64,000 nucleotides of DNA, taken from a virus. Under the pieces are notes generated by a model that worked only from the letters and a program-made list of their open reading frames with translations, was not told the origin of the DNA and did not search any database. The position numbers and the translations under genes are program-made. Positions 1-64,000 of the stretch are shown piece by piece. The stretch is from IMG/VR virus record IMGVR_UViG_3300009709_000003, positions 32,001 to 96,000 of that record; one strand, 5' to 3'. Positions within the stretch are counted from its first letter, which is position 1. Each line of letters starts with the position of its first letter.

Positions 1-2870
1 AGTGCTAGGGTACCACCTGTAAAGCCAGTGATACCGTTTGGGTTAGCAGAACTACCTACTAATCCTAGATGGTTTGCATCAATGCCGCCAAAAGCTAGCA
101 CACCGCTATCAAAATTAGCTGGGTCTGTACCAATACGAGCCGGCACCATCAAAGCGTATTCGGTTTCTCCAAACACTCCACTTTCTACATATTGCGAGAT
201 CGCAACGGCGTCTGGGTCACCAGAAACACCCAAATAAAGGGTGTTGCCGTTTGAAACTACAGCAGAGGTAGAAAAACTACCTGTAATGGTCAACATCCCA
301 CTTACATTAACGTTAGTGAAATTGCCGTTAGTCACAGATAACTGACCAGTTACGATTAAATTTTGGTTAACCGCAACGTTGCCAGAAAAATTGGCATTCG
401 CGGCATTTGTGAGTCCAGTAACCACCAAACCTGGGAAAGCAGTTGCGTTCAGCGTGGCGGGGATGTCGTTGGCCACCAAAGTACGGAAAGAAGGTGTGCC
501 AGAAGTGCCAGAAGCAGGGCCAAACAAACCAGTGTTCGCAGGTTGTGCAGGAATAGATAAGTCAGTAAAAGCAATTTGTTGAAAAGTTGGTGCGCCACCA
601 CTGGTTTGCGCAAGATACATTGGTGTAGCAGTGGAATTCACAACTGTCTGCGAAATAGACGACATACTATTGGCGTAGAACACACCTTCTGCAGTAAAAC
701 TAGTTAGACCCGTACCGCCTTGAGTAGTTGGCACGGTACCAGTGATTTGTGTAAAAGGCAATGACGGAATGTCGCTTGAAACCAGAGTACGATAGGAGGG
801 TGTGCCTGGCCCAGTGGACGGACCGGCAAACACGGTATTTTGTGCGGCATTTGATAAAGTGAACGCCAGAGTACCAGATGAAGTGATAGGCGAGCCTGAC
901 ACGGTCAAAAGCGATGATGGTACGGTAGCGGCAACAGAAGTAACAGTTCCAGAGACGGCTGGATTCGCATAAACAAGCGTGCCGCCCATATAAGTCAGAA
1001 CTTGGCCAGAAGTTGCACCAGTGGTAGAAATTTGCGATAGTGGAATCTGACCAGTCAAGAGAGTGACTGGTACTGAGCCAGAAGCCAACGTTCCAACACC
1101 AGTGATACCAGCATAAGAGCCACTTAGACGACTACTAGGGAGTGTCCCACTAGAGATATTGGATGCATTTGTGGTGTCTGTGGTTGCACTAGGTGCCAAC
1201 CCAGTAACCAGAGAGTTTGGTATGGACCCGGACACAAGCGTACCGACACCCGTAATACCGGCATACGTTCCTGTGACCAACGTCGAGGCAATAGTACCAG
1301 ATGTAATATTGCTTGCATTTGTTGTGTCAATCGTAGCGCTAGGTGCCAACCCAGTGATCTTAGAATATGAGAGATTTGGGATGTCTGTTGAAGTAAGAAT
1401 GCGGTACGTAGGCGCACCTGAACCACCAGTTGCAGGACCTGCAAACACAGTGTTCTGGGCAGCGTTAGCTAGAGTAAACACCAATGTACCAGAAGAGGTG
1501 ATCGGTGATCCAGAAATAGTGAGCAGTGTGGATGGCACAGAGGCAGCCACAGAAGTCACTGTACCATTAGTAGCGGGTGAAGCATACGTCAATGCACCAC
1601 CAGTGTATGTCAATATTTGACCATTTGTTGCACCAGTGGTCGAAATTTGCGTGAGAGGCAAAGAACCAGTCAACAATGACGTTGGAATTGATCCAGATAC
1701 AAGAGTGCCAACACCCGTAATACCAGCATATGTACCATTCAGTCTTCCACTTGGGAGTACACCAGACGTAATATTGCTCGCGTTTGTGGTGTCTGTGGTT
1801 GCGCTAGGTGCCAACCCTGTAACTAATGAAGATGGCACCGAACCGGATACAAGAGTGCCAACACCCGTAATACCAGCATACGTTCCATTTATTTGGTTTG
1901 ATGCAAGAGTGCCGGACGTAATATTGTTTGCATTGGTTGTGTCAATAACTGCACTTGGTGCCAAACCAGTGATTTTGGTGTAAGGTAACGACGGAATGTC
2001 CGTCGGAGTAAGTGCACGCAAAGATGCGCTGCCTGATGTTCCGTTCGGAGTAGCAAAAACTTGATTAGCTGTACCACTTGGTGGAGTAAAAGCCGCAGCT
2101 GGAGCCCAAGTGGTCCCATTCCAAGAAATAACCTGACCTGTAGTGGCGCTAGTTTGGTTAAGTTGAGACAGGTTTAACGACCCACGCAAATTTTGCAATG
2201 AATCGATATACATGCCTAAGATAACATTGCCATTCCAAACACCAGTTGTGACGGTTCCGATGTTCGTGCCACCAGTGTTGTTGAGAGTTACAGCACCGGA
2301 ATTGGGATCCATCGTCAAAAATGTTTGCCCGCTATTTACCTCTCCAATGTTTAGCATCCCAATAGAGGGGCCAGATGTAGAGATAGATATGGAATAATTA
2401 CGCGCTGTTCCAGTTTGTGCAGCAGTTGATACTAAGTGATAACTACCTGGACCAACATACACAGAAGCCCACCGAGCTGTACTCGTGCCCAAAGTGTAAG
2501 TATTGTCTACTGTTGGAGTGATATTTCCATTTGATTGAATCGAGCCGACAATCAGCACACCGCTTATATTGCCGTTGCCATTAACAGTGAGAGTGCTAGT
2601 GGGCGAAGACGTTCCTATGCCCAACATCTTGTTGACGTTGTCCCAATACAAACTAGCGTCACCAGAAAGTGCAGTTGCTGATGTCCAAAAAGTAACTTGA
2701 CCAGGTGCTCCGGTACCAGTTACGCCACTGTTAGGGTTGTTTGGATTAGTTCCGCCACCAGAAGAATCCTCGATAGGATCAAGAAGAGTTTGATTATTAG
2801 CCGTACCAGCATAAGAGATGCTAGATACAAAGAGGCTGCAAACTACGAATGGTAGAATTAAGGATTTCAT
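1..2870 (-). CDS. Tail-fibre-like repeat protein with N-terminal signal peptide; partial (>956 aa, runs off the left edge)
   Basis: Not in the ORF track (no stop in window). ATG at 2870 overlaps the upstream TGA (ATGA). Translates MKSLILPFVVCSLFVSSISYA-GT...YWDNVNKMLGIGTSSPTSTLTVNG...TYTLGTSTARWASVYV. G/T/S-rich with internal repeats (LAPSATTDTTNASNITSG, GTYAGITGVGTL, GTVTSVAATVPS..SGSPITSSGTL). Same frame reads sensibly at position 1. Confidence 0.8.
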   Translation of the reverse strand, partial: MKSLILPFVVCSLFVSSISYAGTANNQTLLDPIEDSSGGGTNPNNPNSGVTGTGAPGQVTFWTSATALSGDASLYWDNVNKMLGIGTSSPTSTLTVNGNGNISGVLIVGSIQSNGNITPTVDNTYTLGTSTARWASVYVGPGSYHLVSTAAQTGTARNYSISISTSGPSIGMLNIGEVNSGQTFLTMDPNSGAVTLNNTGGTNIGTVTTGVWNGNVILGMYIDSLQNLRGSLNLSQLNQTSATTGQVISWNGTTWAPAAAFTPPSGTANQVFATPNGTSGSASLRALTPTDIPSLPYTKITGLAPSAVIDTTNANNITSGTLASNQINGTYAGITGVGTLVSGSVPSSLVTGLAPSATTDTTNASNITSGVLPSGRLNGTYAGITGVGTLVSGSIPTSLLTGSLPLTQISTTGATNGQILTYTGGALTYASPATNGTVTSVAASVPSTLLTISGSPITSSGTLVFTLANAAQNTVFAGPATGGSGAPTYRILTSTDIPNLSYSKITGLAPSATIDTTNASNITSGTIASTLVTGTYAGITGVGTLVSGSIPNSLVTGLAPSATTDTTNASNISSGTLPSSRLSGSYAGITGVGTLASGSVPVTLLTGQIPLSQISTTGATSGQVLTYMGGTLVYANPAVSGTVTSVAATVPSSLLTVSGSPITSSGTLAFTLSNAAQNTVFAGPSTGPGTPSYRTLVSSDIPSLPFTQITGTVPTTQGGTGLTSFTAEGVFYANSMSSISQTVVNSTATPMYLAQTSGGAPTFQQIAFTDLSIPAQPANTGLFGPASGTSGTPSFRTLVANDIPATLNATAFPGLVVTGLTNAANANFSGNVAVNQNLIVTGQLSVTNGNFTNVNVSGMLTITGSFSTSAVVSNGNTLYLGVSGDPDAVAISQYVESGVFGETEYALMVPARIGTDPANFDSGVLAFGGIDANHLGLVGSSANPNGITGFTGGTLA

Positions 2871-3334
2871 TGTGATTGGACCTGAACCATAGCTAATAGA
2901 GTAATAGTATCACCAGAAGAAGCACCTGGGGCAGACGCCGTACACTGGAATGCTTTATAATTCATACCAAGGTTTACTATGAAACTGGTGTTGCCGGATA
3001 CTGATTTGGTGTAAGTGTAGTCGCTTAGAGTTCCTACGCCGGAAGACAGCGCAATTGATTGAACTTTACCAAAAGTGACTCCATCCAAAGATCCGGAACA
3101 CGACAAATTCACGTTGGTAGCAGACGAGTGGAAATAAATAACCTGTAGAGTAAGTTTGGTGTACCCATCAGTAAGAAGGGGATTAGTGGTAAGCGAATTT
3201 GCGTTTCCGTTAAGAGGAGCGTTTTGTATGCCAGTAGGCAATAGTTGTTGATATGCGGCACCCCATGCGATAGATGGGGATAAGCACGCTACACAAAATA
3301 ATATGCGTAATACGGTATGCTTAAATGAAGTCAT
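2867..3334 (-). CDS. Small beta-rich virion/secreted protein with signal peptide
   Basis: 155 aa; N-terminus MTSFKHTVLRILFCVACLSPSIAWGA; translationally coupled to the fibre gene. Confidence 0.65.
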   Translation of the reverse strand: MTSFKHTVLRILFCVACLSPSIAWGAAYQQLLPTGIQNAPLNGNANSLTTNPLLTDGYTKLTLQVIYFHSSATNVNLSCSGSLDGVTFGKVQSIALSSGVGTLSDYTYTKSVSGNTSFIVNLGMNYKAFQCTASAPGASSGDTITLLAMVQVQSQ

Positions 3335-3391
3335 ACCGGTTATTAGATGAAGGGAGGGTATTAGTATTCTATTCTATTATTTAGGTTATGC

Positions 3392-4306
3392 TTAAGCTTC
3401 AACGGTTTCAGTTGCTTCTTGAGCATCGACCAAGTCTTGGATCTTCTTCTTAGCTAGAGTCTTTGCAGACTTATAGTAACCTTGAGCACGCACACATTCC
3501 CAATCTTCGATCGCCATGTCTGGGATGTCTTCAAGTTCTTGAATCAACTGCATGGCCGGCATACGCTGCTCTTCAGGAAGTTCAGGGTTAACTTGTGCCA
3601 TCAAATGAAGCACGCGACCCTTAATGATCTCATCCATGGAAACTTCTTCTCCACGAACTCGATTACGTTCCCCAAAACGGGCTTCACCATTGGGACCCGA
3701 ACCATCAGACTCGACCACCCCTGGCAGGGGCTTTGGAACAGTAGAGGTAGTGAACGCGCCTTTATTGCTCAAGCGAGCACGTTGGTCTTCTGCAACCGAA
3801 ATAGCGGCATCAATATTGGGCTTACCGTCAGGAGTAGACAAACCTTTAGACACAGCCTTTTTCGTGAAATAGGCTACATACTCCTCGTCGTCCAACAACT
3901 GGAGAACCGGAGGACGACGAGCAAGCAACTTACGCAAGTCCATAGAACGCTTAATCACGTCAAATGGAAAATACTGAGTAAGATTGATCGGATCCCGCAT
4001 GTTAGGAAGCAAAAAAGGTTCGTGCATACCCTGCTCGATAGGGAACGACAGGGAAATTTGTGCTGAAGACAAGTTCTGAATGTAAACATTACGTTCAGTC
4101 TTAAAATACTCTGTGTGATTCAAAATAGCCATTGTTTTTTTCCTTTGTGGATTTTCTATAATATACGTCAACCGAATCGTAAACGGGTCTTTGGAATGGA
4201 TAGTTGCCTTATTCTCTTTTAAGAGTTTACGTGCTGCACTAGAATTCGTTCTTTCAAGGAACGTTCCCGCTGCATCCATTACAAGTACGTCTGAATTCTT
4301 AGACAT
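3392..4306 (-). CDS. Late phage protein with N-terminal IscB/RRXRR PLMP-like domain; probable internal start at 4132
   Basis: First ~48 aa VLVMDAAGTFLERTNSSAARKLLKENKATIHSKDPFTIRL match the PLMP-domain pattern; AAAGGA RBS precedes internal MAILNHTEY. Confidence 0.65.
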   Translation of the reverse strand: MSKNSDVLVMDAAGTFLERTNSSAARKLLKENKATIHSKDPFTIRLTYIIENPQRKKTMAILNHTEYFKTERNVYIQNLSSAQISLSFPIEQGMHEPFLLPNMRDPINLTQYFPFDVIKRSMDLRKLLARRPPVLQLLDDEEYVAYFTKKAVSKGLSTPDGKPNIDAAISVAEDQRARLSNKGAFTTSTVPKPLPGVVESDGSGPNGEARFGERNRVRGEEVSMDEIIKGRVLHLMAQVNPELPEEQRMPAMQLIQELEDIPDMAIEDWECVRAQGYYKSAKTLAKKKIQDLVDAQEATETVEA

Positions 4307-4430
4307 CTACTACAGATAGCCACTGTTTAGACCATGAAGGTCTGGGAGTTTCACCCTGACATACTTTAAGTGTTACCTCAAAGTAGTGTATTGTAGCACT
4401 TTCGTGCTCTCCCTAGCGAAATGCTAGGGG
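4307..4430 (-). ncRNA. Candidate structured RNA leader (five consecutive hairpins including a T-loop)
   Basis: On the minus strand: CCCUAGC/GCUAGGG, AGCAC-GAAA-GUGCU, UACUUUGAG/CUUAAAGUA, GGG-UGAAA-CU-CCC and AGACC/GGUCU fill the intergenic gap. Confidence 0.5.
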
Positions 4431-4988
4431 TTATGGGCTAGTGTTGGGGGCGGTGTTGCGAGTAATATTCGCGTAGATAGTATCAATATCAGTAGCTAGA
4501 TGGCTGGTATATGCGATGCCGTGCTTCTCCATAAAGATCTGGAGAAGAGCGGATTTCTCATCGGAATCTTTAGTATCTGAATAGCGACCACGCTGGTCTA
4601 CTTCTGATACACGATGAATGAAATAATTGTGGTAAGTAACACCATACAGTTGTTGAACAATGCGCATATACTGCATAGGAAGGTCTTTGACCAATTGAAA
4701 ACTTTCTGGATTATACACTTGCTCATAAAAAGAACAGAGATAAATAGGACAGTCTGTAATAATAAAATCTACTTTCCCAAACAGAATACTCTCTTTGTGG
4801 CTCTGTTTGCCAAAGAAATAGATCTCATCAAGTGGTCCAGGCATAATGCCGCGATAAGCCCAAGACTTAACATATTCGTTCACAAGTTCTGCAGAGAACC
4901 CATTACTCTTAAGTTTGTGGAAAAGTCCGGCTGCAAGCGTGGATTTACCGGCACCAGCGGCACCAGCAAGATTGATAACAGTAGTCAT
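4431..4988 (-). CDS. P-loop kinase/NTPase (NadR/Ttd14 AAA-like)
   Basis: VINLAGAAGAGKST Walker A; ELVNEYVK; IITDCP; QRGR lid. Confidence 0.75.
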   Translation of the reverse strand: MTTVINLAGAAGAGKSTLAAGLFHKLKSNGFSAELVNEYVKSWAYRGIMPGPLDEIYFFGKQSHKESILFGKVDFIITDCPIYLCSFYEQVYNPESFQLVKDLPMQYMRIVQQLYGVTYHNYFIHRVSEVDQRGRYSDTKDSDEKSALLQIFMEKHGIAYTSHLATDIDTIYANITRNTAPNTSP

Positions 4989-5224
4989 TAATAATCCTTT
5001 TGTTTGTAAATTTCTTTATACTTCTGATCGAACAATTGCATTTGTAGGAGGTGTTTGGTCTGGAGCAGCTCGTGAATGGCAAACGCTACCCCTGGCAGGT
5101 GTGAAGCCGGGGTTAGGTCATGAATGGCTTTAGAAGTCACCGCAAGGGCCTTTTCGAGCATAACTGTGGAGTATCTATGGGTCTCTCTTTTCAAACCGGT
5201 CTTTATGTCGTAAATCTTAGCCAC
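4988..5224 (-). CDS. Hypothetical protein
   Basis: 78 aa, coupled to both neighbours. Confidence 0.55.
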   Translation of the reverse strand: MAKIYDIKTGLKRETHRYSTVMLEKALAVTSKAIHDLTPASHLPGVAFAIHELLQTKHLLQMQLFDQKYKEIYKQKDY

Positions 5225-6299
5225 GCATCACCATACGAGCTAAATCCATGGATGTAGGACGAGACAACGCGATTCCCATACCGTTGCAACACATCCCGAC
5301 ATAGACATTGGTTCGATGAGGCACTTTTTCAACTACGGGTCTACTATTCGGCGTAAATGCCATAATCCCCGACCACCCATAGTCAATTTCAATCTGTTCT
5401 TGTGTAATGTCAGACAATACAGAAAGTAAGTAATCCTTAATTTTATCTGTATTTTCAAATTCTAGAGTGTTCTCGGTGGAAAAACTCTGATTCCGACCAC
5501 CACCAATCAACACCCGATTCCCTATCACCGGTCTAAAATACACGTACCCTTTATCATAATGGGTAGGACAATACACTGGGTTCTGTTTCTTTAAAGGTTT
5601 TGTTACATAAACTTGACCACGCCCAGGCGTGATATTGCCATATTCAGGTAGCAGTTTGCTAGTAAAAGCGTTCGTACAAACAACCAGGTTATTGTATTCT
5701 AAGCGACGACCGTCTTTGAGTTCGACATTCCAGTCATGAATAGCTTTTACTTCTCCATCCAAGAAAGTGACGCTATTTAATTTACACGTTTTATGAAGGT
5801 GCTGTAGAACTTTCACAGGGTCTATCATGTGCTCAAATCGATTTTTGATATACTGGTACTTAAGGTTAAGACCTTTTGGAGCCGTAACGACAGTGTAGTA
5901 TCTCTCCATGTCGCGAGACTCAAGCTCCTTTGCATAATTCACACCACCAGGATCTGCACGTACAACTTCTAGACCTTCACGACAAGAAGGTATAATGCAG
6001 TACTTATCGTACTTATTATATTCATCGTAGAACAACCGAATTCCATCTAGTCGATTGGTAAGAATTTCTCTTGCCTTGCGTTTACCAAGAACTTTTTCGG
6101 TAGCAAGATATTCCTCAAAAGACCCGTAAGTAAGGAACCCAGCGTTGTTTGTAGACGCGCCCTTTAGGCCGTTATCAATCAAAAGTACACACTTACCATT
6201 AACCGCCAATTCCAGCGCGGTCATGCTACCAAGTAGCCCGGCACCGACAACAATGACGTCGTAGGCGTCTCGCTTCATTTGCCAATGTGATGTGTTCAT
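5217..6299 (-). CDS. FAD-dependent oxidoreductase (D-amino-acid oxidase/glycine oxidase/PuuB-like)
   Basis: DVIVVGAGLLG dinucleotide fold, GASTNNAG, PGRGQV, WSGIMAFTPN, CNGMGIAL. Confidence 0.85.
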   Translation of the reverse strand: MNTSHWQMKRDAYDVIVVGAGLLGSMTALELAVNGKCVLLIDNGLKGASTNNAGFLTYGSFEEYLATEKVLGKRKAREILTNRLDGIRLFYDEYNKYDKYCIIPSCREGLEVVRADPGGVNYAKELESRDMERYYTVVTAPKGLNLKYQYIKNRFEHMIDPVKVLQHLHKTCKLNSVTFLDGEVKAIHDWNVELKDGRRLEYNNLVVCTNAFTSKLLPEYGNITPGRGQVYVTKPLKKQNPVYCPTHYDKGYVYFRPVIGNRVLIGGGRNQSFSTENTLEFENTDKIKDYLLSVLSDITQEQIEIDYGWSGIMAFTPNSRPVVEKVPHRTNVYVGMCCNGMGIALSRPTSMDLARMVMRG

Positions 6300-6300
6300 G

Positions 6301-6684
6301 TTAGTTTACCAAAGAATCGTCTACCTTGGTGTCTTCTTCATCGATGAGAAATTTGAACGTGACGGCTTCTGTAGCGAAAATCTTATCGTCCGGAATATGT
6401 TCCGCATCAAGAGCGTCGATAATCTTTACGTCGCCGTTAGCGTCCTCGACCAAGCAAACATAGTATTGGTCGTAGCCGTATTCAATACCGTCGTTAATTG
6501 TGTCGAGCATTTTATGTGCGATTTCCTCAAGCACACATGGCTCTTCATGTTGGTGATCGGCGTGTTCTTCTAGAACACGAACGGCCCAATTCTCAACAGC
6601 TGCCACTTTCTGTTGGGCTTCGTCGCGTTCAGCAAGAATGTCTTCGATGTCTGCGTCTGTGTAGTGCTTGTATTTTTCCAGCAT
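6301..6684 (-). CDS. Hypothetical acidic protein
   Basis: 127 aa in operon. Confidence 0.55.
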   Translation of the reverse strand: MLEKYKHYTDADIEDILAERDEAQQKVAAVENWAVRVLEEHADHQHEEPCVLEEIAHKMLDTINDGIEYGYDQYYVCLVEDANGDVKIIDALDAEHIPDDKIFATEAVTFKFLIDEEDTKVDDSLVN

Positions 6685-6714
6685 GCAGCGATATAAGGCA
6701 GGACGACAAACAGA

Positions 6715-6990
6715 TTATCTATTTGAAACGGTTTCCACATTTAACAGCTTGAAGTTAAAGGATCCAGACTTAGCAAATATTTTCAACATATCTAACTCAG
6801 CCGCAGCCGCGCTTACCGCTTCTATGTCATGGTATGATTTATGCCACATTTGATCAGTTATTTCTAACTCTTCGTCGTTTGTGTCATAAAAAGTTATTCC
6901 GCCAGAAAGGTTGCTGGTGGGTACGTATTCATGATTTTCTGGTAGAATCAGCTCCAGGAAGAATACTCTATACTTGAACAATTTCTTCAT
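6715..6990 (-). CDS. Hypothetical protein
   Basis: 91 aa in operon. Confidence 0.5.
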   Translation of the reverse strand: MKKLFKYRVFFLELILPENHEYVPTSNLSGGITFYDTNDEELEITDQMWHKSYHDIEAVSAAAAELDMLKIFAKSGSFNFKLLNVETVSNR

Positions 6991-7020
6991 ATATTATGTA
7001 TAGTTTATTTTACCACCAAA

Positions 7021-7788
7021 TTATATAATAGACCAAATGTATTCAAGAGGCAATTTGTCGCCCTTACTGGAGTTACATTTCGAGCATGCGGGGACTATAT
7101 TGGAAATGGCGTGGGACGAGTTTGAACCATAAAGGATAGGGACTAGATGCTCCTTAGTACGCTTGGTGGGACCTTTACTATTAGTTAGTTCAACATCACA
7201 AAAAGCACAACGATTCTTGAACTCTTCTACACGTGCTGCCCATTCTGCTTTGGTGTGCTTACCAGGGACATTGGCCTTACGGGCGCGACGTACACCCACA
7301 GAGGCCAAGACGGTTGCTTTACGCGCGGGGTCCGTGTTGTATTTTAGTCGATTCTGTTCCTTGCGCAATTCCTTGCCTTCTACACTAAGATTGGCATAAT
7401 AGTTTGCGTTACGTGCCTTAATTTTTTCTTTATTTTCGGGCGTGTTAGCGTTTTGTCTCTTCTTCAAGCGCACTGTGGGTGTATAAACTTCATAGCAACG
7501 CTTACATACGCCAAACGCCGCGTGCTTGTGCTCACTCCAACACCACCAACATTTGATAATTTTACGCTTATGACCATTTGCCTTAACACGAACAGCCCTT
7601 TTTAATTTCTGTTCTGGCGATGAGATATAACACTTATGACACACATCCTTACCAGCTGGTCGTCCTGATCTGCCGCATTTTATACACTGCACTTGCCGTG
7701 ACTTATCGTAACACAATTTACAGAGGCCAAATGCTTCATGTCGCTTTGACTTACCACACATGGAGCATGTAATAATACGTTTAGACAT
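7021..7788 (-). CDS. HNH endonuclease with N-terminal Cys/His zinc-finger repeats (homing-type)
   Basis: CAFC...EHLVP...H..SNIVPACSKCNSSKG; three CxxC...CxxCY repeats. Confidence 0.85.
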   Translation of the reverse strand: MSKRIITCSMCGKSKRHEAFGLCKLCYDKSRQVQCIKCGRSGRPAGKDVCHKCYISSPEQKLKRAVRVKANGHKRKIIKCWWCWSEHKHAAFGVCKRCYEVYTPTVRLKKRQNANTPENKEKIKARNANYYANLSVEGKELRKEQNRLKYNTDPARKATVLASVGVRRARKANVPGKHTKAEWAARVEEFKNRCAFCDVELTNSKGPTKRTKEHLVPILYGSNSSHAISNIVPACSKCNSSKGDKLPLEYIWSII

Positions 7789-7837
7789 TTCAATATTATA
7801 ACACGGTTTAATTTAAGATTAATATGCAGGATACAGA

Positions 7838-7859
7838 TGAGGGGGCTTGCGCCCCCTCA
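7838..7859 (-). terminator. Hairpin downstream of the capsid gene (probable terminator)
   Basis: TGAGGGGGC-GCAA-GCCCCCTCA 9-bp stem about 30 nt after the MCP stop; weak U-tract. Confidence 0.55.
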
Positions 7860-7887
7860 AAAGTTATCAATATTACTTAAGAATTCT

Positions 7888-9102
7888 TTACTTCATAGCT
7901 TTGGAGACTGCACGAGGATTCGCAATACCGAATCCGAGAAGTTCCATAAAGGCCCATCCCTTAGTAGTCCTTCTTTGGTTAAAGTTGTTGAAGGGTTCCG
8001 AGAACAATTCAACACGCACGCCCATTTCGCCCAAGTACTCCGAAGCAGTCGAAGCGTAGACGCTACCAGCGGGAACAACTTCTTCAACACCCGTACCTGC
8101 AGCAGTGATAATCTGCGCATTCAAGATGTTGCCGATGTAACCAGCCAAGATCAACTCGCGCTCCGTCACAGGGTCAACCGAAGCCGCCATCGTGGTCACG
8201 ATGTCCGACAACTCGGCACGGTTGATGAGGAATTTTTCCACCATCAATCGATGACGCTCAACCTGATAGCGAGTAGCTTCAAACGCTGCCACGTTCAAGG
8301 TCGCAAACATCGTCAAGGAGTTAACCGTGGTGGCCGCGCGATCAAGCAACGCCAAACCACGCTTGTCCTCTTCGAGTTCGATTTCCTGACGAGCTGTATC
8401 TTGTGCACGATCCAAGACGTCGTAGTTCATCTGATAGATTTCCTCGATGTCCACCGTGGGGAACGAGGTAATCTTGAACTCCGAGGGCTGAATGTACTTA
8501 CCGTACAAACGGCTCTCAATCGACTGACCGTCTTGACCGATCACCCAAGCGCTCGAACGAACGTCCTTGGCGATACGGAACAATTCACCTTGGCCAAGGG
8601 GACGAACGCGGTACACCTTACGTGCCCAACCTTCGTAATCCACAATGTCCTTGATGGGGAGCAGCAGTTCTTGACCGACAATGGCAAAGCCTTCACCCGT
8701 AGGATCAGACAAAGCCGCAGCCAAAACCTTCTTGCGCTCTTCGGAAGCCATCGAAGTCGATGCCTGACGATAGAACGAAGCGCCCGACTTCTTGGTAACC
8801 GTCTGCAACAGATACGCAATCTGCTTCAGAGCGTCGCCTTTGTCATAAGCGTTGAGTTCACCACCCTTGTCGAACATACGATTGTTCAGGTTGGTGCTAC
8901 CAACGGCTTGACGAATGCCACTACGGGTTTCCTCACCAGCATATGCGGTGGGGTTGAAATCACCAGCGCCGTCGTACACAGTCTCTTCGTGTGCGGCGGT
9001 GAGGTTCTTCTTTTGACGTGCTGCCATCCGGCTCTGACCCGCGTTCGCAGGCGCTGCCCCGGACCCAGCTTGCTTGCGGTACGGATTAATCTGATTAGCC
9101 AT
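7888..9102 (-). CDS. Major capsid protein (HK97-fold) with N-terminal propeptide
   Basis: 404 aa, strong codon bias, GGAG RBS, downstream of protease and decoration genes; PIKDIVDYEGWARK, YDVLDRAQDTARQEIELEED, GWAFMELLGFGIANPRAV. Confidence 0.85.
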   Translation of the reverse strand: MANQINPYRKQAGSGAAPANAGQSRMAARQKKNLTAAHEETVYDGAGDFNPTAYAGEETRSGIRQAVGSTNLNNRMFDKGGELNAYDKGDALKQIAYLLQTVTKKSGASFYRQASTSMASEERKKVLAAALSDPTGEGFAIVGQELLLPIKDIVDYEGWARKVYRVRPLGQGELFRIAKDVRSSAWVIGQDGQSIESRLYGKYIQPSEFKITSFPTVDIEEIYQMNYDVLDRAQDTARQEIELEEDKRGLALLDRAATTVNSLTMFATLNVAAFEATRYQVERHRLMVEKFLINRAELSDIVTTMAASVDPVTERELILAGYIGNILNAQIITAAGTGVEEVVPAGSVYASTASEYLGEMGVRVELFSEPFNNFNQRRTTKGWAFMELLGFGIANPRAVSKAMK

Positions 9103-9175
9103 AATTCTCTTCTCCTAAAACAAAAAGTTTGACAATTAGTTAAGGACGGGAGCCATCTCCCGATCCGGGTTAAAA

Positions 9176-9961
9176 TCAGGTGATCGGGGTGGGGTCACGG
9201 ACCAAACGCACGCCAAGGAACGGATCGTTCGCAGACGGCAGTTGAATCACATGGCCAACAAACTTACCTTCAGCGGCGTTGTTCGTAAACAAACCAGCCA
9301 AGGCGGGAGTGGCACCACCACAATACAAGTTCTTGCCAACGCCAGTCAGCGAATACGTACGCGACGTATCGTAGCAGGACGTGAACAACACGGAAGCTTC
9401 CGTGATGACCGTAACGCGGCTATTAGCAATAGTCACGTCATCCGTCATGTTCCAGAAGTTACGACCTTCGAAATCAAGATCGCTGGTCTGGAGTTGGAAG
9501 GTATAAGTGGCATACACCGTGGTGGCGAGGGGGATCGCACCAGTCGACACCTGAGTAACCGTACCGTTAGGCAACGAAGCCGTGTAGTCGGTGGTCATCG
9601 CGTAAGTCGTGCCCGTCTCACCAGGAGCAGAGCGAATCACAAGATTGCTGGCTGCGGGGTGTTTCAGGTTAACAGTCGAGTTGGCCGTCGCAAACGCGAT
9701 AGGCTCGTCAACCGACACAGACGTGAAAACGTTGGTTTTGTTCCACTTAGCAACACCGAGAACGCCTTCGCTCGTTGCAGGAACGATGAAACCGTTGGCG
9801 TCCTGAGCAACCAACGAGCCTTGCTCGAAACTTGCCGTCGTGTTAGCAACGTAAAAACCGAGATCTTCCTGAATCACGCAACGACCAAGATCCAAGCCAC
9901 GCTTGAATACGGTGCCATTGAATGCAGCAAGTCCGGCGCTTGAAAGTCCAATACTGCCCAT
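9176..9961 (-). CDS. Capsid decoration/cement protein
   Basis: Beta-rich 261 aa between scaffold and MCP; LGVAKW, VGHVIQLPSANDPFLGV. Confidence 0.65.
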   Translation of the reverse strand: MGSIGLSSAGLAAFNGTVFKRGLDLGRCVIQEDLGFYVANTTASFEQGSLVAQDANGFIVPATSEGVLGVAKWNKTNVFTSVSVDEPIAFATANSTVNLKHPAASNLVIRSAPGETGTTYAMTTDYTASLPNGTVTQVSTGAIPLATTVYATYTFQLQTSDLDFEGRNFWNMTDDVTIANSRVTVITEASVLFTSCYDTSRTYSLTGVGKNLYCGGATPALAGLFTNNAAEGKFVGHVIQLPSANDPFLGVRLVRDPTPIT

Positions 9962-10108
9962 AGCATATACTCCTAAAAGTTGAATAAAATTATGGGCAAT
10001 CTTAGCCCATCGTAAGCTTCAATAGTCTAGTAAGGGTGTTATATTCGCGGAAATATTTAAGACGGAGAGGGAAGTAATAATATTCTATTCTAGCGTATCA
10101 AAATCAGA

Positions 10109-12754
10109 TTAGAATTTGAAGTTTTTGGTGTTCTGGGCCAGATTGCCCACTTTCATACCACCAATTGCTTCACGAATCGAAGCCGCGCGAGTGTCGCGTG
10201 GGGTATCGTCGCTGTTATCGACAGGAGCCACAGTCATATTTCCTGCACGCGCTGCTTGACGAACACTTTCATCATGGGTGGGCTCTGGTTGATACTCAAT
10301 GACCACCGAAGCAGTGCGAATGTTGTTCATGTCAGACTCCACTTGCATGAGAGCTTCATCCGACATTTGCATCACAGACGCCGCACGCTCGAACAAACCG
10401 TCGATAAAAGCCTCCCAAGTAGGCTTGGACGATGCAACTTTCTCGCCAAATGCCGTCTCAATCAGACTGACCGCAGTATGCTGATCCATGGGAACGTATT
10501 CATAGCCTTGACCAAGATCGCGTCCATTGGCCAACACAATGCCAAAAGCTTCCTTCAATGGGGAATGCTCAATATTCATTGCTTGACGACGAGCCACGAA
10601 CTTCAAGGCACGCACCAAGCGATTTTGCAACATATCCATTTCTGCTTTATGCTGAGTCTTCAAGGCAGTTGCTTGTTCAGCCAAACGCGTGTCATAAAGT
10701 TTCGTCAAACGAGCGATATGCTTTTCATGTTCAACTGCGGCGACTTTACCTTGATGGTCGTGGGCCTCTCCGTCCAGCACGCTCTCACTGAGGTCGAAAT
10801 CCTTGCGCTTCTCACGCGTATCGAAATCTCGATCCTTTGTAACATTGAGAGCATGAGGGTCTTTGTCATGCTTCTCATCTTCGACGTCAACCTCACGACC
10901 TTCCAAAGCGTCATCCTTAAGGTCTTTCTCCTCATGGTGCTCTTCGGTGTCCGTATGTTCGCCGCTTTCGGTAGCTGATTCCAACACTTCGCCATCCTGG
11001 CGATCGTCGGTCATGGTCTCATCGCGTTCTTCGTGCGTACTGTTGGTTTCTTGGCGATCCGCATCAAGCATGTCATCGACAGCTTTGTCGAGAACTTGAG
11101 CCAAGTGCAAGCTGGGGACAGCCTTAAACTTTTGCATGGTGGTCGTCAAACCATTGGTTTGGATAGACGCCAAGATGTCATCATTGGTAGTGGCCGATTT
11201 CGACGTGGGATCGACAGGCATTACAAACAGCGTACCAGTTGAATCTGACACGGCGAGATTACCACTTTTGGTGGTCGAAATGGTAAGTTCTTTGTACACT
11301 GAAGCACCTTTAAATTTAGATGATACGATTCGTTTTTTAGTGGTAGTCTTGACATCGTTAGAAAGTGCAGATCCGCCACGTTTAGGTGGAGCATTCACAC
11401 TTTCAGTCGGCTTATTGGTTACTATACCCATCGCGGCAGGGGTGAGTTGTTCACCTTCCTCAGCAGGGGTCAAACCGACATCAGAGGGACTAAGATCTTC
11501 AATAGAAGTACCTTGTTCATCCTCGATTGGATCAGTGGACTTAATATCCACACCGTCGGTGCCGTCACCGATGTTAACAATAACATCAGCTTCTTTATGA
11601 CCGCCCGTCTCTTTGGCAGCAGGAGTGAGTTCCGCGCACCCTTCACAACGAGTGTAGGTGTCACCATCACACATGGGATCAGCGTCTTCCCAACGAGCCA
11701 TCCTACCTTCTGCACATTCTGGACAGAGAATAGGCTTGTCTTGGACCTGAGCAGCTTTGCTCATACTCTTTTCTAGGGCCGCAACTTTTGATTTCAAGAT
11801 AAGTAATTCGCTTTCTTGTGCCAAAGTGTTATTTGAGGCTTCTTTAACAGAAGCAGACAATTTGAGAATCTCATATTGCTCAGCCTTTGGATCGGCTGGG
11901 TCTTGTACGCGCGAATACTCTTCGAATACGACACCTTCACACCATTCAAAAGCTTCAGCTTCTTTCATAGATGAAGCTGTTCGACCATTGGCGTCGTCAA
12001 TGTTTACATACTTAATAGTATATGCAACTGGATTAAAGTCTTCCGCACCTTCGGCGTAAACTTTACCCTTATTCCGAATATGCTTACAAAATTCAGATGC
12101 AGTTGATGCAACATGGTTGCAAACGTTACAACGTGTGCGAGCGCAAGAGCATCCCATCGAACCGTGGCGCAACACACCAGACATGACGCCGTTGGCAAAA
12201 ACTGGGTCTTTCTTAGTGTCAATAGCGACCAGCAATTCTACAAATTCGTCTTTTACGACATGACCACACTTTATGCAGTGCAAACCAGTTTCGGCGTCTC
12301 TAGCCTCTTTAGCTGCAGTTTTAGCGTGACAATTCTCACATTCTGCGGAAGCTGGCGAACGATCATTATACGTGGCATCGAGAATAAAACCGCGTGCAGT
12401 CTTTGGATTATCTGCACGATGTTGAATTTGATGCGGTTTGTACTGATAAGTGCGATAAACTTGTTTACCTAAGCGGTGGTCAAATCGCAACAATTCAGTC
12501 TTATGGAAGGCGTCTTTGTTCTCATTACGAACGTTAGACGTATTACCTCTAATAGCCTCAAAGATGTAGTCTTTTGGATCGGCAGAGATATTGTATTCGT
12601 TAGCTACCAGGTCAAGGGCCGCTTGCACATCGATCTTTTGAGTGCCTTCAAAATAAGCACTTTTACCATTGTAAGCTGCGGACTTTTTAAAATCTTTGCC
12701 ATCAGAGGTGGCAACAGATAACACTTGCACGCCGGCCTGTCTAAAGAATGCCAT
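10109..12754 (-). CDS. Prohead maturation protease fused to acidic coiled-coil scaffold
   Basis: N.N.DAF...EL, H....ARGFILDA, SMGC...CNVC...FCKH, FEEYS.V.DPADP.A; acidic C-terminal half. Likely start MAFFRQAG at 12754 (AGGA RBS), not 12838. Confidence 0.75.
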   Translation of the reverse strand: MAFFRQAGVQVLSVATSDGKDFKKSAAYNGKSAYFEGTQKIDVQAALDLVANEYNISADPKDYIFEAIRGNTSNVRNENKDAFHKTELLRFDHRLGKQVYRTYQYKPHQIQHRADNPKTARGFILDATYNDRSPASAECENCHAKTAAKEARDAETGLHCIKCGHVVKDEFVELLVAIDTKKDPVFANGVMSGVLRHGSMGCSCARTRCNVCNHVASTASEFCKHIRNKGKVYAEGAEDFNPVAYTIKYVNIDDANGRTASSMKEAEAFEWCEGVVFEEYSRVQDPADPKAEQYEILKLSASVKEASNNTLAQESELLILKSKVAALEKSMSKAAQVQDKPILCPECAEGRMARWEDADPMCDGDTYTRCEGCAELTPAAKETGGHKEADVIVNIGDGTDGVDIKSTDPIEDEQGTSIEDLSPSDVGLTPAEEGEQLTPAAMGIVTNKPTESVNAPPKRGGSALSNDVKTTTKKRIVSSKFKGASVYKELTISTTKSGNLAVSDSTGTLFVMPVDPTSKSATTNDDILASIQTNGLTTTMQKFKAVPSLHLAQVLDKAVDDMLDADRQETNSTHEERDETMTDDRQDGEVLESATESGEHTDTEEHHEEKDLKDDALEGREVDVEDEKHDKDPHALNVTKDRDFDTREKRKDFDLSESVLDGEAHDHQGKVAAVEHEKHIARLTKLYDTRLAEQATALKTQHKAEMDMLQNRLVRALKFVARRQAMNIEHSPLKEAFGIVLANGRDLGQGYEYVPMDQHTAVSLIETAFGEKVASSKPTWEAFIDGLFERAASVMQMSDEALMQVESDMNNIRTASVVIEYQPEPTHDESVRQAARAGNMTVAPVDNSDDTPRDTRAASIREAIGGMKVGNLAQNTKNFKF

Positions 12755-12755
12755 G

Positions 12756-12872
12756 TTATTTGTCCTGCTTAGATTTGTTCTTGTCAGTGTCTGGCTTGGA
12801 TTCGGTCGTGGTCGTAGGCACCGAAGTGGCAGTATCAATTGTCGTCGTTTTGCCGTTCTTTTGGAATGCCAT
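12756..12872 (-). CDS. 38-aa peptide MAFQKNGKTTTIDTATSVPTTTTESKPDTDKNKSKQDK
   Basis: Below ORF-track cutoff; AGGT RBS; stop 1 nt before the protease ATG; N-terminus resembles the protease N-terminus (MAFFRQAG). Confidence 0.5.
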   Translation of the reverse strand: MAFQKNGKTTTIDTATSVPTTTTESKPDTDKNKSKQDK

Positions 12873-12944
12873 GGTTCTTTACCTATAAAGCAGGATACGA
12901 AGAATATTCCTAACCAATTTTAGGGATAGAAATTGGATATACGA

Positions 12945-15308
12945 TTACTTATCGTCCAGGAGATCGGAAATATCACCAACCCATCTACTGTCGCCACCAT
13001 TACCATGGCCCACTAAAAGATCAACACTCTCGTGCGTTTTAAATACTTGCTTACCTTTATTCATTACCCTTGCGTTCATGTCTTCATCGCCATAAACACC
13101 GGCATCCTCTGGCATATCTTCTAATAAAGATCGATTTACTTGAGATTTGCCAATACTGATATCCTTAAGGACACCCTCAGCGTCTAGGATACGACGCAAT
13201 GAGGTGAAATCAGCGTGTGGATAGCCTTTATCAGCCAAAAACGTTTCTACACAGTCTAAAGTAGACCAAGTGTCACAATCTTCAATAGCACTCACCAAGT
13301 TGGGAGATTTAAGTTCTTCCCATATTGGAGATTTCGTTTCGCCGCTTTCGAGTAGATTCATCAGTTCATGTACTTCACTGGCACGCCAATTCTTATACTG
13401 ACCATTTTTATCCCAAAGGTCGCTTTTCATGTGTCGAACATATTCATCACGAGTACCACTAGGGCCGTGTTCCTCAGAAGTTTTGTCGGCTGCTGGACCA
13501 GGCGCTCCACCTGGATTTCCTGCCGCACCACCAGCTTCACCTTCTTCAGCTGGTTTACCCTCTTCACTTTCGCCACCGTCTGTAGGTGTAGGACTTGGAG
13601 CACTCATGCCACCACCCGTCGCACCAGGACCACCGTCAATTGCAGAAGCTGGCAAATACTGTTGCAAGCTTTGTTCATATTTTGTTTCTTCGATAATTTT
13701 CTTGGTTTCTTCTTCGAAGTGCTTACCAGCCGCTGCAAACTTGGTGGTTTTAGAGAACTTCAATCCAAGTTGACCTTCGAGAATGTTCATCACATTCACA
13801 AGTTCCGTGTTAACCGTAGAATCTAGCTGTTTTTCCCATTGGATACCCGGAATGATCCATCGATTTTCTTGCTCAATTTCTCTTGCACTACGTTTAACTC
13901 GATAACGACCAGCTAATTCCTTTTTGCTAGGTTTGATCCACCCATTCATCTGGGCCATGGGCTTAAATATTTTCGGAATCAACCACCCATTAACAAAGAA
14001 ATTACGCATTGACTTCATGCGCTGCATGAAGACCGACAAGCCGGTGATAGACGATGCATAATTCGTGTCGCCAGTCAAGAAACCTTTATTAATACCCATG
14101 GCAACAAGCTTGTACTGCTCAATGGTATTAATATGACCGGTAATGTTCATAACTCGTTCTTGCACACCCACCAGTTCAGTTTGAACGCCGTAATGAGTCA
14201 CAATCCAAGCCATAGGATCGACTTCAGCCTGAGCAAGCATTTCAAGCATCTTGCGTTCGTGTTCTGGACCAGGAATCCAACCAGTGGTGGGATTACCCAT
14301 CTTCAACAATTTCAATGGTGCGGCCATACGGCGAGCTGTCTGTAGACTTGCCTCGAAAACCGCATCCTCAAACATCAAAACACGCCACATACGCGAAATA
14401 ATGCTAGTTCCGCGCGTGTCGTATGGGTGCATCTTTCGTGGAATAAAGGTGAAATTAATCGGACTAAGAGGAATGTTCTGGCGGGCCACTAATTTGGCAA
14501 TAAGTTCAGGAGGCATTTGCTCACGAACTTTTCCCAACAAACGGTTGTTAGACGTCAACACTGCTCGTAAACGGTCGTCCGGAATAAATTCAACTACAGG
14601 CTCCATTTTAATGAATGGAGTGCTGATAACTTCAAGTTGGTCTGGGTTGTGCAGAGAAACGTGTGTCCACATACCACGATTTTCATCCCAGAATGCATGA
14701 GGACAAGCCTCCCCCACACCTAGGAACTCTTTAACCATCGATTCAAGTGTAGAGATCACATTGATCTCTTTTAACATTACTTCATAATGTTCTTTAACTT
14801 CACCAGTTACACCTTCACCAGTCAATTGAAAATCAGACCATGGCATGGAACCGTACATGTCAATACAAGTTCCGATGTAAGGATCCAATTTTGTGAACAA
14901 ACGCCAGTAACGATTTGCCAAAATCCGATGTACAGGGTACTGTTGGCGGTCACTCGATCCGAATTCGGGTTGGTATGGTTTCTGGGGGCTAACCATCGAA
15001 CCCCCCATACCCCCATACCCTCCAGCCGGACCGCCATGACCACCCCACCCAGCTGAACCATGTTGTTGTGATGTCTTACCGAACCCCCTGGAATCCCAGC
15101 TAGCTCCCTCTGGGAGTATGTTTGACATGAGGTTCTGAACGGCACCATGCTTGTTAGCTAAACCAGGTAGGAACTTTTCAAACCGCTCGTTTAGGGCTTC
15201 GATCGTTGAGTGAGTTAGACCACTAGGATTAGCATTGTCAGATACAGTCTCTGCCATTGCTTGCTTGCGGACATCACCATACTTGTTGCCTGGTTTGATA
15301 TAGCTCAT
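12945..15308 (-). CDS. Portal protein
   Basis: DPYIGTCIDMYGSMPWS, EFLGVGE, HNPDQLEV, RGTSIISR, NYASS; upstream of protease; low-complexity C-terminal tail. Confidence 0.8.
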   Translation of the reverse strand: MSYIKPGNKYGDVRKQAMAETVSDNANPSGLTHSTIEALNERFEKFLPGLANKHGAVQNLMSNILPEGASWDSRGFGKTSQQHGSAGWGGHGGPAGGYGGMGGSMVSPQKPYQPEFGSSDRQQYPVHRILANRYWRLFTKLDPYIGTCIDMYGSMPWSDFQLTGEGVTGEVKEHYEVMLKEINVISTLESMVKEFLGVGEACPHAFWDENRGMWTHVSLHNPDQLEVISTPFIKMEPVVEFIPDDRLRAVLTSNNRLLGKVREQMPPELIAKLVARQNIPLSPINFTFIPRKMHPYDTRGTSIISRMWRVLMFEDAVFEASLQTARRMAAPLKLLKMGNPTTGWIPGPEHERKMLEMLAQAEVDPMAWIVTHYGVQTELVGVQERVMNITGHINTIEQYKLVAMGINKGFLTGDTNYASSITGLSVFMQRMKSMRNFFVNGWLIPKIFKPMAQMNGWIKPSKKELAGRYRVKRSAREIEQENRWIIPGIQWEKQLDSTVNTELVNVMNILEGQLGLKFSKTTKFAAAGKHFEEETKKIIEETKYEQSLQQYLPASAIDGGPGATGGGMSAPSPTPTDGGESEEGKPAEEGEAGGAAGNPGGAPGPAADKTSEEHGPSGTRDEYVRHMKSDLWDKNGQYKNWRASEVHELMNLLESGETKSPIWEELKSPNLVSAIEDCDTWSTLDCVETFLADKGYPHADFTSLRRILDAEGVLKDISIGKSQVNRSLLEDMPEDAGVYGDEDMNARVMNKGKQVFKTHESVDLLVGHGNGGDSRWVGDISDLLDDK

Positions 15309-15368
15309 TCTGGTAGTTTAGTACTATTTTATCTTTGCTTAGGCAATTAATATGATATGTACAGTCGT

Positions 15369-15677
15369 TTATTCAGGACGTACTTGCCGGCCTGGCCAAT
15401 TAGCACTAAGCATGTATGGAACCTGAGACCATCTTACATAACCAACAATCTCTGAGTGTCCCCAAACACGCAAGGCTTCTACCGCATCAAACTTACCGCA
15501 TTTCCATGGTTGGTCGGCATAGACCGAGAGCACAAATCTAGCTGCATGTCGTGATTGGCTATTGTGTGGTAGAGTAACTGCCCAATCGTCCATAGCCTCA
15601 GGATCAAATCGTGCTGCACCTGGACACCCATTGAGAATCGGGAACCAGGAAATTAGGTTCTCAATCAGCGTTGACAT
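15369..15677 (-). CDS. Hypothetical protein
   Basis: 102 aa, coupled to the upstream gene. Confidence 0.55.
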   Translation of the reverse strand: MSTLIENLISWFPILNGCPGAARFDPEAMDDWAVTLPHNSQSRHAARFVLSVYADQPWKCGKFDAVEALRVWGHSEIVGYVRWSQVPYMLSANWPGRQVRPE

Positions 15678-16993
15678 TATTTCTTGTGCCCATACTTCAT
15701 TTGCTCAGTATCTTGATCTCTTGGGATAGAAAGGTCTTGCAAATCTTCACGTGCATCAATGTTGTCGGTCTTACCGTCGGTAGGCCAATCTATCAGAGCC
15801 ACTGCTTCTTTATCTGACCCTTCATCGTCGTCAACTTCTAGCAAGGACAGTTCTTTCACAAAAGCCTTCCAAGTCATCTCGTGATGACCACCATATTCAT
15901 TTGGTTGCCGACCAACCATGAAGGCGTTTATAGCTTCGCTCTCTGAGTTAAAGCCTAACATGACTTTATCTTCGTCGTATTCGCCTGTGTTTGCATGACA
16001 CTTATACATCACGTACACGTGGTTGGAATCATGATTGGGGCCAACGTAAACGTCCAACTCATCCCCGTCCGCACCGATATAACCAATGATCGAGCCATAG
16101 TCCGCACCCATCATCTTTTCTGTGCCGTCTGATGCAGGTTTAACCGACCATTGTGGATACTCAATGCGGACATTGAGTCCCTTAAACTTTATGTCGTGTC
16201 TTGGCTTATGATCCACAAGCGATCCAACGTCTTCCATTATTGGTAAACCTCTTTCTTCTATAGAGTCAGAGGTATTTAAAATTTTTTGCGCCTTTAGTTG
16301 TCGTCCCGACACTTCCAAGAAAGCGTTAGAACCCCATACAAGTTCGGCGTACGGATTTTTATAAGCCTTACTATTGGCTGTATATCCCACTCCCTCATTT
16401 CGCGTTTTATCTTTGCCCGGTTGTACGGGAGCATCTTTCTCAGCGTGGAGAGTAACATTGTAAGTGTCTCTGTTGACGTCTTCGTAGGCAGGATTCGGCT
16501 CACCAACACCATTAGTGTAAGGTGGCTGTACAGCAGGGAACTCCATAGTATCTTTAAAAGATTCTTCTTCATCGCTGTGGTTGTCGCCTAACTTCATGTC
16601 TGCGTCTTCAAACGCATTCTCATCCGTATAGGAGTCACTCCACATGCCGAATGTTGTTTCTTTTTGCTTGACTTTTTCGTTATGAAAGTCTGTTGTCAAG
16701 TCAGTAAGAGTCTCACCCATTTCCGCTTCTTTCTGAGCGTCTAGGCGAGTTCTGTTAAACAGCTGCATCTCTGGAAAATCATTATTTTTATTGGTGTCGT
16801 TGTAAACTTCTGGCTCAAGAGCAGCGGGTGCCAAATATGGAGCGTCGAGACCAGGCACGTCACCATCACTAGGCTCATCAACCACATTAACTGCGGCTTC
16901 AAGAGCGGCTATTCTTAGTAAATCAGCGACTTGAGCCAATACCTTTTGTCGGTCATGCTCTCTGTCCTGCCATGTCTTATATTTCTTACCCAT
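15677..16993 (-). CDS. Acidic head-associated protein with inorganic-pyrophosphatase-like domain
   Basis: IEYP...ADYGSI.G.IGADGDELDVYVGP...YDEDKVMLGF. Confidence 0.7.
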   Translation of the reverse strand: MGKKYKTWQDREHDRQKVLAQVADLLRIAALEAAVNVVDEPSDGDVPGLDAPYLAPAALEPEVYNDTNKNNDFPEMQLFNRTRLDAQKEAEMGETLTDLTTDFHNEKVKQKETTFGMWSDSYTDENAFEDADMKLGDNHSDEEESFKDTMEFPAVQPPYTNGVGEPNPAYEDVNRDTYNVTLHAEKDAPVQPGKDKTRNEGVGYTANSKAYKNPYAELVWGSNAFLEVSGRQLKAQKILNTSDSIEERGLPIMEDVGSLVDHKPRHDIKFKGLNVRIEYPQWSVKPASDGTEKMMGADYGSIIGYIGADGDELDVYVGPNHDSNHVYVMYKCHANTGEYDEDKVMLGFNSESEAINAFMVGRQPNEYGGHHEMTWKAFVKELSLLEVDDDEGSDKEAVALIDWPTDGKTDNIDAREDLQDLSIPRDQDTEQMKYGHKK

Positions 16994-17010
16994 ACAAACT
17001 AATCAGGTAA

Positions 17011-20000
17011 CTACCACCTACGGGTGCCGCCTTTGCCGAGATTAAACGTATTGCGTGGGTGAAACACCCTACCTAACTGATTGCTAGTGTAGTTTTGAGC
17101 GCTCAACATTTCAGACTTCAGTCTTGATTCTTTCGAACGGGCTTTGGCACCTTGGGGTATGACTTGAGACTCTTGTACAAGCTTATGAACGTGTACAACA
17201 ACGCGCGCACAGTCATCGGAATTGTATCCACGCTTCTTACCTTTGTTAGCGTTGTAAATCTTAGATCCGTCCATAGATCTTTCAAGTTTAGAAATTTCGT
17301 AAAGCGCCACTGCTTGAGGTGACTTCATCGGTGGTTCAAGATCATCGTCATCTGGATTCTTTGGCAGCATACGAACTTTATTCATGTTCGTGTCGGCGAC
17401 AAATTTTACAAAATCATCTGCCTTAATAGTTTTCGTGTCTGCCTGCACACCCAAATTACGAATATGTTGAATCATACCAACAGACTGCCAATGGTCGAAT
17501 TCTACTTTGGCTATCTTTTGATATTTCAGCATTTCCTCAATAATTTGTTCGGCAGAATCGAACCAAACTTGTGTGGTAGAATTAGGCAGCACCCTCATTA
17601 TCCAGTCAAATACCGTTACAAAATCTGTGGTGCCATCGGGGTTCTGGACCAACTCCACATGAGCGGCTGCACCCGTAAAAGCGTCAAACATCTGTCCTGC
17701 ATCGAAAACTACGAACCGTGGAACGTCACGTCTAAATTCACAGGAAGTCATCATGGCCCGGAAATAAGGCGTTCCTATCTTATCCGTGAAAGGCATCGTA
17801 ACAATTTCTGCCGATGGCTTTAATTCTGGGTCGATAGCCTTTTCGTTAAATATATCAACATTAGTTATAAGAGGATTGGCTGCCAATGGAGGACGAGCAC
17901 CAAAATCTCGCATAGTACCAACGGGGTCGTTCTCCATAGCCTCTTTAAAATATTCTATTTTTTCGTTAGGATTCCACTCCCATGTCGCTTTATGGATAGC
18001 GTACATTGAGGGAGTGGTTTTAGCACGTTCTAGTAGCGTCATACCATAATCATCAACCGAAATGGGTGATGATATGGTCATGTTCAAACCCAACCACGAT
18101 ATCAACTTATGGTTCTTTACTGCAGATCGCACAGTACGCAAAGAGTTATCCATAACACGAAAAGCTTCTTCAGCTCCCAGAGATGCACCTTCTGACTGTT
18201 GAAATCGACATAATTCGTCGATCATGGCGGCAATACGAGTTCGTCCTGCAAGACCGGCAGAATTGGAGTTCTTAGAGTTCAATTTCAAGTTGAAATAATC
18301 GTTACGTATTTCTTTACCAGTCTCTAAGTATTTCCATTTCTCCATACCAGGTTTATGTTCTTGAATCGCTTCCTGTTCTTTTATCCAACCTACATATCTT
18401 TTGAACCAAGGTGATGCGTCTCGCAGATTTCTATATATTGTCCAAATTGTATCCGCCGACTGCGTTTCAGACGACGCGATAAATGTCATCTCAAACGCGC
18501 CTTCAGGGAGCAGTCCAAAATAATCTGCCAGATTTCTAGAAGGTTGACGTAAAGCGATGTTTACCAGACGATGCTCTATATAATTACCTATTTGAGCAGC
18601 TGTAACGGTCTTTCCAGAATTATGGTTTACAATCGACCCGGCCATAAAAGAATGAGTTCCAGGCACATGTAGATCAAACAGGTTTTGTGTTGTACCCATT
18701 TCAATCTTTTTGATTTTTAAAAATTCGAAGTTGTCGTCTGTCTTAGTGTATTTCCCAGTGCTAAGTACTTTATCAACACATGCCGCAAGTGCCGATTTTT
18801 TACGCGCGGAATTAAACCCAATAAGTTTGCTAAATCTAAGTATATTCTCCCCATAAATGCGGATCGAATATGAGTTGTGTGCAAACTTTTCTTGCGATCT
18901 AAACTTTCTCGACTTTGTCTTACTAATACTAGCCTTTACACCAAGTGCCCAAAGTAGCTGTTGTAGATCTTGTGCTAAAGATAGAGAGACCGTGTATGCT
19001 GCTACAGCTGCTTTATTAAAGCCACTTTTCTCTATAGCTGCGGTACCATCACCCTCAAAATACGACCTGAGATATGCCGTCACGTATTCTTTATTGAGCA
19101 TCCAAATACTTTGTGGAACTCTTTTCACATGGGCATTATGTCGCTCTAGTCCAAGTCCGTTTAACAATTCTCGTATGCCAATACCATTCAAATCGACAGT
19201 GATACCATCATCAGTGTAAGATACAGGCACTTTACCAAACACTCGCGCACATGTATCACTAAAGTGCTGAAGTGTTTCTTCATCACCATTTGTAAATCTT
19301 ATGCCGTATTCTCTATCGCATTGTCCTTCTGATGTAAAATACCCCAAAAGTGTGGCCAAATCTTCGGACCATATTTTTGGAATCACATATTTTGATTCAT
19401 AGTTCATCCTGCTTTCGCACGTTTTAACTAGTTCCGCGTTTATAGGCGTGTCTTTTGCTATGCTTGGCCAGTAGTTTGCCGTGCATTTTATCTTATCTCC
19501 TATTGTTAATTCATTTAGTTTATACCACCCAAATTTACCGGCTTTAATGGCCTGTACAGGGTGAATGTGACTACCTTCAACAGTAAGTCCTTTTACCAAT
19601 GTGATCTTTAAAGTGTCTGCCGTGCCAGCACAATATACATCGGATGCCAATTCATATCCATGTTCACCTAGCACACACTCATTGATTGATTGAAAAGTAT
19701 CCTTGTGTAAATCGCCCTTCCATAAGTCTTTTATTCTGACAAGACCATTATTTGTAACCACTCTAGTATCACCTGGTACGCATCGCATCCCCACTATTGC
19801 ATGCAGATGATTATACTCATGAATCAATTTATCTTGTACAAGTTCTGCTCTGGTTGTCGAGCATTTGGGGCATACATCATCATTGTATGTATTTGACCAT
19901 ACCAACAGTACCTCGGATTGTAGAGTTTCTTTACTTTTACCCCAAGCGTCCGTTGCTTCGGGTTTCATAGAATTACAAATTGGGCAATAAAGCCCAAAGA

Positions 20001-20232
20001 AGTCTCTGAGTACCTGGTATTGCCTGTTGAAATTAAACAGGGTCTTAATGTTCAAAAAAGACGGAGAAGAAACAAATTCAATAACATTTGGTGCAGGCTG
20101 CTGCAGAAAAGTTAACTCTTCTTCGTTTGCAACTTTAGCTTGCTCCTTGTTTTCTACCAATCCTTCAACGATTGTTGATATGGATGACATGAAGTTATTG
20201 TCATCGGTAGTTTTAGGAGGTTTACGTTTCAT
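17011..20232 (-). CDS. terL: Terminase large subunit containing an intein
   Basis: Spliced Walker A GMR/SGKT, Walker B AMIDE, ISSP, nuclease FDAG..FDAF, FDHWQS, SDD. Confidence 0.9.
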   Translation of the reverse strand: MKRKPPKTTDDNNFMSSISTIVEGLVENKEQAKVANEEELTFLQQPAPNVIEFVSSPSFLNIKTLFNFNRQYQVLRDFFGLYCPICNSMKPEATDAWGKSKETLQSEVLLVWSNTYNDDVCPKCSTTRAELVQDKLIHEYNHLHAIVGMRCVPGDTRVVTNNGLVRIKDLWKGDLHKDTFQSINECVLGEHGYELASDVYCAGTADTLKITLVKGLTVEGSHIHPVQAIKAGKFGWYKLNELTIGDKIKCTANYWPSIAKDTPINAELVKTCESRMNYESKYVIPKIWSEDLATLLGYFTSEGQCDREYGIRFTNGDEETLQHFSDTCARVFGKVPVSYTDDGITVDLNGIGIRELLNGLGLERHNAHVKRVPQSIWMLNKEYVTAYLRSYFEGDGTAAIEKSGFNKAAVAAYTVSLSLAQDLQQLLWALGVKASISKTKSRKFRSQEKFAHNSYSIRIYGENILRFSKLIGFNSARKKSALAACVDKVLSTGKYTKTDDNFEFLKIKKIEMGTTQNLFDLHVPGTHSFMAGSIVNHNSGKTVTAAQIGNYIEHRLVNIALRQPSRNLADYFGLLPEGAFEMTFIASSETQSADTIWTIYRNLRDASPWFKRYVGWIKEQEAIQEHKPGMEKWKYLETGKEIRNDYFNLKLNSKNSNSAGLAGRTRIAAMIDELCRFQQSEGASLGAEEAFRVMDNSLRTVRSAVKNHKLISWLGLNMTISSPISVDDYGMTLLERAKTTPSMYAIHKATWEWNPNEKIEYFKEAMENDPVGTMRDFGARPPLAANPLITNVDIFNEKAIDPELKPSAEIVTMPFTDKIGTPYFRAMMTSCEFRRDVPRFVVFDAGQMFDAFTGAAAHVELVQNPDGTTDFVTVFDWIMRVLPNSTTQVWFDSAEQIIEEMLKYQKIAKVEFDHWQSVGMIQHIRNLGVQADTKTIKADDFVKFVADTNMNKVRMLPKNPDDDDLEPPMKSPQAVALYEISKLERSMDGSKIYNANKGKKRGYNSDDCARVVVHVHKLVQESQVIPQGAKARSKESRLKSEMLSAQNYTSNQLGRVFHPRNTFNLGKGGTRRW
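18619..19782 (-). mobile_element. 388-aa intein with LAGLIDADG homing endonuclease in the TerL Walker A motif
   Basis: Starts at Cys151 (CVPGDT), block B GSHIHP, LLGYFTSEG and YLRSYFEGDG, ends FDLHVPGTHSF..NHN followed by Ser+1. Confidence 0.92.
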
Positions 20233-20567
20233 GGCTTTTTGGTTGGCATCTGGCTGGTCAAAACCAAACCAGCTTGAGCGGCCCTAAGACGTTGAACAGC
20301 ACTCTGGTAAGACTGCACCATAGATGCGGGAACTGTATCTACTACTGAGGCCCAACGAACGTGAATGGTATCACATGGAAAACTGTGTACAGGTGCCAAT
20401 TGAAGCGTCACAGACCCATTGTTTTCCACACGCTCTAAAAGCATAAATGGATTTGAGAGTTTAATGACTTCGGGAAGGCCAAGATCGAAAGCTTCCCCAA
20501 TCAACTGACGACCGGCAATATCAACAACCAAGAAAACTTTTGTCTGCGCGGAATATCCTTCGAGCAT
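20229..20567 (-). CDS. Hypothetical protein (possibly Sm-like fold)
   Basis: 112 aa overlapping the terL start. Confidence 0.55.
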   Translation of the reverse strand: MLEGYSAQTKVFLVVDIAGRQLIGEAFDLGLPEVIKLSNPFMLLERVENNGSVTLQLAPVHSFPCDTIHVRWASVVDTVPASMVQSYQSAVQRLRAAQAGLVLTSQMPTKKP

Positions 20568-20584
20568 TCAACTATCCAACTTTC

Positions 20585-21877
20585 TTATTCATCATCCACA
20601 AGGTGTGAAAATTGTGGGTATAATCTATGAATGGTATCGCAAATATCTATTTTACCGTATCCTGCAGCTTTCAACGCCTTAATCTCGTGGATTACTTGCT
20701 CTTCTTGCACTGCAGCCGATTTCAAAAAATTAGCAGGAATTACTGCAGCAAGACCCAAATCTTGAAATTCAACAAAGATCTGCGTGCCGTCGCCATGCAT
20801 ATCACGAACAACTTCACCGGTCTCTCCTTTAGGAAGAACCAAGAAAGTGCCACCACGTTCGCGCACTTCGCAATCGCTAGACAACTTGACTTCGTCACCA
20901 GTATGAAACCACTTACTTTGATCACGTTCCATGGTGTCGAGCATGCTGTCTGGCATAGTGTTTTGACTGGGGTCCGTAAAGGCTACTGCCTCGTCTATAT
21001 TGACGCGCTTACGAGTTTCTTTCTTGTCCTTGATCATTTGCGACTGTTTTGTGTTCCACAAAAGAGGCCGACCTAAAACATGTTTTTCAGGTGCTTGTTT
21101 ACCTGGTTGTGGACCAACCGGCGCTTGCGGTGGTGCATATTGATGCACATTTTGTGTTGGCTCAGCAGGTTTAGCGGGGGTTGGTTTCTCAGGCGTTTTT
21201 TCCTTCGCAAAATCGTGCCAATACATAGGACGACGACGAGTATTACCCATAGAAGAAGGAGCTACGAATCCAGCAGCCTCTTTAGAATATTGACGATGAA
21301 AAGTAAGAGGATTACGCGCACCAGGACTAAACATGTGCTCCAAATTAGTGATGGGACGACGAGTCTCTTCACGTTGCTCCCCAAAAGGAGGAGTGAACAT
21401 GCGATAGTTCTTAACGTTCTTCTGCAAGGTGCCGTTCTTGACCACAAGGTCTAGCGACGTCTGACAAGTTACATAAGGAGAACCGTTCCAGAAAAATAGA
21501 GCAGGTTCAAGAGTTCCACCTTTACGGATGTTAATAGGAAATTCGATTTCCGTTTTATTACCCATAACCGTTCGAATGGTTGCGCCAATGCGAACAATAC
21601 CCTCTTGTACTTTGCCGTCCGAAGTGGCGGTCTTGACAAGACCCAAAAAAGCCAATTTTGGTTTGCCTGGCAGGTTAAATTGGGCTAGGTGTGCAGCTAC
21701 TTCAGCCATAGCTCTTTGTTGAACAGTCATGCCTGTCGTAACTTTGGTGTTGTCGGACAGATCAAAGCGAATGGCTGCGGTTCGGCTCGATCCCTCAGAT
21801 AGTACATCTCGAATAGCGTCACGTGACGGTTTTTGGGACGCACTGGCAGCTTTAAATTTCTTGTAGGTTTCGCTCAT
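20585..21877 (-). CDS. Putative internal head protein
   Basis: 430 aa in head block; repeated K/R-x-A motifs. Confidence 0.55.
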   Translation of the reverse strand: MSETYKKFKAASASQKPSRDAIRDVLSEGSSRTAAIRFDLSDNTKVTTGMTVQQRAMAEVAAHLAQFNLPGKPKLAFLGLVKTATSDGKVQEGIVRIGATIRTVMGNKTEIEFPINIRKGGTLEPALFFWNGSPYVTCQTSLDLVVKNGTLQKNVKNYRMFTPPFGEQREETRRPITNLEHMFSPGARNPLTFHRQYSKEAAGFVAPSSMGNTRRRPMYWHDFAKEKTPEKPTPAKPAEPTQNVHQYAPPQAPVGPQPGKQAPEKHVLGRPLLWNTKQSQMIKDKKETRKRVNIDEAVAFTDPSQNTMPDSMLDTMERDQSKWFHTGDEVKLSSDCEVRERGGTFLVLPKGETGEVVRDMHGDGTQIFVEFQDLGLAAVIPANFLKSAAVQEEQVIHEIKALKAAGYGKIDICDTIHRLYPQFSHLVDDE

Positions 21878-21889
21878 GGCTACTATTCC

Positions 21890-23611
21890 TTAGCGGTAAA
21901 CAAATAGTTCTGAGTCTAACAACTCAGCGTTAGCTACTCGTCCTGTACTTACCAATAGGTCAGATAATTCTTGTTTAAACTTGGTCGTGAACATAACTTC
22001 ACGTAGAGGCTCTTCGTCTGCTTCTTCGAACCCTAAAGAATCTATCCAATTTGAAATTAGATCGTTAGATACAATGGCTTCAGATAGGGTGTTGTCCCCA
22101 TTCGATGGGTCGGACCACTCCGGTGGGTATTTATCAAATAGGGTCAAAGTAGATTGCAGTGTTTTGGCGGTATCAATTTCGGCTGTTTTCTGCCCAGCCC
22201 TCACGGCTGGGCCTTCATACTCGTCATAAGTATTTATATCGTACCCATAAGTTAGGTGGGCATTTTCTGGGTCCCAACCCATAGCCTGACCGCCTGGATT
22301 CAAGCCGCCACCAGCCGCGAGATCTGTATTATCTTCACCTTCCGCAGTGCCGGCATCTGGGAGATCATGGCTTTTAAAGCGCTCAAGGGGGTTTCTCTTG
22401 TCTATTTCACCAGGCTGCATCTTGTCGGTTTGGGGCTTAACTTTCCAGTTTTCTTGGGCCATTCGGTGGCCTTCCAGACTAGATTGTTTGTTATGTGCCC
22501 AGTCTGGATCTTTAATAAACTCTGGCTCTTCATTAAAGTGCTCGTTCAGCCCCTCTTTATCGGCCTCGGTGATAGTGCGCAACAAGTCATACGAGTTGCT
22601 ACCAGCTTCTTTATCCTCTTCTGCTGTTACGGGGGCTCTAGCGTCCAATCCGCCATCTTGGGTATGAATAAGTCGTTCAATCTCGTTTAAAGCTTCACGG
22701 TGCTGAATCGCAAATTTATGGTGTGGCAGCCAAGACATACCAGAAGCAGACCGCACTAGCCAAAGTGCCATCGAAGGAACAAACCCGAATTCATGTTGTC
22801 CATTTGTAAAAATTGTCATATCTGGGAGTTCAGACAGACTAGTATCATAAGTTGAAGCACGTTTGTTAGTACCAGGCACACTAACCGTGTCACCTATTTT
22901 AATCCTATGACTGGCACACCAACCACCAGCAACTTCGATAACATCCGTGCAGGCTGCTTGCCAAGACCCTGGAGCACGAGGTTTAATATTGGCAACAATT
23001 TTAACTACTTTACCGCGATCCGCAAATACGATGTCGATTGGGAACTTGACTTGCCCCATATGGAAAGATGCAACGCGTCTATCATGTTGGGGGAACCAAA
23101 GTCCAAACCCATCTCCGATGGAATCGTAGGCTTGTAAACCTGATGCTTGTTGTTTTGGTGTAGCCGCTACATCACATACCACTTTGTGACCACCAATAGT
23201 GATCTCGGCATTAGCGTGTTCAGATCGCACCCAATGTGAAGCAGACAATTTAAAATATGGCTTCTTGTTAGGTTGTGTGGTCTGGTTTTTGACCTTCCCG
23301 AGTTGAGTGGACAAACCGGGCATTTGTTGCTCGATTTTATTTTTAACATCCAACATTTGGTCAGGTTTCGGTTGACGGACTTTTTTGGGTTTTGTCAGTT
23401 GTGTGTTTGATTGTTGGCTGGTTCTACGATGCGACTCCCCATAATTCATGCCATCCGGTGTAGCGGCCACTGTCATGCCTATTTGCTTCTTATCGTCGGA
23501 TTTAGTGATGCGAACCAGCATGGATTTAAAACCATTTTGCTCCACATGCTTTACGACGGTACCCTCTCTACCGTCTCCTAACTTTACGTGCTCACCAACT
23601 CCGTACGACAT
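21890..23611 (-). CDS. Modular head-associated protein containing a DUF192-like domain
   Basis: AATPKQQASGL...SFHMGQVKFPIDIVF...VIEVAGGW...IKIGD. Confidence 0.65.
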   Translation of the reverse strand: MSYGVGEHVKLGDGREGTVVKHVEQNGFKSMLVRITKSDDKKQIGMTVAATPDGMNYGESHRRTSQQSNTQLTKPKKVRQPKPDQMLDVKNKIEQQMPGLSTQLGKVKNQTTQPNKKPYFKLSASHWVRSEHANAEITIGGHKVVCDVAATPKQQASGLQAYDSIGDGFGLWFPQHDRRVASFHMGQVKFPIDIVFADRGKVVKIVANIKPRAPGSWQAACTDVIEVAGGWCASHRIKIGDTVSVPGTNKRASTYDTSLSELPDMTIFTNGQHEFGFVPSMALWLVRSASGMSWLPHHKFAIQHREALNEIERLIHTQDGGLDARAPVTAEEDKEAGSNSYDLLRTITEADKEGLNEHFNEEPEFIKDPDWAHNKQSSLEGHRMAQENWKVKPQTDKMQPGEIDKRNPLERFKSHDLPDAGTAEGEDNTDLAAGGGLNPGGQAMGWDPENAHLTYGYDINTYDEYEGPAVRAGQKTAEIDTAKTLQSTLTLFDKYPPEWSDPSNGDNTLSEAIVSNDLISNWIDSLGFEEADEEPLREVMFTTKFKQELSDLLVSTGRVANAELLDSELFVYR

Positions 23612-23621
23612 AGCTTATTCC

Positions 23622-24410
23622 TTAGTTCAAGGGCGCGATGAACTTAAACTCATCGCTTGTTTTCTTCATGGCGTTCTTGGCTTCACCTAATATGATGTCA
23701 ACCATACGCTGTTTAGTCATATGGTCATAATTATCCACAATGGTTTGTGGCACCCCAGCTCGCTGCAACTGAGAACGAAAATTCATATACTCGGATGACA
23801 ACTTGTTAACCATTTCAGTGGTAAACACTTCTATGATATATTTAGTTGCCGCCAAAATCATCTGCTCAGAGGAACGCAGTTTACTGAGGTCAACAATTAT
23901 ACTTCGTAGAGTATTTGCAGCCTGTAAAAAAGTTTGCATTTTTTGTGGGCTCCAAGGAATAGGTTGCCCAGTAAATTCATCCTTTGTCTCCACAAAGGAA
24001 TTATCAATGATGGCCTTACTTCTACCGTAAAGATCCCACAGTTCGGTAAGGTCAGATTTTTCAGAAGTGTCCAAAGGAGAATTTAGTATGGATTTATTTG
24101 GGATTTTTGTTAGAGTTGGATTAGAAGCTAAAGCAGCTTTACGCGCTTGTTGAATAAGCGCAATTTTGTCATTCTCTTCAGGAGACATGTGATTTTTAAA
24201 ATGATGCCAAATAGTTTTAGCTCTAGGCGGTTTGACATCTGGATGTGATTGTGCCAGCATGTTGGCTAACAGCGCAGCTGCACCGCGATACGTTTCGCCT
24301 TGCATAATTAAGCCATACACCAAACCATACAATTTTGGGTTCTTATCCGCCCACTTGCACATACGGCAACGAGCACTGTGCGGGTCTGTATCATTCGGCG
24401 TGCTTGTCAT
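23622..24410 (-). CDS. Helical protein with CxxC...H..H motif (terminase small subunit candidate)
   Basis: CRMC...IWHHFKNH followed by helical region; upstream of terL. Confidence 0.4.
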   Translation of the reverse strand: MTSTPNDTDPHSARCRMCKWADKNPKLYGLVYGLIMQGETYRGAAALLANMLAQSHPDVKPPRAKTIWHHFKNHMSPEENDKIALIQQARKAALASNPTLTKIPNKSILNSPLDTSEKSDLTELWDLYGRSKAIIDNSFVETKDEFTGQPIPWSPQKMQTFLQAANTLRSIIVDLSKLRSSEQMILAATKYIIEVFTTEMVNKLSSEYMNFRSQLQRAGVPQTIVDNYDHMTKQRMVDIILGEAKNAMKKTSDEFKFIAPLN

Positions 24411-24705
24411 ATATCATCCTGATTAGTTTATCTAAATGTATAGTATTACCCGCATTATCAATGGCTCTAAGGGCGATACGGCCAGTGCGCATATATGTCA
24501 TTATGTCTTTGTTGCGATTTAATGTACGATATGCGTCTTCAATGGATTTAAAATGATGTAATACATCATACACTGTGCCACGTTTTAAACAAATGGCAAA
24601 AAGTGGTCCAGGTCTTTGTAGAAAACTGAAAATTGGATTGCGGTATGGACTATCAACCGTGATATTCAAGTCCATAGTGGACTGGTTGACAATACAATAC
24701 CGCAT
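24391..24705 (-). CDS. Hypothetical protein
   Basis: 104 aa in operon. Confidence 0.5.
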   Translation of the reverse strand: MRYCIVNQSTMDLNITVDSPYRNPIFSFLQRPGPLFAICLKRGTVYDVLHHFKSIEDAYRTLNRNKDIMTYMRTGRIALRAIDNAGNTIHLDKLIRMIYDKHAE

Positions 24706-24708
24706 ACA

Positions 24709-27135
24709 TCATAGTCCGGTCAAGGGCTGGGGATCGTTACCAGTGTACTGCATAGTAATAACACCACGCGACTCAGATGAGCGTACTTTTACAGTAGCAA
24801 CGCCCGCATCCAAGTCCATGAAAGTCAACTTGGGCTTGCCAAGAATGCCGAAATCGTGGTAGTATTTATCGCTTTCAAGACCCTTAATGAAAGAAATGAT
24901 TTGATGTTTCACTCCGCCATCAGAGAAATTCTTAAAATGTTCTGGATCCCAAGCCACATCTAGCATGAGGTATCCATTATCCTCGGACGAGGTAGTGGAG
25001 TACATACGCGTCACGTGCATTCTAGTGCGCGTTTTAGATGGAGGCATGCCATTGTCTTTATGGTCATAGTCCTTGCGATCATCCTTAGAAGGCGTGTTAT
25101 ATGCCATAGGACGATTGACAGGGGCTGCCTGTTTTGTAGCACCAGTCATCTCAAATGCGCCATGCCCCATAGCTTCCAAGAAAGCTGGCACACCGCCATC
25201 ATAATAACGGTCAATTGCGTCCGTTAGTTCGCCAGGGGAGGCATGTTCAATACTCTCCTCAGAACCCGGCTCAAATACATCCATGCACCATGCGCGAGCT
25301 TCCTCGATCAAATCTTCTGGAATGCGTTGTGCGACTTTGTTTGCTTCCATGTCACTTTTTGACTTCGGTTGCTGCTGCTTCAAATCTTTACGCTGTGAGT
25401 GCATAGAACCTCGCAATAATCTCATGACCCGGTCAAGAGTCTGTCTCGACTCAGTCATGGCAACTGCGAGTGCATCAGTCTTGTCCATTTCACTAAATGC
25501 CATCACTTGCTTGGGGTGCCGTTGCAACCAATCCAACAAAGATGCTGAGATAGTGTCCGCAACAGATGCATCAGTGGCTGCCTGAGCAATCGCCCACTCC
25601 GCCAAGGAACGAATATCCATCGCTGTCTTAGCCGAGCCACCCTTCATGTGTTTGAACATTTCCACTTGCTGGAGACGGTGCTTAGCTTCTTCTTCCGTGT
25701 CGTAGCAACCACCATTCCAATCGGGGTTGTGTTCACTTTTAACGCAGTACTTACCTTTTTCCTTAACAATCTTAGCAAATTTTTGCGCCGATTCTTTACG
25801 ATTATTCAAAGATCGTGGGATATTGCGAGTCCATTGTTTCCCATATGAACCAAAATATTTAGTCCAATAATCCTTAGTGGCCTTATCTACAGCCATCTTA
25901 TCAAGGCTTGCAGTAAATTCCATTTCGGCTTCGGCAGTACAACCATTGTGCTTATCCAAAATGGAGTTGGCGGTATCAAGGACAATATCCTTAGATGCAG
26001 CCATGTGGAAACCGTACTCCTGTACATTGACAGGACCATTTGTACCAGCCAACATAACCATCGGCAGATCAGCAGCTGCATCCACCTGCACAAACCCACT
26101 GACCGGGGTTCCAGCAGATGTGTTGAGCGCGCCAGTACGGTCCATATACACTCGGTCTAGTTTATCGTCCTCGTCGCGTTTGTTAAGTTCAAATGACAAC
26201 TTAAGAACATTGCCACCTTCGGACATCTCGGTATGACCGGGAACCGCTGAGTATCCGGGGTTTGCCGCGTTAAAACGACCAAGAATCCAACGAGCGGCCT
26301 CTTCAAGATCGGCGGCTACGTCCGCTGTCTTATCGGTCTGCTGTACAAGAGGACTGACAGCCATTGGTCCGGTACCTTCCATTTCTTCAGAAGATAGACC
26401 ACGACTACGCTCCATGGTGTCTCCACCTTGAGGTTTTACGTCGGCGTCTGCCTTTTTCTTAGGCTCGTGATACTTAGCTTCCTCGTCCAAATCTTTCTGA
26501 CTAGGCTTTTTACCAGTACCACGACAAGATGGACATGAGGCAGGACCATGACCCTTTACTTCACCCATGCCACGACACATGGTACAATCTTCAGCAGTGG
26601 CTTCCTTTTCAAAAATCAAGCTTAGAACACGATCGCCACGACCGTCAACGTCCACCAGACGAGCATTTTTGACATTAGTGTCCGCCCACAACAACAGCTC
26701 GCTGTCTGTGGGTCGACGCTCGCGAAATTGCACATCATACACAAAGCGACTGGGACTAACTTGGTGTTCGGCAAGCTTGGTCAAATTTACAATACGACCA
26801 TTAGCCATTGCTTTACGAATGTCACTAGCATTTGCTTTAGTGGCAATCAAAAATTGCTCTGGCACGACATAAGTCTCACCGGGTTGAGTCTGAACTAGAT
26901 ACCCTTCATTATTTTTACCAGCGACAGAACCGGTATAACGCATTTGATGATGATTAAATACAACCCGGTCACCAAACTTAAATTTGGAGTCTTCAGGAAG
27001 TTCAACCTTTTCCGCCAAACGTTGCGTTGCCCAATCATCTAAATTCGATATAGAACTAAGATCTGAGGACTTAGGGGTAGCAGTTTGCTCTTCAGAAGCT
27101 AGCTTTGCAATAAAATAATCGTCGGTGAGTTCCAT
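24709..27135 (-). CDS. Large modular head protein (DnaJ-type zinc finger, shared modules)
   Basis: CTMCRGMG..CPSCRGTG; YWTKYFGSYGKQWTRNIP module; many K-x-A motifs. Confidence 0.6.
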   Translation of the reverse strand: MELTDDYFIAKLASEEQTATPKSSDLSSISNLDDWATQRLAEKVELPEDSKFKFGDRVVFNHHQMRYTGSVAGKNNEGYLVQTQPGETYVVPEQFLIATKANASDIRKAMANGRIVNLTKLAEHQVSPSRFVYDVQFRERRPTDSELLLWADTNVKNARLVDVDGRGDRVLSLIFEKEATAEDCTMCRGMGEVKGHGPASCPSCRGTGKKPSQKDLDEEAKYHEPKKKADADVKPQGGDTMERSRGLSSEEMEGTGPMAVSPLVQQTDKTADVAADLEEAARWILGRFNAANPGYSAVPGHTEMSEGGNVLKLSFELNKRDEDDKLDRVYMDRTGALNTSAGTPVSGFVQVDAAADLPMVMLAGTNGPVNVQEYGFHMAASKDIVLDTANSILDKHNGCTAEAEMEFTASLDKMAVDKATKDYWTKYFGSYGKQWTRNIPRSLNNRKESAQKFAKIVKEKGKYCVKSEHNPDWNGGCYDTEEEAKHRLQQVEMFKHMKGGSAKTAMDIRSLAEWAIAQAATDASVADTISASLLDWLQRHPKQVMAFSEMDKTDALAVAMTESRQTLDRVMRLLRGSMHSQRKDLKQQQPKSKSDMEANKVAQRIPEDLIEEARAWCMDVFEPGSEESIEHASPGELTDAIDRYYDGGVPAFLEAMGHGAFEMTGATKQAAPVNRPMAYNTPSKDDRKDYDHKDNGMPPSKTRTRMHVTRMYSTTSSEDNGYLMLDVAWDPEHFKNFSDGGVKHQIISFIKGLESDKYYHDFGILGKPKLTFMDLDAGVATVKVRSSESRGVITMQYTGNDPQPLTGL

Positions 27136-27217
27136 GAGATATCCTCTTAGTTGTTGGCGTAAACAGAGTCATGTGACCCGTTAATGTTCATGCTTTAGCA
27201 TTGGACGACGGTCCCCG

Positions 27218-29971
27218 TTACGCAATTGTTTCCATGTGTTGATCAGGAGCCAGTTCCTCTCCATACAATTCTTTTGCCTGTTCGGGAGTGAGGATATCAA
27301 CATGACCATCGTTCAACATCTCGTGTAGACTGTCCTCGTCTTCTCCAGGCTGCGTAAGAATCCATGCCTTAAATTTCTCCAATGCCTCTGCAGCACTAGA
27401 CGCTTTAACTTCTGCATCAACTTGGGGATCGGCATTAACAAGACCACCGATAATCCAATAAACCGATTTACCACCGTCTTGTTGCGCTGACTTGCTCACG
27501 GAATCCCATTTCTTCGTCTGCGCGTTATCGCGTCCAGACGAGTCTGGTTCAGTTGAGGTATCGGACAGCGAGACACCCTTTTGTTCAGTCGCAGGATGTT
27601 GAGCCTTGGGCTTACCTGCACCGAAATTGCCGGGGTCTTTGCTCTCCGTACCAGGTTCAGTAGAAGTGTTCGAGAAATTACCTTGCGGCTTAACTTGATT
27701 ATTGATCTTGGGTTGTTTAAAACCTTCGTCACTAGTGGTGTCTTTTCCAAGTACGCCCTTTGCAACGCTGACTGCATCGGGCTGTTGGTTGTTAACTTTG
27801 GGATCCATCGCAGACGCTTGATGGATCTTACTTGCGTCAATCGTCCACACGCGGCAAGCAATGGGAAGTACTGCTTCAGGCGAGAACTCGTCTTTGTACT
27901 CTTTTTTAAACTGTGCAATAGCAGAAACCGGATCCATGCCTTGCGACCTATAATACATCAAAGCGGCTTGAATGACTTGAATGTCGCTCCAGCCAAATTG
28001 TTCTTCAGGTTGCATTTGCACGCCCATTTCGTCAGCAAGACCTTCTGCAGGCTCTTCCAACGGACCACCACCTTCCGGCATAGGACCGTCTGATTCCATG
28101 GGTGCTTCCTCAGAACCAAATTGAATCTGTGCAAATTGTTTGTGTTGTGGCATGTTGCGAAGTTCATCAAGATCGGTCTCGATGTCTCGAACAATATCCA
28201 TCTCTTTTTTCTCTTCTGCAGGGTCGTCCATATGTTCGTCATCAGCAATCTGATGGAAACCCGCATTAACCAACTTATCCCAAGTGTTTGCTAAAGCCTC
28301 TTGGTCATCAGCTGCTACGATAATATGGCGCTGCTCAGCCAATTTGTGACTGGCCACACGTGAAGCAGGAGCGGCCAAAGTAAAAATCTTCACTTCGCTC
28401 ACCTGACTGTCTTCTAGAGCTGCAGTCACATAATCTGGGTCGATATTAGACGCACACTTACCACAATGCAGATGCTCCGCATCTTTAGGCATAGTGTAAA
28501 CGTTAGCATGGTCACAAGATGGACACCCAACTTTCAAACCAGCTTCGACGGTAAACACCGCTGGAGGGGGCGTTGATTGCACCAAGTAGATGTAATCATT
28601 GATGGCCCCATCCATGTTGCGCATGGAATACTTCCGAGGAGTCTTGCCATTGCTAAGCACAACGTTATTATCGGCATCCACAAAAAGTTTATAGCTGTCA
28701 AACGAGACGGACGAGCCGTTCAACAATTGTTGCTCAATGCTGGATGCTTTCAAGATTTGAGCCGCGTCAGGCAATTTCAATGCATCCTCTTGTTGTTCAT
28801 TAACGTCAGGATCTTTAGGCCCAGCCGCCATCTCGCCCAAACGTGAGCCATGCTTCCCATCACCGTCAGAATCAAGCATGTGATCAGTGATAAAGATATC
28901 CCAACCACCTGGATAATAGTCGTTGACGGCATCGACAATTTCGGCGTCCTGCATATCTTCATGAAAGAATGCGAGATTGTTTTCACGCAGCCAGTCAAAA
29001 GCTGCCTCGATCATCATCTGGTCGTCCATCTGTGGTTTCATACGCTGGGCGGTAGGCATCATCCCAGTACCAGCCACCCCAGTGTTAAGTTTGGGGTCTG
29101 GGGTCTGATTGTTGGGTTGTTGCACCTGTTGATCCGGTGGCACCGCCTGTTGAGTCTGGGGAGGCTTTGGCACATTCAGAGCATTCAAAGATTGAGCGTC
29201 CATAGGCTGTTGTGAAGGCATGCCATTCGGCAAAGCTTGTGAGATCCGGCTTGCCACTCGTTTCTCAATGGTGTCGTTTTCAACTTCAGCCGTGCTACCA
29301 AGTGTGCCTCCAGCGTTGGGGTCATTGGCTTGCGGAGTAGAAGACACCGAAGCACGTTGAACCAAATCGCGAATAAAAGCACGAGCGCGCACGGCTTGCA
29401 AGTCAGACCCACCCAAACGATGGTGCTCAATCAGAGCATTATAGTCTTCTTGAGACTTAATGTCACGAGCAATGCGGGTAAGATGAGCAACAGGCAAATT
29501 GTTAAAAGACACTTTACTAAGAACGGATGACACCACTTTATGGATACTAGATTGCTTGTTTCCACCAGTGTAGTGATTCAAGAGCTGATTAAGATACCCA
29601 TATGAAATAGTGTCGGTGGGTGCTTCATACCACAACTTTTGCAAATGGGTAGCGAAACGCTTCAAGGTAGCATCTTTCGGATTTTCACGTGACGCATTCT
29701 TTACGCCTTCAAACAGATCAAAACGCGTGGTAATGGCGGTGTCACTTTCCAATTCGGCCTTGGTATGCAAGGCATCTGCTTTTTTACGTGCTGCAGCCAT
29801 AAACGGCAGATTAGCAGCAACTTCATGTCGCTGACGTTCCTCTTCTTGTTGCTCTTGAAGCTTAGCATGGCGTTCAAGCAATTTGTCGGCGTTCTGAGAC
29901 AGCGGGCCATCTCCTGAAACGTCTGCGACTTTTTGTTTGATAAACGAACCGAGGGCTTTCTTGGTCTGCAT
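27218..29971 (-). CDS. Large modular head protein
   Basis: 917 aa; CPSC..CGKC zinc ribbon; low-complexity linkers; K/R-x-A motifs. Confidence 0.6.
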   Translation of the reverse strand: MQTKKALGSFIKQKVADVSGDGPLSQNADKLLERHAKLQEQQEEERQRHEVAANLPFMAAARKKADALHTKAELESDTAITTRFDLFEGVKNASRENPKDATLKRFATHLQKLWYEAPTDTISYGYLNQLLNHYTGGNKQSSIHKVVSSVLSKVSFNNLPVAHLTRIARDIKSQEDYNALIEHHRLGGSDLQAVRARAFIRDLVQRASVSSTPQANDPNAGGTLGSTAEVENDTIEKRVASRISQALPNGMPSQQPMDAQSLNALNVPKPPQTQQAVPPDQQVQQPNNQTPDPKLNTGVAGTGMMPTAQRMKPQMDDQMMIEAAFDWLRENNLAFFHEDMQDAEIVDAVNDYYPGGWDIFITDHMLDSDGDGKHGSRLGEMAAGPKDPDVNEQQEDALKLPDAAQILKASSIEQQLLNGSSVSFDSYKLFVDADNNVVLSNGKTPRKYSMRNMDGAINDYIYLVQSTPPPAVFTVEAGLKVGCPSCDHANVYTMPKDAEHLHCGKCASNIDPDYVTAALEDSQVSEVKIFTLAAPASRVASHKLAEQRHIIVAADDQEALANTWDKLVNAGFHQIADDEHMDDPAEEKKEMDIVRDIETDLDELRNMPQHKQFAQIQFGSEEAPMESDGPMPEGGGPLEEPAEGLADEMGVQMQPEEQFGWSDIQVIQAALMYYRSQGMDPVSAIAQFKKEYKDEFSPEAVLPIACRVWTIDASKIHQASAMDPKVNNQQPDAVSVAKGVLGKDTTSDEGFKQPKINNQVKPQGNFSNTSTEPGTESKDPGNFGAGKPKAQHPATEQKGVSLSDTSTEPDSSGRDNAQTKKWDSVSKSAQQDGGKSVYWIIGGLVNADPQVDAEVKASSAAEALEKFKAWILTQPGEDEDSLHEMLNDGHVDILTPEQAKELYGEELAPDQHMETIA

Positions 29972-30034
29972 TGTTATACCTTATACGCACGTGCTTGCAC
30001 ACTATTATAAATAAAGCACACCTTGGGTAATCGA

Positions 30035-30400
30035 CTATTTTTTGGCGTCAAAACCGCTACAGTCAGTAGTTATGCATATATTACACATACTATTCCATTT
30101 TCTACACTGCATGCAGATACTATCCCCAGGGGTGTAGACATCTTTAATGCTAAGAGCAGATATGAATTCGGCACCACTAGCTTTAGATAGCATTCTGTAC
30201 GCTGTATTTATACGTATGAATTCTGAAGTATCACCACCAACATCAGGATGTTTAGTGGTAGCCAACTGTTTAAACTTGGATTTTATTTCAAGTTGTACAG
30301 TGTCTAATGTAGGGTATGTATTTGAAGTTGACCAAATTTCGGCATGAACCTTGACCAGATCCCACACATTTAAAGTTTGGGCGGCCTCTTTCAGGTTCAC
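30035..30400 (-). CDS. J-domain (DnaJ-like co-chaperone) protein
   Basis: EIKSKFKQLATTKHPDVGGDTSEFIRINTAY (HPD motif); Cys-rich C-terminus. Confidence 0.75.
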   Translation of the reverse strand: MNLKEAAQTLNVWDLVKVHAEIWSTSNTYPTLDTVQLEIKSKFKQLATTKHPDVGGDTSEFIRINTAYRMLSKASGAEFISALSIKDVYTPGDSICMQCRKWNSMCNICITTDCSGFDAKK

Positions 30401-31938
30401 TTGCTGCCTTTGCCGTTCACGTAGTCATAATCTTCTTGATTAAATCGCCATTCTTTCTGAGCCAACGCTACAGCTTGATTATCAGGTAGTCTACTGTACT
30501 TACGTGATTGTTCCCACTCGTCATTATCACGAAGTTCTTGCACCAATTCACGCCATGCAGACTGTTCATCTGCGGCCTGCAGCATGATACGCCAACCTTG
30601 ATTGTTAATGAAATACCAAGTCGGTATTTTGCCACCGCCGTTTTGTTGCGCTGACTTGCTCTGGTAACCACCGGTTACCGGGAATACTTGCAAGCTGGTC
30701 AACTTACCATCGTTTGAAAATGATGCCTTAACCAAAGAACGCTTGATATGATCACCACTGCGAACCACATGCGCAGCCTCAATAACCAACGAGCCGTCCT
30801 CGCCACGCCAATGTGACAAAGGCGCAACCGTACCAGATTGGGCGTCTTTGTTGGCTTTACGCATAGCCAAACGTAGGCGACGTGGAATGTCACGCACCCA
30901 CATCTCGCCGTACTCGTGAAAGTACTCAGTCCAATACTTCTCTGTTGCCGTGTCAACCGCCACTTTACTCATGTTAGCCATTTTATCTACCTTTCTGTTT
31001 GACGTTTTACTTACCATGGGATCAGCCATGGTGTCAACCATGGATTTGTTGACTTTGCCAGTACCTTTGCAAGCAGTACATTCTTTATCTGTACTACCCA
31101 TTCTAGATGTATATCCTTTACCACCACATGCATCACAGGTAACTTTCATGCTGGTCTTCTTTGGTGCCGGTTTAGGGGCTTCGTTGTATTTAGGTGGCGT
31201 TGATGCCGGAGCGAGAGCATTAGACTTCATGAGTTGTGAAACGTCGCTACGCAGAAATCCAAGATTGCGTTTAATGTCAGACAGGGCTGCGTTTGGGTTG
31301 TCAACCATTTGCAGTGTAATATCGATCAATTGTAGAATCTTTTGTGGAGCATCGGCTGGAATTTCAACTGCGCCTTTAGCAGTACGCTGGTTGGCAAAAG
31401 CCTTACCATAATTCTCAGCGGTTTCAAGCAAAGATTGAGTAAAAGCGATTTTAGTCTTTAGATTGATGTTCTCAGCCGTAGCAGGCAAATCTTTAACACT
31501 TGAGACCAAATCATTCACGGAAGCGGTTATGTGCTTCCAAACTTCAACAGGAACACTTACCAAAGTGGCAACGCGTTTAGATGACGCCCCACGCTGCTTA
31601 ATGGGACCGAAATAGCGATCAAATTGATCACTCTCATCGGTAGTCATATCACGTTCCACTTTCATATCTGTTCTCATAAGAGCGCCATACTGTGACGCAT
31701 CTAAAGTTTTGTTGATAATCTGTACAGGCCCCTGTGTTGGTATCAACACCATACTTTGATACTGATCGGACCACATCAATTGTGTGCCGTCACTAAATGT
31801 AGTAGTGCCCGATCGTACAGTAGGCATTAAAACCGTACGCAATACTTGTACGTTAGGCGTAGTAGAAGTATTAGTCGTCGTACCGGCTGGAGTTGCCGGC
31901 GTTTGGGGAGCTTGAACTTGTGCAATTTTAGAACGCAC
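30397..31938 (-). CDS. Modular head protein with DnaJ-type zinc finger
   Basis: CDACGGKG..CTACKGTG; YWTEYFHEYGEMWVRDIP module. Confidence 0.6.
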   Translation of the reverse strand: MRSKIAQVQAPQTPATPAGTTTNTSTTPNVQVLRTVLMPTVRSGTTTFSDGTQLMWSDQYQSMVLIPTQGPVQIINKTLDASQYGALMRTDMKVERDMTTDESDQFDRYFGPIKQRGASSKRVATLVSVPVEVWKHITASVNDLVSSVKDLPATAENINLKTKIAFTQSLLETAENYGKAFANQRTAKGAVEIPADAPQKILQLIDITLQMVDNPNAALSDIKRNLGFLRSDVSQLMKSNALAPASTPPKYNEAPKPAPKKTSMKVTCDACGGKGYTSRMGSTDKECTACKGTGKVNKSMVDTMADPMVSKTSNRKVDKMANMSKVAVDTATEKYWTEYFHEYGEMWVRDIPRRLRLAMRKANKDAQSGTVAPLSHWRGEDGSLVIEAAHVVRSGDHIKRSLVKASFSNDGKLTSLQVFPVTGGYQSKSAQQNGGGKIPTWYFINNQGWRIMLQAADEQSAWRELVQELRDNDEWEQSRKYSRLPDNQAVALAQKEWRFNQEDYDYVNGKGSK

Positions 31939-33190
31939 TTTTACGAATGTCCTCTAATTTGGTGTTCCAAATTACATTCTGCCCATTTTTCAAATTAACC
32001 CACATGGACCCATCTCCATTAATTTTCGAAATGGCACCTGCCACCATGCCGGCACGGTCTTTATTCTTGGGTGTAGACTGGAAAAGTGTCTGATTAAAAA
32101 CCTTATCCCCCACCTTAGCAGACGCTTCCGCTTTACCATTTTCAGTCCTTATAATCACAGAGTCATGACTGAAAGTGGACGGATCAGGTTCCGGTTCGTC
32201 TTTAATGCGATTTTTATCAGAAAGAGGCTCGCTATAGGTATTTTCTTCACGTTTCAGAGCATGTTCCGCCGCATCGTCAACTTGTTTCTGTTCGTATGGT
32301 TTTAACTTAAAAGGCTCGTTGCCCATCCCAGTACCAGATTCCAGGAATTCGGCCATAGTTTCATCAGTGGCATTGTTAACCCATTTACGCAACACAAGTA
32401 GATCGTTCAAAGTGTTGTCGTCTGCGTCGTTTTTAGTGGCCGCTTCTAGTTCTTGTTCTACAGACTCTAAAGCAACCTCTTTGGCATTATCAGGGCTAGC
32501 GTTATTATCTCGCATTCTGTCATGAAGATCAGCGAGTAGATCACGCATCGTTAAAGTTTTTTTTTGACCTTGGATTTTAGCCCCACCGTTGCCGCCATAC
32601 CCAGCGAAATCATTCTCCAACTTCATGGCTTCAGAAGACATGCTCATAATGTCTTTGGCTACTTCTGGGTCAAGACCTGGCTGTTTGGCCAAGGTCTCTA
32701 GTTGTTTACGAGTCTCTGACATCATCTTTTGTTTTTGGTCAGGCGGTAGATTTCCACTCATTTGAGCCATTGACTGAGAAAACAAAGTAGATGCTCGACC
32801 CAATACGGCATTTTGCATTGGATTATCATTACGTCCAAGCCGAATGATCTTACGAGTGTTAGCTACAATTTGGGGATGCAATTTAACATTTGTCTCTAAA
32901 ACTTCTTGTGCCGGGCTATTCAATCCCGCAGTGTAGGCTTGATAGGCAACTCCTACCAATTCGGACCATGATTCCATCGGAAATTTGCTAGATTCCGCAG
33001 TCAACACATTACTGGCTACAGTTAAAGGAACAGAATCAACAAGGATCGTGGCAGACTTACCATTATCCGACAAAGCAGTTGCGAGTGTGCCGGCTTTGAT
33101 TTTAAATGCACGTTTAAGACGTTTTCCGTCTCCAACGTTGGTTGTGGTGTCGTGCGCTACGACTACTTTGTCACCAAATACGTATGTCAT
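31928..33190 (-). CDS. Putative head-associated protein
   Basis: 420 aa, first gene of the head block. Confidence 0.55.
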   Translation of the reverse strand: MTYVFGDKVVVAHDTTTNVGDGKRLKRAFKIKAGTLATALSDNGKSATILVDSVPLTVASNVLTAESSKFPMESWSELVGVAYQAYTAGLNSPAQEVLETNVKLHPQIVANTRKIIRLGRNDNPMQNAVLGRASTLFSQSMAQMSGNLPPDQKQKMMSETRKQLETLAKQPGLDPEVAKDIMSMSSEAMKLENDFAGYGGNGGAKIQGQKKTLTMRDLLADLHDRMRDNNASPDNAKEVALESVEQELEAATKNDADDNTLNDLLVLRKWVNNATDETMAEFLESGTGMGNEPFKLKPYEQKQVDDAAEHALKREENTYSEPLSDKNRIKDEPEPDPSTFSHDSVIIRTENGKAEASAKVGDKVFNQTLFQSTPKNKDRAGMVAGAISKINGDGSMWVNLKNGQNVIWNTKLEDIRKSAF

Positions 33191-33244
33191 ATCATACCCT
33201 CACGAAGTAATCATGCCTTATTGGTCTAATGGGCACGCATATTT

Positions 33245-33616
33245 TTACGATACGAGGTTAAGCCCTAACGCGGTCAACAGATCAATAGCGGCGTCCATGC
33301 TGACAGGTTTACCTGCCTTAGATACATGGGTAAGCGCATCATATAGTTGTTTGTGTGTAATAGTAAGCGAATTGCGTACATCTACGTTAGCTAGAGTCAT
33401 TTTACGAGATGACCCCGATCCACCCGTCTTATCTCGGGGCATGATGATCAACCCCATACTCTGCAGACGCTCTACATGGCGAACTACTGCATGTATGGAA
33501 GATACCTTCATAAAATCCGCAATCTCGCGGAAGGAAGGAGCATAGTGGTTGGTGTCAATATATCTCTTGATATACTCGTAAACTTCTCTTTGTCGTTCGG
33601 TAAGTGCCTGAGCCAT
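33245..33616 (-). CDS. LexA-like repressor (winged-helix DNA-binding domain only)
   Basis: LTERQREVYEYI...APSFREIADFMKVSSIHAVVRHVERL..MGLI; no S24 peptidase domain. Confidence 0.8.
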   Translation of the reverse strand: MAQALTERQREVYEYIKRYIDTNHYAPSFREIADFMKVSSIHAVVRHVERLQSMGLIIMPRDKTGGSGSSRKMTLANVDVRNSLTITHKQLYDALTHVSKAGKPVSMDAAIDLLTALGLNLVS

Positions 33617-33714
33617 GTATTACTCCTACGATTCTATAGTAAACCTTAAAATAAATACGGCTATATACTACTTTATATTAATACTAGTGTATGATACTTA
33701 CCTACACTATGATC

Positions 33715-33730
33715 TGGCAGGACTCTTGCA
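33715..33730 (+). promoter_or_regulatory. sigma54 promoter (-24/-12)
   Basis: TGGCAGGACTCTTGCA upstream of the transglycosylase gene. Confidence 0.65.
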
Positions 33731-33766
33731 ATGTTTTCAGTACTAAATTCAACCACAGGACTACCG

Positions 33767-34462
33767 ATGTATCCGTCTTTGAACAAACCGCTTCCTCCGA
33801 TTCAGGGATATCTTACCTCTGCACAAAACACCGGTATGACTCTAGAGGCCATGGCTGCCATTGCCGCAGCAATCAGTTTTGGCGTGAATTTGGCAGTTCT
33901 TGCTTACGGGTTGGCCGCATTTCAATCTCACATTGATCAGAAGTTGCAGGATGTGGATAACCATCTTGGTGTAGTTGAAACTCGTTTACATGAAGACATG
34001 GACGTCAACGTTATCAATCTGAAAATTCACGTATTGAAACGTGACGTAGACCCTGCTTTTGCGGTGCAAATTGCAAAGTTGGTATCTAAGTATGCAAAAA
34101 TCTATCAGCGTGACCCAGACTTGATTTTGGCAGTCATTAAGGTGGAATCGGGTTTCAATCCAAATGCAGTTAGTGAAGTTGGCGCTACCGGACTGATGCA
34201 ACTTATGCCGCACTGGATTAAAATTTTTGGCTTGACTGGCGATCTTACCGATCCAGAAGTGTCTATTCGTTATGGTATGCAAGTTTTGAACTTCTATTCT
34301 GGTATGTATAGTGGAAATGTCAAACTCGGCCTCATTGCTTACAATGCCGGACCGGGGTATGTGAATTCAACAGAAAAGCCAAACCCGGAATACGCTAACA
34401 AAGTAATAAGTGTTTACAACCAACTGAAAGAGCTTAACATTGGTAGCAGTAGCAACAACTGA
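33767..34462 (+). CDS. Lytic transglycosylase (SLT family) with N-terminal hydrophobic anchor
   Basis: VIKVESGFNPNAVSEVGATGLMQLMP, AYNAG; Ala-rich transmembrane segment; start moved to the ATG after a CAGGA RBS. Confidence 0.88.
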   Translation: MYPSLNKPLPPIQGYLTSAQNTGMTLEAMAAIAAAISFGVNLAVLAYGLAAFQSHIDQKLQDVDNHLGVVETRLHEDMDVNVINLKIHVLKRDVDPAFAVQIAKLVSKYAKIYQRDPDLILAVIKVESGFNPNAVSEVGATGLMQLMPHWIKIFGLTGDLTDPEVSIRYGMQVLNFYSGMYSGNVKLGLIAYNAGPGYVNSTEKPNPEYANKVISVYNQLKELNIGSSSNN

Positions 34463-34814
34463 AGATGTATTTACGTACAAGATGGAACCCGCTCCCACGG
34501 TTAATACCGCTAAGAGTGGCATTCCATCTATCGTAAATTGTTCCGTAATCATTAACCAATTTAATGATGTTGATGCATACCAGATAGCCGTATCTTTTGA
34601 TGAACAAATGTTTATGTTTTTTACTTCCAGAGAAAATACTATGGTCACTATTCTTTTAGATGGTGCACCTTTAGTGTACAAACATTGGAAGGACACAAAG
34701 TGGAGTAGGCATTCTGGCCGTGGCTATGACTATTTTAAGAATAAACTCCCTAGTGCGATTTGCGATAAAGTACAGCACATCATTTTAACCCGATTTAAGG
34801 AAAGTGCAGAATGA
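34440..34814 (+). CDS. Hypothetical protein (start uncertain)
   Basis: ORF coupled to the downstream lipoprotein gene. Confidence 0.45.
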   Translation: MVAVATTEDVFTYKMEPAPTVNTAKSGIPSIVNCSVIINQFNDVDAYQIAVSFDEQMFMFFTSRENTMVTILLDGAPLVYKHWKDTKWSRHSGRGYDYFKNKLPSAICDKVQHIILTRFKESAE

Positions 34815-35101
34815 ATTCTAAATTGTTTATTGTTTCTTTGGTTCTTGGTTTGTCTGCTGTTGGTTGCGTGTCCAAGTCCACCGGCAGCACCAAAAACGCT
34901 AATGATGTTGGTCACATTGCACAGGATGCAAATACTCTACAAAAGATCGCGTGCCGCGTGCAACTCGATCTGATGAGTGATGTCTGTGCGCCTGCAGCAA
35001 CTGGGAAAGTTACTGAACTTTGTGTCAAGGTTGATGGTAAACTTGGTTTGTGTGCACCCGTTTTGGTGGTGGACCCAAACACCGTTTCTCCGTCTCCATG
35101 A
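34811..35101 (+). CDS. Lipoprotein
   Basis: MNSKLFIVSLVLGLSAVG-C lipobox. Confidence 0.65.
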   Translation: MNSKLFIVSLVLGLSAVGCVSKSTGSTKNANDVGHIAQDANTLQKIACRVQLDLMSDVCAPAATGKVTELCVKVDGKLGLCAPVLVVDPNTVSPSP

Positions 35102-35249
35102 TTCAATTCATTTGCGTCCTACATAATAAAACGCACGTCTTTAGCATGAGTGATATCATTCTTGCTAAAGACGAAGCGTCTGCCGCTAAATTATATAGAG
35201 ACTTACTACCAGATAGTGCGCAACATCTATCTATCAGCGCACACAGACT

Positions 35250-35972
35250 TTAGGCTAAAATTGCAGCGTACATACTGTCTCGACGGGCTCTGTTAATCTC
35301 TGTAGCTTTTTCGACTGGGCCACGCACAATACCATCAGAAAAACCAAGTGCAGCTGCTTCAGTGGTAGAGAAATACGCATCTACTTTGCTGTCGAAGTTG
35401 TCACGCAAAAATTTAGCAATTTCTTCTTCTGAAGAATTGGCGAAGCGTCCTTGTGATCGAAGTCTAGCTGTGTAAATGCGTTCCATCATTTTGTTGCTAC
35501 GTTGTAGAGACGCATAGGCACTTTCTGCTTCACCCTTAGCAGTACCTTCAAAACCCCAATATCCATAGTGAATCATGTATTCTGTTGGAGGACGCATCAC
35601 AAACTTGTCAGCTGCAAGCGGAATAATACTTGTCATACTGCGACAATGCTTTAAACCAATAATTGTAGTAGGATTAGGACTATTTAGAAGAGCACCAAAC
35701 ATTTGCATGCCATCTTCCCAATTCCCACCTTCAGATCCCAAATAAATCGTAATAGGTTTAGTAGGATCCAGTTTAGCAAGAAAACACATGTTTTGTTCAA
35801 AACGATCAGCCATGGCGAAAGTTACGCCATGCTCAACACCTACTTCTGCAATGTGGTCTTCACGCTCATCGCTGCCCACATAAATAGTGAATGCGTCTGC
35901 ATCGATACGGCAATCCTGCCAAGTCCAAAGTCTATTTTCGAAAGTTGAGTACCTAGATTTTGGTGTCGCCAT
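35250..35972 (-). CDS. ClpP-like serine protease
   Basis: PITIYLGSEGG, CRSMTSII (Ser), YMIHYG (His), YFSTTEAAALGFSD. Confidence 0.8.
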   Translation of the reverse strand: MATPKSRYSTFENRLWTWQDCRIDADAFTIYVGSDEREDHIAEVGVEHGVTFAMADRFEQNMCFLAKLDPTKPITIYLGSEGGNWEDGMQMFGALLNSPNPTTIIGLKHCRSMTSIIPLAADKFVMRPPTEYMIHYGYWGFEGTAKGEAESAYASLQRSNKMMERIYTARLRSQGRFANSSEEEIAKFLRDNFDSKVDAYFSTTEAAALGFSDGIVRGPVEKATEINRARRDSMYAAILA

Positions 35973-36093
35973 AATTGCATACCTTTATACTATATGTGAG
36001 CCATATCGGCGCATCTATTATGTAATCATATCTAATGGGTGCTTCGAGATACCAATCAAAGAACAACGCCATATTAAAATCTGAGGTATAACA

Positions 36094-37008
36094 ATGACAC
36101 AAAACGTGAAAGCTCTTTGCATAGATGGTGGCGGTATACGAGGTTTGATACCACTGGTAAGCCTTGCTTATTTGGAACAAAAAACCGGGAAACCATGCAA
36201 TCAATTGTTTAATTATATTGGTGGTACATCTACGGGAGGCATTATAGCCCTGGGTCTTGCCGCTGGTCTACCAGCAACCACATTAACCGCTCTATATGTG
36301 CAGCAGGGTGCAAAAATATTCTCAAGTTCGTGGTGGTACAAGTTAACCAACCTGGGAAACTTTGCCGGACCTAAATATCCAGCGAGTGGTATAGAGAGTG
36401 TTTTGAAAGTGCAATTTAACAATCAAACCACTAAAGATCTAAAGACCAATGCTATGGTGGTTTCTTACAATATATCAAATCATACTGTTAAATTGTTTAA
36501 CAGCTGGGAAGACCAAACATATTATATTAGAGATCTGTGCAGAGCGACAACTGCCGCGCCTACATATTTTCCACCCGCCAATATCGGCAACACTAACGGT
36601 ACGGACAAGTCTTGGTACATAGATGGCGGCTTGGTAGCAAACAATCCAAGTATGTGTTTGGTTACTGAGATCTGCAAAAGAGAACAAACCATACCAGCCA
36701 ATATATCAATGCTTTCATTAGGTACTGGTCTCAATGAGGGTTCAATCGATGGTACAGTGGCAAGTAAATGGGGAGAACTCCCTTGGGCTTCTAATGTTAT
36801 AGACGTTGGAATGAATGGCACACAGGATTTGGCAGACACACAAGCATCTTTGGTGCTTAGTCGATATGTACGAGTGCAACCCCCAAATGGTTTAGCCTCT
36901 CAATCTATGGACGACGTTTCCACCGGATCCTTAAAGACATTGCAAGATATAGGTACACGCATGGTCGCACTGTGTGGTGATAGTATGCTTGCATTGGTGA
37001 ACTCATGA
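36094..37008 (+). CDS. Patatin-like phospholipase
   Basis: DGGGIRG, GTSTG, AAPTYFPP, IDGGLVANNP. Confidence 0.9.
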   Translation: MTQNVKALCIDGGGIRGLIPLVSLAYLEQKTGKPCNQLFNYIGGTSTGGIIALGLAAGLPATTLTALYVQQGAKIFSSSWWYKLTNLGNFAGPKYPASGIESVLKVQFNNQTTKDLKTNAMVVSYNISNHTVKLFNSWEDQTYYIRDLCRATTAAPTYFPPANIGNTNGTDKSWYIDGGLVANNPSMCLVTEICKREQTIPANISMLSLGTGLNEGSIDGTVASKWGELPWASNVIDVGMNGTQDLADTQASLVLSRYVRVQPPNGLASQSMDDVSTGSLKTLQDIGTRMVALCGDSMLALVNS

Positions 37009-37340
37009 GTAACGTATTAGACGCTTGGCTTCGACAGCTTGCTGAAACAATTGCTAAGTTGAAAAACACGCCTTTCCCTACATCTGTAGTGGGATTACGC
37101 GTAAAATTTTATACAGAAACTGAGCAATATGTCATCTGCAGAGTTGCAAACGCGGCGCAAGTTATGCCATCTTTAAGGGCTAACGTTCGCCCTGAGCCGT
37201 ATGACAAATTGCTTGAAGGTGCTGGGCCAGAAGGGGTACGTATGCGTCTAGAGTATATTCTTGATTCTGATTCGGACGCTAATCTAGTGCAGGCTGATGA
37301 TATGGCACAGTCCACACGCTGGACCAATTTTAAAATCTAA
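37005..37340 (+). CDS. Hypothetical protein
   Basis: 111 aa, ATGA-coupled to patatin. Confidence 0.55.
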   Translation: MSNVLDAWLRQLAETIAKLKNTPFPTSVVGLRVKFYTETEQYVICRVANAAQVMPSLRANVRPEPYDKLLEGAGPEGVRMRLEYILDSDSDANLVQADDMAQSTRWTNFKI

Positions 37341-39287
37341 TCAGGTATTAAAAGCAGCAAGTTGCGCCGCAAATGCCTGACCCCAGGCCGTCCATGTAAG
37401 CGTCATACCCACTTGCGATCCACCATTAGCGGCTGATGTATCCACCAACAAATTGGGTGGGGTAGCTTGATGCAGGCACCACGCGGTGTATGGCACACCG
37501 TTTGTGTTGCACCATTGCATGAGTTGTGTGCATTCTGCAACCGTCATATATAGACCAGTGCTGTCTGCTGTGTTTACAGCGGGGCCAAACTCTTCGATGT
37601 AAACTGGAATCTTTGCCGCTGCTGCTTCAAACAACGTAGGCCAATCGGTAGCGTGGTTGTAAGCGTGACAAGCATACAAAACCTGAGTATCCTGCAATGG
37701 ATTAGCTGCCCAATAGCTAACATTACGTGCATATTCGTCAACACCAGCTACAACGATAACATGCTTAACAGAATTAACTTGGGCCTCCATTTGTCGAATT
37801 TGAGTAATGCACTGTTGCACTGCATTCCTATACGTCAAAACAGCAGCAGTTTGAGTCGGATCAGACTCATTAGCCGTGCCGTTATTGCGTGGTTCATTAC
37901 ACAGACCAATCATCAATCCTTGCGCATTTGGAAATGAGGACGCAATATATGCGGCCAAAGGCGCTGTAGACATTGTGGGTTGTCCACCTACAGATGGAGA
38001 CAGACTACTGTCGATCCAAAAAGAAGCATTAACTACGGCACCCTTAGAGAGGATGTAAGAAATAACCGATTTAACTGTGGTCCAATAGGACTGATCACCC
38101 AAAACATTCTCAGCAGTTGTGTAGGTCTCCAACAAATATCGGAAAAAGTTCACCCCGTTTGCCATCGCGAAATCGACACGACGCATGATTTCTTGAGCTG
38201 AGACAGCGTAAGTCAAACCAGTCGCCGAATTATCGCCACGCAAATCGCATATATTAACACCTTTACCAAGCCACGCCTTACCGTTTCCATCCACCAATCC
38301 AACACCGCTAACAGTAACAGAAGGTTGTCCAGAAATAGCCGCAACTGGCGCAGTGTCAGGAGTAGGATTGGGCACACTTGTGGGAGGATTCGGGTTAACG
38401 ATCAAAGCAATATTGTTAAGTTCCACTGGGTTCAAAGTGCCAGCCGTTGAGTTTTGAAACAACACATTTGTAAAAGTAGAAAAGGCAGGAAGTCCCATGT
38501 CGGTCCACAAAACCGTCATAGTAGTTTTTGTGGCTGGTGGTACAATAACTTTATTTGCCACCTGAGTCTGATCTGTATACAATGCCACAGAAACAGATTG
38601 CTTACCATCCGACAAAACATCAAACTGAACACCCAAATAATTTTGAGAAGCCACAGGAGCGTCATTCATGTTATTAAGACTGACAGCGGTATATGGACCC
38701 ATAGTGGCTTTAATAGCCTTGGTGCCCATAGTGTCACTTACAAATGCTTCAGTGGCCCAAGTATAATCTCGCCAAGAGTTTTGGAGACCGTTCTGATATA
38801 AATAATACAATGAACGAGTGGTTGGTGATGTCGTGGTCGGTGCAGTGGTTGTGGGAGCAACTGTTGTAGGAGTTGCCGTTACAGGGGCCGTGGTTGTGGG
38901 CGCAACTGTTGTAGGAGTTGCCGTTACAGGGGCCGTGGTTGTGGGCGCAACTGTTGTAGGAGTTGCCGTTACAGGGGCCGTGGTTGTGGGCGCAACAGTA
39001 ACAGGAGCCATAGTTACGGGTGCTGCAGTCGTAGGAGCGGCAGTAACTGGAGCCGATGTAGTAGGTGCGGTCGTCGTAGGAGCCGTTGTAACTGGTGCCG
39101 TAGTGGTCGGTGCGGTCGTCGTAGGTGCCGTGGTGACAGGAGCAGTGGCTCCCCAAGCGTAAGAAGAATCCGGCACAAAAACTAAACTAGTACCGTTAAC
39201 TGTTACGAGCCAACCGTTTGGCACCTGCAAACGCCAAACATTACCTACTACTCCAGATACTTGTTCCCAAACAGCTGCAACGGTCAT
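37341..39287 (-). CDS. Glycoside hydrolase family 5 with Pro/Thr linker and CBM-like domain
   Basis: GKGVN, GLCNEP (acid/base), HAY, IEEFG (nucleophile), YTAW. Confidence 0.8.
   Translation of the reverse strand: MTVAAVWEQVSGVVGNVWRLQVPNGWLVTVNGTSLVFVPDSSYAWGATAPVTTAPTTTAPTTTAPVTTAPTTTAPTTSAPVTAAPTTAAPVTMAPVTVAPTTTAPVTATPTTVAPTTTAPVTATPTTVAPTTTAPVTATPTTVAPTTTAPTTTSPTTRSLYYLYQNGLQNSWRDYTWATEAFVSDTMGTKAIKATMGPYTAVSLNNMNDAPVASQNYLGVQFDVLSDGKQSVSVALYTDQTQVANKVIVPPATKTTMTVLWTDMGLPAFSTFTNVLFQNSTAGTLNPVELNNIALIVNPNPPTSVPNPTPDTAPVAAISGQPSVTVSGVGLVDGNGKAWLGKGVNICDLRGDNSATGLTYAVSAQEIMRRVDFAMANGVNFFRYLLETYTTAENVLGDQSYWTTVKSVISYILSKGAVVNASFWIDSSLSPSVGGQPTMSTAPLAAYIASSFPNAQGLMIGLCNEPRNNGTANESDPTQTAAVLTYRNAVQQCITQIRQMEAQVNSVKHVIVVAGVDEYARNVSYWAANPLQDTQVLYACHAYNHATDWPTLFEAAAAKIPVYIEEFGPAVNTADSTGLYMTVAECTQLMQWCNTNGVPYTAWCLHQATPPNLLVDTSAANGGSQVGMTLTWTAWGQAFAAQLAAFNT
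38845..38996. repeat. 45-bp tandem repeat (3 copies plus a partial) inside a larger PTTTA-coding linker
   Basis: GTGGTTGTGGG(C/A)GCAACTGTTGTAGGAGTTGCCGTTACAGGGGCC x3, encoding APVTATPTTVAPTTT. Confidence 0.9.
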
Positions 39288-39355
39288 AAAATCTCCAGTG
39301 TTAAGCTACTGGTTATTCGTATATATATGCCACTGTAGCTTTATGCCCGGCCAGA

Positions 39356-39646
39356 TTACTTACCGAATAGACGTCTGTATTGACGACCAGTTTTAGCATA
39401 TGCACGAATATGATTCTTCGTGTAGTAGTACTTGCCATCACGAGGACTATCCCACTCATTCCATGGGGATAACTCTACTTCGGCCTTATACACCAAATCG
39501 TCTTCTGTGTCTACAAGTTTAGAGATCTCGTGTAGTAACGCTCGTTGCCGGGATCTTTCCTTACCGGCGCGTTCCCTGGTGTAAGGACGCACAGACTCAG
39601 CAGTAGTGACTCCAGTAACCGGTGTATGCTTTTTAGACCTGCTCAT
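39356..39646 (-). CDS. Small basic hypothetical protein
   Basis: MSRSKKHTP...WDSPRDGK. Confidence 0.55.
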   Translation of the reverse strand: MSRSKKHTPVTGVTTAESVRPYTRERAGKERSRQRALLHEISKLVDTEDDLVYKAEVELSPWNEWDSPRDGKYYYTKNHIRAYAKTGRQYRRLFGK

Positions 39647-39651
39647 AAATA

Positions 39652-39936
39652 TTAGTAAACGTTGCGTTTTAGACGGGCATGTCCAGGAATAACTTGATAT
39701 TCTGGATCGTTATGCTTCGGGCTGAAAATCCTAAATCCTGGCAAAACCTTTTCATTTGGTCGAAGCTGATCTGCTGGCACTTCTGGAATGTCAATATTAA
39801 CATCCATATACGCGTTACCTGCACCCTTTTGGGCACGAATCCATTCAGCAGCTTCAGGAGCAGCCTGCCACAGTCTTGTTCTGCCAGTTTTCGTATTCAA
39901 AATGGTGCGCACAATATTCCAACATTCATTTACCAT
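39652..39936 (-). CDS. Hypothetical protein
   Basis: AGGAG RBS, 94 aa. Confidence 0.55.
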   Translation of the reverse strand: MVNECWNIVRTILNTKTGRTRLWQAAPEAAEWIRAQKGAGNAYMDVNIDIPEVPADQLRPNEKVLPGFRIFSPKHNDPEYQVIPGHARLKRNVY

Positions 39937-39952
39937 AATACACTCCTGTTAA

Positions 39953-40543
39953 TTAGAGAATTTTATTTACTTTCTCTAGCTTAATAACATATTCTTCATC
40001 ATCGACTTTTAGAACTCTGGGATTATAAATCAGATTACTTAGTTCATCAATCTCATTCTTAATTGAATCCACAGTGTTCTTTGAACTATCTTGCATAATG
40101 CGTAATACGTCACGTAGGGTATGAAGACGAGTGTATAGCTTGGTATATGTCGTCGTGGCATTATGGTCTACACCATCTGCAAAAGAACGTTTTTTCTGTT
40201 CCTCATACGTTTTTTGTAACGTTCGGTAAGCCTGCTTACTTTGGTGCAGCAAGCTTTTAATACGGCGCAATTTTCGATCGTTCTTTGTAACGTTATTCTC
40301 CACACCCATAAACGTATCCTTAATCAAAGAGCCAACATAGACAGGATCTTTGATAGTAACAGAATTTTTCGATATATAACCATTCCAGAAAGCGCCCTTC
40401 GAGTTGAAGATTTTAAATTGAGCCCCATTCTCAGACGACGTAGCTGTGTATTCAATAATCGAACTGTACACAGGATTATGCTGCGCTGTAACGGTATACT
40501 CAACATTAGCAAGAACAATTTTAACGGTATTTTCTTTAGTCAT
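39953..40543 (-). CDS. Hypothetical protein
   Basis: 196 aa, coiled-coil C-terminus. Confidence 0.5.
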   Translation of the reverse strand: MTKENTVKIVLANVEYTVTAQHNPVYSSIIEYTATSSENGAQFKIFNSKGAFWNGYISKNSVTIKDPVYVGSLIKDTFMGVENNVTKNDRKLRRIKSLLHQSKQAYRTLQKTYEEQKKRSFADGVDHNATTTYTKLYTRLHTLRDVLRIMQDSSKNTVDSIKNEIDELSNLIYNPRVLKVDDEEYVIKLEKVNKIL

Positions 40544-40594
40544 GTTGTACTATAAGTATTAGAACCTAGAACAGTTTATTATTTATAAATACGT

Positions 40595-41107
40595 ATGCAC
40601 GAAGTAGTCAAAACAAGTAAATTTGTCAACGATGTGAATCGAATATTTGCACATCATATTAGTAAATTCGGGGGCATTAAAGCGGATGTAGTAAAAGATG
40701 CTCGTCAAGCGGCATGGGTGGCTGCTCTGTCTAAGATGCAAACCTGGGATCCCAACAAAGGTGCTAAACCTGGCACATATGTATACCGCGCTATACAAGA
40801 CGCTGTTACAACTACTATCATACAATGGAAAAGCCGAGGTCTTAATAAGGACATACGCAATAAAAGCGTAGATGAGGTCATAACTTACCTTGAAGAAAAT
40901 GCTTGTGATCACCACATTGAGATCTACGCGGCACGCGATTGTCGAGTACGACTAAACAAACTTACACCAGACCAAATAGCATTGATAAATCGCCATCTTG
41001 TAGAGGGTGTAACCACTACATGTATTGGTGCACAAGGTAAAAACAACCGAACTACTGTTTGGCGACAAGTACAAGTTATCATCAATACCCTAATGAACGT
41101 TAGATAA
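40595..41107 (+). CDS. sigma70/ECF-like RNA polymerase sigma factor
   Basis: DARQAAWVAAL..MQTWDPNKGAKPGTYVYRAI (region 2); LNKLTPDQ...EGVTTTCIG...RTTV (region 4). Confidence 0.65.
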   Translation: MHEVVKTSKFVNDVNRIFAHHISKFGGIKADVVKDARQAAWVAALSKMQTWDPNKGAKPGTYVYRAIQDAVTTTIIQWKSRGLNKDIRNKSVDEVITYLEENACDHHIEIYAARDCRVRLNKLTPDQIALINRHLVEGVTTTCIGAQGKNNRTTVWRQVQVIINTLMNVR

Positions 41108-41111
41108 GGAG

Positions 41112-41588
41112 TTGTCGATGCAGATCTATGATCGTGCTACTAGTTGTTGGAAGGATGTATTATTGGTGGATCACTTTGGAGACGTTGTTCTAATTAAAGA
41201 CGTGAACACCGGTAACTTATTTAAACATCAACTGTCTCACGTGTGTGGTTGGATAGCGGCGACTGTTTGGGAAATATCGTACACAGATAAAGTTGTTGAC
41301 GATGTGGCACACTATTTGATATCAAACTCTGATAAGAAAGTGGCTGCTACATATGGTAATGAACAGTATCATATTAGAGAGATTAATTACACTCTTGACT
41401 GCATTTACATGGTATCACGATCCACACAACTATCGTGGACTTATCCTTTGAGCGTGTGCAAAGATTTAGTTGTGTACACCGATTTATTTTATAAACCTGA
41501 CGTACATACACAAAAATCGGTGTGCGACTGTGGTGGAGCAAAAGCTAATACTACCCATAGTCAATGGTGCTCTACGTATGTTAAATAA
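41112..41588 (+). CDS. Hypothetical protein with C-terminal CDCGG..HSxWC motif
   Basis: Paralog of 42276-42734. Confidence 0.55.
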   Translation: MSMQIYDRATSCWKDVLLVDHFGDVVLIKDVNTGNLFKHQLSHVCGWIAATVWEISYTDKVVDDVAHYLISNSDKKVAATYGNEQYHIREINYTLDCIYMVSRSTQLSWTYPLSVCKDLVVYTDLFYKPDVHTQKSVCDCGGAKANTTHSQWCSTYVK

Positions 41589-41739
41589 ACCAAAATGGTT
41601 GGAAAGATTAACCAAGGCTAGACATCTTACTTCTAACTCACAAGCTACCCCTTTTGAGCAAGAAGAACGGTGGAAATTTGCCTTGGTACAAATTATGCGT
41701 ATTATTAGAGATACACATTGGACACCTAAGCCATAGAAT

Positions 41740-42081
41740 ATGAAACTTATTATTGCGGGCACAAGGACATTTAACGATTTCACACTTCTATGTACAAGTC
41801 TAGTACCCTACGAATCTATTGTTACAGAAGTTGTGTCGGGTACGGCATCTGGCGCGGATCAAATGGGTGAGTACTGGGCAGAAGCTCTAGGCATACCAGT
41901 AAAACGTTTCCCGGCGCAATGGGACCTACTCGGAAATTCAGCCGGATATATAAGAAATCAAGTAATGGCTGAATACGCTGAAAGTCTCGTAGCTTTCCAT
42001 GACGGCAAAAGTCGTGGCACACAGCATATGATTAATTTAGCGCGTAAGCACGGACTTCAAGTGAAAGTAATACAATACTAG
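41740..42081 (+). CDS. SLOG-superfamily (YspA/DUF2493-like) protein
   Basis: LIIAGTRTF, VVSGTASGADQMG, AGYIRN, DGKSRGTQHMI. Confidence 0.85.
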   Translation: MKLIIAGTRTFNDFTLLCTSLVPYESIVTEVVSGTASGADQMGEYWAEALGIPVKRFPAQWDLLGNSAGYIRNQVMAEYAESLVAFHDGKSRGTQHMINLARKHGLQVKVIQY

Positions 42082-42275
42082 ATTTTAAATTCTCGCGCCA
42101 ATTTCGCAAGTTTGATTTCTAATTTTTGTATCTTGCTGTCAATTTGACGTGCAGCTTCCCAATTTTTAAAACGCAACGCATTGTAAAGGTTGTGTTTATG
42201 GCCTTCAAGTCGCTTATTTATTAATTCCAACATTTGTATTCCCGCGCTCGCGCATATTGTACAATCGTACACTTA

Positions 42276-42734
42276 TTAGATATTAGTCGAACACCAACTT
42301 GAATGTGGTAGTCGAAGTTTGATTCCACCGCAATCGCACGTATTGCTTCTAAGATGAGAGATTTGCAAAGGAATACTACGCTCGTAAGATTTAATTGCAT
42401 AGTCCCCAACAAACCAAGTGTTAACTGGTATAGAGATACCGTCATTGGTAGTAGCTATACCAGTAGAATTTACTGAAATTATATAGTATAAAGAGTTATT
42501 TACACACCGAATCCAAATATCTTTATCATTAGATTCGATCATTTGAAACATTAAATCTTCTACAGTAGCTACAGGTGACACCAAATTCGAGTACCAGCTT
42601 TGATTGGTCCTATATTCCGAGAACAACAACTCAATTGGCGGTCCATATTGCTGCTCGATCAAAATATGATCATGGGCTTTAATTCCAATTACAGCATGGG
42701 CTCTGCCTGTATTTCGGTTATATAGGTGTAACAC
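42276..42734 (-). CDS. Hypothetical protein with C-terminal CDCGG..HSxWC motif
   Basis: Paralog of 41112-41588. Confidence 0.55.
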   Translation of the reverse strand: MLHLYNRNTGRAHAVIGIKAHDHILIEQQYGPPIELLFSEYRTNQSWYSNLVSPVATVEDLMFQMIESNDKDIWIRCVNNSLYYIISVNSTGIATTNDGISIPVNTWFVGDYAIKSYERSIPLQISHLRSNTCDCGGIKLRLPHSSWCSTNI

Positions 42735-43325
42735 TTATTTACTCTTTCTTCTCTTACGTCGTCTTGGAGTCTCTATAGCCAATGCGAGTGTCATACCCGA
42801 TTTCAGTCTACTGTCTAGCATTGAGCGTGTCAGACCAAATTTTGTTTCTAATTGTCTAACTGTGTAAAGATTTCCGTTGTACTCATATGTATTCTTGGTA
42901 GGTATTGGACGATGTTTGCCTGAGTGAGCAGGCGCGTATGGTTTCTTAAGAGCTTCCACGAAAGTAAGACCACCATTAATCCTCACTTTAAGAATACCGT
43001 ATGGAATTTCAAATTCCGAGGCCCACTCACGTAACGTTTGAGACTTGCCGCGAAATTCATGTAGTTTAACGCACAGTGACCGCACGGGTGTCTCTAAAGA
43101 TTCAGCGATAGACCAACCTTGCCGTAGACGCGTAGATACTGTACTATATGACAGTTTCAGATCACCACCGTATTTATCTACCAGTTCAGAGATAGATAGT
43201 GTATCTCCTTTATAAGTATACTTCGCAGCTCGCACTTGACTTAAATGCTTTGGCACGAACATTTCTTCTTGGGGAGTGTTATGTTTAATTCGACTACGTA
43301 GGGTCTTTTTGTTTATCGTTTGCAT
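42735..43325 (-). CDS. Triple HTH-repeat DNA-binding protein
   Basis: Three repeats Y.G...T..E....(G)L....L..RL..GW/M....A..TP. Confidence 0.7.
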   Translation of the reverse strand: MQTINKKTLRSRIKHNTPQEEMFVPKHLSQVRAAKYTYKGDTLSISELVDKYGGDLKLSYSTVSTRLRQGWSIAESLETPVRSLCVKLHEFRGKSQTLREWASEFEIPYGILKVRINGGLTFVEALKKPYAPAHSGKHRPIPTKNTYEYNGNLYTVRQLETKFGLTRSMLDSRLKSGMTLALAIETPRRRKRRKSK

Positions 43326-43379
43326 GGTTTTTTGAATCTATATAAGCAACTGTTGTATTTTGATTTGTATATTAAACTA

Positions 43380-43982
43380 TTATTTCGATTTCTTTCGGAT
43401 TTTATGCTTGACAGGTGTTTCAACAGCTTGTTGGGGAGTCATGCCTGTCTTTAATCGTGCATGCAGCGTTTCACGCTTTACGTCTGAAAGCACCGATAGC
43501 TCAGCAAGAGAATAAAACGACCCATAAAGCTCATACACTTTATTGGCAAATTTATTAATAATACCACCACTACAGGGTACTATGTATGGAAGTTTCATCG
43601 CCTCCTCTAAAGTCATACTACCATGCTTCATACGATAGTTCAGTGTTTGGTGTGGAATACCACAATACAAAGACCATTCTCGCAATGATTTCTTCGTGCC
43701 GTTGATTTCATACATCTTGGCCGGTCGATCACGCAAAGGAGTTTCGATAGCGCTTACCACACTCCAACCCCGACAATGCAAACGATTGTAAATTACGTTT
43801 GGAGTTAAGTTCAATTCTTTCCCGTATTTTTCACACAACTCTGTGATAGTTAGCTCTTCATTTTTATATAAATAACGTTTAGCCTTAAACCTTCTGAGTG
43901 ACTCATTTAAATATACTTCTTCTTCAGGTGTTCCGCGACGTTTGCGACTTTCTATAGTAGAATGATTTGGTGCTGAACTCAT
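43380..43982 (-). CDS. Triple HTH-repeat DNA-binding protein (paralog of 42735-43325)
   Basis: Same repeat architecture, shared TP(Q/E)EE motif and KSK end. Confidence 0.7.
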   Translation of the reverse strand: MSSAPNHSTIESRKRRGTPEEEVYLNESLRRFKAKRYLYKNEELTITELCEKYGKELNLTPNVIYNRLHCRGWSVVSAIETPLRDRPAKMYEINGTKKSLREWSLYCGIPHQTLNYRMKHGSMTLEEAMKLPYIVPCSGGIINKFANKVYELYGSFYSLAELSVLSDVKRETLHARLKTGMTPQQAVETPVKHKIRKKSK

Positions 43983-44016
43983 ATGTGTACTCCGTACCGG
44001 GTTTCCTATTTAGTAT

Positions 44017-44032
44017 CGCAAGCCTCGTGCCA
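44017..44032 (-). promoter_or_regulatory. sigma54 promoter
   Basis: TGGCACGAGGCTTGCG upstream of 43982. Confidence 0.65.
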
Positions 44033-44070
44033 AAGATAAACCTATAAATTATCTTACATTTATATACATG

Positions 44071-45259
44071 CTAGGCATTGGTCTTTAAAGCTTCGATGCG
44101 TTCTACAATGACTAGTTTCATTGTTTTTAGTGCCCACGAAGTTGTTTTTTCTGCTTCAGCTAAAGCCCATTCCAACTCCTTGATGCGAACATCGCGCACA
44201 TATTCGGTATCGTCGCGGCGCATTTCTTTTTGCAGCACTGCTTCCGCACGTTCACAGCGGTCTTCGAGTTCAATTACGCGCCTACGCCAACTCGCTGGAA
44301 TTTCAGCGGTGTCGCGAGCGTATTCCTGCATTTCATCGCTCAACTTACTCATTGATCGTCCCCGTAAAGGGCCACTTCGGCTTGATGAATAATTTCGTTT
44401 AATTGTTTCCACAATTTTTGTTGTTCAAAATTCCATTCAGACTTAATAAGCGCTTCTTGCATGTTCCAGGCTCTGTCTATACACATTAGCAGTTCCATTC
44501 TGTTTCGTTTACTCAACTTTTGCCGACTCATCACTTTACCTCTTCACAGTCAGTGTTAATACGAGTAATACCTTTTTCGCATTTACAGCAAGCGTCTGGA
44601 ATAAGCCAGTCACTCAATTCCGCACAAATGAACTCTGCACCTACCCGGTGGTCTGGCGAGTTTTTTAGGTATTCGCTGCCACTATACCGTGCAACGCGGT
44701 AACGTTTTCCAACCACAAACTTAAGTGCTGCTTCCCGTGCTCTATAGATGTAATCGAACGGCCCGTCAGGTTGAATCGTTGGTAACCTCATGTTACTTCT
44801 CCTCTTTGCTTTCAGGTTGTGGGTCTAAATAATCTAGTGCATCATAAATAGCGTCAAGCGCTTCGTCTACTTGCGGGGTTGTGCGATATGGATAAAGTCG
44901 TTTTTCTGCGTCTATTAGCGCTTTAATGGCACGCATTTTTTGATGACGTACCAAGTGTATAGAATCTTGAACATACTCAAGGTCGATTAAATTACTCATT
45001 TTCCACCCCTGAGAATAGCCAAATCCAAAATATCCCTAGAGTAACTACGAGACTCGGAATCCGCATCGTCTACCCATCGTTCCACTATCTGACGAAGGCG
45101 TACGCATTCCGCAAGGTAATCGGCGGTTTCGGTATCTTCACCGACTGGCACCCCTGCAACATACTCCGCTCCCGGTATTTGCCATTTATGTGGCACTGGA
45201 GAAATACCGCTCGCCCACCCTAAAATCTCCTTAGCCGTGCTCAACTTTTTGTCACTCAT
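44071..45259 (-). other. Run of five small coupled hypothetical genes (44071-44412, 44349-44534, 44531-44791, 44793-44999, 44996-45259)
   Basis: Overlapping or abutting start/stop codons, phage-like small ORFs. Confidence 0.55.
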
Positions 45260-46239
45260 TTCTTTCCTACCTTCCCTTCAAGGGCGCTAATTTCATGAAT
45301 AAAATCGTCTAAGCTGTTTTCGTTTACTATACGAGGCTGAATTTTTGCCCAATTTTCAAATCGCTCTGCCAACGTTTTCTTTATAGGTACCTTGAATTGC
45401 ACGGTGGCGCGTGCGATTTCAACGCAAGCATCGGGGCGGAAGCTATCACTTAGACAAGCATTCAAGCTGATATGGTTGGGTTTCTTGTTGATAGGCTCCC
45501 ACAACACAACTTCCTTTTCAATAATATCAAATTGCTCACTTGGCTGGTCGTTATTCTGGCTTTCTGCGCCCCTATTCGCTGGAATATCGGCACTTTGAGG
45601 TGCGTCGAGGATTGCTAGTATACAATCCAGCTCATCGCCCTCATATTCTGTGCATCGAGTTTTTCCGTCCAGACATGATTCCCTTACGCGCTCCAGCTTG
45701 GCCAGGGCGGCGTCGCGTTCGGTACGTGCTTCGTTTCTTTCCCGCTGCAAAAGGGCAGCAACTTCGCGTTCGCTGTAAACAGACATCTCTGCCGCAGATT
45801 TTTCACGCCGCACCTCCTCCAATAGAGCAACGTGTATCGCAAGGCTGCGCGCCTGAGCATCGTTGTCGGCGCGGAGAGCGTCAATACACGCTTGCTGGCC
45901 GTGAGCATTAGCGTTTAGGTTCTGCCAATTTTCCAACTCACCCTTTAGCCGCTCGATTTCGTCCATCATGGCGTCGCGTTCCTCAAGCAAATCATCGACC
46001 ACTTTTGGATATCCAGCTTCGGAACAGGCTTCTCGCATACGAACCATTTGTGCGTTCAGCCGCTCATTTTCCGCTTCCAATTCGCGTGCGCGTTCCACCC
46101 ACGCTGTATTGTACGTAACACGTTCTCGTAATTCCTCGTTATCGAATTCTAATGCACGGAGAGCGTCTTGAAAACCAAGTTCTACCGGTGTATTAATCAT
46201 AAATTTAATTAAACGATCGCTCAATTTTTCACTACTCAT
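45256..46239 (-). CDS. Coiled-coil hypothetical protein (paralog of 60336-61121)
   Basis: Shared ERD.AL.KL, LAIL..P, EVVL, FKVP.K.LAER.E. Confidence 0.6.
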   Translation of the reverse strand: MSSEKLSDRLIKFMINTPVELGFQDALRALEFDNEELRERVTYNTAWVERARELEAENERLNAQMVRMREACSEAGYPKVVDDLLEERDAMMDEIERLKGELENWQNLNANAHGQQACIDALRADNDAQARSLAIHVALLEEVRREKSAAEMSVYSEREVAALLQRERNEARTERDAALAKLERVRESCLDGKTRCTEYEGDELDCILAILDAPQSADIPANRGAESQNNDQPSEQFDIIEKEVVLWEPINKKPNHISLNACLSDSFRPDACVEIARATVQFKVPIKKTLAERFENWAKIQPRIVNENSLDDFIHEISALEGKVGKK

Positions 46240-46656
46240 TACCGTTCTCCGTCTTCAATAGGGATCCAAAAAGTTTTGCTTCGTTGGCGTAATCGAATTG
46301 GCTAATAGGGTAATGATTGTCATGCTCACCACCTTTAACAGGTTCACCACACATACACGTTTCCTTAGATCTTTCTTCGGATTCGTGCTCAATTTCTTCC
46401 TCTAAAGTCATCTCGGTCTCCTACCCGCGCACTCGAATTAAAGTACGCACTGGCACCGTACCGACAGTCTTACGCGGGTTGCAATACACAACTTTGTCGC
46501 CGACTCGCAATTCGATATTTACTTCGGTATTCATTTGCTGCTCTTCAACTCCTCGCTCAATTTACTCATTTCGATCTCCTAAGGAATAAAGGTTGCCAGG
46601 CAGTATTATAGCGGCAGTTATCTCTTGAATACTTTAAATAAAGACAAAACTAGAAT

Positions 46657-46672
46657 TGCAAAATCCGTACCA
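46657..46672 (-). promoter_or_regulatory. sigma54 promoter
   Basis: TGGTACGGATTTTGCA in an intergenic gap. Confidence 0.6.
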
Positions 46673-46960
46673 GGGGACCCACGACTTTTGGGCGCAAAAA
46701 TACATCTTACACTGGTATATACTATTTAACTAATCTGAGATCGTCAGGGTCAACAAACCACAAACCGGTAATGGCGATCTCCTGCTCAGGATCGCGTACC
46801 AGATAACCATCCACATCGAAAGCAGCAATCACCCAAATCTTGTACGGATTCGGTGCGTCTACGATGATAACCCTGTCACCAACTTTAAAGTCCATAACTT
46901 ACCTCTTTATATGAAAAGAAACGTAGGGGACCCAGAAAATCTATCGCAAAAATACATCTT
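46672..46960. repeat. Bipartite direct repeat AGGGGACCCA-N10/11-CGCAAAAATACATCTT (46672-46708 and 46925-46960)
   Basis: Two copies flanking the 46722-46895 ORF. Confidence 0.75.
46722..46895 (-). CDS. 57-aa SH3/KOW-like hypothetical protein
   Basis: Not in track; MDFKVGDRVIIVDAPNPYKIWVIAAFDVDGYLVRD...; GAGGT RBS. Confidence 0.6.
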   Translation of the reverse strand: MDFKVGDRVIIVDAPNPYKIWVIAAFDVDGYLVRDPEQEIAITGLWFVDPDDLRLVK

Positions 46961-47112
46961 CGTACAATTATAATATCTGACTTCGAAATATTATGCGGTG
47001 TCGCGCGATAAGCCCGCCAACGATTGTGGTTATATTTTCGGCTTACGCTTTGAAGGTGTTTGGGAGGCCCTGGAGTGGGCCTCCCTTACTTTTCCTTGAT
47101 TGGGTCTTCGTC

Positions 47113-47316
47113 TTACCCTTGCTCTGCCGTGAAAAAGGCGCGGCGTTGGGCGTCACGGCGGTCAAGTTCCGCGTTGCATCTGCGAACGAACGACCATGCT
47201 TGAGAGACCGTGTCGGCGTCGAGGTATCCGTCTGCCTCCTTAATGCTGTCCAGTTCCGCCCACTGGTTTTCGATTGCTTGCTCAAGTTGCTCGTCTGTCA
47301 TAAAGTTAAAGTCCAT
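47113..47316 (-). CDS. Small acidic early protein
   Basis: Own promoter-RBS cassette. Confidence 0.65.
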   Translation of the reverse strand: MDFNFMTDEQLEQAIENQWAELDSIKEADGYLDADTVSQAWSFVRRCNAELDRRDAQRRAFFTAEQG

Positions 47317-47341
47317 GAGAAACTCCTGTTAAGAGGGGAAT

Positions 47342-47357
47342 TGCAAGAGACGGGCCA
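47342..47357 (-). promoter_or_regulatory. sigma54 promoter (cassette family A)
   Basis: TGGCCCGTCTCTTGCA. Confidence 0.65.
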
Positions 47358-47359
47358 AA

Positions 47360-47521
47360 TTAGAAATTCAGGCGTGGCTGGGCATTGGGGTTGATGTTCT
47401 TCTTTTGGAGACGGCCATGAACGGTCGCCTTTGACTGGACCATCTGGGTGGAAGATGTAGGCGTAGGTGGGAGGATTTCGATTTTGCCGCCGCGTGAAAG
47501 AAATTGCTCGATCGTTTCCAT
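47360..47521 (-). CDS. 53-aa SutA-like RNA-polymerase-binding peptide
   Basis: Not in track; METIEQFLSRGGKIEILPP; AGGAG RBS; own sigma54 site. Confidence 0.6.
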   Translation of the reverse strand: METIEQFLSRGGKIEILPPTPTSSTQMVQSKATVHGRLQKKNINPNAQPRLNF

Positions 47522-47556
47522 GTGTACTCCTGAAAGAAAAAGGTTAAGAGGGAAAT

Positions 47557-47572
47557 TGCAAAGGCGATGCCA
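47557..47572 (-). promoter_or_regulatory. sigma54 promoter (cassette family A)
   Basis: TGGCATCGCCTTTGCA. Confidence 0.7.
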
Positions 47573-47578
47573 ATCACT

Positions 47579-47785
47579 TCACTCGTGGCTAGGCACATCG
47601 TCCTCGACGAAGTAGTTCTGGGTGTCTTCAATGACGTCGCCGCCATACCATTCAGCACTCCAGCCGCAAAGCTCCTTAAGCTGAGCTGGGGTGAGCTGCT
47701 TCGGGTCCTGGTCAACCGGGATTTCGACGTCTGCATACTCAACGGACTCGACGATTCTCGTGATTGTGATGGTTTTTGTTTCCAT
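47579..47785 (-). CDS. Small acidic early protein
   Basis: Own promoter-RBS cassette. Confidence 0.65.
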   Translation of the reverse strand: METKTITITRIVESVEYADVEIPVDQDPKQLTPAQLKELCGWSAEWYGGDVIEDTQNYFVEDDVPSHE

Positions 47786-47810
47786 GTAAAACTCCTGTTA
47801 AGAGGGGAAT

Positions 47811-47826
47811 TGCAAAGGCGATGCCA
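47811..47826 (-). promoter_or_regulatory. sigma54 promoter (cassette family A)
   Basis: TGGCATCGCCTTTGCA, identical to 47557-47572. Confidence 0.7.
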
Positions 47827-47827
47827 A

Positions 47828-47902
47828 TCACTCGACCTGGTCAGACAGGCGAGCAATAAGGACTATCAGTACCAAAAAGAAAAAGGCGACTGGTTGTTCC
47901 AT
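47828..47902 (-). CDS. 24-aa hydrophobic peptide MEQPVAFFFLVLIVLIARLSDQVE
   Basis: GGGAG RBS; fills the slot between two cassettes. Confidence 0.45.
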   Translation of the reverse strand: MEQPVAFFFLVLIVLIARLSDQVE

Positions 47903-47932
47903 AGCTGCTCCCTAAGTTTAAAACGGTGCCAG

Positions 47933-48076
47933 TCAATAGGCCAGCTCCACCCGCAGCCATTGGGTGGTCAGGACGCGGGCCAGCGAGCGGCGGGCCAAGG
48001 TCTTGGCTTCCTCAATGGAGCGAGCCTGGATGGAAAGGACGAACTTGTTGTCTATAAAGCAAGAGTAGGTGTGCAT
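47933..48076 (-). CDS. 47-aa early protein (near-leaderless)
   Basis: MHTYSCFIDNKF...; ATG about 14 nt after the sigma54 -12 element. Confidence 0.5.
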   Translation of the reverse strand: MHTYSCFIDNKFVLSIQARSIEEAKTLARRSLARVLTTQWLRVELAY

Positions 48077-48089
48077 ATTTAAGTAAAAT

Positions 48090-48157
48090 TGCAAGGAGGG
48101 TGCCAAATGTGGTAAGTAGGATAAGGTGGGATATACGGGGTTGGCACGGTCCCTGCA
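48090..48157. promoter_or_regulatory. Divergent pair of sigma54 promoters at the strand switch
   Basis: Minus 48090-48105 TGGCACCCTCCTTGCA; plus 48142-48157 TGGCACGGTCCCTGCA. Confidence 0.75.
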
Positions 48158-48192
48158 ATGAAAATCCCGTACCCTTTTTGCAGGAGCGCAGC

Positions 48193-48381
48193 ATGACGAC
48201 GGAACTCGCAAGAACTCTTAAGTTGGTATTCCAAAACGGTCGCTTTGTGGCCAAGAACGCTTTCGGGACTATCTGCTTTTTGTCCGAGGACCGCCGTCAG
48301 GTCCAGGTCTGGATTGAGGAGCAGATTCGCATGTCGAAACTGCAGGAGCCGGTCCGCAGCCTGGCATCGCTTTTGCAATAA
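48193..48381 (+). CDS. Small early protein
   Basis: AGGAG RBS before MTTELAR. Confidence 0.55.
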   Translation: MTTELARTLKLVFQNGRFVAKNAFGTICFLSEDRRQVQVWIEEQIRMSKLQEPVRSLASLLQ

Positions 48382-48432
48382 AGAAGGTATGGGGAGTTAA
48401 GCACAGGTCGCAAGACTGGCACGATTCCTGCA
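48362..48432 (+). promoter_or_regulatory. Tandem sigma54 promoters
   Basis: 48362-48377 TGGCATCGCTTTTGCA; 48417-48432 TGGCACGATTCCTGCA. Confidence 0.7.
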
Positions 48433-48466
48433 ATTTTAAAAGTAGACACCAAACAGGAGAAGACAG

Positions 48467-48712
48467 ATGGGTAAACTCGAAGCCATCGCTCGCCTTGAAG
48501 AGATCAAAGAAGAGATGCAAGCTCTGCTTTTAGAGGCCAGTCATCTGGTGCGACAATACGCCGGGGAGCGCTCCATCTCAGACAGAGCACATGCCTACTG
48601 GGTGCCACATATCGAACAGGCGCTTGAGACAACCGGTTACGACACCGACATGACGGGTACCATCAAGGAGATGGAAGAGTCAATCGAGGAAGAGCCAGCC
48701 GAAGCTGAATAA
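48467..48712 (+). CDS. Small acidic early protein
   Basis: AGGAG RBS, 81 aa. Confidence 0.65.
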   Translation: MGKLEAIARLEEIKEEMQALLLEASHLVRQYAGERSISDRAHAYWVPHIEQALETTGYDTDMTGTIKEMEESIEEEPAEAE

Positions 48713-48767
48713 CACGGCGAAACCCCGCAGGGGGTCCTAGGGTCAGACCCTAGCTGACGAGCCGAGT
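48712..48767 (+). ncRNA. Hammerhead ribozyme, type II
   Basis: CGGC-GAAA-CCCC GCAG GGGG-UC / CUAGGG UCAGA CCCUAG-CUGACGA-GCCG; predicted cleavage after 48736. Confidence 0.9.
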
Positions 48768-48796
48768 AACAAAGTAACATACAACAAGCGGACCAA

Positions 48797-49003
48797 GTGA
48801 AGACCTACATCGTGACGGTGACGACGACAGAGATCTACGAAATTGACGCACCTAACATCCTGATGGCAGAAATGCTGAAGGACGGCATCCTGGAAGCTGA
48901 CGATATCGCGATCGAGCGAATGGTGATGGTAGACCGGTCAGTTACAATATCGACGACAGCTAAAATCGCAGATGTGGCACCAGTTTTGCAACAGAAAAAG
49001 TAA
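48797..49003 (+). CDS. Small DpnD/PcfM-like protein
   Basis: MKTYIVTVTTTEIYEIDAP...A. Confidence 0.5.
   Translation: MKTYIVTVTTTEIYEIDAPNILMAEMLKDGILEADDIAIERMVMVDRSVTISTTAKIADVAPVLQQKK
48975..48990 (+). promoter_or_regulatory. sigma54 promoter (cassette family B)
   Basis: TGGCACCAGTTTTGCA. Confidence 0.7.
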
Positions 49004-49018
49004 CCACAGGAGAACAGC

Positions 49019-49516
49019 ATGAAGACGTTCATTGTAACACGCACCACGGTTGAGACTTTTATGATTCAAAGCGAAGACGCAGAAGGCGATATCGCGCACG
49101 GCAACATCGTCCTCGACAACGAAATGCCTACACATAGTGACACTGAAATTGTGTCGCGCGAAATGCTCGACGCGCCTGAGTACCGGGTTGTCATCATCGA
49201 AGAGAACATCGGTTGGAACGAGTTTAAGGGCGATTTTGAGAACGCGGAAGACGAAGCAGAAGCTAAGGAGGCATTCTACAAACACGGCGTTTACGGGTAT
49301 TCTGTCGAGATGCGCACTGTGGTTGACGGGCAATGGGACGACGTTGACAGTTGCTTTGGTTTCTTGGGCAACGAAAGGCAGTACATGTTGGACGTGGCAA
49401 TCGAACACATCCCAAAAGGTGTGGATGCCAAGATTTGGGAAAGTTTTTGCAATGCAGCTGAAGCTACTGAGACCAATGAAACGGTCACTGGTATTGGTGC
49501 GAGTGAAGCAGCCTAA
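49019..49516 (+). CDS. Acidic early protein
   Basis: 165 aa, AGGAG RBS; MKTFIVT start. Confidence 0.65.
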   Translation: MKTFIVTRTTVETFMIQSEDAEGDIAHGNIVLDNEMPTHSDTEIVSREMLDAPEYRVVIIEENIGWNEFKGDFENAEDEAEAKEAFYKHGVYGYSVEMRTVVDGQWDDVDSCFGFLGNERQYMLDVAIEHIPKGVDAKIWESFCNAAEATETNETVTGIGASEAA

Positions 49517-49518
49517 CA

Positions 49519-49568
49519 GGACGAAACCGCTTCGGCGGTCTGCTCGTAAAACGGGCACTGACGAGTCC
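49519..49568 (+). ncRNA. Hammerhead ribozyme, type II
   Basis: GGAC-GAAA-CCGC UUCG GCGG-UC / UGCUCGU AAA ACGGGCA-CUGACGA-GUCC; predicted cleavage after 49540. Confidence 0.92.
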
Positions 49569-49580
49569 AAGGAGAACGAC

Positions 49581-49889
49581 ATGGCAACGCAAGAGGAAAT
49601 CGAGGCAGTCCGCGACAATCTGGCAGACTATGGCCTCAGTGACGAGGTGATCTCGTTGGCGATCGACATATTTGGTGTTCATGCAGCGGATGCCCTTGAT
49701 GGCGGCGCTTATCAAGGCAAATACAATTCACTCAGCCACTATGCGTCAGAATACGTGGACGAAATTGGCCTACTCCATGGTTTGGATGACGTTATCGTCA
49801 AATATTTTGACTTTGAGTCGTATGGCCGCGATTTGGTGTCAGGTGGTGATGTAGTATACGAGAATGGCCACGTTTTTATTGCCAATTAA
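49581..49889 (+). CDS. ardA: ArdA-like antirestriction protein (C-terminal domains)
   Basis: AYQGKYNS..YA.EYVDE.G......KYFDFESYGRDL...D....GHVF; AAGGAG RBS. Confidence 0.75.
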   Translation: MATQEEIEAVRDNLADYGLSDEVISLAIDIFGVHAADALDGGAYQGKYNSLSHYASEYVDEIGLLHGLDDVIVKYFDFESYGRDLVSGGDVVYENGHVFIAN

Positions 49890-49897
49890 AACAAGCT

Positions 49898-49913
49898 TGG
49901 CACCAGTTTTGCA
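49898..49913 (+). promoter_or_regulatory. sigma54 promoter (cassette family B)
   Basis: TGGCACCAGTTTTGCA, identical to 48975-48990. Confidence 0.7.
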
Positions 49914-49939
49914 AACAGAAAAGTAACACGGGGGACAAC

Positions 49940-50203
49940 GTGAAAAAGAACGCAGCGCAACAAGCCTTGACCAACGCAGTGAACCGCGCCATCGCAAATG
50001 GAGCACCAGTGTACGAGAATCAACCCGTTGAGACGCCAAAACTCAAAACCTTTATCGTAACGCAGACCATAGTAAAGACCTTTGAAGTGCAAGAAGACGA
50101 CGCAGATAAAGCCAAAAGTGCGGTATTGACGTCCCGTTTTATTACTGGGACACAGACTGTAAACACTGTCGTAACAGAGAAGCTCGAAGGTGGCGTAATA
50201 TGA
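49940..50203 (+). CDS. Small early protein
   Basis: Contains KTFIVTQT..KTFEVQ..DA module. Confidence 0.55.
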   Translation: MKKNAAQQALTNAVNRAIANGAPVYENQPVETPKLKTFIVTQTIVKTFEVQEDDADKAKSAVLTSRFITGTQTVNTVVTEKLEGGVI

Positions 50204-50381
50204 ACATCCGAATTGGAGTTTACGTTAGTCTTTATGTGGGTCTTGGCGAACAATTCATGGACCAAGTACATACAGACTGGGCAGTAGTCCAACCTGGATT
50301 CTTTAAGAAAGAACTCCAGTAAACAAACACCTTAACCCGAAAGCCCGCCTAGTGCGGGCATCGGCATTAAGAGAGGGTAAC

Positions 50382-51743
50382 ATGCGATTTAAGGTAGGGC
50401 AAGTCATTCGTAACCTTGATTCTGTCATCCCTCAATTTAAATGGCGGATTGATAGAGTTACAGAAAACGGGTACGTAGTGACGCCCCTGATTTATAAGGA
50501 CATCTACAAAGAACGTTTTCTCTCTGCTCACGACAGATTGGTTTTGGCAGAAGGGAATGGAGACAACAAGTGACAACACTTAAACGGAAATTCCCGCGCC
50601 GGGTGTACGGTAAGCGTGAACACAACTTGATGTTGCGACAACAGGCACTCATGCCACTGACATACAAGCCTTTCGAGCAAGCGATATATAATCAAGGCTG
50701 GCTAGATGCGAAGACGGCCATAGTGGAACAAGAATTGCAGGACATTTCAAACATGTTCACTGACCTGGAAAAGGACAACAAGCAATGAATCCAATTAAAA
50801 ATTACAGTGTAACCTGCAACTGCAAGTGTAACTGCCCAAAGTGTAACAAGAGAAAGTAACATGGAAGACAAACAAGTGAACCATAAAACCCGCAAATTGA
50901 GTGACGAGTTGGAGAGAACCCCAGAATGGGGAGTGTCCACCGGATTCGAAATTCGTACTATTGAAGCCATCCGCAACTTGGAATTTAACCTGCATGAGGC
51001 GCAAAAGGCCGCTGAAGATGCACACTTTTTGCTGACAGCAGAGGTTAAACGAGCAGAATCCGCTGAAGCCCGCATTAAAGAACTAGAGTCCACGTGTATT
51101 AAAGAATTTGAAAAGGGATACGACCAGGCCCTGTCTGAAGTTGGTGTCAAATGGGACGGGAACAAATTTGTAAAGAAAAATGGGGAGTCACATGAGTAAG
51201 TCAAAACTGCTTGATAGTAAACAGAAGATCATCAACTACGTGCAAAAACGACGTGATCGTATTGGTGAGGAACGAGATCTAATAACGAGGTTTGCCGAAG
51301 TACGTAAGTTGGAAGAACAAGCCAAAATAGCACGTCGAGCCTATGAACAACGGTGTGAGGCTACACGACCAGAATTCAATGCTGCTTGGGACCGTGTCAG
51401 TATGGACGCCAAGAAATATTTGAATGCCTTGGTAGCCGGCACGCCCGTAACAGTGGATACGGATGCAGATGAGATGCGGGACAGACTTGTCAAACCTACC
51501 CTTGGTGTGGTAGAATAATCCCATAAATTTCAACTTGGAGGGCACTTGGCGGACAAAGAGTCTGACACACTGCAGTACACCAGCGCAGAGGAGATTCATT
51601 CAGACCTACAAGAAATTAGAAGGAAAATCCAGGAGATCACAGCTAAGCGGCGAGCATTTTTATCCTCGTACCTAAACAAGATTTTTACATCTAACTTAGA
51701 GGAAGAGAAAAATGAAACACAATCCATTCATAGACGCCATTAA
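50382..51743 (+). other. Run of small hypothetical genes (50382-50573, 50570-50788, 50861-51199, 51192-51518, 51546-51743)
   Basis: Coupled ORFs with RBSs. Confidence 0.55.
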
Positions 51744-52104
51744 CAAGGCTTTCCCTAACATGGAGAAGATCTACGCCGAACTCGAAGAACAATTCGAACC
51801 AGGTGTGATCAGAGCGGCAGTAAAAACCTTTGGCATGGACCACGCTATCAAGGCTCTGAATCAAGGCGCATATCGAGGTAGATTTAAAAGTGTGGGCGCA
51901 TACGCAGAATCTGTGATTGCAGACCTGGCCATCCTGAACAACGACTTGTTGAAACTTTACTTTGACTACGACGCGTTCACTCGGGATCTGGGCCATGACG
52001 TCCATTTTATCGATGGGTACATTTTTGACATTGAATACGGACCTGGTATTACCTCATCAAGATCTATCATTGTGGATGACGAGGAAGACCATGAAATTCA
52101 GTGA
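51712..52104 (+). CDS. ardA: Second ArdA-like antirestriction protein
   Basis: GAYRGRFKS..AYAE.......LYFDYDAFTRDL..D....GYIF. Confidence 0.7.
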   Translation: MKHNPFIDAINKAFPNMEKIYAELEEQFEPGVIRAAVKTFGMDHAIKALNQGAYRGRFKSVGAYAESVIADLAILNNDLLKLYFDYDAFTRDLGHDVHFIDGYIFDIEYGPGITSSRSIIVDDEEDHEIQ

Positions 52105-52573
52105 CCTATTGGTAGGAGACGCCTTTGCTTGCCGGTTTGGGATTCTGAAGAAGGAAGGAGCCGGGCATGCTTTACACATTGACTCGCATGGGTTAAGTAG
52201 TTCAATCAACTCTGCTCATTCGGTCGTGTTTTTACCCTCCGTCAAAATCATCATGGAAAGCGAATACAAGGAGATTTTGAAAGAGTGTAAGAGAATCGGC
52301 TTGTCTATCAAGATTCAACAGTTGGTTGAGTCGTATTTAAAACGTCAAGGTGTGTTTGCTGAGACCGAACCGGTAAACATGCACTACCCTGCTCGATTAG
52401 CCGCCACGGTGGATATGATTGAAGCGATAGAACATCAACACGATGCATTATTGGCAGGTGAAACACACGATGATTTTACAGAAGAGGAAGTTCAAACGGC
52501 CTTGCAAGTTTTCAAAGACGCACTCGACATGCTTGAACTTACCCGCAAACAAATCCGATCAAAGATCTTTTAA
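52091..52573 (+). CDS. Hypothetical protein
   Basis: GAGG RBS before MKFSDLLVGDAF. Confidence 0.55.
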   Translation: MKFSDLLVGDAFACRFGILKKEGAGHALHIDSHGLSSSINSAHSVVFLPSVKIIMESEYKEILKECKRIGLSIKIQQLVESYLKRQGVFAETEPVNMHYPARLAATVDMIEAIEHQHDALLAGETHDDFTEEEVQTALQVFKDALDMLELTRKQIRSKIF

Positions 52574-52586
52574 AGGAATCCCATTT

Positions 52587-52814
52587 ATGTCTGATTCTCC
52601 TTACAACCCCGCTCTTCTGTCTGCACAACTTGTGGCGGTAGGGCTGTCTATTCACGCTGTAGAACAACAGTATGAGGACGTAAAGAATGGTGAGATACTT
52701 GAACACCTTAGTCACGCAGAAAGGGAAGCGGCAGGTGTTGCATTTGAACTTATTCTCACAGGGTTGAATGTAAGACGATCTCAGATATCAACTATTTTGG
52801 ATGGGTGTAGGTAG
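52587..52814 (+). CDS. Hypothetical protein resembling the C-terminus of the upstream gene
   Basis: YNPALLSAQL..V...IHAVEQQ vs HYPARLAATV..IEAIEHQ. Confidence 0.5.
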   Translation: MSDSPYNPALLSAQLVAVGLSIHAVEQQYEDVKNGEILEHLSHAEREAAGVAFELILTGLNVRRSQISTILDGCR

Positions 52815-52836
52815 GATAGTATCTTACTTATAAATT

Positions 52837-52852
52837 TGGCATAGTCATTGCA
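52837..52852 (+). promoter_or_regulatory. sigma54 promoter
   Basis: TGGCATAGTCATTGCA upstream of the helicase. Confidence 0.65.
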
Positions 52853-52883
52853 GATAAATCGTAACATCTGTCTGGAGTGGTCT

Positions 52884-53897
52884 ATGCAACTTCGAGATTA
52901 TCAAATTAAAGTCATCGACCAGGTAATCTCGAACATTAGGGGAGGGGACACGTCAGTTTTGATTGAATCTCCCACAGGCAGTGGAAAGACAATTATGGGG
53001 ATTGCTTTGGCCGCCAAACTCGGCAACGAACAACGTGTCGGATGGGTGGCTACACGCCGCAATCTGTTGGCGCAGGCCAAAGAGGCCCAAATGCAATGGG
53101 CACCTTCCATGAAATTCTTCCCTATCTCTGCCTTTGAGAAGTCCCCTCCCCTAGTTGACATTCTCATCATTGATGAAGCCCACCACACGGCGACAACGAG
53201 TATTTCAGACATCTTGATTCAATCTAAAGCCAAAATCGTCATCGGGTTGACTGCTACGCCCTTTCGTTCAGACGGTATGATGTTGGCGTTCAAGTCCCAG
53301 GTAAAGGGCTGTGGAATTCACACCCTCATCCAAGACGGTTGGTTGTCTCCTTTCGACCATTTTTCAATCAAAGATTGGTCACCAAAAGAAGTTGTGAACA
53401 CATATCTGAGAGAGCAAGACCGCTTTGGTAAATCCTGCATCTTTTTCCACACTCGGAAAGAGTGTCAGACAGCCATGAACCTGCTGCGTGCGGGTGGGGT
53501 AGAGTGCGAGTTGGTGACGGGAGAGAGCGACCGAGAGCGCCAACTTCATCAATTCGAGACCGGTAAGACCAAAGTGCTGGTCAACATGATGGTCCTCACT
53601 GAGGGTTTCGATGCCCCCGACTTGCAGTCTATTTTCATCCGGGATTCAAGTAAAGGTCCCACCATTCAGATGGGTGGGAGAGTGTTGCGGAAAGTGCCGG
53701 GAATCGCTGTAAAGAATATCGTCCAGAGTGTAAACACACGGATGCCGTTCACCCGGGTTGCAACGGCCAAGACGCAATATCTGTATGAAGACGATAGGTG
53801 GGTGAGTATCACCGCCAACCCACATGTTGAGAAAATGGTCAATGTCGCTCTCAGTCAGTTGCGACGCAACGTGTTGAAAAATATACGGGAGTATTAA
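52884..53897 (+). CDS. Superfamily 2 (DEAH) helicase
   Basis: LRDYQ, SPTGSGKT, IIDEAHH, GLTATP, LTEGFDAP, QMGGRVLR. Confidence 0.9.
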   Translation: MQLRDYQIKVIDQVISNIRGGDTSVLIESPTGSGKTIMGIALAAKLGNEQRVGWVATRRNLLAQAKEAQMQWAPSMKFFPISAFEKSPPLVDILIIDEAHHTATTSISDILIQSKAKIVIGLTATPFRSDGMMLAFKSQVKGCGIHTLIQDGWLSPFDHFSIKDWSPKEVVNTYLREQDRFGKSCIFFHTRKECQTAMNLLRAGGVECELVTGESDRERQLHQFETGKTKVLVNMMVLTEGFDAPDLQSIFIRDSSKGPTIQMGGRVLRKVPGIAVKNIVQSVNTRMPFTRVATAKTQYLYEDDRWVSITANPHVEKMVNVALSQLRRNVLKNIREY

Positions 53898-53900
53898 TCC

Positions 53901-53916
53901 TGGCACGAGAGATGCA
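53901..53916 (+). promoter_or_regulatory. sigma54 promoter (cassette family C)
   Basis: TGGCACGAGAGATGCA followed by AAAATCCCGTACCCTT, also seen after 48142. Confidence 0.65.
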
Positions 53917-53959
53917 ATAAAAATCCCGTACCCTTCGATCAACTTCCCAGGAGTTTAAC

Positions 53960-55024
53960 ATGATGAGCCAAGCAAGCCTGAACGATTTGAACGATTTCTA
54001 CACCAACGTCGTAAGTTTGCGCGATTTGTCCGTTCCTACCCCAGCAACCACCGACCGGAAAGCCGACCGCATGCCCAGCACTGTTTTCGTACATGGGCGC
54101 AAATACACAGCCGGTCGCCGTTTCTGGCAGTCCATCTTTGCGAAGTACGGTGTGGGCGACACTACCCTCCGTTATTTCACTCCTATGGAGTTGATCAGCC
54201 GCATCATCGAGCGCCGCAAGACCGACACTCTCCGTATTACTTCTATCTCTGGTCAACTGCAGGGTGTATCAGCCACGACCCGTCAGGAGACGACGCCCAC
54301 ACAAATCATCAGCTTGGGTGAACGCAGCGGGTTTCTCCCCGTTCAATATTACAATGGGGAACTTATCCTGGCGAAGTCGGTGGACCAAGCTTTCAAGATT
54401 GGCAACGACGAGTTCCAATTGAAGCACTATGCAAAAGTCCCTGTTGATGGCTACGGTAACCCTATGGTGATTATCGCACCAGAGCGTTTGGCCTGTCTCA
54501 ATCAGCTTGTGACTTGGGGCTTGGATTTCGGACAAAAGATTCAAATCGGACGTGGCATGTATCACGCCCTGGGTCAGGCCCTCCCAGCGTTTGAGAATGA
54601 AGAAGCCCTGGTGATTATGCGCAAGCGTCTTCAAGCAAGCCTTGAGACGGTAGCCAGCCTTGGTGAAGTACGAGAGACCCAACGTTTATTGGCAACCACC
54701 TACCCTAAGGCCGTGCCCGCATTCCAAGAAGCGGTTGGCGACCTGGCGCGTAAGTATGGCGTCACCAACTTGGACGCCATCGGACCGGTTCAGCAGCGCG
54801 TGCTCCCCACCGATGCCCGAGTGTATGACTTGATCAACATGCTCACCGAAGCTGCTACGCACGGCACGAGCCAGCATGTCACCACCAAGATGAACGCCCG
54901 CGTTGGCCGGTTGTTGGCCCGCCCGCAGTTTGATTTGGAGGGTATGGGTGACGAGGTGCCAGTGCAACCAAAAGCCACGTTCTTCACGCCCGAAATGTTG
55001 ACAACAAATCTGGATGCGGATTAA
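53960..55024 (+). CDS. Early protein, possibly DUF932-like
   Basis: 354 aa; DGYG...ERLACLNQLV; YDLINMLTE.ATH. Confidence 0.55.
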   Translation: MMSQASLNDLNDFYTNVVSLRDLSVPTPATTDRKADRMPSTVFVHGRKYTAGRRFWQSIFAKYGVGDTTLRYFTPMELISRIIERRKTDTLRITSISGQLQGVSATTRQETTPTQIISLGERSGFLPVQYYNGELILAKSVDQAFKIGNDEFQLKHYAKVPVDGYGNPMVIIAPERLACLNQLVTWGLDFGQKIQIGRGMYHALGQALPAFENEEALVIMRKRLQASLETVASLGEVRETQRLLATTYPKAVPAFQEAVGDLARKYGVTNLDAIGPVQQRVLPTDARVYDLINMLTEAATHGTSQHVTTKMNARVGRLLARPQFDLEGMGDEVPVQPKATFFTPEMLTTNLDAD

Positions 55025-55185
55025 TCAAATGTTGGACGAACTATTTTGCTTGGTGTTCGACGCGTTTCAAATAATTGTGAGTTGGTACATCGATGTACTT
55101 TACGTCGTGAGCCAACACCACAACCGGATGATAGACTGGTACAATTCACGCACTTACTTTTCATTTACGAAGGATGAGGAAAACC

Positions 55186-55425
55186 ATGGAAACGATTAGC
55201 GTAGAGTCATCGCATATGGCGACTATGGGTTACGAACCGGACACCAAAGTGTTGCAGATTGGATTTAAGAACAACACTCTTTATGAGTACTTTGACGTAC
55301 CGCCCAATGTCTGGGAAGAATTCAAGGCTGCCGAAAGCAAAGGTAAGTACCTGGCCAAGTTTATTAAAGGTACCTATCAATACAAGAAAGTGGAAACGCC
55401 GCCCACAGAAGAAGTAAAACCTTAG
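55186..55425 (+). CDS. KTSC-domain protein
   Basis: VESSHM..MGYEP...LQIGFKN..LYEYFDVP...A.SKGKY....IKG. Confidence 0.85.
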   Translation: METISVESSHMATMGYEPDTKVLQIGFKNNTLYEYFDVPPNVWEEFKAAESKGKYLAKFIKGTYQYKKVETPPTEEVKP

Positions 55426-55667
55426 TAGACGTCGCCGTTCTCTTCAATCTTCTTGTCTTCCAACTGTGCTACCACTCGACGATAAAACTCCAACTTAGCG
55501 CCTTCAAGTGCGCCAAGTACATCGTTCATGACTTGGTAGTTCATCTTCGTGCCCATCATATACGACCGAATGAGTTGAGTGATACAGTAGTTCAGTTCAC
55601 CCGGATCCCCAGGAAACACTTCTTGAGCATCCAGAGCGTAGCGCCGGGTCTGTTTGATATATGGCAT
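55422..55667 (-). CDS. Conserved phage protein (MPYI...GELNY...LEFYRR..ED.KI..NGDVY)
   Basis: Recognisable small phage family. Confidence 0.7.
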   Translation of the reverse strand: MPYIKQTRRYALDAQEVFPGDPGELNYCITQLIRSYMMGTKMNYQVMNDVLGALEGAKLEFYRRVVAQLEDKKIEENGDVY

Positions 55668-55668
55668 C

Positions 55669-55986
55669 TTACGACTTGGTCGAAGTGGTAGGTGTAGCGG
55701 GAGTCACACCCGTACTGACAGCAACAGGTGGAAGCTTGGCTGCCACAGCCTCGGCAAGCTTTGCTGCCTGAGCCTTAGCGGCTGCTTCTGCGGGAGTATC
55801 CAGGACGTGAATACTCTTAGCTGCGTCCCCCATTTGCACGACTTCAACTGCCGCTCCAGCCACGTCGCCATGGGCCGCGTCTGCAACTGTCACGGCTGCT
55901 CGTTCAACCGTCACCGCCGCTGCTTTCGCGTTGTGCCACGTAAAGAGCTTCCCGAACCAACTCCCGATCGCCTTTAGGAAATTCAT
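55669..55986 (-). CDS. Ala-rich hypothetical protein
   Basis: GAGG RBS before MNFLKAIGSWFGKLF. Confidence 0.55.
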   Translation of the reverse strand: MNFLKAIGSWFGKLFTWHNAKAAAVTVERAAVTVADAAHGDVAGAAVEVVQMGDAAKSIHVLDTPAEAAAKAQAAKLAEAVAAKLPPVAVSTGVTPATPTTSTKS

Positions 55987-56274
55987 GATTGTCCTCTTCG
56001 TGGAACTCAGTCCCACACTTTGTACACTTCATGTACATATAAGGAGCGATGTACCACCCGTTATGCTTGCCTGGACGATGTTGCGCTTCAAGGATATGTT
56101 GTTTACACATGTCACTGTATCGTATTAAGAGCGACCGGATAAATTATGTAGTACACGACCTTATATTACCCACATGAAGTACGTTGGATACGCTTTCGGA
56201 GTCGTAGCGGTAATCGCCTTTACTGGACAGTCTCTGTGGCGAGCATGGGTTGAACACAACGAAGAGGATAATGT

Positions 56275-56682
56275 ATGAAATTCTTTTTTAAACGTAAAGA
56301 CGGCGGCCAAGATTCCTATGTTACAGGCTATTGGCTCATTGAAGCTAAGAAGGCCTTCTCTGTTTGCCTCCTCCGATTTGATGAGAACACCAGGGAGAAT
56401 TATCACTCCCATGCGTTTAATTGTTTCTCTTGGGTGCTTACCGGTGGTCTCTCTGAACAATTTTACACAGGCACCAATAAAGCGGTGGTTAAGATCCCTC
56501 ACCTTCCCTCTTTCAAGCCGTTTATCACTCGTAAGACTACCCTCCACCGAGTGAAGTCTCTGCCAGGCAAGGGTACATCGTGGGTCCTCTCATTCCGTGG
56601 CCCATGGGAAGATACTTGGCACGAAGTAGATAAGCACAACAACGTGATCAATCTCACCCATGGGCGAAAGGTCGTAACTTGA
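56275..56682 (+). CDS. Cupin-like protein
   Basis: HSHAF..FSWVL.GG..E...HRV...WVLSFRGP. Confidence 0.65.
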   Translation: MKFFFKRKDGGQDSYVTGYWLIEAKKAFSVCLLRFDENTRENYHSHAFNCFSWVLTGGLSEQFYTGTNKAVVKIPHLPSFKPFITRKTTLHRVKSLPGKGTSWVLSFRGPWEDTWHEVDKHNNVINLTHGRKVVT

Positions 56683-56885
56683 AATACCTACTTCTTCTAC
56701 TGCTCCCAGCGTGTGCTAGTGCTAGTCCTGTTCCTTTCCGTAAGGCCCAGTGGCAAGCCGGACAACAATGCGTTGTGTACCAACGTGCTAAGTGCCGAGG
56801 TAAGGCTGGCACGGTTTACACCTGTTATCTGTGTCGTACCGGGGACACTGAGGGTGAACCGTCAGATTACAACGTTCCCCGATAA
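56679..56885 (+). CDS. Small Cys-rich lipoprotein
   Basis: MKYLLLLLLPA-C. Confidence 0.5.
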   Translation: MKYLLLLLLPACASASPVPFRKAQWQAGQQCVVYQRAKCRGKAGTVYTCYLCRTGDTEGEPSDYNVPR

Positions 56886-57117
56886 ATCGGTAGAGCATGC
56901 GTCTTATACACACATACAAGCGAGAGAACGAAATGTAGAGAGACGCCGCCAAGCTGTAGCACCGATGATACCCGGTGAAGTGTAGCCTCGCACAGGAGCA
57001 TTGGACAACGCCGCGCTCCCGGCCTACAGCCAAATCGATACGGATGTCAAACTTTTTGGCAGGGGTTCGTCGCGTACATCCGGATTGAAATAGGATAGAA
57101 TAATTTCATTGTCAGAC

Positions 57118-57234
57118 AAAACCGATCGGTTTTGATCGCTCCCTTCTTCGTTTGATTTTCTACCCAATACCTCAGCACTTCGCTTAAGAATTTATACACC
57201 ACATATAATTGTATAAAACAAAACCGATCGGTTT
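57118..57234. repeat. Two copies of palindrome AAACCGATCGGTTT in a ~1-kb non-coding region
   Basis: 57118-57133 (16 bp) and 57221-57234 (14 bp). Confidence 0.8.
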
Positions 57235-58013
57235 AGTTCGTGCGCTTTACCTACATCAAACTACATTTGCGGTGCGTGTCAGATTGAACGTTCATACACT
57301 TTTAATTTCCCGCAGCCCCGTTTTTAAACGTAGCATTCGACGCGAATACTAGAGCCGCAACTAACCCACCGACGCAAAAGGAAAGTACACTCCCGGCCCT
57401 CCCAGATATGGTGGTACCCGAACTTACAGACAAAGACGCGGAAGCTTACATTCCTGTGTACGTTTTATCAGTAGAGTGTACGTAGCAACAAGTGGTCTGT
57501 GGGGTTAGATTTAGTCTAGGTAAGGTGTAAATCTGTTACGGGTTGAAATAGTCTACTTTCCCTTCTCCATACGGTCTTCATTTGTTCTTTTAAAAGAGGA
57601 GCGTATTTTCTGCGGCACGGACAAACGTCACGGCCCGTACAGGAGAATCAAGGTGAGTACGAGGGCCAATGTGTAATAACCTCTCCTACTGTTTATAGGA
57701 GGACCATAAGTACTAGAGGTAAGATCATTAAAACAGAGTAACATAACAACCATTGATGCGATTTTCATTTTATTTCTGCTAAGGATGGATGATGTTTTAT
57801 ACTTAATTCTTATAGAACATAAATAGTATATAAATGAATACGGTATGTAAAATATAAACAAACATGGGAAAGTGTACACACAGGGACTTTTACTCTGACA
57901 AACACACCAAAAAATCCCGGGTTGTGGGGTTACCGATGTATTAAATGTCGGAAATGGCGTCCACTATTTTTGTGGGGCGGCGAAGGTTGGCAAGTGGACG
58001 AGAAGGGAGAAGA

Positions 58014-58418
58014 ATGATGCAGGCGAACCATTTGATTTTTGCGGTAGGTAGTGTGGTAGTAGGGATTCTTGGAGTCGCATACATCCGATATTCGAAACCA
58101 TTTACGGAGACTAAAATTTCTGAGGTGGTGGGACGTCCTCGTTTAAATTGGGTGGTTGGTAGCTATGTGGCCGGTGATAAACTGTGGACTGCCGATGCGT
58201 CTTTCCATAAAAGAATCGGTCTAACCAGTCAGCAGAGCCATGATTTGATGGAGGGGCGGGCCATTGTGGTCGATGACATTTTATTTGATAAGCTTATCAG
58301 GGAACAAACTCCTTTCATCTCTTCCTATAAAGAACAAAAAGGCGTATGTTTAATGTTTCCAGTTATATGGCGTAAGTCAGATCATGAAAAGTTATATAAG
58401 GAATACTACTTAAAGTAA
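58014..58418 (+). CDS. Membrane-anchored hypothetical protein
   Basis: N-terminal transmembrane segment. Confidence 0.5.
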   Translation: MMQANHLIFAVGSVVVGILGVAYIRYSKPFTETKISEVVGRPRLNWVVGSYVAGDKLWTADASFHKRIGLTSQQSHDLMEGRAIVVDDILFDKLIREQTPFISSYKEQKGVCLMFPVIWRKSDHEKLYKEYYLK

Positions 58419-58419
58419 T

Positions 58420-58435
58420 TGGCACGGCGGTTGCA
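58420..58435 (+). promoter_or_regulatory. sigma54 promoter
   Basis: TGGCACGGCGGTTGCA, perfect consensus, intergenic. Confidence 0.75.
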
Positions 58436-58462
58436 ATAAATTCCTCAACAGGAGAGAAATAC

Positions 58463-60339
58463 ATGGGTACAAAGCAGCGTATGATTATGTGGGGGCCGGG
58501 TGGTGGTGGTACGGACACGCACGTACAGTTTTTTGAACGCGGTGATAAGAACGCCAACAAGTTATTTGATCAACTTGTAGAGCTAGGTATGCCAAGCGTA
58601 ACCGCTTTGAATGTCGTTCTCCACAGTTCAGATGCCAGCTATGTGGACGAAAAGGTCGAAGAATAATATGACAAACGAAGAATGGCAAGCACTTTGCATC
58701 CTGAGCAGTATACTCTTAGGGACAATGCTGGCGGTTCTACTGAAACGCTTTATCAAGCTTTGATTCTCGCTATGATGTGAGAGACGATATGACGGCGACC
58801 TTCAATTTATACGTGATAAACCTTCATGGAGTTCAAAATGACAAGAACTAAGTTAGATACGGCGGCGGATGTTTTGCGTTGGGCTGGAATGGGCTTTAAA
58901 GATATGGGCGACCTGGGTGACTACGAAACCGCCGCCTACATTGCGGATGCTGTGACGATGTATCGACAGCGGCTAATAGACCACCCTGCCACGACTAAAC
59001 GCGTTCTAGAAAACGAGCGGCTGCGCCAAGCATTCGATGCGCTAGAAAAGCTTGGCTACGACAGTGGCGACTTGCTAGTACTGGAAGTTTTACAGAGCGT
59101 ACGCAACACAATGAAAGACAACAATAAGTAATCGCCGGACAAAAATTAGTTCTTGTTCCTTAAATGTGAAATATAGCGCCTAAGTCCGTGATTCCCCAAT
59201 CTGGTGTGAGATACAACAAGGGGAGCAAACGGTAAGTGAGCCAATAAAAGATACCTAAATGTCCACGTGACACGCAAAGATACCGCTAAACGACGAAATG
59301 GGTTCATGTAAGGCGTATAGCATTAGAGATACTCTCAATAAACAAAGCATTATACAACCGAGTAGGGAGATTCAAATGATTTCACGGCAAGCTATTTTTG
59401 ATTCCGTAGTGACACAGATGTTGGCCCAAAAACGAAAGTCCATGATAGGTGGCAAGTGCAAATACCGTGGTGAGAATGGACTGAAATGCGCGGTAGGTTG
59501 TGTACTTCCGGATGAGGTCTATACACCTGACCTTGAAGTTGGAATATCAGGTTTAATTGCTAAGCTGAAGAAGAGATACGGCGATTGTGAAATGGTTCGA
59601 GAGATGTGGCGGGACGAAGACTTATTGCGGTCTTTACAGCGTGTTCACGACTATCAACCGCCTAAGTCTTGGTATGAACGTTTTGGTCTAGTGGCCTATA
59701 AGTATGGATTGAAAATGCCCACAGGACTTTTGAAGTAAGGAAGGCTTGATATGAACGACTCGGTCAAAAAAGCAACAGATGAACAACTCCAACAAGAATT
59801 GAAGCGCCGCCAGCAAGACCGCGAGAGGGAAAAGCAGCGAGAAATCGAAGAATTAGAAGATCGTATTGCATGTCTTAAAAATCCTAATAGACATTCTCGT
59901 AAGTGTACTTGTTTTGTGTGTGGTGGGGATTTTTAATGTACACACTTAAGGCAGTGGCAGCGGGGTTCTTGTTGCCGTTATTTGTTTTTTCCTCGCAGGC
60001 GTACTTTTCGCCTTTGTCTGGGCGATTGAGCAGTTTGGCATCCGGGTTCTCTGCGTGGTGATTTTCCTAATTGTGTGGTTTATAGGGTACCTAATGTCTA
60101 GGGACGGACGAGGAAAATAAATGAAGACTGGTATTTTGCTGTTGATGATGTTTGGTATTTCTGGTTGCGTTACTGATGCTAAGGCTTGTTGGGGAGACTA
60201 CTGCAAACCCGAAACTGTTTTGGTACGACCAATAAGGAATGAACATACCACCATTTATCAAATTGTGGATGCGGAAAACGGCATTGTTTGCTATACTCGG
60301 GGCGACGGTCTTTCGTGTGTGAAAGCGAATACAAAATGA
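58463..60339 (+). other. Small hypothetical genes (58463-58666, 58826-59131, 59376-59738, 59751-59936, lipoprotein 60121-60339)
   Basis: RBSs present; 59376 has CKYRG..GLKCAVGC motif; 60121 has lipobox ISG-C. Confidence 0.55.
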
Positions 60340-61121
60340 ACAAGAAAGAAGAACTTTTACGGTGGTTAAAGACAACCAGCAATTTCCAAGCGATTGGCAT
60401 GCCTGTAAGTATGCACGAACTCATCAAAGAGGCACTCGCTGAGGAGTTTAAAGCAGGATGTTCGGAAAGTGCGACAGCACTTAATCCCGAAATCGAGAAG
60501 TTGCAGCGTGAATTAAAGTCGCGTGCAGACGCCATCAAAGAGCGCGACGCTGCGCGTGCGGAGTTGGCGGCAGAGAAACGGCGTGCTGACCGTTTGGCGG
60601 CGGGCGAAGAAATTGAAAGCGATTATCTGGTCGCTTCCGACCATAAAATACTTGGACTTATTGCCGAACGCGACGAAGCCCTATCCAAACTGAGGCAACT
60701 GCGTGAATACGTTGAGACACGTGGTCAGTATTGGGCTTGGCGTACTGATCTACTTGCAATTCTTAATCCGCCGCGTGAAACCGTGCATCAGTATTGTGAG
60801 AAACACGAGGACTGCGCCTGTTTGGACAGCATCGCTAACATTGAAAGTACATCACCCACCAAAGTTGCATATGATCTTGTTGAGCGCGAAGTGGTTCTGG
60901 TGAAGGATCAATACAGTTCAAGTGCACAAGTTGTAGACTACCCATCTCATTTCGCCGAGATGAGGAAACATTTATGGCTAGGTGGGATCGCTAAAGTAAC
61001 TTTTAAAGTGCCACGTAAGAGTTTAGCAGAGCGTTTGGAGGCCGCAGTGGAATCCGGTTCAACGGAAGAATTTGCTGAAGCCATTAAAGCGGTACGTGAA
61101 TTGGAAAGTAAGGTAAAGTAA
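60336..61121 (+). CDS. Coiled-coil hypothetical protein (paralog of 45256-46239)
   Basis: Shared C-terminal module. Confidence 0.6.
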   Translation: MNKKEELLRWLKTTSNFQAIGMPVSMHELIKEALAEEFKAGCSESATALNPEIEKLQRELKSRADAIKERDAARAELAAEKRRADRLAAGEEIESDYLVASDHKILGLIAERDEALSKLRQLREYVETRGQYWAWRTDLLAILNPPRETVHQYCEKHEDCACLDSIANIESTSPTKVAYDLVEREVVLVKDQYSSSAQVVDYPSHFAEMRKHLWLGGIAKVTFKVPRKSLAERLEAAVESGSTEEFAEAIKAVRELESKVK

Positions 61122-61226
61122 TGTGGCGTTGGTTGTTGCTTCCTGTGTTGCTGGTTTACGAAAATACTGTGGGTTATGGCACAATCGACACCCTAGACAA
61201 AATTATTGACTGGATGGAGGACTGAC

Positions 61227-62984
61227 ATGATCAAAAAGTGGAGTGACGAGGAAATTAGTAAAGTGTGTGAAGAAGCACTTAGGACTTATGACCATCCACT
61301 TATAGTGGGACAGCTCGCCAGCATGCTGCTAGATGCACGGAGCGAGATTTCGGCTTTAAAGAAGCTATGTGAATATCAAGTGATAGCAGAGATGGTTTTT
61401 CAAAATGCACGTAATGATGCGGCACTGGAAGCCTTAACCAGTTTTGCGTTTTATGTGGCTCAAGAATGTGCAACTCCATTGGCCAACGAAGCTATATGTG
61501 AATTGCATCGTCGTATTAATGCTCTTAAGGGGAATACAAAAAGCCTATGACTGGATGGAGGATTGACTTGAACGAGGAAAAGCAAAACTTGACGCATGCT
61601 AGTCTAGAAGAAGAGGCTGAGCAGGATGCAAAAGATTACTGCATGTGTGGTGAACGCATGGACACCCACAGTGTATATAACAATCACAGTCCTGTTAGCG
61701 TGTATGATTATACAAAATCACAAGAAAGCGTAGATCATGAGCCTAAGTAAACGGTTGAAATATAGTGAAGGTGGCGAATTGCTTGGTCTTGATCCAGGGA
61801 TGGACATCATCGGAGAAATCGAAGATCTAGAGTTTTATCTTGATCAGGCTCATCAGGCTCTTCGACACAATGAAAAACTTCAACAGGATCTTGCTGTTAA
61901 CAGATCGGTCGAAACGAAACATAGTAATCTAAAATTTAAGTACCCAAGGGGTAGCAATCTTATTGATATCGACGGCAACATAGGTGAAGTTGTTGAAGAT
62001 AAAGGCGACACCGTGCACTACCGTGTTGGGCATGCGCAATTTGAATATACGAAAAACCACGTGTTTCCATACACTAAACGTGGTGCTTTTGAATTGTTTC
62101 TTCGTTGGGTCAGGAGCATTTAAAATGATCAAGTGTCCACACTGCCATCATTCTTGTATAGTACCCACAACAGAATGTATCAATTGTGAACGTTCACTGA
62201 GGGTTAAATCGTGAAAGTTAGTACTCTCTTAAAGAAAACGCGTAAAATCATCGCTAAAGAAGAAAATTGGACCAGAGACGCTGACGCTAGAGCCGCTAAC
62301 GGTAACGCCATAGGTGTGCATACCCAGGGAGCGTGCGCCTATTGTGTAGGAGGAGCACTGCAAAAAGCATATGGAGATCATTATTTGATTGGGAACACCA
62401 CATTCTTGAAAGCGGCCAGACTTTTACACGAAGATGCTCAACGTTATGGATTCCAAGGTTTTGTGCATGCCAATGACAGCGCAGCCACCACCCATAAACA
62501 AGTTTTACGGGCTATCGATCGATGTATTGAAGTTGCTAAAAAGGAGGAATTTAATGCATAAATATTTAGTTACAGTAGAGATGACTCGCACCGAGTTTGA
62601 CTCAGTCGAAATTGAAGTTGAGGCAAAGGACGAGAAATCTGCTCGTAAACAGGCAGAAGAAACTGTTAAGAATAATCCGAATTACGATGACTGGGAAGAT
62701 TATGACGCTGGTGCAGTCGAGAAATTGGATCCATAATGGTAGAAAAACATCCAGGATTGGTCATACTTTTGATTACGGGGGTTCTATTTGTAGGCATCGC
62801 CTATCTTATCTCTATTGAGGAGAATTGGGAACACACTAGTAAGTGTGAATACATCTCCACACATCATTGTTACTATCTAGATACTTATTCTACCCCAGGT
62901 ATGCATGTTACCTACACCTGCGTACTTAACAACGGCCCCATTACAACCCATCAAGATATCGACGTTCCAGGCAAGTGCAAATAG
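61227..62984 (+). other. Run of small hypothetical genes (61227-61550, 61568-61750, 61737-62123, 62211-62561, 62554-62736, 62736-62984)
   Basis: Coupled ORFs with RBSs. Confidence 0.55.
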
Positions 62985-62991
62985 TAAATCT

Positions 62992-63007
62992 TGGCATGTC
63001 TTGTGCA
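62992..63007 (+). promoter_or_regulatory. sigma54 promoter
   Basis: TGGCATGTCTTGTGCA; predicted +1 coincides with the ATG at 63019. Confidence 0.6.
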
Positions 63008-63018
63008 ATACTAAACGT

Positions 63019-63429
63019 ATGGCAAACATCGCTCGTTTAGAAGCCCTAGCTGACTGGATTGAAACCAATGTCACACCCGAACAATTCTATTTCGGGGATT
63101 TTTGGAATGGGGTAGCCTACAGCCCTGACCAAGCGTGTGGAACGGTCGCATGCCTGTGCGGTTGGGCTCCCGCTGTGTTTCCCGAATTGCAGCAGGCATG
63201 GAATAAGAGTTTGCATTATTCCAAGTTTAACAGCGCTGTAGTTCAAGTATTTCTAGATCTATCAACTGATGATTTTCACAGATTGTTCCTACCTGGTGAC
63301 GAATGCGACGGATTAAGCGGACTTCAAAAAGATGCCAGTCTGGCCGACGCTATTTTTCATCTCCGTTGGGAAATCGAACAATTTAAAACGGAACTGACAT
63401 GTGATCCTCTAACTACGAGAAAGACATGA
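63019..63429 (+). CDS. Hypothetical phage protein (CGTVACLCGWA motif), probably leaderless
   Basis: MANIARLEALADW; no RBS upstream. Confidence 0.6.
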   Translation: MANIARLEALADWIETNVTPEQFYFGDFWNGVAYSPDQACGTVACLCGWAPAVFPELQQAWNKSLHYSKFNSAVVQVFLDLSTDDFHRLFLPGDECDGLSGLQKDASLADAIFHLRWEIEQFKTELTCDPLTTRKT

Positions 63430-63568
63430 CCAACAAAGAAATAAATCGACTGGCTCTGTTGTTGATTAAACAAGCCACATGCGACCATAGTGGTGGTAGG
63501 GTGTATGGTTTTAAGACCACTTGTATTTCCTGTGGTAAAGTTCTCAAGGAAGTATGGGGTCGTAGGCG

Positions 63569-63802
63569 ATGAATTTGAAACTGGTCGTTAACAACAAGGA
63601 CGAAACACTCCCGACTGTCCATGAATTATGGAAGGAAGGTCGGAGTAACTATTGGGGTAGAAGCCCTAAATTGTTATGTCGCATCATCGGATGTTCGCCT
63701 GGCAGTGGTGGTATTCGTAAAGTTAGTTGTATGTCTCTATGGGGAGATTTGTTTGAGTGCAAGCGGTGTTGCCGCATTATCGCAGTAGATGCGTGGGATT
63801 AA
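63569..63802 (+). CDS. Small Cys-rich hypothetical protein
   Basis: 77 aa. Confidence 0.4.
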   Translation: MNLKLVVNNKDETLPTVHELWKEGRSNYWGRSPKLLCRIIGCSPGSGGIRKVSCMSLWGDLFECKRCCRIIAVDAWD

Positions 63803-64000
63803 GATGAACACAAAAAGAAATACGTCGATGCAAGCGGACATTCTACTCTTGATCGACAAGGTGGACAGGTTGCAAGCCGAAGTCGCGAGCCTTAAACGCG
63901 AAATGCGAAAATCAAACGAGCCTAAACAAATCGTTGCGTTTAAAACGTGGCGATACGGCGACCGTATTTTCCGCGTGCCTGCTGAAACTTTTCGTCGTAC

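Follow-up and report, generated by a model that had tools for sequence, protein, structure and literature searches.

The locus and its surroundings

The 64,000-nucleotide stretch of viral DNA analysed here (the window; positions 32,001 to 96,000 of IMG/VR record IMGVR_UViG_3300009709_000003) belongs to a complete phage genome of 160,708 bp with direct terminal repeats. Its minus strand carries a head module with genes for the portal (12945-15308), a protease-scaffold protein (10109-12838), an Ig-like protein (9176-9961) and the major capsid protein (MCP, 7888-9102). Between the MCP gene and the leader described below lies a 3.4-kb block (4431-7887, minus strand) that is found in the window phage only and that contains genes for an HNH endonuclease (7021-7788), a FAD-oxidoreductase-like protein (5217-6299) and a P-loop thymidylate-kinase-like protein (4431-4988), together with three small ORFs. 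This block looks like a homing-endonuclease-associated insertion. The thymidylate-kinase-like gene adjoins a 124-nt gap (4307-4430, minus strand) that holds a structured 5′ leader RNA, composed of five hairpins (P1-P5) and a start region. The gene behind this leader (3392-4306, minus strand) is a single uninterrupted frame of 304 aa, encoding an N-terminal PLMP domain of the IscB/IsrB type (aa 5-55; 4142-4294), a linker and a C-domain of 246 aa (3395-4132). It is followed on the same strand by a gene for a 155-aa signal-peptide protein and then by one for a very long fibre-like protein.

The motif TAGAATAGAATA(C/T)TA(A/T)TAC...CCCT occurs on the minus strand at 3335-3391 and 9962-10108, before the genes for the signal-peptide and Ig-like proteins, respectively, and is a candidate late promoter. 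It is missing from the leader of the PLMP gene, which is therefore probably read from an upstream transcript. A sigma-70 promoter or a terminator consisting of a GC hairpin with a U-tract was likewise sought in the leader, and neither is present on the minus strand. After the capsid gene, a GC-rich hairpin (GAGGGGGCGCAAGCCCCCTC, 7830-7860, minus strand) is found that has no clear U-tract, and comparable long hairpins lie 3′ of the capsid stop codon in relatives. Contigs identical to the window were found in a moss metatranscriptome, and within positions 2000-9300 they cover only 4029-4406, in the region of leader and PLMP domain, and the MCP gene. These RNA-library contigs have a depth of 2-4 and indicate presence rather than strand, ends or level, while the uncovered parts are uninformative.

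The PLMP domain

The first ~48 codons of the gene had been described as IscB-like in a first-pass annotation made from the letters of the DNA alone, and both profile and fold comparisons bear this out. Residues 7-56 match the Pfam family RRXRR (PF14239) with an E-value of 5.1e-8 and 33.4 bits, above the curated cut-off of 25 bits, and the match is confined to positions 1-50 of the 174 profile positions, which correspond to the PLMP part. An AlphaFold model of the 304-aa protein, built with 37 homologues (pLDDT 83.9), shows an N-terminus folded into a small domain of sheet and helix. In a VIA superposition, the modelled residues 5-55 align with the PLMP domain of 9k30_A over 51 aa with a Z-score of 8.4, an rmsd of 1.3 Å and 41% identity, and the IscB/IsrB entries 9k2z, 9nvu, 8dmb and 9liq follow with Z-scores of 6.9-8.1. 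The top PDB matches retrieved by Foldseek for the complete model are also IscB proteins. Both the basic helix AARKLLKENKA and the strand PFTIRL are retained. The N-terminal domain is thus a member of the PLMP family, a small, IF3 N-terminal-domain-like RNA-binding domain. The tetrapeptide PLMP itself is absent from the 304-aa protein, which has TFLE instead; FLEY or VLSY is found in relatives, and the tetrapeptide is near-canonical at two related loci, L015 and L066 (KPVSP or RICAP).

The remainder of an OMEGA nuclease does not follow, as the first-pass annotation had also noted. The Pfam match does not extend past profile position 50, no RNase H-like fold is matched, and the RuvC-I, RuvC-II and RuvC-III motifs and the arginine-rich bridge helix are all lacking. 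Furthermore, no HNH family in Pfam matches within the 304-aa protein, and the 246 aa after the PLMP domain have no Pfam match and nothing RuvC- or HNH-like beyond residue 56. Since these nuclease features were tested for and are absent, the protein does not belong to IscB, IsrB or IshB. A nuclease partner in trans does not exist either, because an RRXRR search of the whole 160.7-kb genome returns one match only, the PLMP gene itself (33.6 bits). The PLMP codons are under purifying selection, with dN/dS values of 0.04-0.27 over 11 pairs of relatives that are similar to those of the C-domain, which identifies the N-terminal extension as a protein under selection and not a relic.

The C-domain and its place in the head module

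The C-domain is predicted to consist of an alpha/beta subdomain (aa 59-182), a disordered linker of acidic character and a bundle of helices. The alpha/beta subdomain is modelled with a pLDDT of 88.8, and neither this subdomain (compared as aa 59-184) nor the whole model has a convincing fold match in the PDB (best Z-score 3.9); the helical bundle gives generic PDB matches only. When the ESM Atlas was searched by feature and by shape with the C-domain, only unnamed viral clusters were retrieved. In BFVD, the look-alikes are uncharacterised proteins of ~210 aa from PaBG-type jumbo phages, a group whose capsid protein is related to that of the window phage. A search for these jumbo-phage look-alikes (PaBG, Y3) beside their capsid genes with hhalign and hmmsearch gave no sequence match. 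In most relatives of the window phage, the C-domain gene directly follows the major capsid gene, and this synteny points to the C-domain being a head-associated protein.

Two starts in one reading frame

The first ATG (Met1, 4304-4306, minus strand) is not preceded by a usable Shine-Dalgarno sequence, the predicted duplex with the anti-Shine-Dalgarno sequence amounting to -1.5 kcal/mol. A second, in-frame ATG (Met59, 4130-4132) marks the start of a putative short isoform and lies 8 nt behind the sequence AAAGGA (4141-4146, core AAGGA at 4141-4145), which is embedded in the linker codons. The claim that the C-domain has a ribosome-binding site and an ATG of its own at 4132 thus holds, and it extends to the relatives. 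A methionine is found 3-12 residues ahead of the conserved xFTEYF motif in all of them, and at every locus examined the internal ATG is preceded, within the linker codons, by a Shine-Dalgarno sequence of the AGGAG, AGGAGA, AAGGAG or GGGAGG type. The internal Shine-Dalgarno sequence pairs more strongly than that of the first start in 24 of 29 loci, with means of -7.9 and -5.5 kcal/mol, respectively. Because both the internal Shine-Dalgarno sequence and the internal ATG are conserved, two isoforms of roughly 34 and 28 kDa are likely to be made from this gene. Indirect evidence for both products comes from the purifying selection on the N-terminal extension. Judging from the two initiation sites, the long isoform would be the minor form and the short one the more abundant. 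A run of seven A residues (4135-4141, minus strand) lies between the internal Shine-Dalgarno sequence and the ATG at 4132 and is not conserved in relatives; the gene is readable without a frameshift.

Structure and conservation of the leader RNA

The first-pass annotation had described the 124-nt gap as filled by five hairpins and had proposed a covariation analysis of homologous leaders, and the outcome of both is positive. Folding of the leader predicts five hairpins with a minimum free energy of -49 kcal/mol and a z-score of -5.1, and none of 200 shuffled sequences was as stable. P1 (4411-4429, AAC-CCCUAGC...GCUAGGG-AG) and P2 (4395-4408, with a GAAA loop) are followed by the long hairpin P3 (4359-4389), by P4 (4344-4356, GGG-N7-CCC) and by P5 (4329-4343), all on the minus strand. 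An RNAalifold consensus was derived from 16 sequences, the window and 15 relatives. In these 16 leaders, 92.4% of cells are paired; column shuffles reach 75.6%, and sliding the partners lowers the value to 40-47%. Compensatory changes on both sides occur in 29 of the 35 pairs, whereas controls with slid partners give 9-12. The covariation score of 0.59 contrasts with about 0.1, and 0 of 500 shuffles reached a value as high. Both-side changes affect 10 of 11 pairs of consensus helices 3 and 4 (P3) and all seven pairs of consensus helix 6 (P5), while P4 is near-invariant across the family. The 124-nt leader is a real, conserved and covarying structured RNA.

In relatives, the leader is about 200 nt long and contains additional elements. 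A small hairpin that shows covariation, P6, contains the AUG in its loop, and a GAGG box precedes the AUG by 13 nt. In L001-L008 and L029-L038, a further hairpin of 10-16 bp is present (P0, for example at L001:3800-3850), and pairing is possible between its conserved loop, UUCCACC, and a GGUGG located immediately 5′ of P4. This candidate pseudoknot can pair in all cells and is accompanied by one compensatory event (CAACC/GGUUG in L035). The window leader is without P0, GGUGG and the GAGG box, so that both pseudoknot partners are missing.

Other identities and contacts suggested for the leader fared less well. A T-loop had been proposed, and ARAGORN finds no tRNA-like element; the loop of P5 measures 5 nt and is not conserved. 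The long-range pairs CUACA/UGUAG and CACU/AGUG, which were thought to close a multiway junction, are likewise unconfirmed and not conserved. The sole closing helix predicted joins 4435-4440 with 4317-4323 and is specific to the window phage, and a conserved closing helix is not found across relatives, in which the expected number of pairs ranges from 0.1 to 6.2. Kinship with omega-RNA is not supported: Rfam 15, with its HEARO/omega-RNA models included, yields no match at an E-value of up to 10 across 3300-5200, and no family at an E-value of up to 1 in seven related loci. Omega-RNAs themselves are diverse, and the leader may still be a distant descendant. The leader is a new RNA motif.

Fused and split forms among relatives

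The analysis comprised 37 homologues as well as 28 IMG/VR loci and 33 metagenome loci. The PLMP codons are open and in frame with the C-domain in 28 of 28 IMG/VR loci, down to about 30% identity, so that the fusion of a PLMP domain to an unrelated protein of ~246 aa, first noticed in the window, is general among them. Many of the 'short' proteins in databases are alternative gene calls on the same DNA, as gene callers often report the Met59 form alone. A true PLMP-less homologue is L065, in which the C-domain gene is preceded by a plain AT-rich gap of 84 nt with a strong Shine-Dalgarno sequence. In three members of an AT-rich clade (L048, L051 and L067, in the latter at 258-452), the PLMP domain is encoded by a separate ORF of 64-72 aa, and in L067 its stop codon adjoins the ATG of the C-domain gene (TAAATG). 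This split arrangement implies that covalent linkage to the C-protein is not essential.

A profile of the phage PLMP domains matched 1242 cluster representatives at an E-value of up to 0.001. The best 150 of these comprise 43 PLMP-C fusions and 69 proteins of at most 100 aa, 66 of which begin with Met, and 37 of the remaining 38 are ordinary RRXRR/IscB-like proteins. The fused, free and adjacent arrangements show that PLMP and C-protein form one module, either fused or split, and phages of 160-210 kb have the PLMP domain fused to or located beside the head-module protein in dozens of lineages. In a separate Chloroflexota cluster of the ESM Atlas, the tRNA-modifying epoxyqueuosine reductase QueH is combined with RRXRR in 86% of the members, again without a nuclease.

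The split forms raise the question of whether PLMP and leader act on the downstream cistron, i.e., on synthesis of the C-protein through coupling or remodelling of the mRNA, in which case the fusion would be incidental. The TAA stop next to the ATG of the C-gene and the abundance of proteins of at most 100 aa among the best 150 matches are in line with this reading. However, a strong Shine-Dalgarno sequence is present before the internal start throughout, which means that the C-protein does not need coupling, and this explanation is considered rather improbable.

A TnpB-like transposase gene (phrog_506, E-value 4.8e-86) is found at 6501-7709 of L012, 1.7 kb downstream of the PLMP-fusion gene, and OMEGA-type elements thus occur in this phage group. 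Their presence would also allow the PLMP codons to be the decaying remains of an IscB/IsrB insertion, without function and open into the following gene by chance. This is contradicted by the purifying selection on the PLMP codons, by the conservation of the frame to about 30% identity and by the covariation of the leader, and hardly any credence is given to it.

Association of the leader with PLMP genes

Three clades have parts of the leader in front of their PLMP genes, and no further occurrence of these parts is found in the genome of the window phage. In clade B, in which the gene directly follows that of the MCP, P1 and P2 alone are retained, with compensatory change in three of the four P2 pairs, and are followed by a Shine-Dalgarno sequence and the start codon. 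In L066, which represents a third lineage, the P4-P5 core is found before the PLMP gene. The leader is kept with the PLMP gene whatever lies upstream, which is the MCP gene at seven loci and other genes in L002, L005 and the window. Genome searches with the leader model R1 gave a single copy, at the window locus (64.8 bits), and model R2 also gave a single copy together with a 13-bit match inside a coding ORF that was read as noise, while a loose P1-P2 descriptor detected nothing alike elsewhere in the genome. In the AT-rich PLMP-bearing clades (L041, L043, L048, L052, L067), on the other hand, the leaders are no more structured than shuffled sequences (z about 0), from which it follows that the PLMP domain does not strictly require the leader for its function.

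This distribution bears on the question of whether leader and PLMP domain belong together at all. The two could be independent, the leader acting in cis on the stability or processing of the mRNA or on initiation of an unusual kind, for example by a hairpin that moves a remote Shine-Dalgarno sequence close to the AUG, as known from T4 gene 38, and the PLMP domain having its target elsewhere, for instance another phage or host RNA, tRNA, the ribosome (given the resemblance to IF3-N), DNA or a protein partner. Several PLMP clades manage without a structured leader, the QueH-PLMP fusion in Chloroflexota characterises the domain as a portable module, and the PLMP domain of IscB/IsrB also packs on protein domains (PMC9581776). 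In addition, the GAGG box of the relatives lies 13 nt from the AUG, a distance that P6 could shorten. Against independence, leader elements stand only before PLMP genes in the three clades, and the PLMP-less L065 has just its plain gap and strong Shine-Dalgarno sequence. Independent action is regarded as possible, though on the unlikely side.

Alternatively, the leader may be part of an assembly or structural RNA-protein complex, in which the stable leader RNA is tethered to the head or to the assembly machinery by the long isoform or by free PLMP acting jointly with the C-protein, either like the pRNA of phi29 or as a packaged RNA. The position of the gene in the head module, just after the MCP gene, fits such a role, as do the length of about 200 nt and the candidate pseudoknot of the relatives' leader. 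A weak hint is that, in the RNA library, the region of leader and PLMP is covered about as deeply as the capsid gene, although such contigs reveal neither the strand nor the ends of a transcript. The PLMP clades without a leader, the split forms that part PLMP from C-protein and the putative nature of the C-domain's virion location all speak against such a complex, which is judged improbable. The first-pass annotation had listed the loading of an RNA onto a virion protein among its proposals, and the free PLMP mini-protein of some relatives argues against this as the main job.

A model for the function of leader and PLMP domain

The model preferred here, which is put forward tentatively, resembles the situation in IsrB: the hairpins of the leader would be contacted by the PLMP domain close to the start codon from which this domain is translated, and the long isoform would thereby be limited. 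In IsrB, the PLMP domain binds the tandem terminal omega-RNA hairpins SL7 and SL8 and also touches the Shine-Dalgarno sequence of isrB (PMC9581776), and in IscB it binds terminal omega-RNA hairpins, mainly without sequence specificity (PMC9640706). A module composed of an RNA and an RNA-binding domain is therefore a reasonable model for the phage locus as well. According to this model, one frame of a late head-module gene would give two proteins. The short form, initiated at Met59 behind a good ribosome-binding site, would be the ancestral head-region protein, and the long form, initiated at Met1, would equal the short form plus the nuclease-free N-terminal PLMP domain. Met1, which is without a proper ribosome-binding site, is positioned at the 3′ end of the conserved, folded leader of about 125 nt. 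The leader hairpins next to Met1 would be bound by the long isoform, or by the separate PLMP protein where the ORFs are split, and bound PLMP would throttle initiation at Met1 while initiation at Met59 continues, so that the module would hold the long form low and at a fixed level relative to the short form. The binding of PLMP to the leader and its regulatory effect are both inferred by analogy with the OMEGA proteins.

Several observations count against autoregulation of this kind. The PLMP tetrapeptide, which touches RuvC and RNA in IscB, is replaced here, the AT-rich clades are without a structured leader, PLMP ORFs can be split, the leader has no detectable likeness to HEARO or other Rfam families and the window leader lacks P0 and the GAGG box. 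The earlier proposal of a domesticated RNA plus RNA-binding-domain module accordingly stands in part: the PLMP domain, the covarying leader that stays with the gene and the internal start agree with it, whereas a descent of the RNA from omega-RNA is not supported. In its boldest form, leader and PLMP would be a nuclease-free survivor of an OMEGA RNA-protein complex and a new RNA-protein device in the head-assembly module, serving either as a stoichiometry switch for a minor head protein or as a pRNA-like structural or assembly RNA held by PLMP, and this version is thought unlikely.

In the literature searched, PLMP is described solely as belonging to the nucleases IscB, IsrB and IshB, and nuclease-free PLMP proteins in phages are not described. 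The locus demonstrates that the PLMP domain is usable on its own, often together with a strongly covarying RNA motif that is new to Rfam. If PLMP binds the leader, a protein of about 55 aa and an RNA of about 50-125 nt would constitute a natural and compact pair with potential as a tool, and parts of a transposon RNA-protein complex would have been recycled for the control of phage genes or for assembly. Given the likeness to the IF3 N-terminal domain, such binding would also be evidence on the role of PLMP before or beside RNA-guided cleavage.

Comparison with known systems

Nested in-frame phage genes with internal initiation include T7 gene 4A/4B, lambda C/Nu3 and phiX174 A/A*. In the gene described here, too, a single frame contains both an upstream start and an internal one equipped with a Shine-Dalgarno sequence, and the long form adds an N-terminal nucleic-acid-binding module, as T7 4A does with a zinc finger. 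Here, however, the isoforms are predicted, and the extra module is an exapted transposon domain behind a dedicated structured leader. Autogenous translational repressors are represented by gp32, gp43 and RegA of phage T4 and by the ribosomal-protein operons of L1, S8 and S15. The logic proposed for the PLMP gene is the same, with an RNA-binding protein acting on a structured operator at its own initiation site, but in the present case binding is inferred, and repression would hit one of two starts in the same frame.

IscB and IsrB (PDB 9k30, 8dmb, 7utn, 7xht; PMC9581776, PMC9640706) contain the same domain according to both the HMM and the predicted fold. The PLMP domain occupies the same position at the extreme N-terminus, and its helix (ARKLLKxxKA) and strand (PFTIxL) are kept in the phage protein. 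In both systems, a structured RNA lies directly 5′ of the ORF and reaches into the ribosome-binding region. The phage protein differs by being without RuvC, bridge helix, HNH and TI domain, and by having TFLE (FLEY in relatives) in place of the PLMP tetrapeptide. Furthermore, the phage RNA is 125-200 nt in size and has neither a guide segment nor a detectable likeness to HEARO or other Rfam families. A transposon context is not apparent from the neighbours, which are the thymidylate-kinase-like gene and the gene for the signal-peptide protein, and the partner of the PLMP domain is a phage head-module protein.

The recruitment of parts of a transposon-encoded RNA-guided nuclease to a role outside transposition, with phages among the hosts, is also known from TldR, a nuclease-dead protein derived from TnpB (bioRxiv 10.1101/2023.11.30.569447). 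TldR keeps the whole protein and the guide RNA and targets DNA (bioRxiv 10.1101/2023.11.30.569447), whereas in the phages described here the PLMP domain of 50 aa alone survives.

Follow-up and report, generated by a model that had tools for sequence, protein, structure and literature searches.

Which factor reads the short sequence box that recurs in front of the genes of this phage, and how could a promoter of that kind be opened during infection? The genome is that of an uncultivated phage (160.7 kb, 43% GC) from a moss metagenome, whose DNA library is the only run listed as containing it. The window analysed here is a 64,000-nt stretch of it, and coordinates refer to the window unless marked as genome positions. 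A preliminary description had listed 16 TGGY-N9-GC sites in the window and read them as a transcription programme built on sigma-54 (−24/−12) promoters. We found 16 of 16 at the coordinates given, those on the minus strand being denoted by their lower coordinate (±1). With 106 matches in the window vs. 56 expected, the loose pattern TGGY-N9-GC is itself only weakly informative. The strict form TGGCAY-N6-TGC occurred 13 times in the window vs. 1.15 expected (maximum of 4 in 100 shuffles), and all 13 sites fell in the 44–63 kb region. Over the whole genome, 17 strict sites were counted vs. 1 with the reversed control. A scan against shuffled sequence, which had been suggested earlier, gave 27 matches of at least 14 bits vs. 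4.8 in the shuffled sequence, using this cut-off with a crude sigma-54 weight matrix derived from the published consensus.

The spacing and composition of the box were then compared with known promoter types. When the spacer in TGGCAY-Nx-TGC was varied from N2 to N11 across the genome, enrichment was seen at N6 only (17 vs. 1–7 sites), and the GG and GC doublets of the boxes lie exactly 10 bp apart, as in sigma-54 promoters. Conserved letters in the strong sites are confined to yTGGCAcg-N4-TTGCAAT; the base 5′ of TGG is T or C at 16 of the 20 sites and, within the consensus set, at 15 of 18. The sigma-54 consensus, reportedly compiled by Barrios and co-workers in 1999, is YTGGCACG-N4-TTGCW; both informative blocks match it, weaker positions included, and about 12 positions of the box agree. 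The 12 nt 3′ of the GC are 73% AT vs. 57% genome-wide, which fits a stretch that must melt. The geometry of sigma-70-family promoters (hexamers 16–18 bp apart, or TGnTATAAT) was not found, the blocks being 5 nt apart with only AAT conserved after TGC. Sigma-70-type consensus sites were not enriched at 44–64 kb (21 vs. 26.6 expected). Neither TATAAATA nor TATAAT k-mers were retained as a further class of promoter, since they showed only about two-fold intergenic enrichment and inconsistent placement. By these sequence measures, the boxes are the dominant recognisable class of predicted promoter in the region that we infer to be early.

The position of the boxes relative to genes agreed well with the preliminary description. 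It had placed them between genes and directed into the next one, which holds for nearly all strong boxes; 14 of the 17 strict genome sites are intergenic, with intergenic DNA making up 12.6% of the genome. About 20 boxes lie in front of early and DNA-metabolism genes. The change of strand described near 48.1 kb was located at 48105(−)/48142(+), and, in agreement with the earlier remark on the head genes, the head/structural block (1–33.6 kb) has no strong co-oriented intergenic site. Distances from GC to start codon form two groups, 26–44 nt for ATGs with a Shine-Dalgarno sequence (AGGAG) and 12–14 nt for ATGs without one, and from these groups transcripts are predicted to start 12–14 nt after the GC.

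At the divergence point, a back-to-back pair is formed by the boxes at 48090..48105 (−, 17.1 bits) and 48142..48157 (+, 18.2 bits). Leftward, the ATG of a candidate leaderless 47-aa ORF (47933–48076), which has no Shine-Dalgarno sequence, stands 14 nt past the GC of the former. Next on this strand comes a doubtful, weak box, TGGCCC-N5-TCGCT (47982..47997, −, 14.0 bits), 22 nt from the ATG of a 39-aa ORF (47841–47960). The boxes at 47811..47826 (−, 15.4 bits) and 47557..47572 (−, 15.4 bits) precede, by 26 and 36 nt from GC to ATG, respectively, a 68-aa gene (47579–47785) and a 53-aa gene (47360–47521), whose product gave a weak, sub-threshold match to the SutA RNA-polymerase-binding domain. At 47342..47357 (−, 16.7 bits), the box is part of a 36-nt promoter-plus-leader repeat that occurs three times, and it lies 26 nt from the ATG of a 67-aa gene (47113–47316) with AGGAG. 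With five predicted promoters within 1 kb (47.3–48.1 kb), classical enhancers could not be accommodated, an unusual arrangement for promoters of the sigma-54 type. Further left are two intergenic boxes, one of the TGGTAC variant at 46657..46672 (−, 16.1 bits), with the next ORF 123 nt downstream, and one at 44017..44032 (−, 16.6 bits), 35 nt from GC to the ATG of a 200-aa gene (43380–43982). A TATAAT box sits between the 46657 box and its ORF.

On the rightward side, the 48142 box is followed after 36 nt, with CAGGAG, by the ATG of a 62-aa ORF (48193–48381). Two boxes stand in tandem at 48362..48377 (+, 15.4 bits), 90 nt before the ATG at 48467, and 48417..48432 (+, 18.2 bits), 35 nt from GC to that same ATG of an 81-aa gene (48467–48712). 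The box at 48975..48990 (+, 17.1 bits) lies inside the 3′ end of the preceding gene, 29 nt before the ATG of a 165-aa gene (49019–49516). Downstream of an ArdA-like gene (49581–49889; family match of the product), the box at 49898..49913 (+, 17.1 bits) is 27 nt from GC to the GTG of ORF 49940–50203. A ResIII/DEAD helicase gene (52884–53897) is preceded by the box at 52837..52852 (+, 15.7 bits), whose GC is 32 nt from the ATG, and a 354-aa DUF932-like gene (53960–55024) by that at 53901..53916 (+, 17.4 bits), where this distance is 44 nt. The DUF932-like label is a lead from a protein atlas, in which the two early proteins that are largest among those unknown were looked up; the second one gave no result. 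The best box in the window (58420..58435, +, 19.3 bits) lies 28 nt from GC to the ATG of a 67-aa gene (58463–58666); the intergenic TGGCAA-N5-TTGCA box at 58683..58698 (+, 16.0 bits) has its next ORF 128–140 nt on. At 62992..63007 (+, 15.5 bits), an ATG without Shine-Dalgarno sequence stands 12 nt past the GC and opens a candidate leaderless 136-aa gene (63019–63429). Apart from these arms, the intergenic box TGGCAG-N5-TTGCA at 33715..33730 (+, 16.2 bits) precedes a gene for an SLT-domain transglycosylase, whose likely true start is an in-frame ATG with AGGA at 33767, 37 nt past the GC. Besides 58683(+) and the weak 47997(−), the boxes added to the 16 described before are three outside the window: at 21974(+) and 104428(+) of the genome, and at genome position 153358(−), where the box heads an operon that includes ribonucleotide reductase and a PurZ-like gene.

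It had been noted earlier that the window encodes no activator of sigma-54, and a genome-wide search for rpoN and for Sigma54_activat (GAFTGA) had been advised. That search extended the absence of an activator to the whole genome, and rpoN was not found there either (PF04552, TIGR02395). The sole genomic match to PF00158 (11.6 bits) is the P-loop inside a DnaB-like helicase. In a six-frame pattern search of the genome, no GAFTGA-like motif was found within a gene; the loose match GSFSGA at genome position 148768 (+) was rejected as it lies opposite the minus-strand PurZ-like gene. A Walker A census of the genome returned six proteins (the DnaB-like helicase-primase, a RecA-like protein, a 38-aa ORF and three others without assignment), none of which matches PF00158. 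Within 200 nt upstream of the boxes, no common 8-mer or dyad that could represent a shared enhancer was detected. No activator was found in the relatives of the phage; one of them (G008) gave a sub-threshold PF00158 match, but judged by eye on its Walker A and B motifs this is a MoxR-like AAA+ protein, with no counterpart found among the Walker A proteins of this phage.

The phage does encode two factors of the sigma-70 family. One is a weak ECF-like protein of 170 aa (40595..41107, +) with a Sigma70_r2 match of 24.4 bits in the genome scan (cut-off 24) and of 23.1 bits, just under, by hmmscan (E 6.5e-5), and a TIGR02937 match of 22.8 bits, below the cut-off. The other lies at genome positions 117525–118346. 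Both probably serve later genes through another promoter class. Because of these two factors, a programme "built on" sigma-54 alone was an overstatement; what stands of that proposal is the agreement of the box with sigma-54 promoters (its letters, spacing, orientation and distance to gene starts), and the box is, moreover, conserved in relatives.

Of four complete relatives, three (Rctr197k, G009 and G008) likewise have the box clustered in their early regions; G001 lacks the cluster. The box-bearing relatives belong to the same clade (major capsid proteins 64–80% identical), have a GC content of 45–65%, and their early genes are not homologous to those of this phage. Rctr197k carries 14 boxes, 11 of them on one strand within 13 kb, and its spacer test gave 11 sites at N6 vs. 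at most one at other spacings; its box runs on as TGC-TATAAA, which also fits an extended −10. G009 has 16 boxes and G008 nine, and in G009 a box of the TGGTA variant lies 22 nt upstream of the helicase homologue. None of the box-bearing relatives has a Sigma70_r2 protein, so the sigma factors of the phage itself cannot explain the box. In addition, five unrelated viral contigs (no capsid homologue) contain 8–16 boxes each vs. 0–2 in the control, and the clustering in unrelated contigs, with identical N6 spacing, extends over 28–63% GC. Clustering in relatives of diverse GC content with non-homologous early genes, together with that in unrelated contigs, is better explained by a universal host factor, sigma-54, than by one specific to the phage. 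Only two proteins are common to all box-bearing genomes and absent from G001, an unknown one of 270 aa and a kinase-like one, both in a nucleotide-metabolism operon. A PurZ-like gene, pointing to possible 2-aminoadenine DNA, was rejected as a general explanation, since Rctr197k has the boxes and no PurZ homologue.

The host previously proposed from the motif, one of the Myxococcota or another deltaproteobacterium, appears unlikely in view of the 43% GC, the strong AGGAG ribosome-binding sites and the 45–65% GC of the relatives; this range rather indicates that the boxes are a property of the phage clade, kept over a variety of hosts. The genome contains no tRNAs, no near-identical phage was found among GenBank phages, and a scan of 185,579 species genomes returned no relative of the capsid protein.

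Taken as promoters, the boxes are in our judgement likely to be read by the host sigma-54 RNA polymerase holoenzyme and opened from outside the promoter DNA. They would drive two divergent early arms (44–63 kb) carrying tiny genes of host-takeover type, the ArdA anti-restriction gene, the helicase and the DUF932-like gene, while additional boxes would drive a few later operons, including that with ribonucleotide reductase and the PurZ-like gene. The holoenzyme would wait on yTGGCAcg-N4-TTGCAAT as a closed complex, and transcription beginning 12–14 nt after the GC would give either short Shine-Dalgarno leaders or leaderless mRNAs. Since the phage lacks a gene for an activator and no enhancer is common to the promoters, opening would have to come from elsewhere, most likely from a host activator acting from solution; infection would then be coupled to the state of the host. 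Later genes would probably use the sigma-70-family factors of the phage. Placing immediate-early genes such as ardA under a signal-gated activator would, on the other hand, be a risky strategy for a phage, which speaks against reading the boxes as sigma-54 promoters. An unrecognised phage protein is the less likely opener. In its boldest form, which we regard as improbable, the clade would fire sigma-54 promoters with neither enhancer nor canonical AAA+ activator, a small early or virion-delivered protein unlocking the closed complex; if true, this protein would be the first activator-bypass factor known from nature, and through it the phage would gain a channel for transcription that is insulated from sigma-70.

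The same failure to find activator and enhancer could also mean that the box only resembles the −24/−12 consensus and is read by a phage-encoded specificity factor, such as a new sigma-like or polymerase-recruiting DNA-binding protein. The dense tandem arrays, the conservation of the box inside one phage clade and the many early proteins without known family would suit such a factor. We nevertheless consider it unlikely: boxes with N6 spacing cluster in the unrelated contigs (28–63% GC), no early protein is common to all box-bearing genomes, the agreement with the sigma-54 consensus extends over some twelve positions, and a block distance of about 12 bp is too short for the −35/−10 geometry of the sigma-70 family.

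Binding of sigma-54 holoenzyme need not lead to transcription. According to PMC4591121, the closed complexes of the holoenzyme are stable and inactive, and many of its sites in bacteria are non-productive. The main role of the boxes could then be that of roadblocks or insulators placed between the tiny genes, or that of a sponge diverting holoenzyme from host genes; the failure to find activator or enhancer here fits such a role. This is very doubtful given the strict co-orientation of the boxes with downstream genes, the fixed distances that separate them from ribosome-binding sites or, where there is no Shine-Dalgarno sequence, from ATGs, the AT-rich stretch 3′ of the GC and a region without any other enriched promoter class. 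That the motif works at the level of RNA, signalling processing or translation of a polycistronic early mRNA, would agree with its location in inter-cistronic gaps directly 5′ of ribosome-binding sites and with two candidate hammerhead ribozymes in the early region, yet seems scarcely credible: the two conserved blocks flank an unconserved, non-covarying spacer and have no pairing potential, Rfam gave no match at the boxes, and an upstream transcript is absent at the divergent pair (48090–48157).

Compared with bacterial sigma-54 promoters (glnAp2, pspA and the flagellar classes), the predicted host-read promoters of this phage are alike in box sequence, GG-N10-GC spacing, AT-rich stretch after the GC and inferred start 12–14 nt downstream. 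They differ in that the phage has no cognate activator gene, upstream activator sites or dyads, that boxes follow each other in tandem at 108–254 bp, and that some lie directly 5′ of the ATG of candidate leaderless mRNAs. Activators of the FlgR and CtcC types work without DNA binding. Truncated DctD is a promiscuous AAA+ activator (PMC3844500). Such activators show that a sigma-54 promoter can be fired from solution even if it has no enhancer, and this is the mechanism we propose for the phage boxes. Among phages, a sigma-54-like promoter was reported for Pseudomonas phage YuA (Ceyssens et al., 2008, cited in PMC10914365). In PMC10914365, ONT-cappable-seq mapped the sigma-54-like start site P015, and the YuA promoter regions comprise this one, one of sigma-70 type and nine with a phage-specific motif. 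YuA is, like this phage, a lytic phage in which a promoter of −24/−12 type occurs without a phage-encoded activator; its single sigma-54 region contrasts with about 20 boxes and clade-wide conservation here. The literature searched describes no phage sigma-54 regulon, only single predicted or mapped phage promoters (YuA), and the rpoN effects on phage sensitivity published there are indirect.

Transcription by sigma-54 is usually described as enhancer- and ATPase-dependent and as limited to the regulons of cellular stress, nitrogen and flagella. Some twenty boxes without enhancer or activator could mean that infection is gated by the signalling state of the host or, alternatively, that there is a new way to open sigma-54 complexes. 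Either would add a class to the transcription strategies of phages, and the boxes could serve as tight, orthogonal promoter parts. Their recurrence in unrelated viral contigs suggests that the use of sigma-54 by phages is under-recognised.

The virus record, a complete genome as judged, is 160,708 bp long with direct terminal repeats, and the window corresponds to its bases 32001-96000. Its GC content is 43%, and its source is a moss metagenome, the sole sequencing run that contains the record. According to the crude gene calls used here, the minus strand of window 1-33.6 kb carries a head and packaging block (portal, large terminase, protease-scaffold, and capsid protein, the last with 66-80% identity to that of relatives), while 44-64 kb holds two divergent arms of small genes, whose products include a homologue of the anti-restriction protein ArdA, a ResIII/DEAD helicase and a DUF932-like protein. 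Elsewhere the genome encodes DnaE, a primase-helicase, RecA, ribonucleotide reductase, ThyX, dUTPase, dCTP deaminase and adenosine deaminase. Large head-module proteins (15677-16993, 21890-23611 and 30397-31938, all minus strand) have unexpected domains (inorganic pyrophosphatase-like, DUF192 and DnaJ-type zinc finger) and may be ejected cargo proteins.

All 16 sigma-54-type promoter motifs (boxes, with GG-N10-GC spacing) listed in the preliminary description were found in the window. The loose pattern given there, TGGY-N9-GC, proved only two-fold enriched (106 vs. 56). The strict pattern TGGCAY-N6-TGC was observed 13 times in the window vs. 1.15 expected, each time between 44 and 63 kb, and 17 times in the whole genome vs. 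1 in the reversed control. A crude sigma-54 weight matrix that we wrote from the published consensus gave 27 matches of at least 14 bits vs. 4.8 in shuffled sequence, and among spacers from N2 to N11 only N6 was enriched. When the strong sites were aligned, only two blocks carried information, namely tTGGCAcg and TTGCAAT, with spacer and flanks free, except in a 36-nt promoter-plus-leader repeat present in three copies, one for each of the minus-strand tiny genes at 47113-47316, 47360-47521 and 47579-47785. The 53-aa product of the second of these genes shows a weak match (18 bits, below cut-off) to the SutA RNA-polymerase-binding domain. Strict sites were intergenic in 14 of 17 cases, vs. an intergenic share of 12.6% of the genome. 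As described previously, every strong site points into the next gene and the strand switches at the divergence point, 48105(-)/48142(+). No boxes occur in the presumed middle and late gene regions in the weight-matrix scan, and the early region shows no enrichment of sigma-70-type consensus sites.

Sigma-54 geometry places the transcription start 12-14 nt after the GC. Measured between the C of the GC and the start codon, the distances fall into two groups: most sites have 26-44 nt and a ribosome-binding site of the AGGAG type, and 48105(-) and 62992(+) have 12-14 nt and no Shine-Dalgarno sequence. A transcription start 12-14 nt past the GC would produce both groups, the mRNAs being either leaderless or provided with a short leader that carries a Shine-Dalgarno sequence. 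AT makes up 73% of the 12 nt downstream of the GC vs. 57% of the background.

The closest GenBank record, Virus Rctr197k from a methane-oxidising enrichment culture, has a portal 52-56% and a capsid protein 70% identical to those of the phage, a GC content of 63-65%, and early genes without detectable homology to those of the phage. It carries 14 boxes, 11 of them within 13 kb on one strand (128621-141956). At 10 of the 11 sites in this cluster, TAT(A/C/G)AA(G/C)T follows the box, and an annotated ATG or GTG start stands 13-14 nt past the GC, a distance also found at two more minus-strand sites; at site 141070 an unannotated in-frame ATG lies at 13-14 nt. This arrangement suggests that the early genes of Rctr197k are leaderless. 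The hexamer TATAAA is present at 8 of the 11 sites, and since the box runs on as TGC-TATAAA, it can also be read as an extended -10 (TGnTATAAA); in the Rctr197k genome, the boxes may therefore have a dual or alternative reading. Of the other complete relatives, G009 (166 kb) and G008 (178 kb), both from IMG/VR, have 16 and 9 boxes, respectively, with clusters followed by AGGAGG-led genes 28-47 nt downstream; each has a back-to-back divergent pair resembling that at 48.1 kb, and G009 keeps the box of the helicase gene; G001 has only four scattered matches. The previously guessed Myxococcota-type host is disfavoured by the phage's GC content and by a trait that tracks the phage clade over 45-65% GC.

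An exact-pattern scan of IMG/VR also detected box clusters in unrelated contigs. The five checked, ranging from 28 to 55% GC, have 8-16 boxes each vs. 0-2 in the control, no homologue of the phage's capsid protein, and no activator above the family cut-off. For a factor that would recognise the same 12 positions with the same spacing in phages that are unrelated and differ widely in composition, the host's universally conserved sigma-54 is the simplest candidate. Unrelated IMG/VR contigs also contain overlapping pairs of boxes that face each other and so make up one long palindrome, TGGCAC-N5-TTGC-N3-GCAA-N5-GTGCCA; these pairs often stand in series (contigs L023:12539-12706; L022:641-740; L115:547-580, 5436-5473 and 6652-6693; also L083, L126 and L087); if convergent promoters, such pairs would be mutually exclusive.

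The phage itself encodes two sigma-70-family factors: a clear RpoH-, SigF- or FliA-like protein of 273 aa (genome 117525-118346, stretch L145:1366-2187; Sigma70_r2 at 50-53 bits) and a weakly matching ECF-like protein of 170 aa (window 40595-41107, plus strand). As box readers they were rejected, because the two blocks are too close for -35/-10 recognition and box-sharing relatives have no Sigma70_r2 protein; neither factor was found in G008, G009, G001 or Rctr197k. More plausibly, they serve middle or late genes, where boxes are absent. The few TATAAT boxes present, e.g., at 46605(-) and 46967(-), could give a first sigma-70 transcription burst. Two full-length matches to Hammerhead_II, at 26.6 and 23.1 bits and thus below the gathering score of 37, mark candidate type II hammerheads on the plus strand at 48715-48770 and 49521-49571; their position between cistrons of the right early arm, where they alternate with boxes, suggests that early transcripts are also processed.

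The reported lack of an activator in the window extends to the whole genome, where the sole Sigma54_activat (PF00158) match was an 11.6-bit P-loop match within a DnaB-like helicase, and neither a sigma-54 homologue (rpoN) nor an in-gene GAFTGA-like motif was found. None of the only six Walker A proteins (a DnaB-like helicase-primase, a RecA-like protein, a 38-aa ORF and three without assignment) matched the activator family. No activator was found in Rctr197k, G008 or G009 either. An AAA+ protein of G008 (C1:3-596, minus strand, running over the contig ends; Walker A GQPGTGKS) gave a sub-threshold PF00158 match and reads by eye as a MoxR-like ATPase, not of activator type; no counterpart was seen among the phage's Walker A proteins. 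Comparison of box-bearing genomes with G001 gave no activator candidate: the only proteins common to the former and missing from G001, one kinase-like and the other an unknown protein of 270 aa, both belong to the nucleotide-metabolism operon. A PurZ-like short adenylosuccinate-synthetase homologue (375 aa; genome 147703-148830, minus strand, stretch L144:304-1431) adjoins ribonucleotide reductase, and a box at genome 153358(-) heads their operon; the PurZ-like gene is common to the phage, G008 and G009 and missing from Rctr197k.

No shared 8-mer or dyad was found in the 200 nt upstream of boxes, and the five boxes at 47.3-48.1 kb, spaced 108-254 bp with coding sequence between, leave no room for classical enhancers. 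A palindrome, CAAAACCGATCGGTTT(T/A)G, occurs twice (57116-57134 and 57219-57237, 102 bp apart) within ~1.3 kb of poorly coding sequence (56.7-58.0 kb); it is too distant from most boxes for a per-promoter enhancer, and the pair could be an origin or operator. With no activator gene and no shared enhancer, activation is left to a host activator, which would fire the boxes without a phage-borne enhancer, or to a factor not yet recognisable.

In the literature covered by our search, phage use of sigma-54 promoters was found only for Pseudomonas phage YuA; other reports concern phage proteins inhibiting the sigma-54 holoenzyme, indirect rpoN effects on phage sensitivity, and Htm, a bEBP-like AAA+ protein without GAFTGA (bioRxiv 10.64898/2026.10.06.757011). 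YuA possesses a single sigma-54-like start site, besides mostly other promoter types (PMC10914365). By comparison with this literature, the boxes of the phage are classed as a predicted clade-conserved, enhancer-less and activator-less sigma-54-type early regulon.

What the first reader, a model, noticed from the sequence alone, without database searches (positions are those of the whole stretch)
48712..48767. Type II hammerhead ribozyme directly after an early gene's stop codon
Seen: complete core (GAAA, GUC cleavage triplet, CUGACGA) with paired stems I and III and open stem II (CGGC/GCCG), filling the gap between 48467-48712 and 48797. Known: this is the hammerhead consensus, and cleavage leaves a 5'-OH. 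Inference: self-processing of the polycistronic early mRNA gives the downstream cistron a 5'-OH end with a hairpin, which should resist 5'-monophosphate-dependent decay.
Basis: partly seen in the sequence, partly recalled or inferred. Interest (0 to 1): 0.8.

Follow-up and report, generated by a model that had tools for sequence, protein, structure and literature searches.

The report
Two hammerhead ribozymes between phage genes
The flagged sequence is a genuine-looking self-cutting RNA (a type II hammerhead ribozyme), one of two between small genes of a 160-kb uncultivated phage; such ribozymes between phage genes, including just upstream of anti-restriction (ardA) genes, were described in 2011, so this is an ordinary new example.

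Summary
Window 48715-48764 (+) holds every conserved hammerhead core nucleotide, with closed stems I and III and an open 4-bp stem II. Cleavage is predicted after C48736.

- **Second copy:** a hammerhead with different helix sequences lies at 49519-49568, just after the next-but-one gene and just before the ribosome-binding site of an ArdA-like gene. The two copies differ at 8 of 15 base pairs and pairing is kept at all of them.
- **Database scores:** Rfam's type II model scores both below its threshold (26.6 and 23.1 bits; cut-off 37).
- **Own model:** a model built from 100 compact type II hammerheads in other IMG/VR viral contigs scores them at 61.7 and 64.2 bits and finds nothing else in the genome.
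- **Class features:** both carry the class's extra conserved positions (an A on each side of stem II, a U opening loop I) and its usual position at the upstream stop codon.

They most likely cut the transcript between cistrons. Perreault et al. (2011) already described hammerhead arrays flanking phage genes, including ardA. This scan has also reported such arrays on other DNA. This is a new member of a known kind.

The parts
48417..48432 (+). Sigma-54-like -24/-12 promoter motif (TGGCAC-N5-CTGCA) upstream of gene A; probable start of the first two-gene unit
   Evidence: The motif is enriched in the window (33 matches against 17.7 expected; 21 against 5.7 expected) and aligns with the copies before genes C and E. 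It was not tested functionally.
48467..48712 (+). Gene A, 81 aa, no known family; its TAA stop is at 48710-48712
   Evidence: ORF list; no Pfam or PHROG match.
48714..48714 (+). Class-conserved A directly 5' of stem II
   Evidence: A at this position in 110 of 112 compact type II hammerheads from IMG/VR.
48715..48764 (+). Hammerhead 1 (type II). Stem II 48715-48718 with 48761-48764; GAAA 48719-48722; stem III hairpin 48723-48734; U16.1 C17 at 48735-48736 with predicted cleavage after 48736; stem-loop I 48737-48753; CUGACGA 48754-48760
   Evidence: Sequence, fold, descriptor, class model R1 at 61.7 bits, Rfam RF02276 at 26.6 bits.
48797..49003 (+). Gene B, 68 aa, GTG start. Its N-terminus MKTYIVT resembles that of gene C, which supports the start
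   Evidence: ORF translations; no family match.
48975..48990 (+). Sigma-54-like -24/-12 motif (TGGCACCAGTTTTGCA) at the end of gene B, upstream of gene C
   Evidence: Exact match, identical to the 16-mer at 49898.
49019..49516 (+). Gene C, 165 aa, an orphan; its TAA stop is at 49514-49516
   Evidence: Only itself was found among 5.8 billion proteins; no family match.
49519..49568 (+). Hammerhead 2 (type II): GGAC GAAA [CCGC-UUCG-GCGG] UC| [UGCUCGU-AAA-ACGGGCA] CUGACGA GUCC; predicted cleavage after C49540
   Evidence: Descriptor, sequence, class model R1 at 64.2 bits, Rfam RF02276 at 23.1 bits.
49569..49889 (+). AAGGAG ribosome-binding site (49569-49574) abutting hammerhead 2, then gene D (ATG 49581, 102 aa), an ArdA-like anti-restriction protein
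   Evidence: Pfam PF07275 ArdA at 3.5e-12, profile positions 91-154 of 155; PHROG anti-restriction protein at 8.5e-13.
49898..49913 (+). Sigma-54-like -24/-12 motif after gene D, upstream of gene E (49940)

Best explanation
Window 48715-48764 and 49519-49568 are two active type II hammerhead ribozymes of a compact class lacking a pseudoknot that is common in phage genomes. Each sits in the middle of a two-gene unit (promoter-like motif, gene, hammerhead, gene). It begins 2 nt after the stop codon of the first gene and ends 16-32 nt before the start of the second. Once both strands of stem II are transcribed, the RNA folds into the three-way junction and cleaves itself after C17 (48736 and 49540). 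The upstream cistron keeps its stop codon and ends in the GC-rich stem III hairpin with a 2',3'-cyclic phosphate. The downstream cistron (gene B, or the ArdA-like gene D) starts with a 5'-OH flush against the stem I hairpin. The result is separate single-gene messages whose stability and translation are uncoupled. Shown here: the motif, its duplication with compensatory changes, its class membership and its position. Inferred: cleavage in vivo, and any effect on mRNA stability.
For: 1. The core and three helices are complete in both copies, and the hammerhead fold is the minimum-free-energy structure for HH1.
2. There are two hits in the genome against 0.017 expected per shuffled genome. Both are on the coding strand, 804 nt apart, and both are intergenic.
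3. HH1 and HH2 differ at 8 of 15 helix pairs and all remain paired, while all core nucleotides, the 5' AACA and the flanking As are identical.
4. Model R1, built from 100 compact type II hammerheads of other viral contigs, gives 64.2 and 61.7 bits, with no other hit in 160 kb. On 140 distinct sequences of that family, 98% of cells are paired and 12 of 15 pairs show double changes.
5. Features that were in neither my descriptor nor the retrieval pattern are present in both copies: A 5' of stem II (110/112 in the class), A 3' of it (79/112), and U opening loop I (90/90).
6. In 99 of 126 class copies the upstream ORF's stop codon ends 3-8 nt before GAAA, as it does here at 6 nt.
7. Perreault et al. 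2011 (PMC3088659) showed clustered hammerheads flanking genes in prophages. These cleaved in vitro and in vivo. They include an A. tumefaciens trio flanking ardA, and ardA lies directly downstream of a hammerhead in Legionella. HH2 here directly precedes an ArdA-like gene.
Against: There is no experimental cleavage data for these sequences. Rfam RF02276 scores both copies below its gathering threshold. Neither copy has the loop I / 3'-tail pseudoknot that Perreault et al. found necessary for fast cleavage at 0.5 mM Mg2+ in the type II ribozymes they tested. The tertiary contact proposed instead (loop I U with the flanking A) is inferred only from conservation. In a 221-nt context the minimum-free-energy fold of HH2 is replaced by pairing of stem III with upstream coding sequence. 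No orthologous locus exists to show conservation at this site: the nearest relative by portal protein has no hammerhead and no gene C or D, and gene C is an orphan.
Confidence: 0.8

Rival explanations
1. The hammerhead folds are real and under selection, but they cleave slowly or not at all in the cell. The element would act mainly through its two stable hairpins, for example as a barrier to exonucleases or a spacer that insulates translation of neighbouring cistrons, not through self-cleavage.
For: There is no loop I / tail pseudoknot. Loss of the pseudoknot cut activity more than 100-fold in the type II ribozymes tested by Perreault et al.. An alternative fold competes with HH2 in long context.
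Against: All catalytic core nucleotides are strictly kept in both copies and in more than 100 class members while the helices vary freely. Hairpins alone would not need that. The conserved A flanks and loop I U suggest a different tertiary contact. Perreault et al. note that many hammerheads lack the known contacts.
Confidence: 0.1
2. The ribozymes are active but their purpose is not to stabilise the downstream message. Cleavage may instead set different lifetimes for the two halves (possibly destabilising one), stop translational coupling, or release a segment with 5'-OH and cyclic-phosphate ends (B-C, 48737-49540) for ligation into a circular or spliced RNA.
For: A 5'-OH created by the glmS ribozyme is an entry point for RNase J1 in B. 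subtilis (PMC3997798). Perreault et al. raised spliced or circular products as a possibility. The two hammerheads bracket genes B and C. In some IMG/VR arrays all copies share one stem II sequence (L010, L028, L086, L015), which would let the ends of an excised segment pair.
Against: Perreault et al. looked for spliced or circular products and found none. In this window the stem II strands that would have to pair (GCCG from HH1 with GGAC from HH2) are not complementary. The 5' hairpin flush with the new end is the arrangement known to protect mRNAs (PMC6206723).
Confidence: 0.08
3. The match is a chance resemblance to the hammerhead consensus in a GC-rich intergenic hairpin pair and has no ribozyme function.
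For: Rfam gathering threshold not reached. A scan of very many windows will throw up some chance matches.
Against: A second copy lies 804 nt away with compensatory changes. The expectation is 0.017 per genome. The class model gives 62-64 bits. Class-specific flank and loop positions and the stop-codon placement are met in both copies.
Confidence: 0.02

Closest known systems
Clustered type II hammerhead ribozymes flanking genes in prophages and phages (Perreault et al. 2011, PLoS Comput Biol, PMC3088659), including the A. tumefaciens trio around ardA and the Legionella hammerhead directly upstream of ardA
   Same: Same ribozyme class and permutation (stems I and III closed, stem II open). Same intergenic position on the coding strand. 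There are multiple copies that flank single genes or short blocks. One copy lies directly upstream of an ArdA-family gene.
   Different: The copies here lack the loop I / 3'-tail pseudoknot of the published type II consensus. They have a 4-bp stem II flanked by conserved As and a 17-nt stem-loop I. The host is unknown, and nothing has been tested experimentally.
Rfam RF02276 Hammerhead_II (clan CL00010)
   Same: The full model aligns end to end with the core, stem III and stem I.
   Different: Scores are 26.6 and 23.1 bits against a gathering score of 37. The model recognises the longer pseudoknotted form (18 hits in L042, L086, L100) but none of the 24 compact copies in L010, L027, L028, L032 and L057.
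Synthetic ribozyme insulators such as RiboJ (sTRSV hammerhead plus hairpin; Clifton et al. 2018, PMC6206723)
   Same: Self-cleavage leaves a defined 5'-OH end followed by a hairpin upstream of a ribosome-binding site. This raised transcript abundance about twofold in E. coli.
   Different: RiboJ is an engineered type III hammerhead placed after a promoter. The elements here are natural type II copies placed between cistrons directly after a stop codon.
glmS ribozyme of Bacillus subtilis
   Same: Self-cleavage in an mRNA leader leaves a 5'-OH on the coding fragment (PMC3997798).
   Different: It is a different ribozyme class and depends on a metabolite.

Membership tests
Hammerhead ribozyme (Rfam clan CL00010) | Conserved catalytic core: C3 U4 G5 A6 N7 G8 A9, G12 A13 A14, A15.1-U16.1, H17 (not G), G10.1-C11.1 | tested here: met
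   All positions are present in HH1 (48715-48764) and HH2 (49519-49568), read from the sequence and enforced by the descriptor.
Hammerhead ribozyme (Rfam clan CL00010) | Three helices radiating from the core, supported by covariation | tested here: met
   The minimum-free-energy fold is the junction. HH1 and HH2 differ at 8 of 15 pairs with pairing kept. On class alignment A2, 98% of cells are paired and 12 of 15 pairs have double changes; shifted-partner controls reach only 29-44%. That alignment is fitted to the model.
Type II hammerhead (Perreault et al. 2011; Rfam RF02276) | Circular permutation with stems I and III closed by loops and stem II open, in the order GAAA, UH, CUGANGA | tested here: met
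Type II hammerhead (Perreault et al. 2011; Rfam RF02276) | Score at or above the curated Rfam gathering threshold (37 bits) | tested here: not met
   26.6 bits and 23.1 bits. This is a threshold of one model, not a biochemical criterion. The same model misses all 24 compact copies in five IMG/VR loci.
Type II hammerhead (Perreault et al. 2011; Rfam RF02276) | Pseudoknot of 4 or more bp between loop I and the tail 3' of stem II (present in a majority of type II, not in all) | tested here: not met
   No complementarity exists between loop I (UCAGA, UAAAA) and the 3' tails. No Watson-Crick covariation was found between loop I and the flanks in 90 class members. HH1 loop UCAG could pair with CUGA at 48705-48708 in the 5' tail, but HH2 has no equivalent.
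Compact type II class defined here (model R1) | 4-bp stem II flanked by A on both sides; 17-nt stem-loop I with U as the first loop base; upstream stop codon within a few nt | tested here: met
   Both copies score 61.7 and 64.2 bits with R1. Both have A at -5, A at +5, U in loop I and a stop codon ending 6 nt before GAAA.
Hammerhead ribozyme (Rfam clan CL00010) | Mg2+-dependent self-cleavage 3' of position 17, giving 2',3'-cyclic phosphate and 5'-OH ends | not testable with these tools
   This needs in vitro transcription or end-specific RNA-seq.

The most novel reading that the evidence does not exclude
The compact type II hammerheads would form a distinct design that current RNA family models do not capture. 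Their features are a 4-bp stem II flanked by near-invariant As, a U-N-A-N-G loop I, no pseudoknot, and the upstream stop codon embedded in or abutting the 5' strand of stem II. In this design a ribosome terminating at the stop codon melts stem II, so that translation termination gates ribozyme folding or product release. In this phage the design would be used in regular promoter-gene-ribozyme-gene units that give an anti-restriction mRNA its own protected 5' end.
Probability: 0.12. Interest if true: 0.5.

Novelty: new member of a known kind. Interest (0 to 1): 0.27.

Why it matters
What hammerheads do in bacteria and phages is still an open question (Weinberg et al. 2019, PMC6765202). This locus adds a clean example in a complete 160-kb phage genome. 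It has two sequence-distinct copies, each splitting a two-gene unit, and one copy lies directly in front of an ArdA-like anti-restriction gene. That repeats the ardA association noted in 2011.

Two points go beyond this window:

- **Rfam gap:** the Rfam type II model misses this compact class at its curated threshold, so routine annotation undercounts it.
- **Stop-codon placement:** the class shows a very regular placement at the upstream stop codon, with conserved As flanking stem II, which could be tested as a tertiary contact.

Neither point changes the accepted picture.

Tried and rejected
1. **Rfam scans:** at gathering thresholds over the window and the rest of the genome, and at E-value thresholds over the whole window, Rfam found no ribozyme. 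Only short-region scans showed the sub-threshold RF02276 matches. A search of the genome with RF02276 through the genome search found nothing.
2. **Phage GenBank records:** blastn of 47500-50500 found no match.
3. **Orthologous loci:**
   - Genes C and A and the helicase gave no usable relatives in IMG/VR. The one partial hit, L007, has no hammerhead.
   - Gene C has no homologue among 5.8 billion proteins.
   - The closest phage by portal protein (L127, 43% identity, 183 kb) has no R1 hit and no gene C or D.
   - So conservation at this exact site could not be tested.
4. **More copies in the genome:** a relaxed descriptor gave only an overlapping alternative of HH2. R1 gave only a 11.8-bit non-hit at 63594.
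5. **Pseudoknot or Watson-Crick tertiary pairing between loop I and the flanks:** none was found in the window or by mutual information over 90 class members.
6. **Circularisation of the excised B-C segment through a chimeric hammerhead:** rejected here because the relevant stem II strands are not complementary. Perreault et al. did not detect such products.
7. **Terminator reading:** neither hairpin is followed by a U run, and the consensus scan lists none at these sites.
8. **Perreault supplementary files:** a search for compact-class sequences found nothing in the files held as text. So I cannot say whether this subclass was in their alignments.

Full report
**1. What is in the sequence**

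Read from the window, positions 48715-48764 on the + strand are:

CGGC GAAA CCCC-GCAG-GGGG U C | CUAGGGU-CAG-ACCCUAG CUGACGA GCCG

In standard hammerhead numbering this gives:
- C3 U4 G5 A6 C7 G8 A9 at 48754-48760, and G12 A13 A14 at 48719-48721.
- The A15.1-U16.1 pair (48722 with 48735).
- C17 at 48736, the cleavage site.
- The G10.1-C11.1 pair (48761 with 48718).
- Stem III of 4 G-C pairs with a GCAG loop, and stem I of 6-7 pairs.
- A 4-bp stem II formed by the two outer strands.

The minimum-free-energy fold of 48705-48775 is exactly this junction (-23.9 kcal/mol, z = -2.5). It survives in a 221-nt context. The TAA of ORF 48467-48712 ends 2 nt before stem II. The next gene starts with GTG at 48797.

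**2. A second copy**

I wrote a descriptor requiring GAAA, a closed stem III, UH, a closed stem I, CUGANGA and an open stem II. Run on both strands of the whole 160,708-bp genome, it returns two hits. The genome is an IMG/VR virus record with direct terminal repeats; the window is bases 32001-96000. One hit is the flagged site. The other is at window 49519-49568:

GGAC GAAA CCGC-UUCG-GCGG U C | UGCUCGU-AAA-ACGGGCA CUGACGA GUCC

- It starts 2 nt after the TAA of ORF 49019-49516.
- It is followed at once by AAGGAG and then by an ATG at 49581.
- Sixty Markov-shuffled genomes gave 0.017 strict hits per genome.
- The two copies share every core nucleotide, the 5' flank AACA and an A on each side of stem II.
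- They differ at 8 of 15 helix pairs (2 in stem II, 1 in stem III, 5 in stem I), and all 8 remain paired.

**3. Database models**

- Rfam finds nothing at gathering thresholds in the window or in the rest of the genome. It also finds nothing in an E-value scan of the whole window.
- On 301-nt stretches RF02276 (Hammerhead_II) aligns end to end. It scores 26.6 bits for HH1 and 23.1 bits for HH2, below the cut-off of 37.

**4. Relatives elsewhere**

In those loci the descriptor finds 216 type II hammerheads, often in arrays of up to 9. They fall into two forms:
- One form has a 3-bp stem II and a 21-23-nt stem-loop I.
- The other is compact, with a 4-bp stem II and a 17-18-nt stem-loop I. Both window copies are of this form.

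I built model R1 from 100 compact copies, none from this genome.
- It scores HH2 at 64.2 bits and HH1 at 61.7 bits (E about 1e-15 to 1e-14).
- It finds nothing else in the 160 kb.
- On 140 distinct family members, 98% of cells are paired and 12 of 15 pairs show double changes. Shifted-partner controls reach 29-44%. That alignment is fitted to the model.

Three features that were not part of the pattern or the descriptor are conserved in the compact class, and both window copies have them:
- A immediately 5' of stem II (110/112).
- A immediately 3' of stem II (79/112).
- U as the first base of loop I (90/90).

Rfam at its gathering threshold recognises the longer form (18 hits in L042, L086, L100). 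It recognises none of the 24 compact copies in L010, L027, L028, L032 and L057. The sub-threshold Rfam scores therefore reflect the model, not a defect of these copies. A narrower pattern also hits 92 species-representative bacterial genomes from many phyla, presumably in prophages.

**5. Position relative to genes**

- In 99 of 126 compact copies, an ORF of at least 40 codons ends 3-8 nt before GAAA.
- So the stop codon abuts or overlaps the 5' strand of stem II.
- The next ORF usually starts 10-40 nt after the core. The two window copies follow this rule.
- The conserved A at -5 stays A wherever the stop codon falls, so it is a constraint on the RNA, not a by-product of stop codons.

**6. 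Gene context in the window**

- Upstream of about 47.8 kb the genes run on the - strand. They include portal, terminase and head protease genes.
- From 48467 a + strand cluster of small genes begins. It runs into a DNA helicase at 52848.
- Genes A (81 aa), B (68 aa) and C (165 aa) match no family, and gene C is an orphan.
- Gene D (49581-49889, 102 aa), directly after HH2, matches ArdA (PF07275, 3.5e-12; PHROG anti-restriction, 8.5e-13). The match covers only the C-terminal part of the profile.

I followed a lead from first-stage notes on this genome and checked the sigma-54-like -24/-12 motif TGGCAC-N5-TTGCA.
- It is enriched: 33 loose matches against 17.7 expected, and 21 against 5.7 for the stricter form with one mismatch.
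- Copies lie just upstream of genes A (48417), C (48975) and E (49898), within a longer shared sequence.
- The layout is therefore promoter-like motif, gene A, HH1, gene B, then motif, gene C, HH2, gene D, then motif, gene E.
- No terminator-like site separates these units.

**7. Most likely mechanism**

Each ribozyme cleaves the transcript after C17.
- The upstream fragment keeps its stop codon. It ends in the stem III hairpin plus UC with a 2',3'-cyclic phosphate.
- The downstream fragment begins with a 5'-OH at the first base of the stem I hairpin.
- In HH2 the ribosome-binding site lies directly after the released stem II strand.

That the motif, the copies and the layout are real is shown here. 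That they cleave in vivo is inferred. The inference rests on the strict conservation of the catalytic core and on the experimental record for similar clustered prophage hammerheads. Perreault et al. 2011 (PMC3088659) reported cleavage in vitro for three arrays and in vivo for the A. tumefaciens array flanking ardA.

- In E. coli-like hosts, RiboJ raised transcript abundance about twofold, possibly through its terminal hairpin (PMC6206723).
- It cannot be generalised. In B. subtilis a ribozyme-made 5'-OH is an entry site for RNase J1 (PMC3997798).
- The host of this phage is unknown.

**8. Weak points**

- Neither copy has the loop I / 3'-tail pseudoknot that most published type II hammerheads use. 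Removing that pseudoknot cut rates more than 100-fold.
- The class shows no Watson-Crick covariation between loop I and the flanks.
- The conserved loop I U and flanking As suggest a non-canonical contact. Perreault et al. say many hammerheads lack the known contacts. The contact remains inference.
- HH2's fold is out-competed in a 221-nt minimum-free-energy prediction by pairing with upstream coding sequence. In the cell that sequence would be occupied by ribosomes.
- No orthologous site exists for comparison.

**9. Comparison with what is known, and novelty**

- Type II hammerheads were described in 2011, along with clusters flanking single genes in prophages. The same paper proposed that they process long phage transcripts into single-gene mRNAs.
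- It also noted a link to ardA (PMC3088659).
- A 2019 review still lists the function as unresolved (PMC6765202).
- Earlier reports of this scan describe the same kind of array on other DNA.
- This locus is therefore a new member of a known kind.

The extras are modest additions, not a new kind of element: a compact class missed by Rfam, regular stop-codon placement, conserved flanking As, and alternating promoter and ribozyme junctions. A census of 150 genes directly downstream of IMG/VR hammerheads shows mostly small unknown proteins. DUF932 appears five times. ArdA appears only twice, and one of the two is the window's own. The ardA link is therefore recurrent but not dominant.

**10. Verdict**

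Interest is low to moderate.

Noticed in passing
window 46657-49913, also 33715, 52837, 53901, 58420, 62992: Sigma-54-like -24/-12 motifs (TGGCAC-N5-TTGCA) are enriched (21 against 5.7 expected with one mismatch) and oriented with the genes on both sides of the strand switch near 48.1 kb. The copies before genes A, C and E share a longer conserved sequence (…TTGCAA…AAAAGTAAC…). This suggests a phage regulon that uses host sigma-54.
   Followed up: partly
window 48797-48860, 49019-49080, 50040-50100: Genes B and C start with near-identical N-termini (MKTYIVTVTTTEIYEI and MKTFIVTRTTVETFMI). Gene E carries the same motif internally (LKTFIVTQTIVKTFEV). This looks like a small paralogous family of unknown function in the ribozyme-containing cluster.
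   Followed up: no
window 49581-49889: The ArdA-like protein is only 102 aa and matches only positions 91-154 of the 155-position Pfam profile. It is a truncated or minimal ArdA form. The preceding orphan gene C (165 aa) shows no ArdA similarity.
   Followed up: partly
L010, L027, L028, L032, L057 (IMG/VR loci): Rfam RF02276 at its gathering threshold detects none of the 24 compact type II hammerheads in these loci, while it detects 18 of the longer pseudoknotted form in L042, L086 and L100. This is an annotation gap for a common phage ribozyme class.
   Followed up: yes
L010, L015, L028, L086 (IMG/VR loci): In some arrays every hammerhead shares the same stem II sequence (for example GGAC/GUCC six times in L010) while stems I and III vary. 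The two ends of an excised gene segment could then pair and rebuild a nicked hammerhead. Other arrays (L027, L032, L057) and this window do not show this.
   Followed up: partly
IMG/VR loci L008-L125, 126 compact copies: The stop codon of the upstream ORF ends 3-8 nt before GAAA in 99 of 126 copies. Frequently the stop is the UAG or UAA that contains the conserved A 5' of stem II. A terminating ribosome would therefore cover stem II.
   Followed up: partly
window 47113-47316 (-) and 47579-47785 (-): Two small, plausible-looking acidic proteins (67 and 68 aa) are encoded on the - strand, each preceded by a -24/-12 motif. The overlapping + strand ORFs listed there look spurious.
   Followed up: no

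Follow-up and report, generated by a model that had tools for sequence, protein, structure and literature searches.

Two compact type II hammerhead ribozymes lie between small genes of an uncultivated phage, and the second of them (hammerhead 2, positions 49519 to 49568) leads directly into the ribosome binding site of a gene for a short ArdA-like anti-restriction protein. As judged from sequence analysis, both elements are probably genuine self-cleaving hammerheads, which cut an early mRNA and thereby separate the two cistrons of a unit consisting of promoter, gene A, ribozyme and gene B. The window studied here is a stretch of 64,000 nucleotides, bases 32001 to 96000 of the IMG/VR record IMGVR_UViG_3300009709_000003, and all phage positions refer to this window. 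The phage genome comprises 160,708 bp, carries direct terminal repeats, is estimated to be complete and has a G+C content of 43%. No close relatives of the phage were found by a DNA search of cultured phages, by single-protein scans of viral contigs with three of its proteins or by a word-based protein search; the phage helicases compared were all below 30% identity, so that no close relative is found there either.

Arrangement of the two ribozyme-containing units

The order promoter-like motif, gene, hammerhead, gene is present twice in the window (Table 1). The initial annotation had described alternating promoters and hammerheads at the gene junctions between 48.4 and 50 kb, and this alternation was recovered, with plus-strand motifs beginning at 48417, 48975 and 49898; the second of these overlaps the 3' end of the preceding gene. 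Its placement of the second ribozyme between a stop codon and the ribosome binding site of the ArdA-like gene is likewise correct: the TAA stop codon (49514-49516) is followed by CA and then by the ribozyme, and AAGGAG lies directly 3' of the stem II 3' strand, 6 nt ahead of the ATG at 49581. Hammerhead 1 is preceded by the same TAA-CA sequence. The flanking bases are A48714 and A48765 in hammerhead 1 and A49518 and A49569 in hammerhead 2. No terminator-like site was found between the genes and ribozymes of the two units. The last codons upstream of both ribozymes are also alike (GAAGC-NNNN-TAACA at 48700-48714 and 49504-49518), and this likeness suggests a duplication that comprised both the ribozyme and the 3' end of the gene before it.

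Table 1. Elements of the two ribozyme-containing units and related promoter-like motifs in the window.
Feature	Position	Strand	Basis
Sigma54-type (-24/-12) promoter-like motif TGGCAC-N5-CTGCA, head of unit 1	48417..48432	+	pattern search
Gene A of unit 1, 81 aa	48467..48712	+	ORF list; no Pfam or PHROG hit
Hammerhead 1, type II, 50 nt	48715..48764	+	descriptor scan, MFE fold, leave-out model R2
Gene B of unit 1, 68 aa, GTG start, weak RBS	48797..49003	+	ORF list, BLASTP
Sigma54-type promoter-like motif TGGCAC-N5-TTGCA, head of unit 2	48975..48990	+	pattern search
Gene A of unit 2, 165 aa, acidic, no known family	49019..49516	+	Pfam, PHROG
Hammerhead 2, type II, 50 nt	49519..49568	+	descriptor, fold, R2 model
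Shine-Dalgarno sequence AAGGAG	49569..49574	+	read from sequence
Short ArdA-like gene, 102 aa	49581..49889	+	Pfam PF07275, PHROG 2059
Sigma54-type promoter-like motif, head of next unit (gene 49940-50203)	49898..49913	+	pattern search
Example positions of sigma54-type motifs	47557 (-), 47811 (-), 48090 (-), 48142 (+), 48362 (+), 48417 (+), 48975 (+), 49898 (+), 52837 (+), 58420 (+)	both	pattern search

The motif TGGCAY-N5-YTGCR occurs 11 times in the window compared with 0.37 expected occurrences, a count of pattern matches only. The motifs show the sigma54 promoter pattern (GG at -24, GC at -12, fixed spacing), are distributed over both strands within 44017-58435, and are all located at gene boundaries and point into genes. 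Besides this pattern, a sigma54-dependent promoter requires sigma54 and an AAA+ activator; genes encoding the domains Sigma54_activat (PF00158) or Sigma54_DBD (PF04552) were not detected in the 160-kb phage. Around two of the minus-strand motifs (47557-47572 and 47811-47826), which are 254 nt apart, approximately 33 nt are near-identical, with one mismatch in the stretch displayed; plus- and minus-strand ORFs overlap in the region 47557-47826, and gene calls are uncertain there. Elsewhere in the window, the minus strand encodes a 1073-aa protein (17011-20232), which combines a LAGLIDADG homing-endonuclease domain with an intein splicing domain and is thus the product of an intein-bearing gene.

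Three of the small genes in and next to the two units (48797-49003, 49019-49516 and 49940-50203) share a KT(F/Y)IVTxTTxE(T)F segment (BLASTP E 0.001 and 8e-07). In the first of them, the segment is N-terminal and is common with gene 49019-49516 (E 0.001). It looks like a small paralogous domain that is repeated across the ribozyme-punctuated units.

Structure of the hammerheads and covariation between the copies

Both ribozymes have the same 50-nt architecture: stem II comprises 4 bp, stem III has 5 bp and is capped by a tetraloop, and stem I extends over 7 bp and ends in a loop of 3 nt. [quoted passage not shown] In hammerhead 2, the 5' strand of stem II (GGAC) is followed by GAAA and by stem III (CCGC-UUCG-GCGG), which carries a c(UUCG)g loop and is closed by the A15.1-U16.1 pair, with C17 at position 49540; the 3' half contains stem I, the CUGACGA segment and the 3' strand of stem II, GUCC. 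The complete hammerhead core (C3 U4 G5 A6 N7 G8 A9, G12 A13 A14, A15.1-U16.1, H17 not G) is present in both copies, and CUGACGA, GAAA and GUC with C17 are found in the correct order and register. Cleavage is predicted after C48736 in hammerhead 1 and after C49540 in hammerhead 2.

The minimum free energy (MFE) fold calculated with ViennaRNA is exactly the hammerhead three-way junction, both for the 50-mer and for its 96-nt context. The two copies are identical at only 29 of 50 positions; in eight of the 16 base pairs both partners have been exchanged, and pairing is preserved throughout. The initial annotation, which had called the second hammerhead distinct in sequence with compensatory changes in its stems, was therefore right on this point. 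The three helices are thus supported by the MFE fold as well as by covariation between the copies and across the class described below. Sequestration of the ribosome binding site by an extended stem II was considered and rejected as too weak, as the context fold pairs only three bases flanking the start codon and has an ensemble frequency of 0.05.

Most, but not all, published type II hammerheads contain a pseudoknot between loop I and the 3' tail (PMC3088659). By inspection, no such pseudoknot was found in the two copies, in which the loop I sequences UAAAA and UCAGA lack a complement in the tails AAGGAGAAC and AGUAACAAA, respectively, and the cleavage rate at physiological Mg2+ is therefore uncertain.

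Chance expectation and Rfam scores

A descriptor covering hammerhead types I, II and III detected only these two credible hammerheads in the 160,708-bp genome, and no further credible one was found genome-wide either by descriptor or by the class model. Matches to the type I and III descriptors at loose thresholds were long and weak, occurred at the level of shuffled sequences and were discarded. The strict type II descriptor produced one match in 300 Markov-shuffled genomes, compared with the two sites observed, which lie within 800 nt of each other, are both intergenic and are located on the coding strand. With two sites genome-wide against one strict match per 300 shuffles, a chance resemblance to the hammerhead consensus is practically excluded; its sole argument is a sub-threshold Rfam score, and it is further contradicted by the 61 to 64 bits that the two copies reach under a class model from which they had been left out.

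At the gathering score, Rfam reports no hammerhead in the window. With a permissive threshold, hammerhead 2 is recognised as RF02276 (Hammerhead_II) with 23.1 bits compared with a gathering score of 37 (E 0.19 in 4 kb), and hammerhead 1 is not matched even at E<=10. The misfit sits in the periphery, namely in the shorter loops and the missing pseudoknot between loop I and the 3' tail. None of the 20 loci of the compact class that were searched (21 sites, with both copies of L019 and L054 included) reaches the gathering score. The low score is therefore a property of the Rfam model, not of the ribozyme definition, and the compact class is left unannotated by the standard Rfam route. Taking fold, covariation and chance expectation into account, the element at 49519-49568 is almost certainly a genuine ribozyme.

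A compact class of type II hammerheads in viral contigs

Viral contigs were scanned with the core-and-spacing pattern CGAAAC-N10-GTC-N17-CTGACGAG. As this pattern was derived from the core and spacing of the window's own copies, independent evidence is limited to stems, loops and flanks. At least 119 viral contigs contain the pattern, with 132 sites among the matches listed, and stems II, III and I are paired in all 132 listed sites although the pattern had left the stems free. An alignment of 111 sequences, which comprises 109 distinct sites and the two window copies, contains standard pairs in 98.5% of its cells, compared with 69% in shuffled partners and 30-45% in slid controls, and 518 cells are altered on both sides. 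Furthermore, several bases outside the search pattern are conserved: U29 is kept in 108 of 109 sites, G28, A31 and C34 of loop I are also conserved across the class, and an A at position -1, immediately 5' of stem II, is found in 105 of 107 and usually faces a purine. Both window copies carry G28, U29, A31, C34 and the A at -1. A covariance model (R2), which was built from other contigs only and to which the window sequences did not contribute, recognises hammerhead 2 with 63.8 bits (E 1.5e-22) and hammerhead 1 with 61.2 bits; beyond these two copies, nothing in the window reaches E 0.01 with this model.

The conservation of bases that the pattern had left free bears on the question whether the two elements still cleave. 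They could be inactive relics or purely structural hairpins between cistrons, which protect a 3' end or uncouple translation, and this would be in line with the absence of a recognisable pseudoknot, the low Rfam score and the fact that stems I and III would form stable hairpins on their own. However, neither copy has lost a single catalytic nucleotide, although half of the stem pairs differ between them, and in a relic the unpaired core would be the first part to decay; in addition, the pattern-free positions G28, U29, A31, C34 and A at -1 are conserved across more than 100 contigs. Loss of activity is hence very unlikely. In this argument, the invariance of the catalytic core within the class alignment does not count as independent evidence, because the core was fixed by the search pattern.

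The position of the ribozymes relative to genes is also a property of the class. In 115 of the 132 listed sites, the ribozyme 5' edge lies a few nucleotides at most from the end of an upstream ORF, defined as an open frame of at least 44 codons between two stop codons (median about 95), and a start codon follows in 121 of the 132, typically 20-30 nt (about 24) past the 3' edge. The idea of the initial annotation that ribozymes act as punctuation fits this arrangement as far as position is concerned; the release or stabilisation of mRNAs that it attached to the term would be a further consequence of cleavage and is discussed below. Of 108 further genes that lie downstream of class members, most cannot be assigned to a known family, and the few that can be named include ArdA and a T7 gp5.9-type RecBCD inhibitor. 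Of 100 loci searched with the class model, approximately one third have two or more copies, and some phages have five to seven copies in a few kb. The loci L074:229-5385 and L069:7314-9687 contain seven compact type II hammerheads each, so that nearly every small gene there is separated from the next by a ribozyme. In about ten of 107 class members (for instance L004, L010, L027 and L044), stem II is directly followed by a GUCAGA tail. This tail is complementary to the core segment CUGAC and could allow an alternative, inactive pairing; it is absent from both window copies. Altogether, the compact architecture is abundant in viral metagenomes, is missed at the Rfam gathering score and nearly always abuts the end of an ORF.

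The ArdA-like gene and its association with hammerheads

The ORF downstream of hammerhead 2 matches the Pfam family PF07275 (E 3.5e-12, 47.6 bits with a cut-off of 27), with the match covering positions 91-154 of the 155-position profile only, and PHROG 2059 (anti-restriction). ArdA proper is a DNA mimic with three domains, of which the match covers the C-terminal part. Since many homologues of approximately 100 aa exist, the 102-aa ArdA-like protein represents a recurrent short form. A split ArdA, in which the 165-aa protein encoded upstream would provide the missing N-terminal part, was considered and rejected: hhalign assigned this protein a probability of 0.2 against the ArdA alignment, and its BLASTP comparison with the nearest full-length homologue yielded an E value of 3.4. 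A 250-aa ORF (49137-49889), which spans the ribozyme and shares the frame of the ArdA-like gene, was also dismissed as a gene. Its N-terminal part is basic and of low complexity and results from reading the acidic upstream gene in another frame, and its ArdA match begins after the ribozyme.

The initial annotation had referred to the mRNAs behind the ribozymes as anti-defence mRNAs. This label fits in part: of the two downstream genes, one can be assigned to a family, as a short ArdA-like gene, and the other cannot.

The closest ArdA homologue, with 49% identity, is encoded in L123/L124 and has hammerheads on both sides. In L123:1529-2949, and in the same way in L124, a SAM-lyase gene is followed by a type II hammerhead, a full-length ardA, a second type II hammerhead and the next gene; here, two different anti-restriction genes are parted by ribozymes. 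A type II hammerhead is located 20-27 nt upstream of the ardA start codon in L123, L114, L007, L179 and L209. In L114 and L007, the hammerhead directly ahead of an ArdA-like gene was found among the matches to the ribozyme pattern. When viral ardA loci were retrieved by protein alone, three of 80 contained a type II hammerhead, which was always adjacent to ardA, upstream in L179 and L209 and downstream in L199. The association of hammerheads with ardA is real and is confined to a minority of ardA genes.

These data also bear on the reason why the ribozymes exist. Instead of tuning one operon, a ribozyme could serve as the insulator of a portable cassette: it would travel as a mobile module with the downstream ribosome binding site and gene, so that a newly acquired small gene is expressed alike wherever it lands. 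The chemistry would be the same as in the preferred explanation and only the purpose would differ. In line with this idea, the same compact ribozyme is found ahead of many small genes that are unrelated to each other, modules of hammerhead and ardA recur in otherwise unrelated contigs, the ribozymes of a phage without close relatives nevertheless fit the class model with more than 60 bits, and the identities of hammerhead-flanked genes are not constant in published examples (PMC3088659). However, the two window copies share the last upstream codons and TAA-CA, which looks like a local duplication that included the end of the upstream gene, and only two of 80 viral ardA loci have a hammerhead upstream, so that the module is not tightly linked. 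A portable insulator is therefore regarded as unlikely.

Proposed mechanism

The role of the two ribozymes is most likely the cutting of polycistronic early mRNA between cistrons. They would be transcribed as parts of plus-strand mRNAs of the early region, which we infer to start at the sigma54-type promoter-like motifs. In the transcript, hammerhead 2 would fold with stems I and III as hairpins and stem II formed by GGAC and GUCC, and would cut after C49540. The upstream cistron, which encodes the 165-aa protein, would retain 24 nt beyond its stop codon, with the c(UUCG)g hairpin and a 2',3'-cyclic phosphate at their 3' end, and the ArdA-like mRNA would begin with a 5'-OH and the stem I hairpin, in a 28-nt leader that runs into AAGGAG. 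As only the 4-bp stem II joins the two cleavage products, they should separate at once. The downstream 5' end would thereby become independent of the sequence upstream, and stability and translation may differ for each cistron. 5'-end-dependent RNases enter poorly at a 5'-OH, and hairpins at the 5' or 3' end protect RNA from degradation. With such ends, the two cistrons would have separate and probably different lifetimes and translation.

RtcB-type ligases join 5'-OH and 2',3'-cyclic phosphate ends, the end chemistry that follows from the hammerhead mechanism. It is conceivable in principle that the 804-nt RNA released by the two cuts (48737-49540, with two small genes) is itself the functional product, in a circularised or ligated form: two ribozymes of the same orientation bracket a defined segment, its predicted ends could be joined by RtcB, and spliced or circular products were raised as a possibility for other hammerhead pairs by Perreault et al. 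(PMC3088659). The same authors sought such products and found none (PMC3088659), the segment is split by the internal promoter-like motif at 48975, and most class loci contain a single ribozyme, all of which renders such a product extremely unlikely.

A more specific version of the proposed cleavage between cistrons would treat the compact class as a distinct subclass, in which a contact between loop I (U29, A31) and the A(-1)/purine(+1) pair replaces the pseudoknot and folding is gated by the terminating ribosome. Such gating would arise because the footprint of a ribosome on the upstream cistron covers the stem II 5' strand, GAAA and part of stem III. We consider this version improbable. If it were true, cleavage would report translation of the upstream gene, and nearly every early gene of some phages would be separated from its neighbour by a ribozyme.

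Significance

The locus is a clean example of two isostructural ribozymes, each placed between a stop codon and the next ribosome binding site in two-gene units headed by a promoter-like motif, and one of the two leads into the gene for a short ArdA-like protein. The biological role of phage hammerheads was described as still unresolved in a review from 2019, and the purpose of the thousands of bacterial and phage hammerheads is still open (PMC6765202). The description of the compact class will be useful for the annotation of phage early regions and for the choice of tractable systems in which ribozymes between cistrons can be tested. New in this work is the compact subclass, which abuts stop codons and is missed at the Rfam threshold; general knowledge of hammerheads is unchanged.

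Comparison with known hammerhead systems

In RiboJ-type insulators, a self-cleaving hammerhead just upstream of the ribosome binding site creates a fixed, hairpin-capped leader with a 5'-OH, whatever lies upstream. RiboJ itself was engineered from a type III hammerhead of a plant satellite RNA, to which a hairpin was added. Hammerhead 2 resembles it in its location just upstream of a ribosome binding site and differs from it in being natural, of type II and intercistronic.

The first natural type II hammerheads were described by Perreault et al. in 2011, who used search descriptors that included pairs of hammerheads within 2 kb (PMC3088659). Clusters of hammerheads in prophages flank single genes, and a function in the processing of long phage transcripts was proposed (PMC3088659). 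Three clustered arrangements were shown to cleave in vitro, and the one from Agrobacterium tumefaciens also did so in Escherichia coli (PMC3088659). In A. tumefaciens, ardA has hammerheads on both sides, and in three Legionella strains it is the gene immediately after a hammerhead (PMC3088659). Thus, both the link between hammerheads and ardA and the idea of transcript processing were already published in 2011 and are not new; in the literature searched, no other paper that links hammerheads with ArdA was found. Compared by described arrangement, the triple hammerhead of the A. tumefaciens C58 prophage and the Legionella cases resemble hammerhead 2 in that a gene of the ardA family comes directly after a hammerhead, with additional hammerheads close by in A. 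tumefaciens C58. The elements described here differ from them in their occurrence in an uncultivated 160-kb phage, in the 102-aa short form of ArdA and in the sigma54-type motif that heads each unit.

Three type II hammerheads of Desulfovibrio vulgaris, which are also located next to phage-like genes, cleave in vivo as detected by cyPhyRNA-seq (PMC8782182). Their fragments measure 29-32 nt on the 5' side and 39 nt on the 3' side, compared with predicted minimal fragments of 22 and 28 nt for the window copies. With RF02276 and the type II hammerheads of Perreault et al., the window copies share an identical catalytic core, the intergenic context in phages and prophages and the tendency to cluster within 2 kb around single genes (PMC3088659). 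In contrast to the published type II consensus, they are compact in the periphery and lack its pseudoknot, and the compact class conserves instead U29, A31 and the A(-1)/purine(+1) pair at the mouth of stem II.
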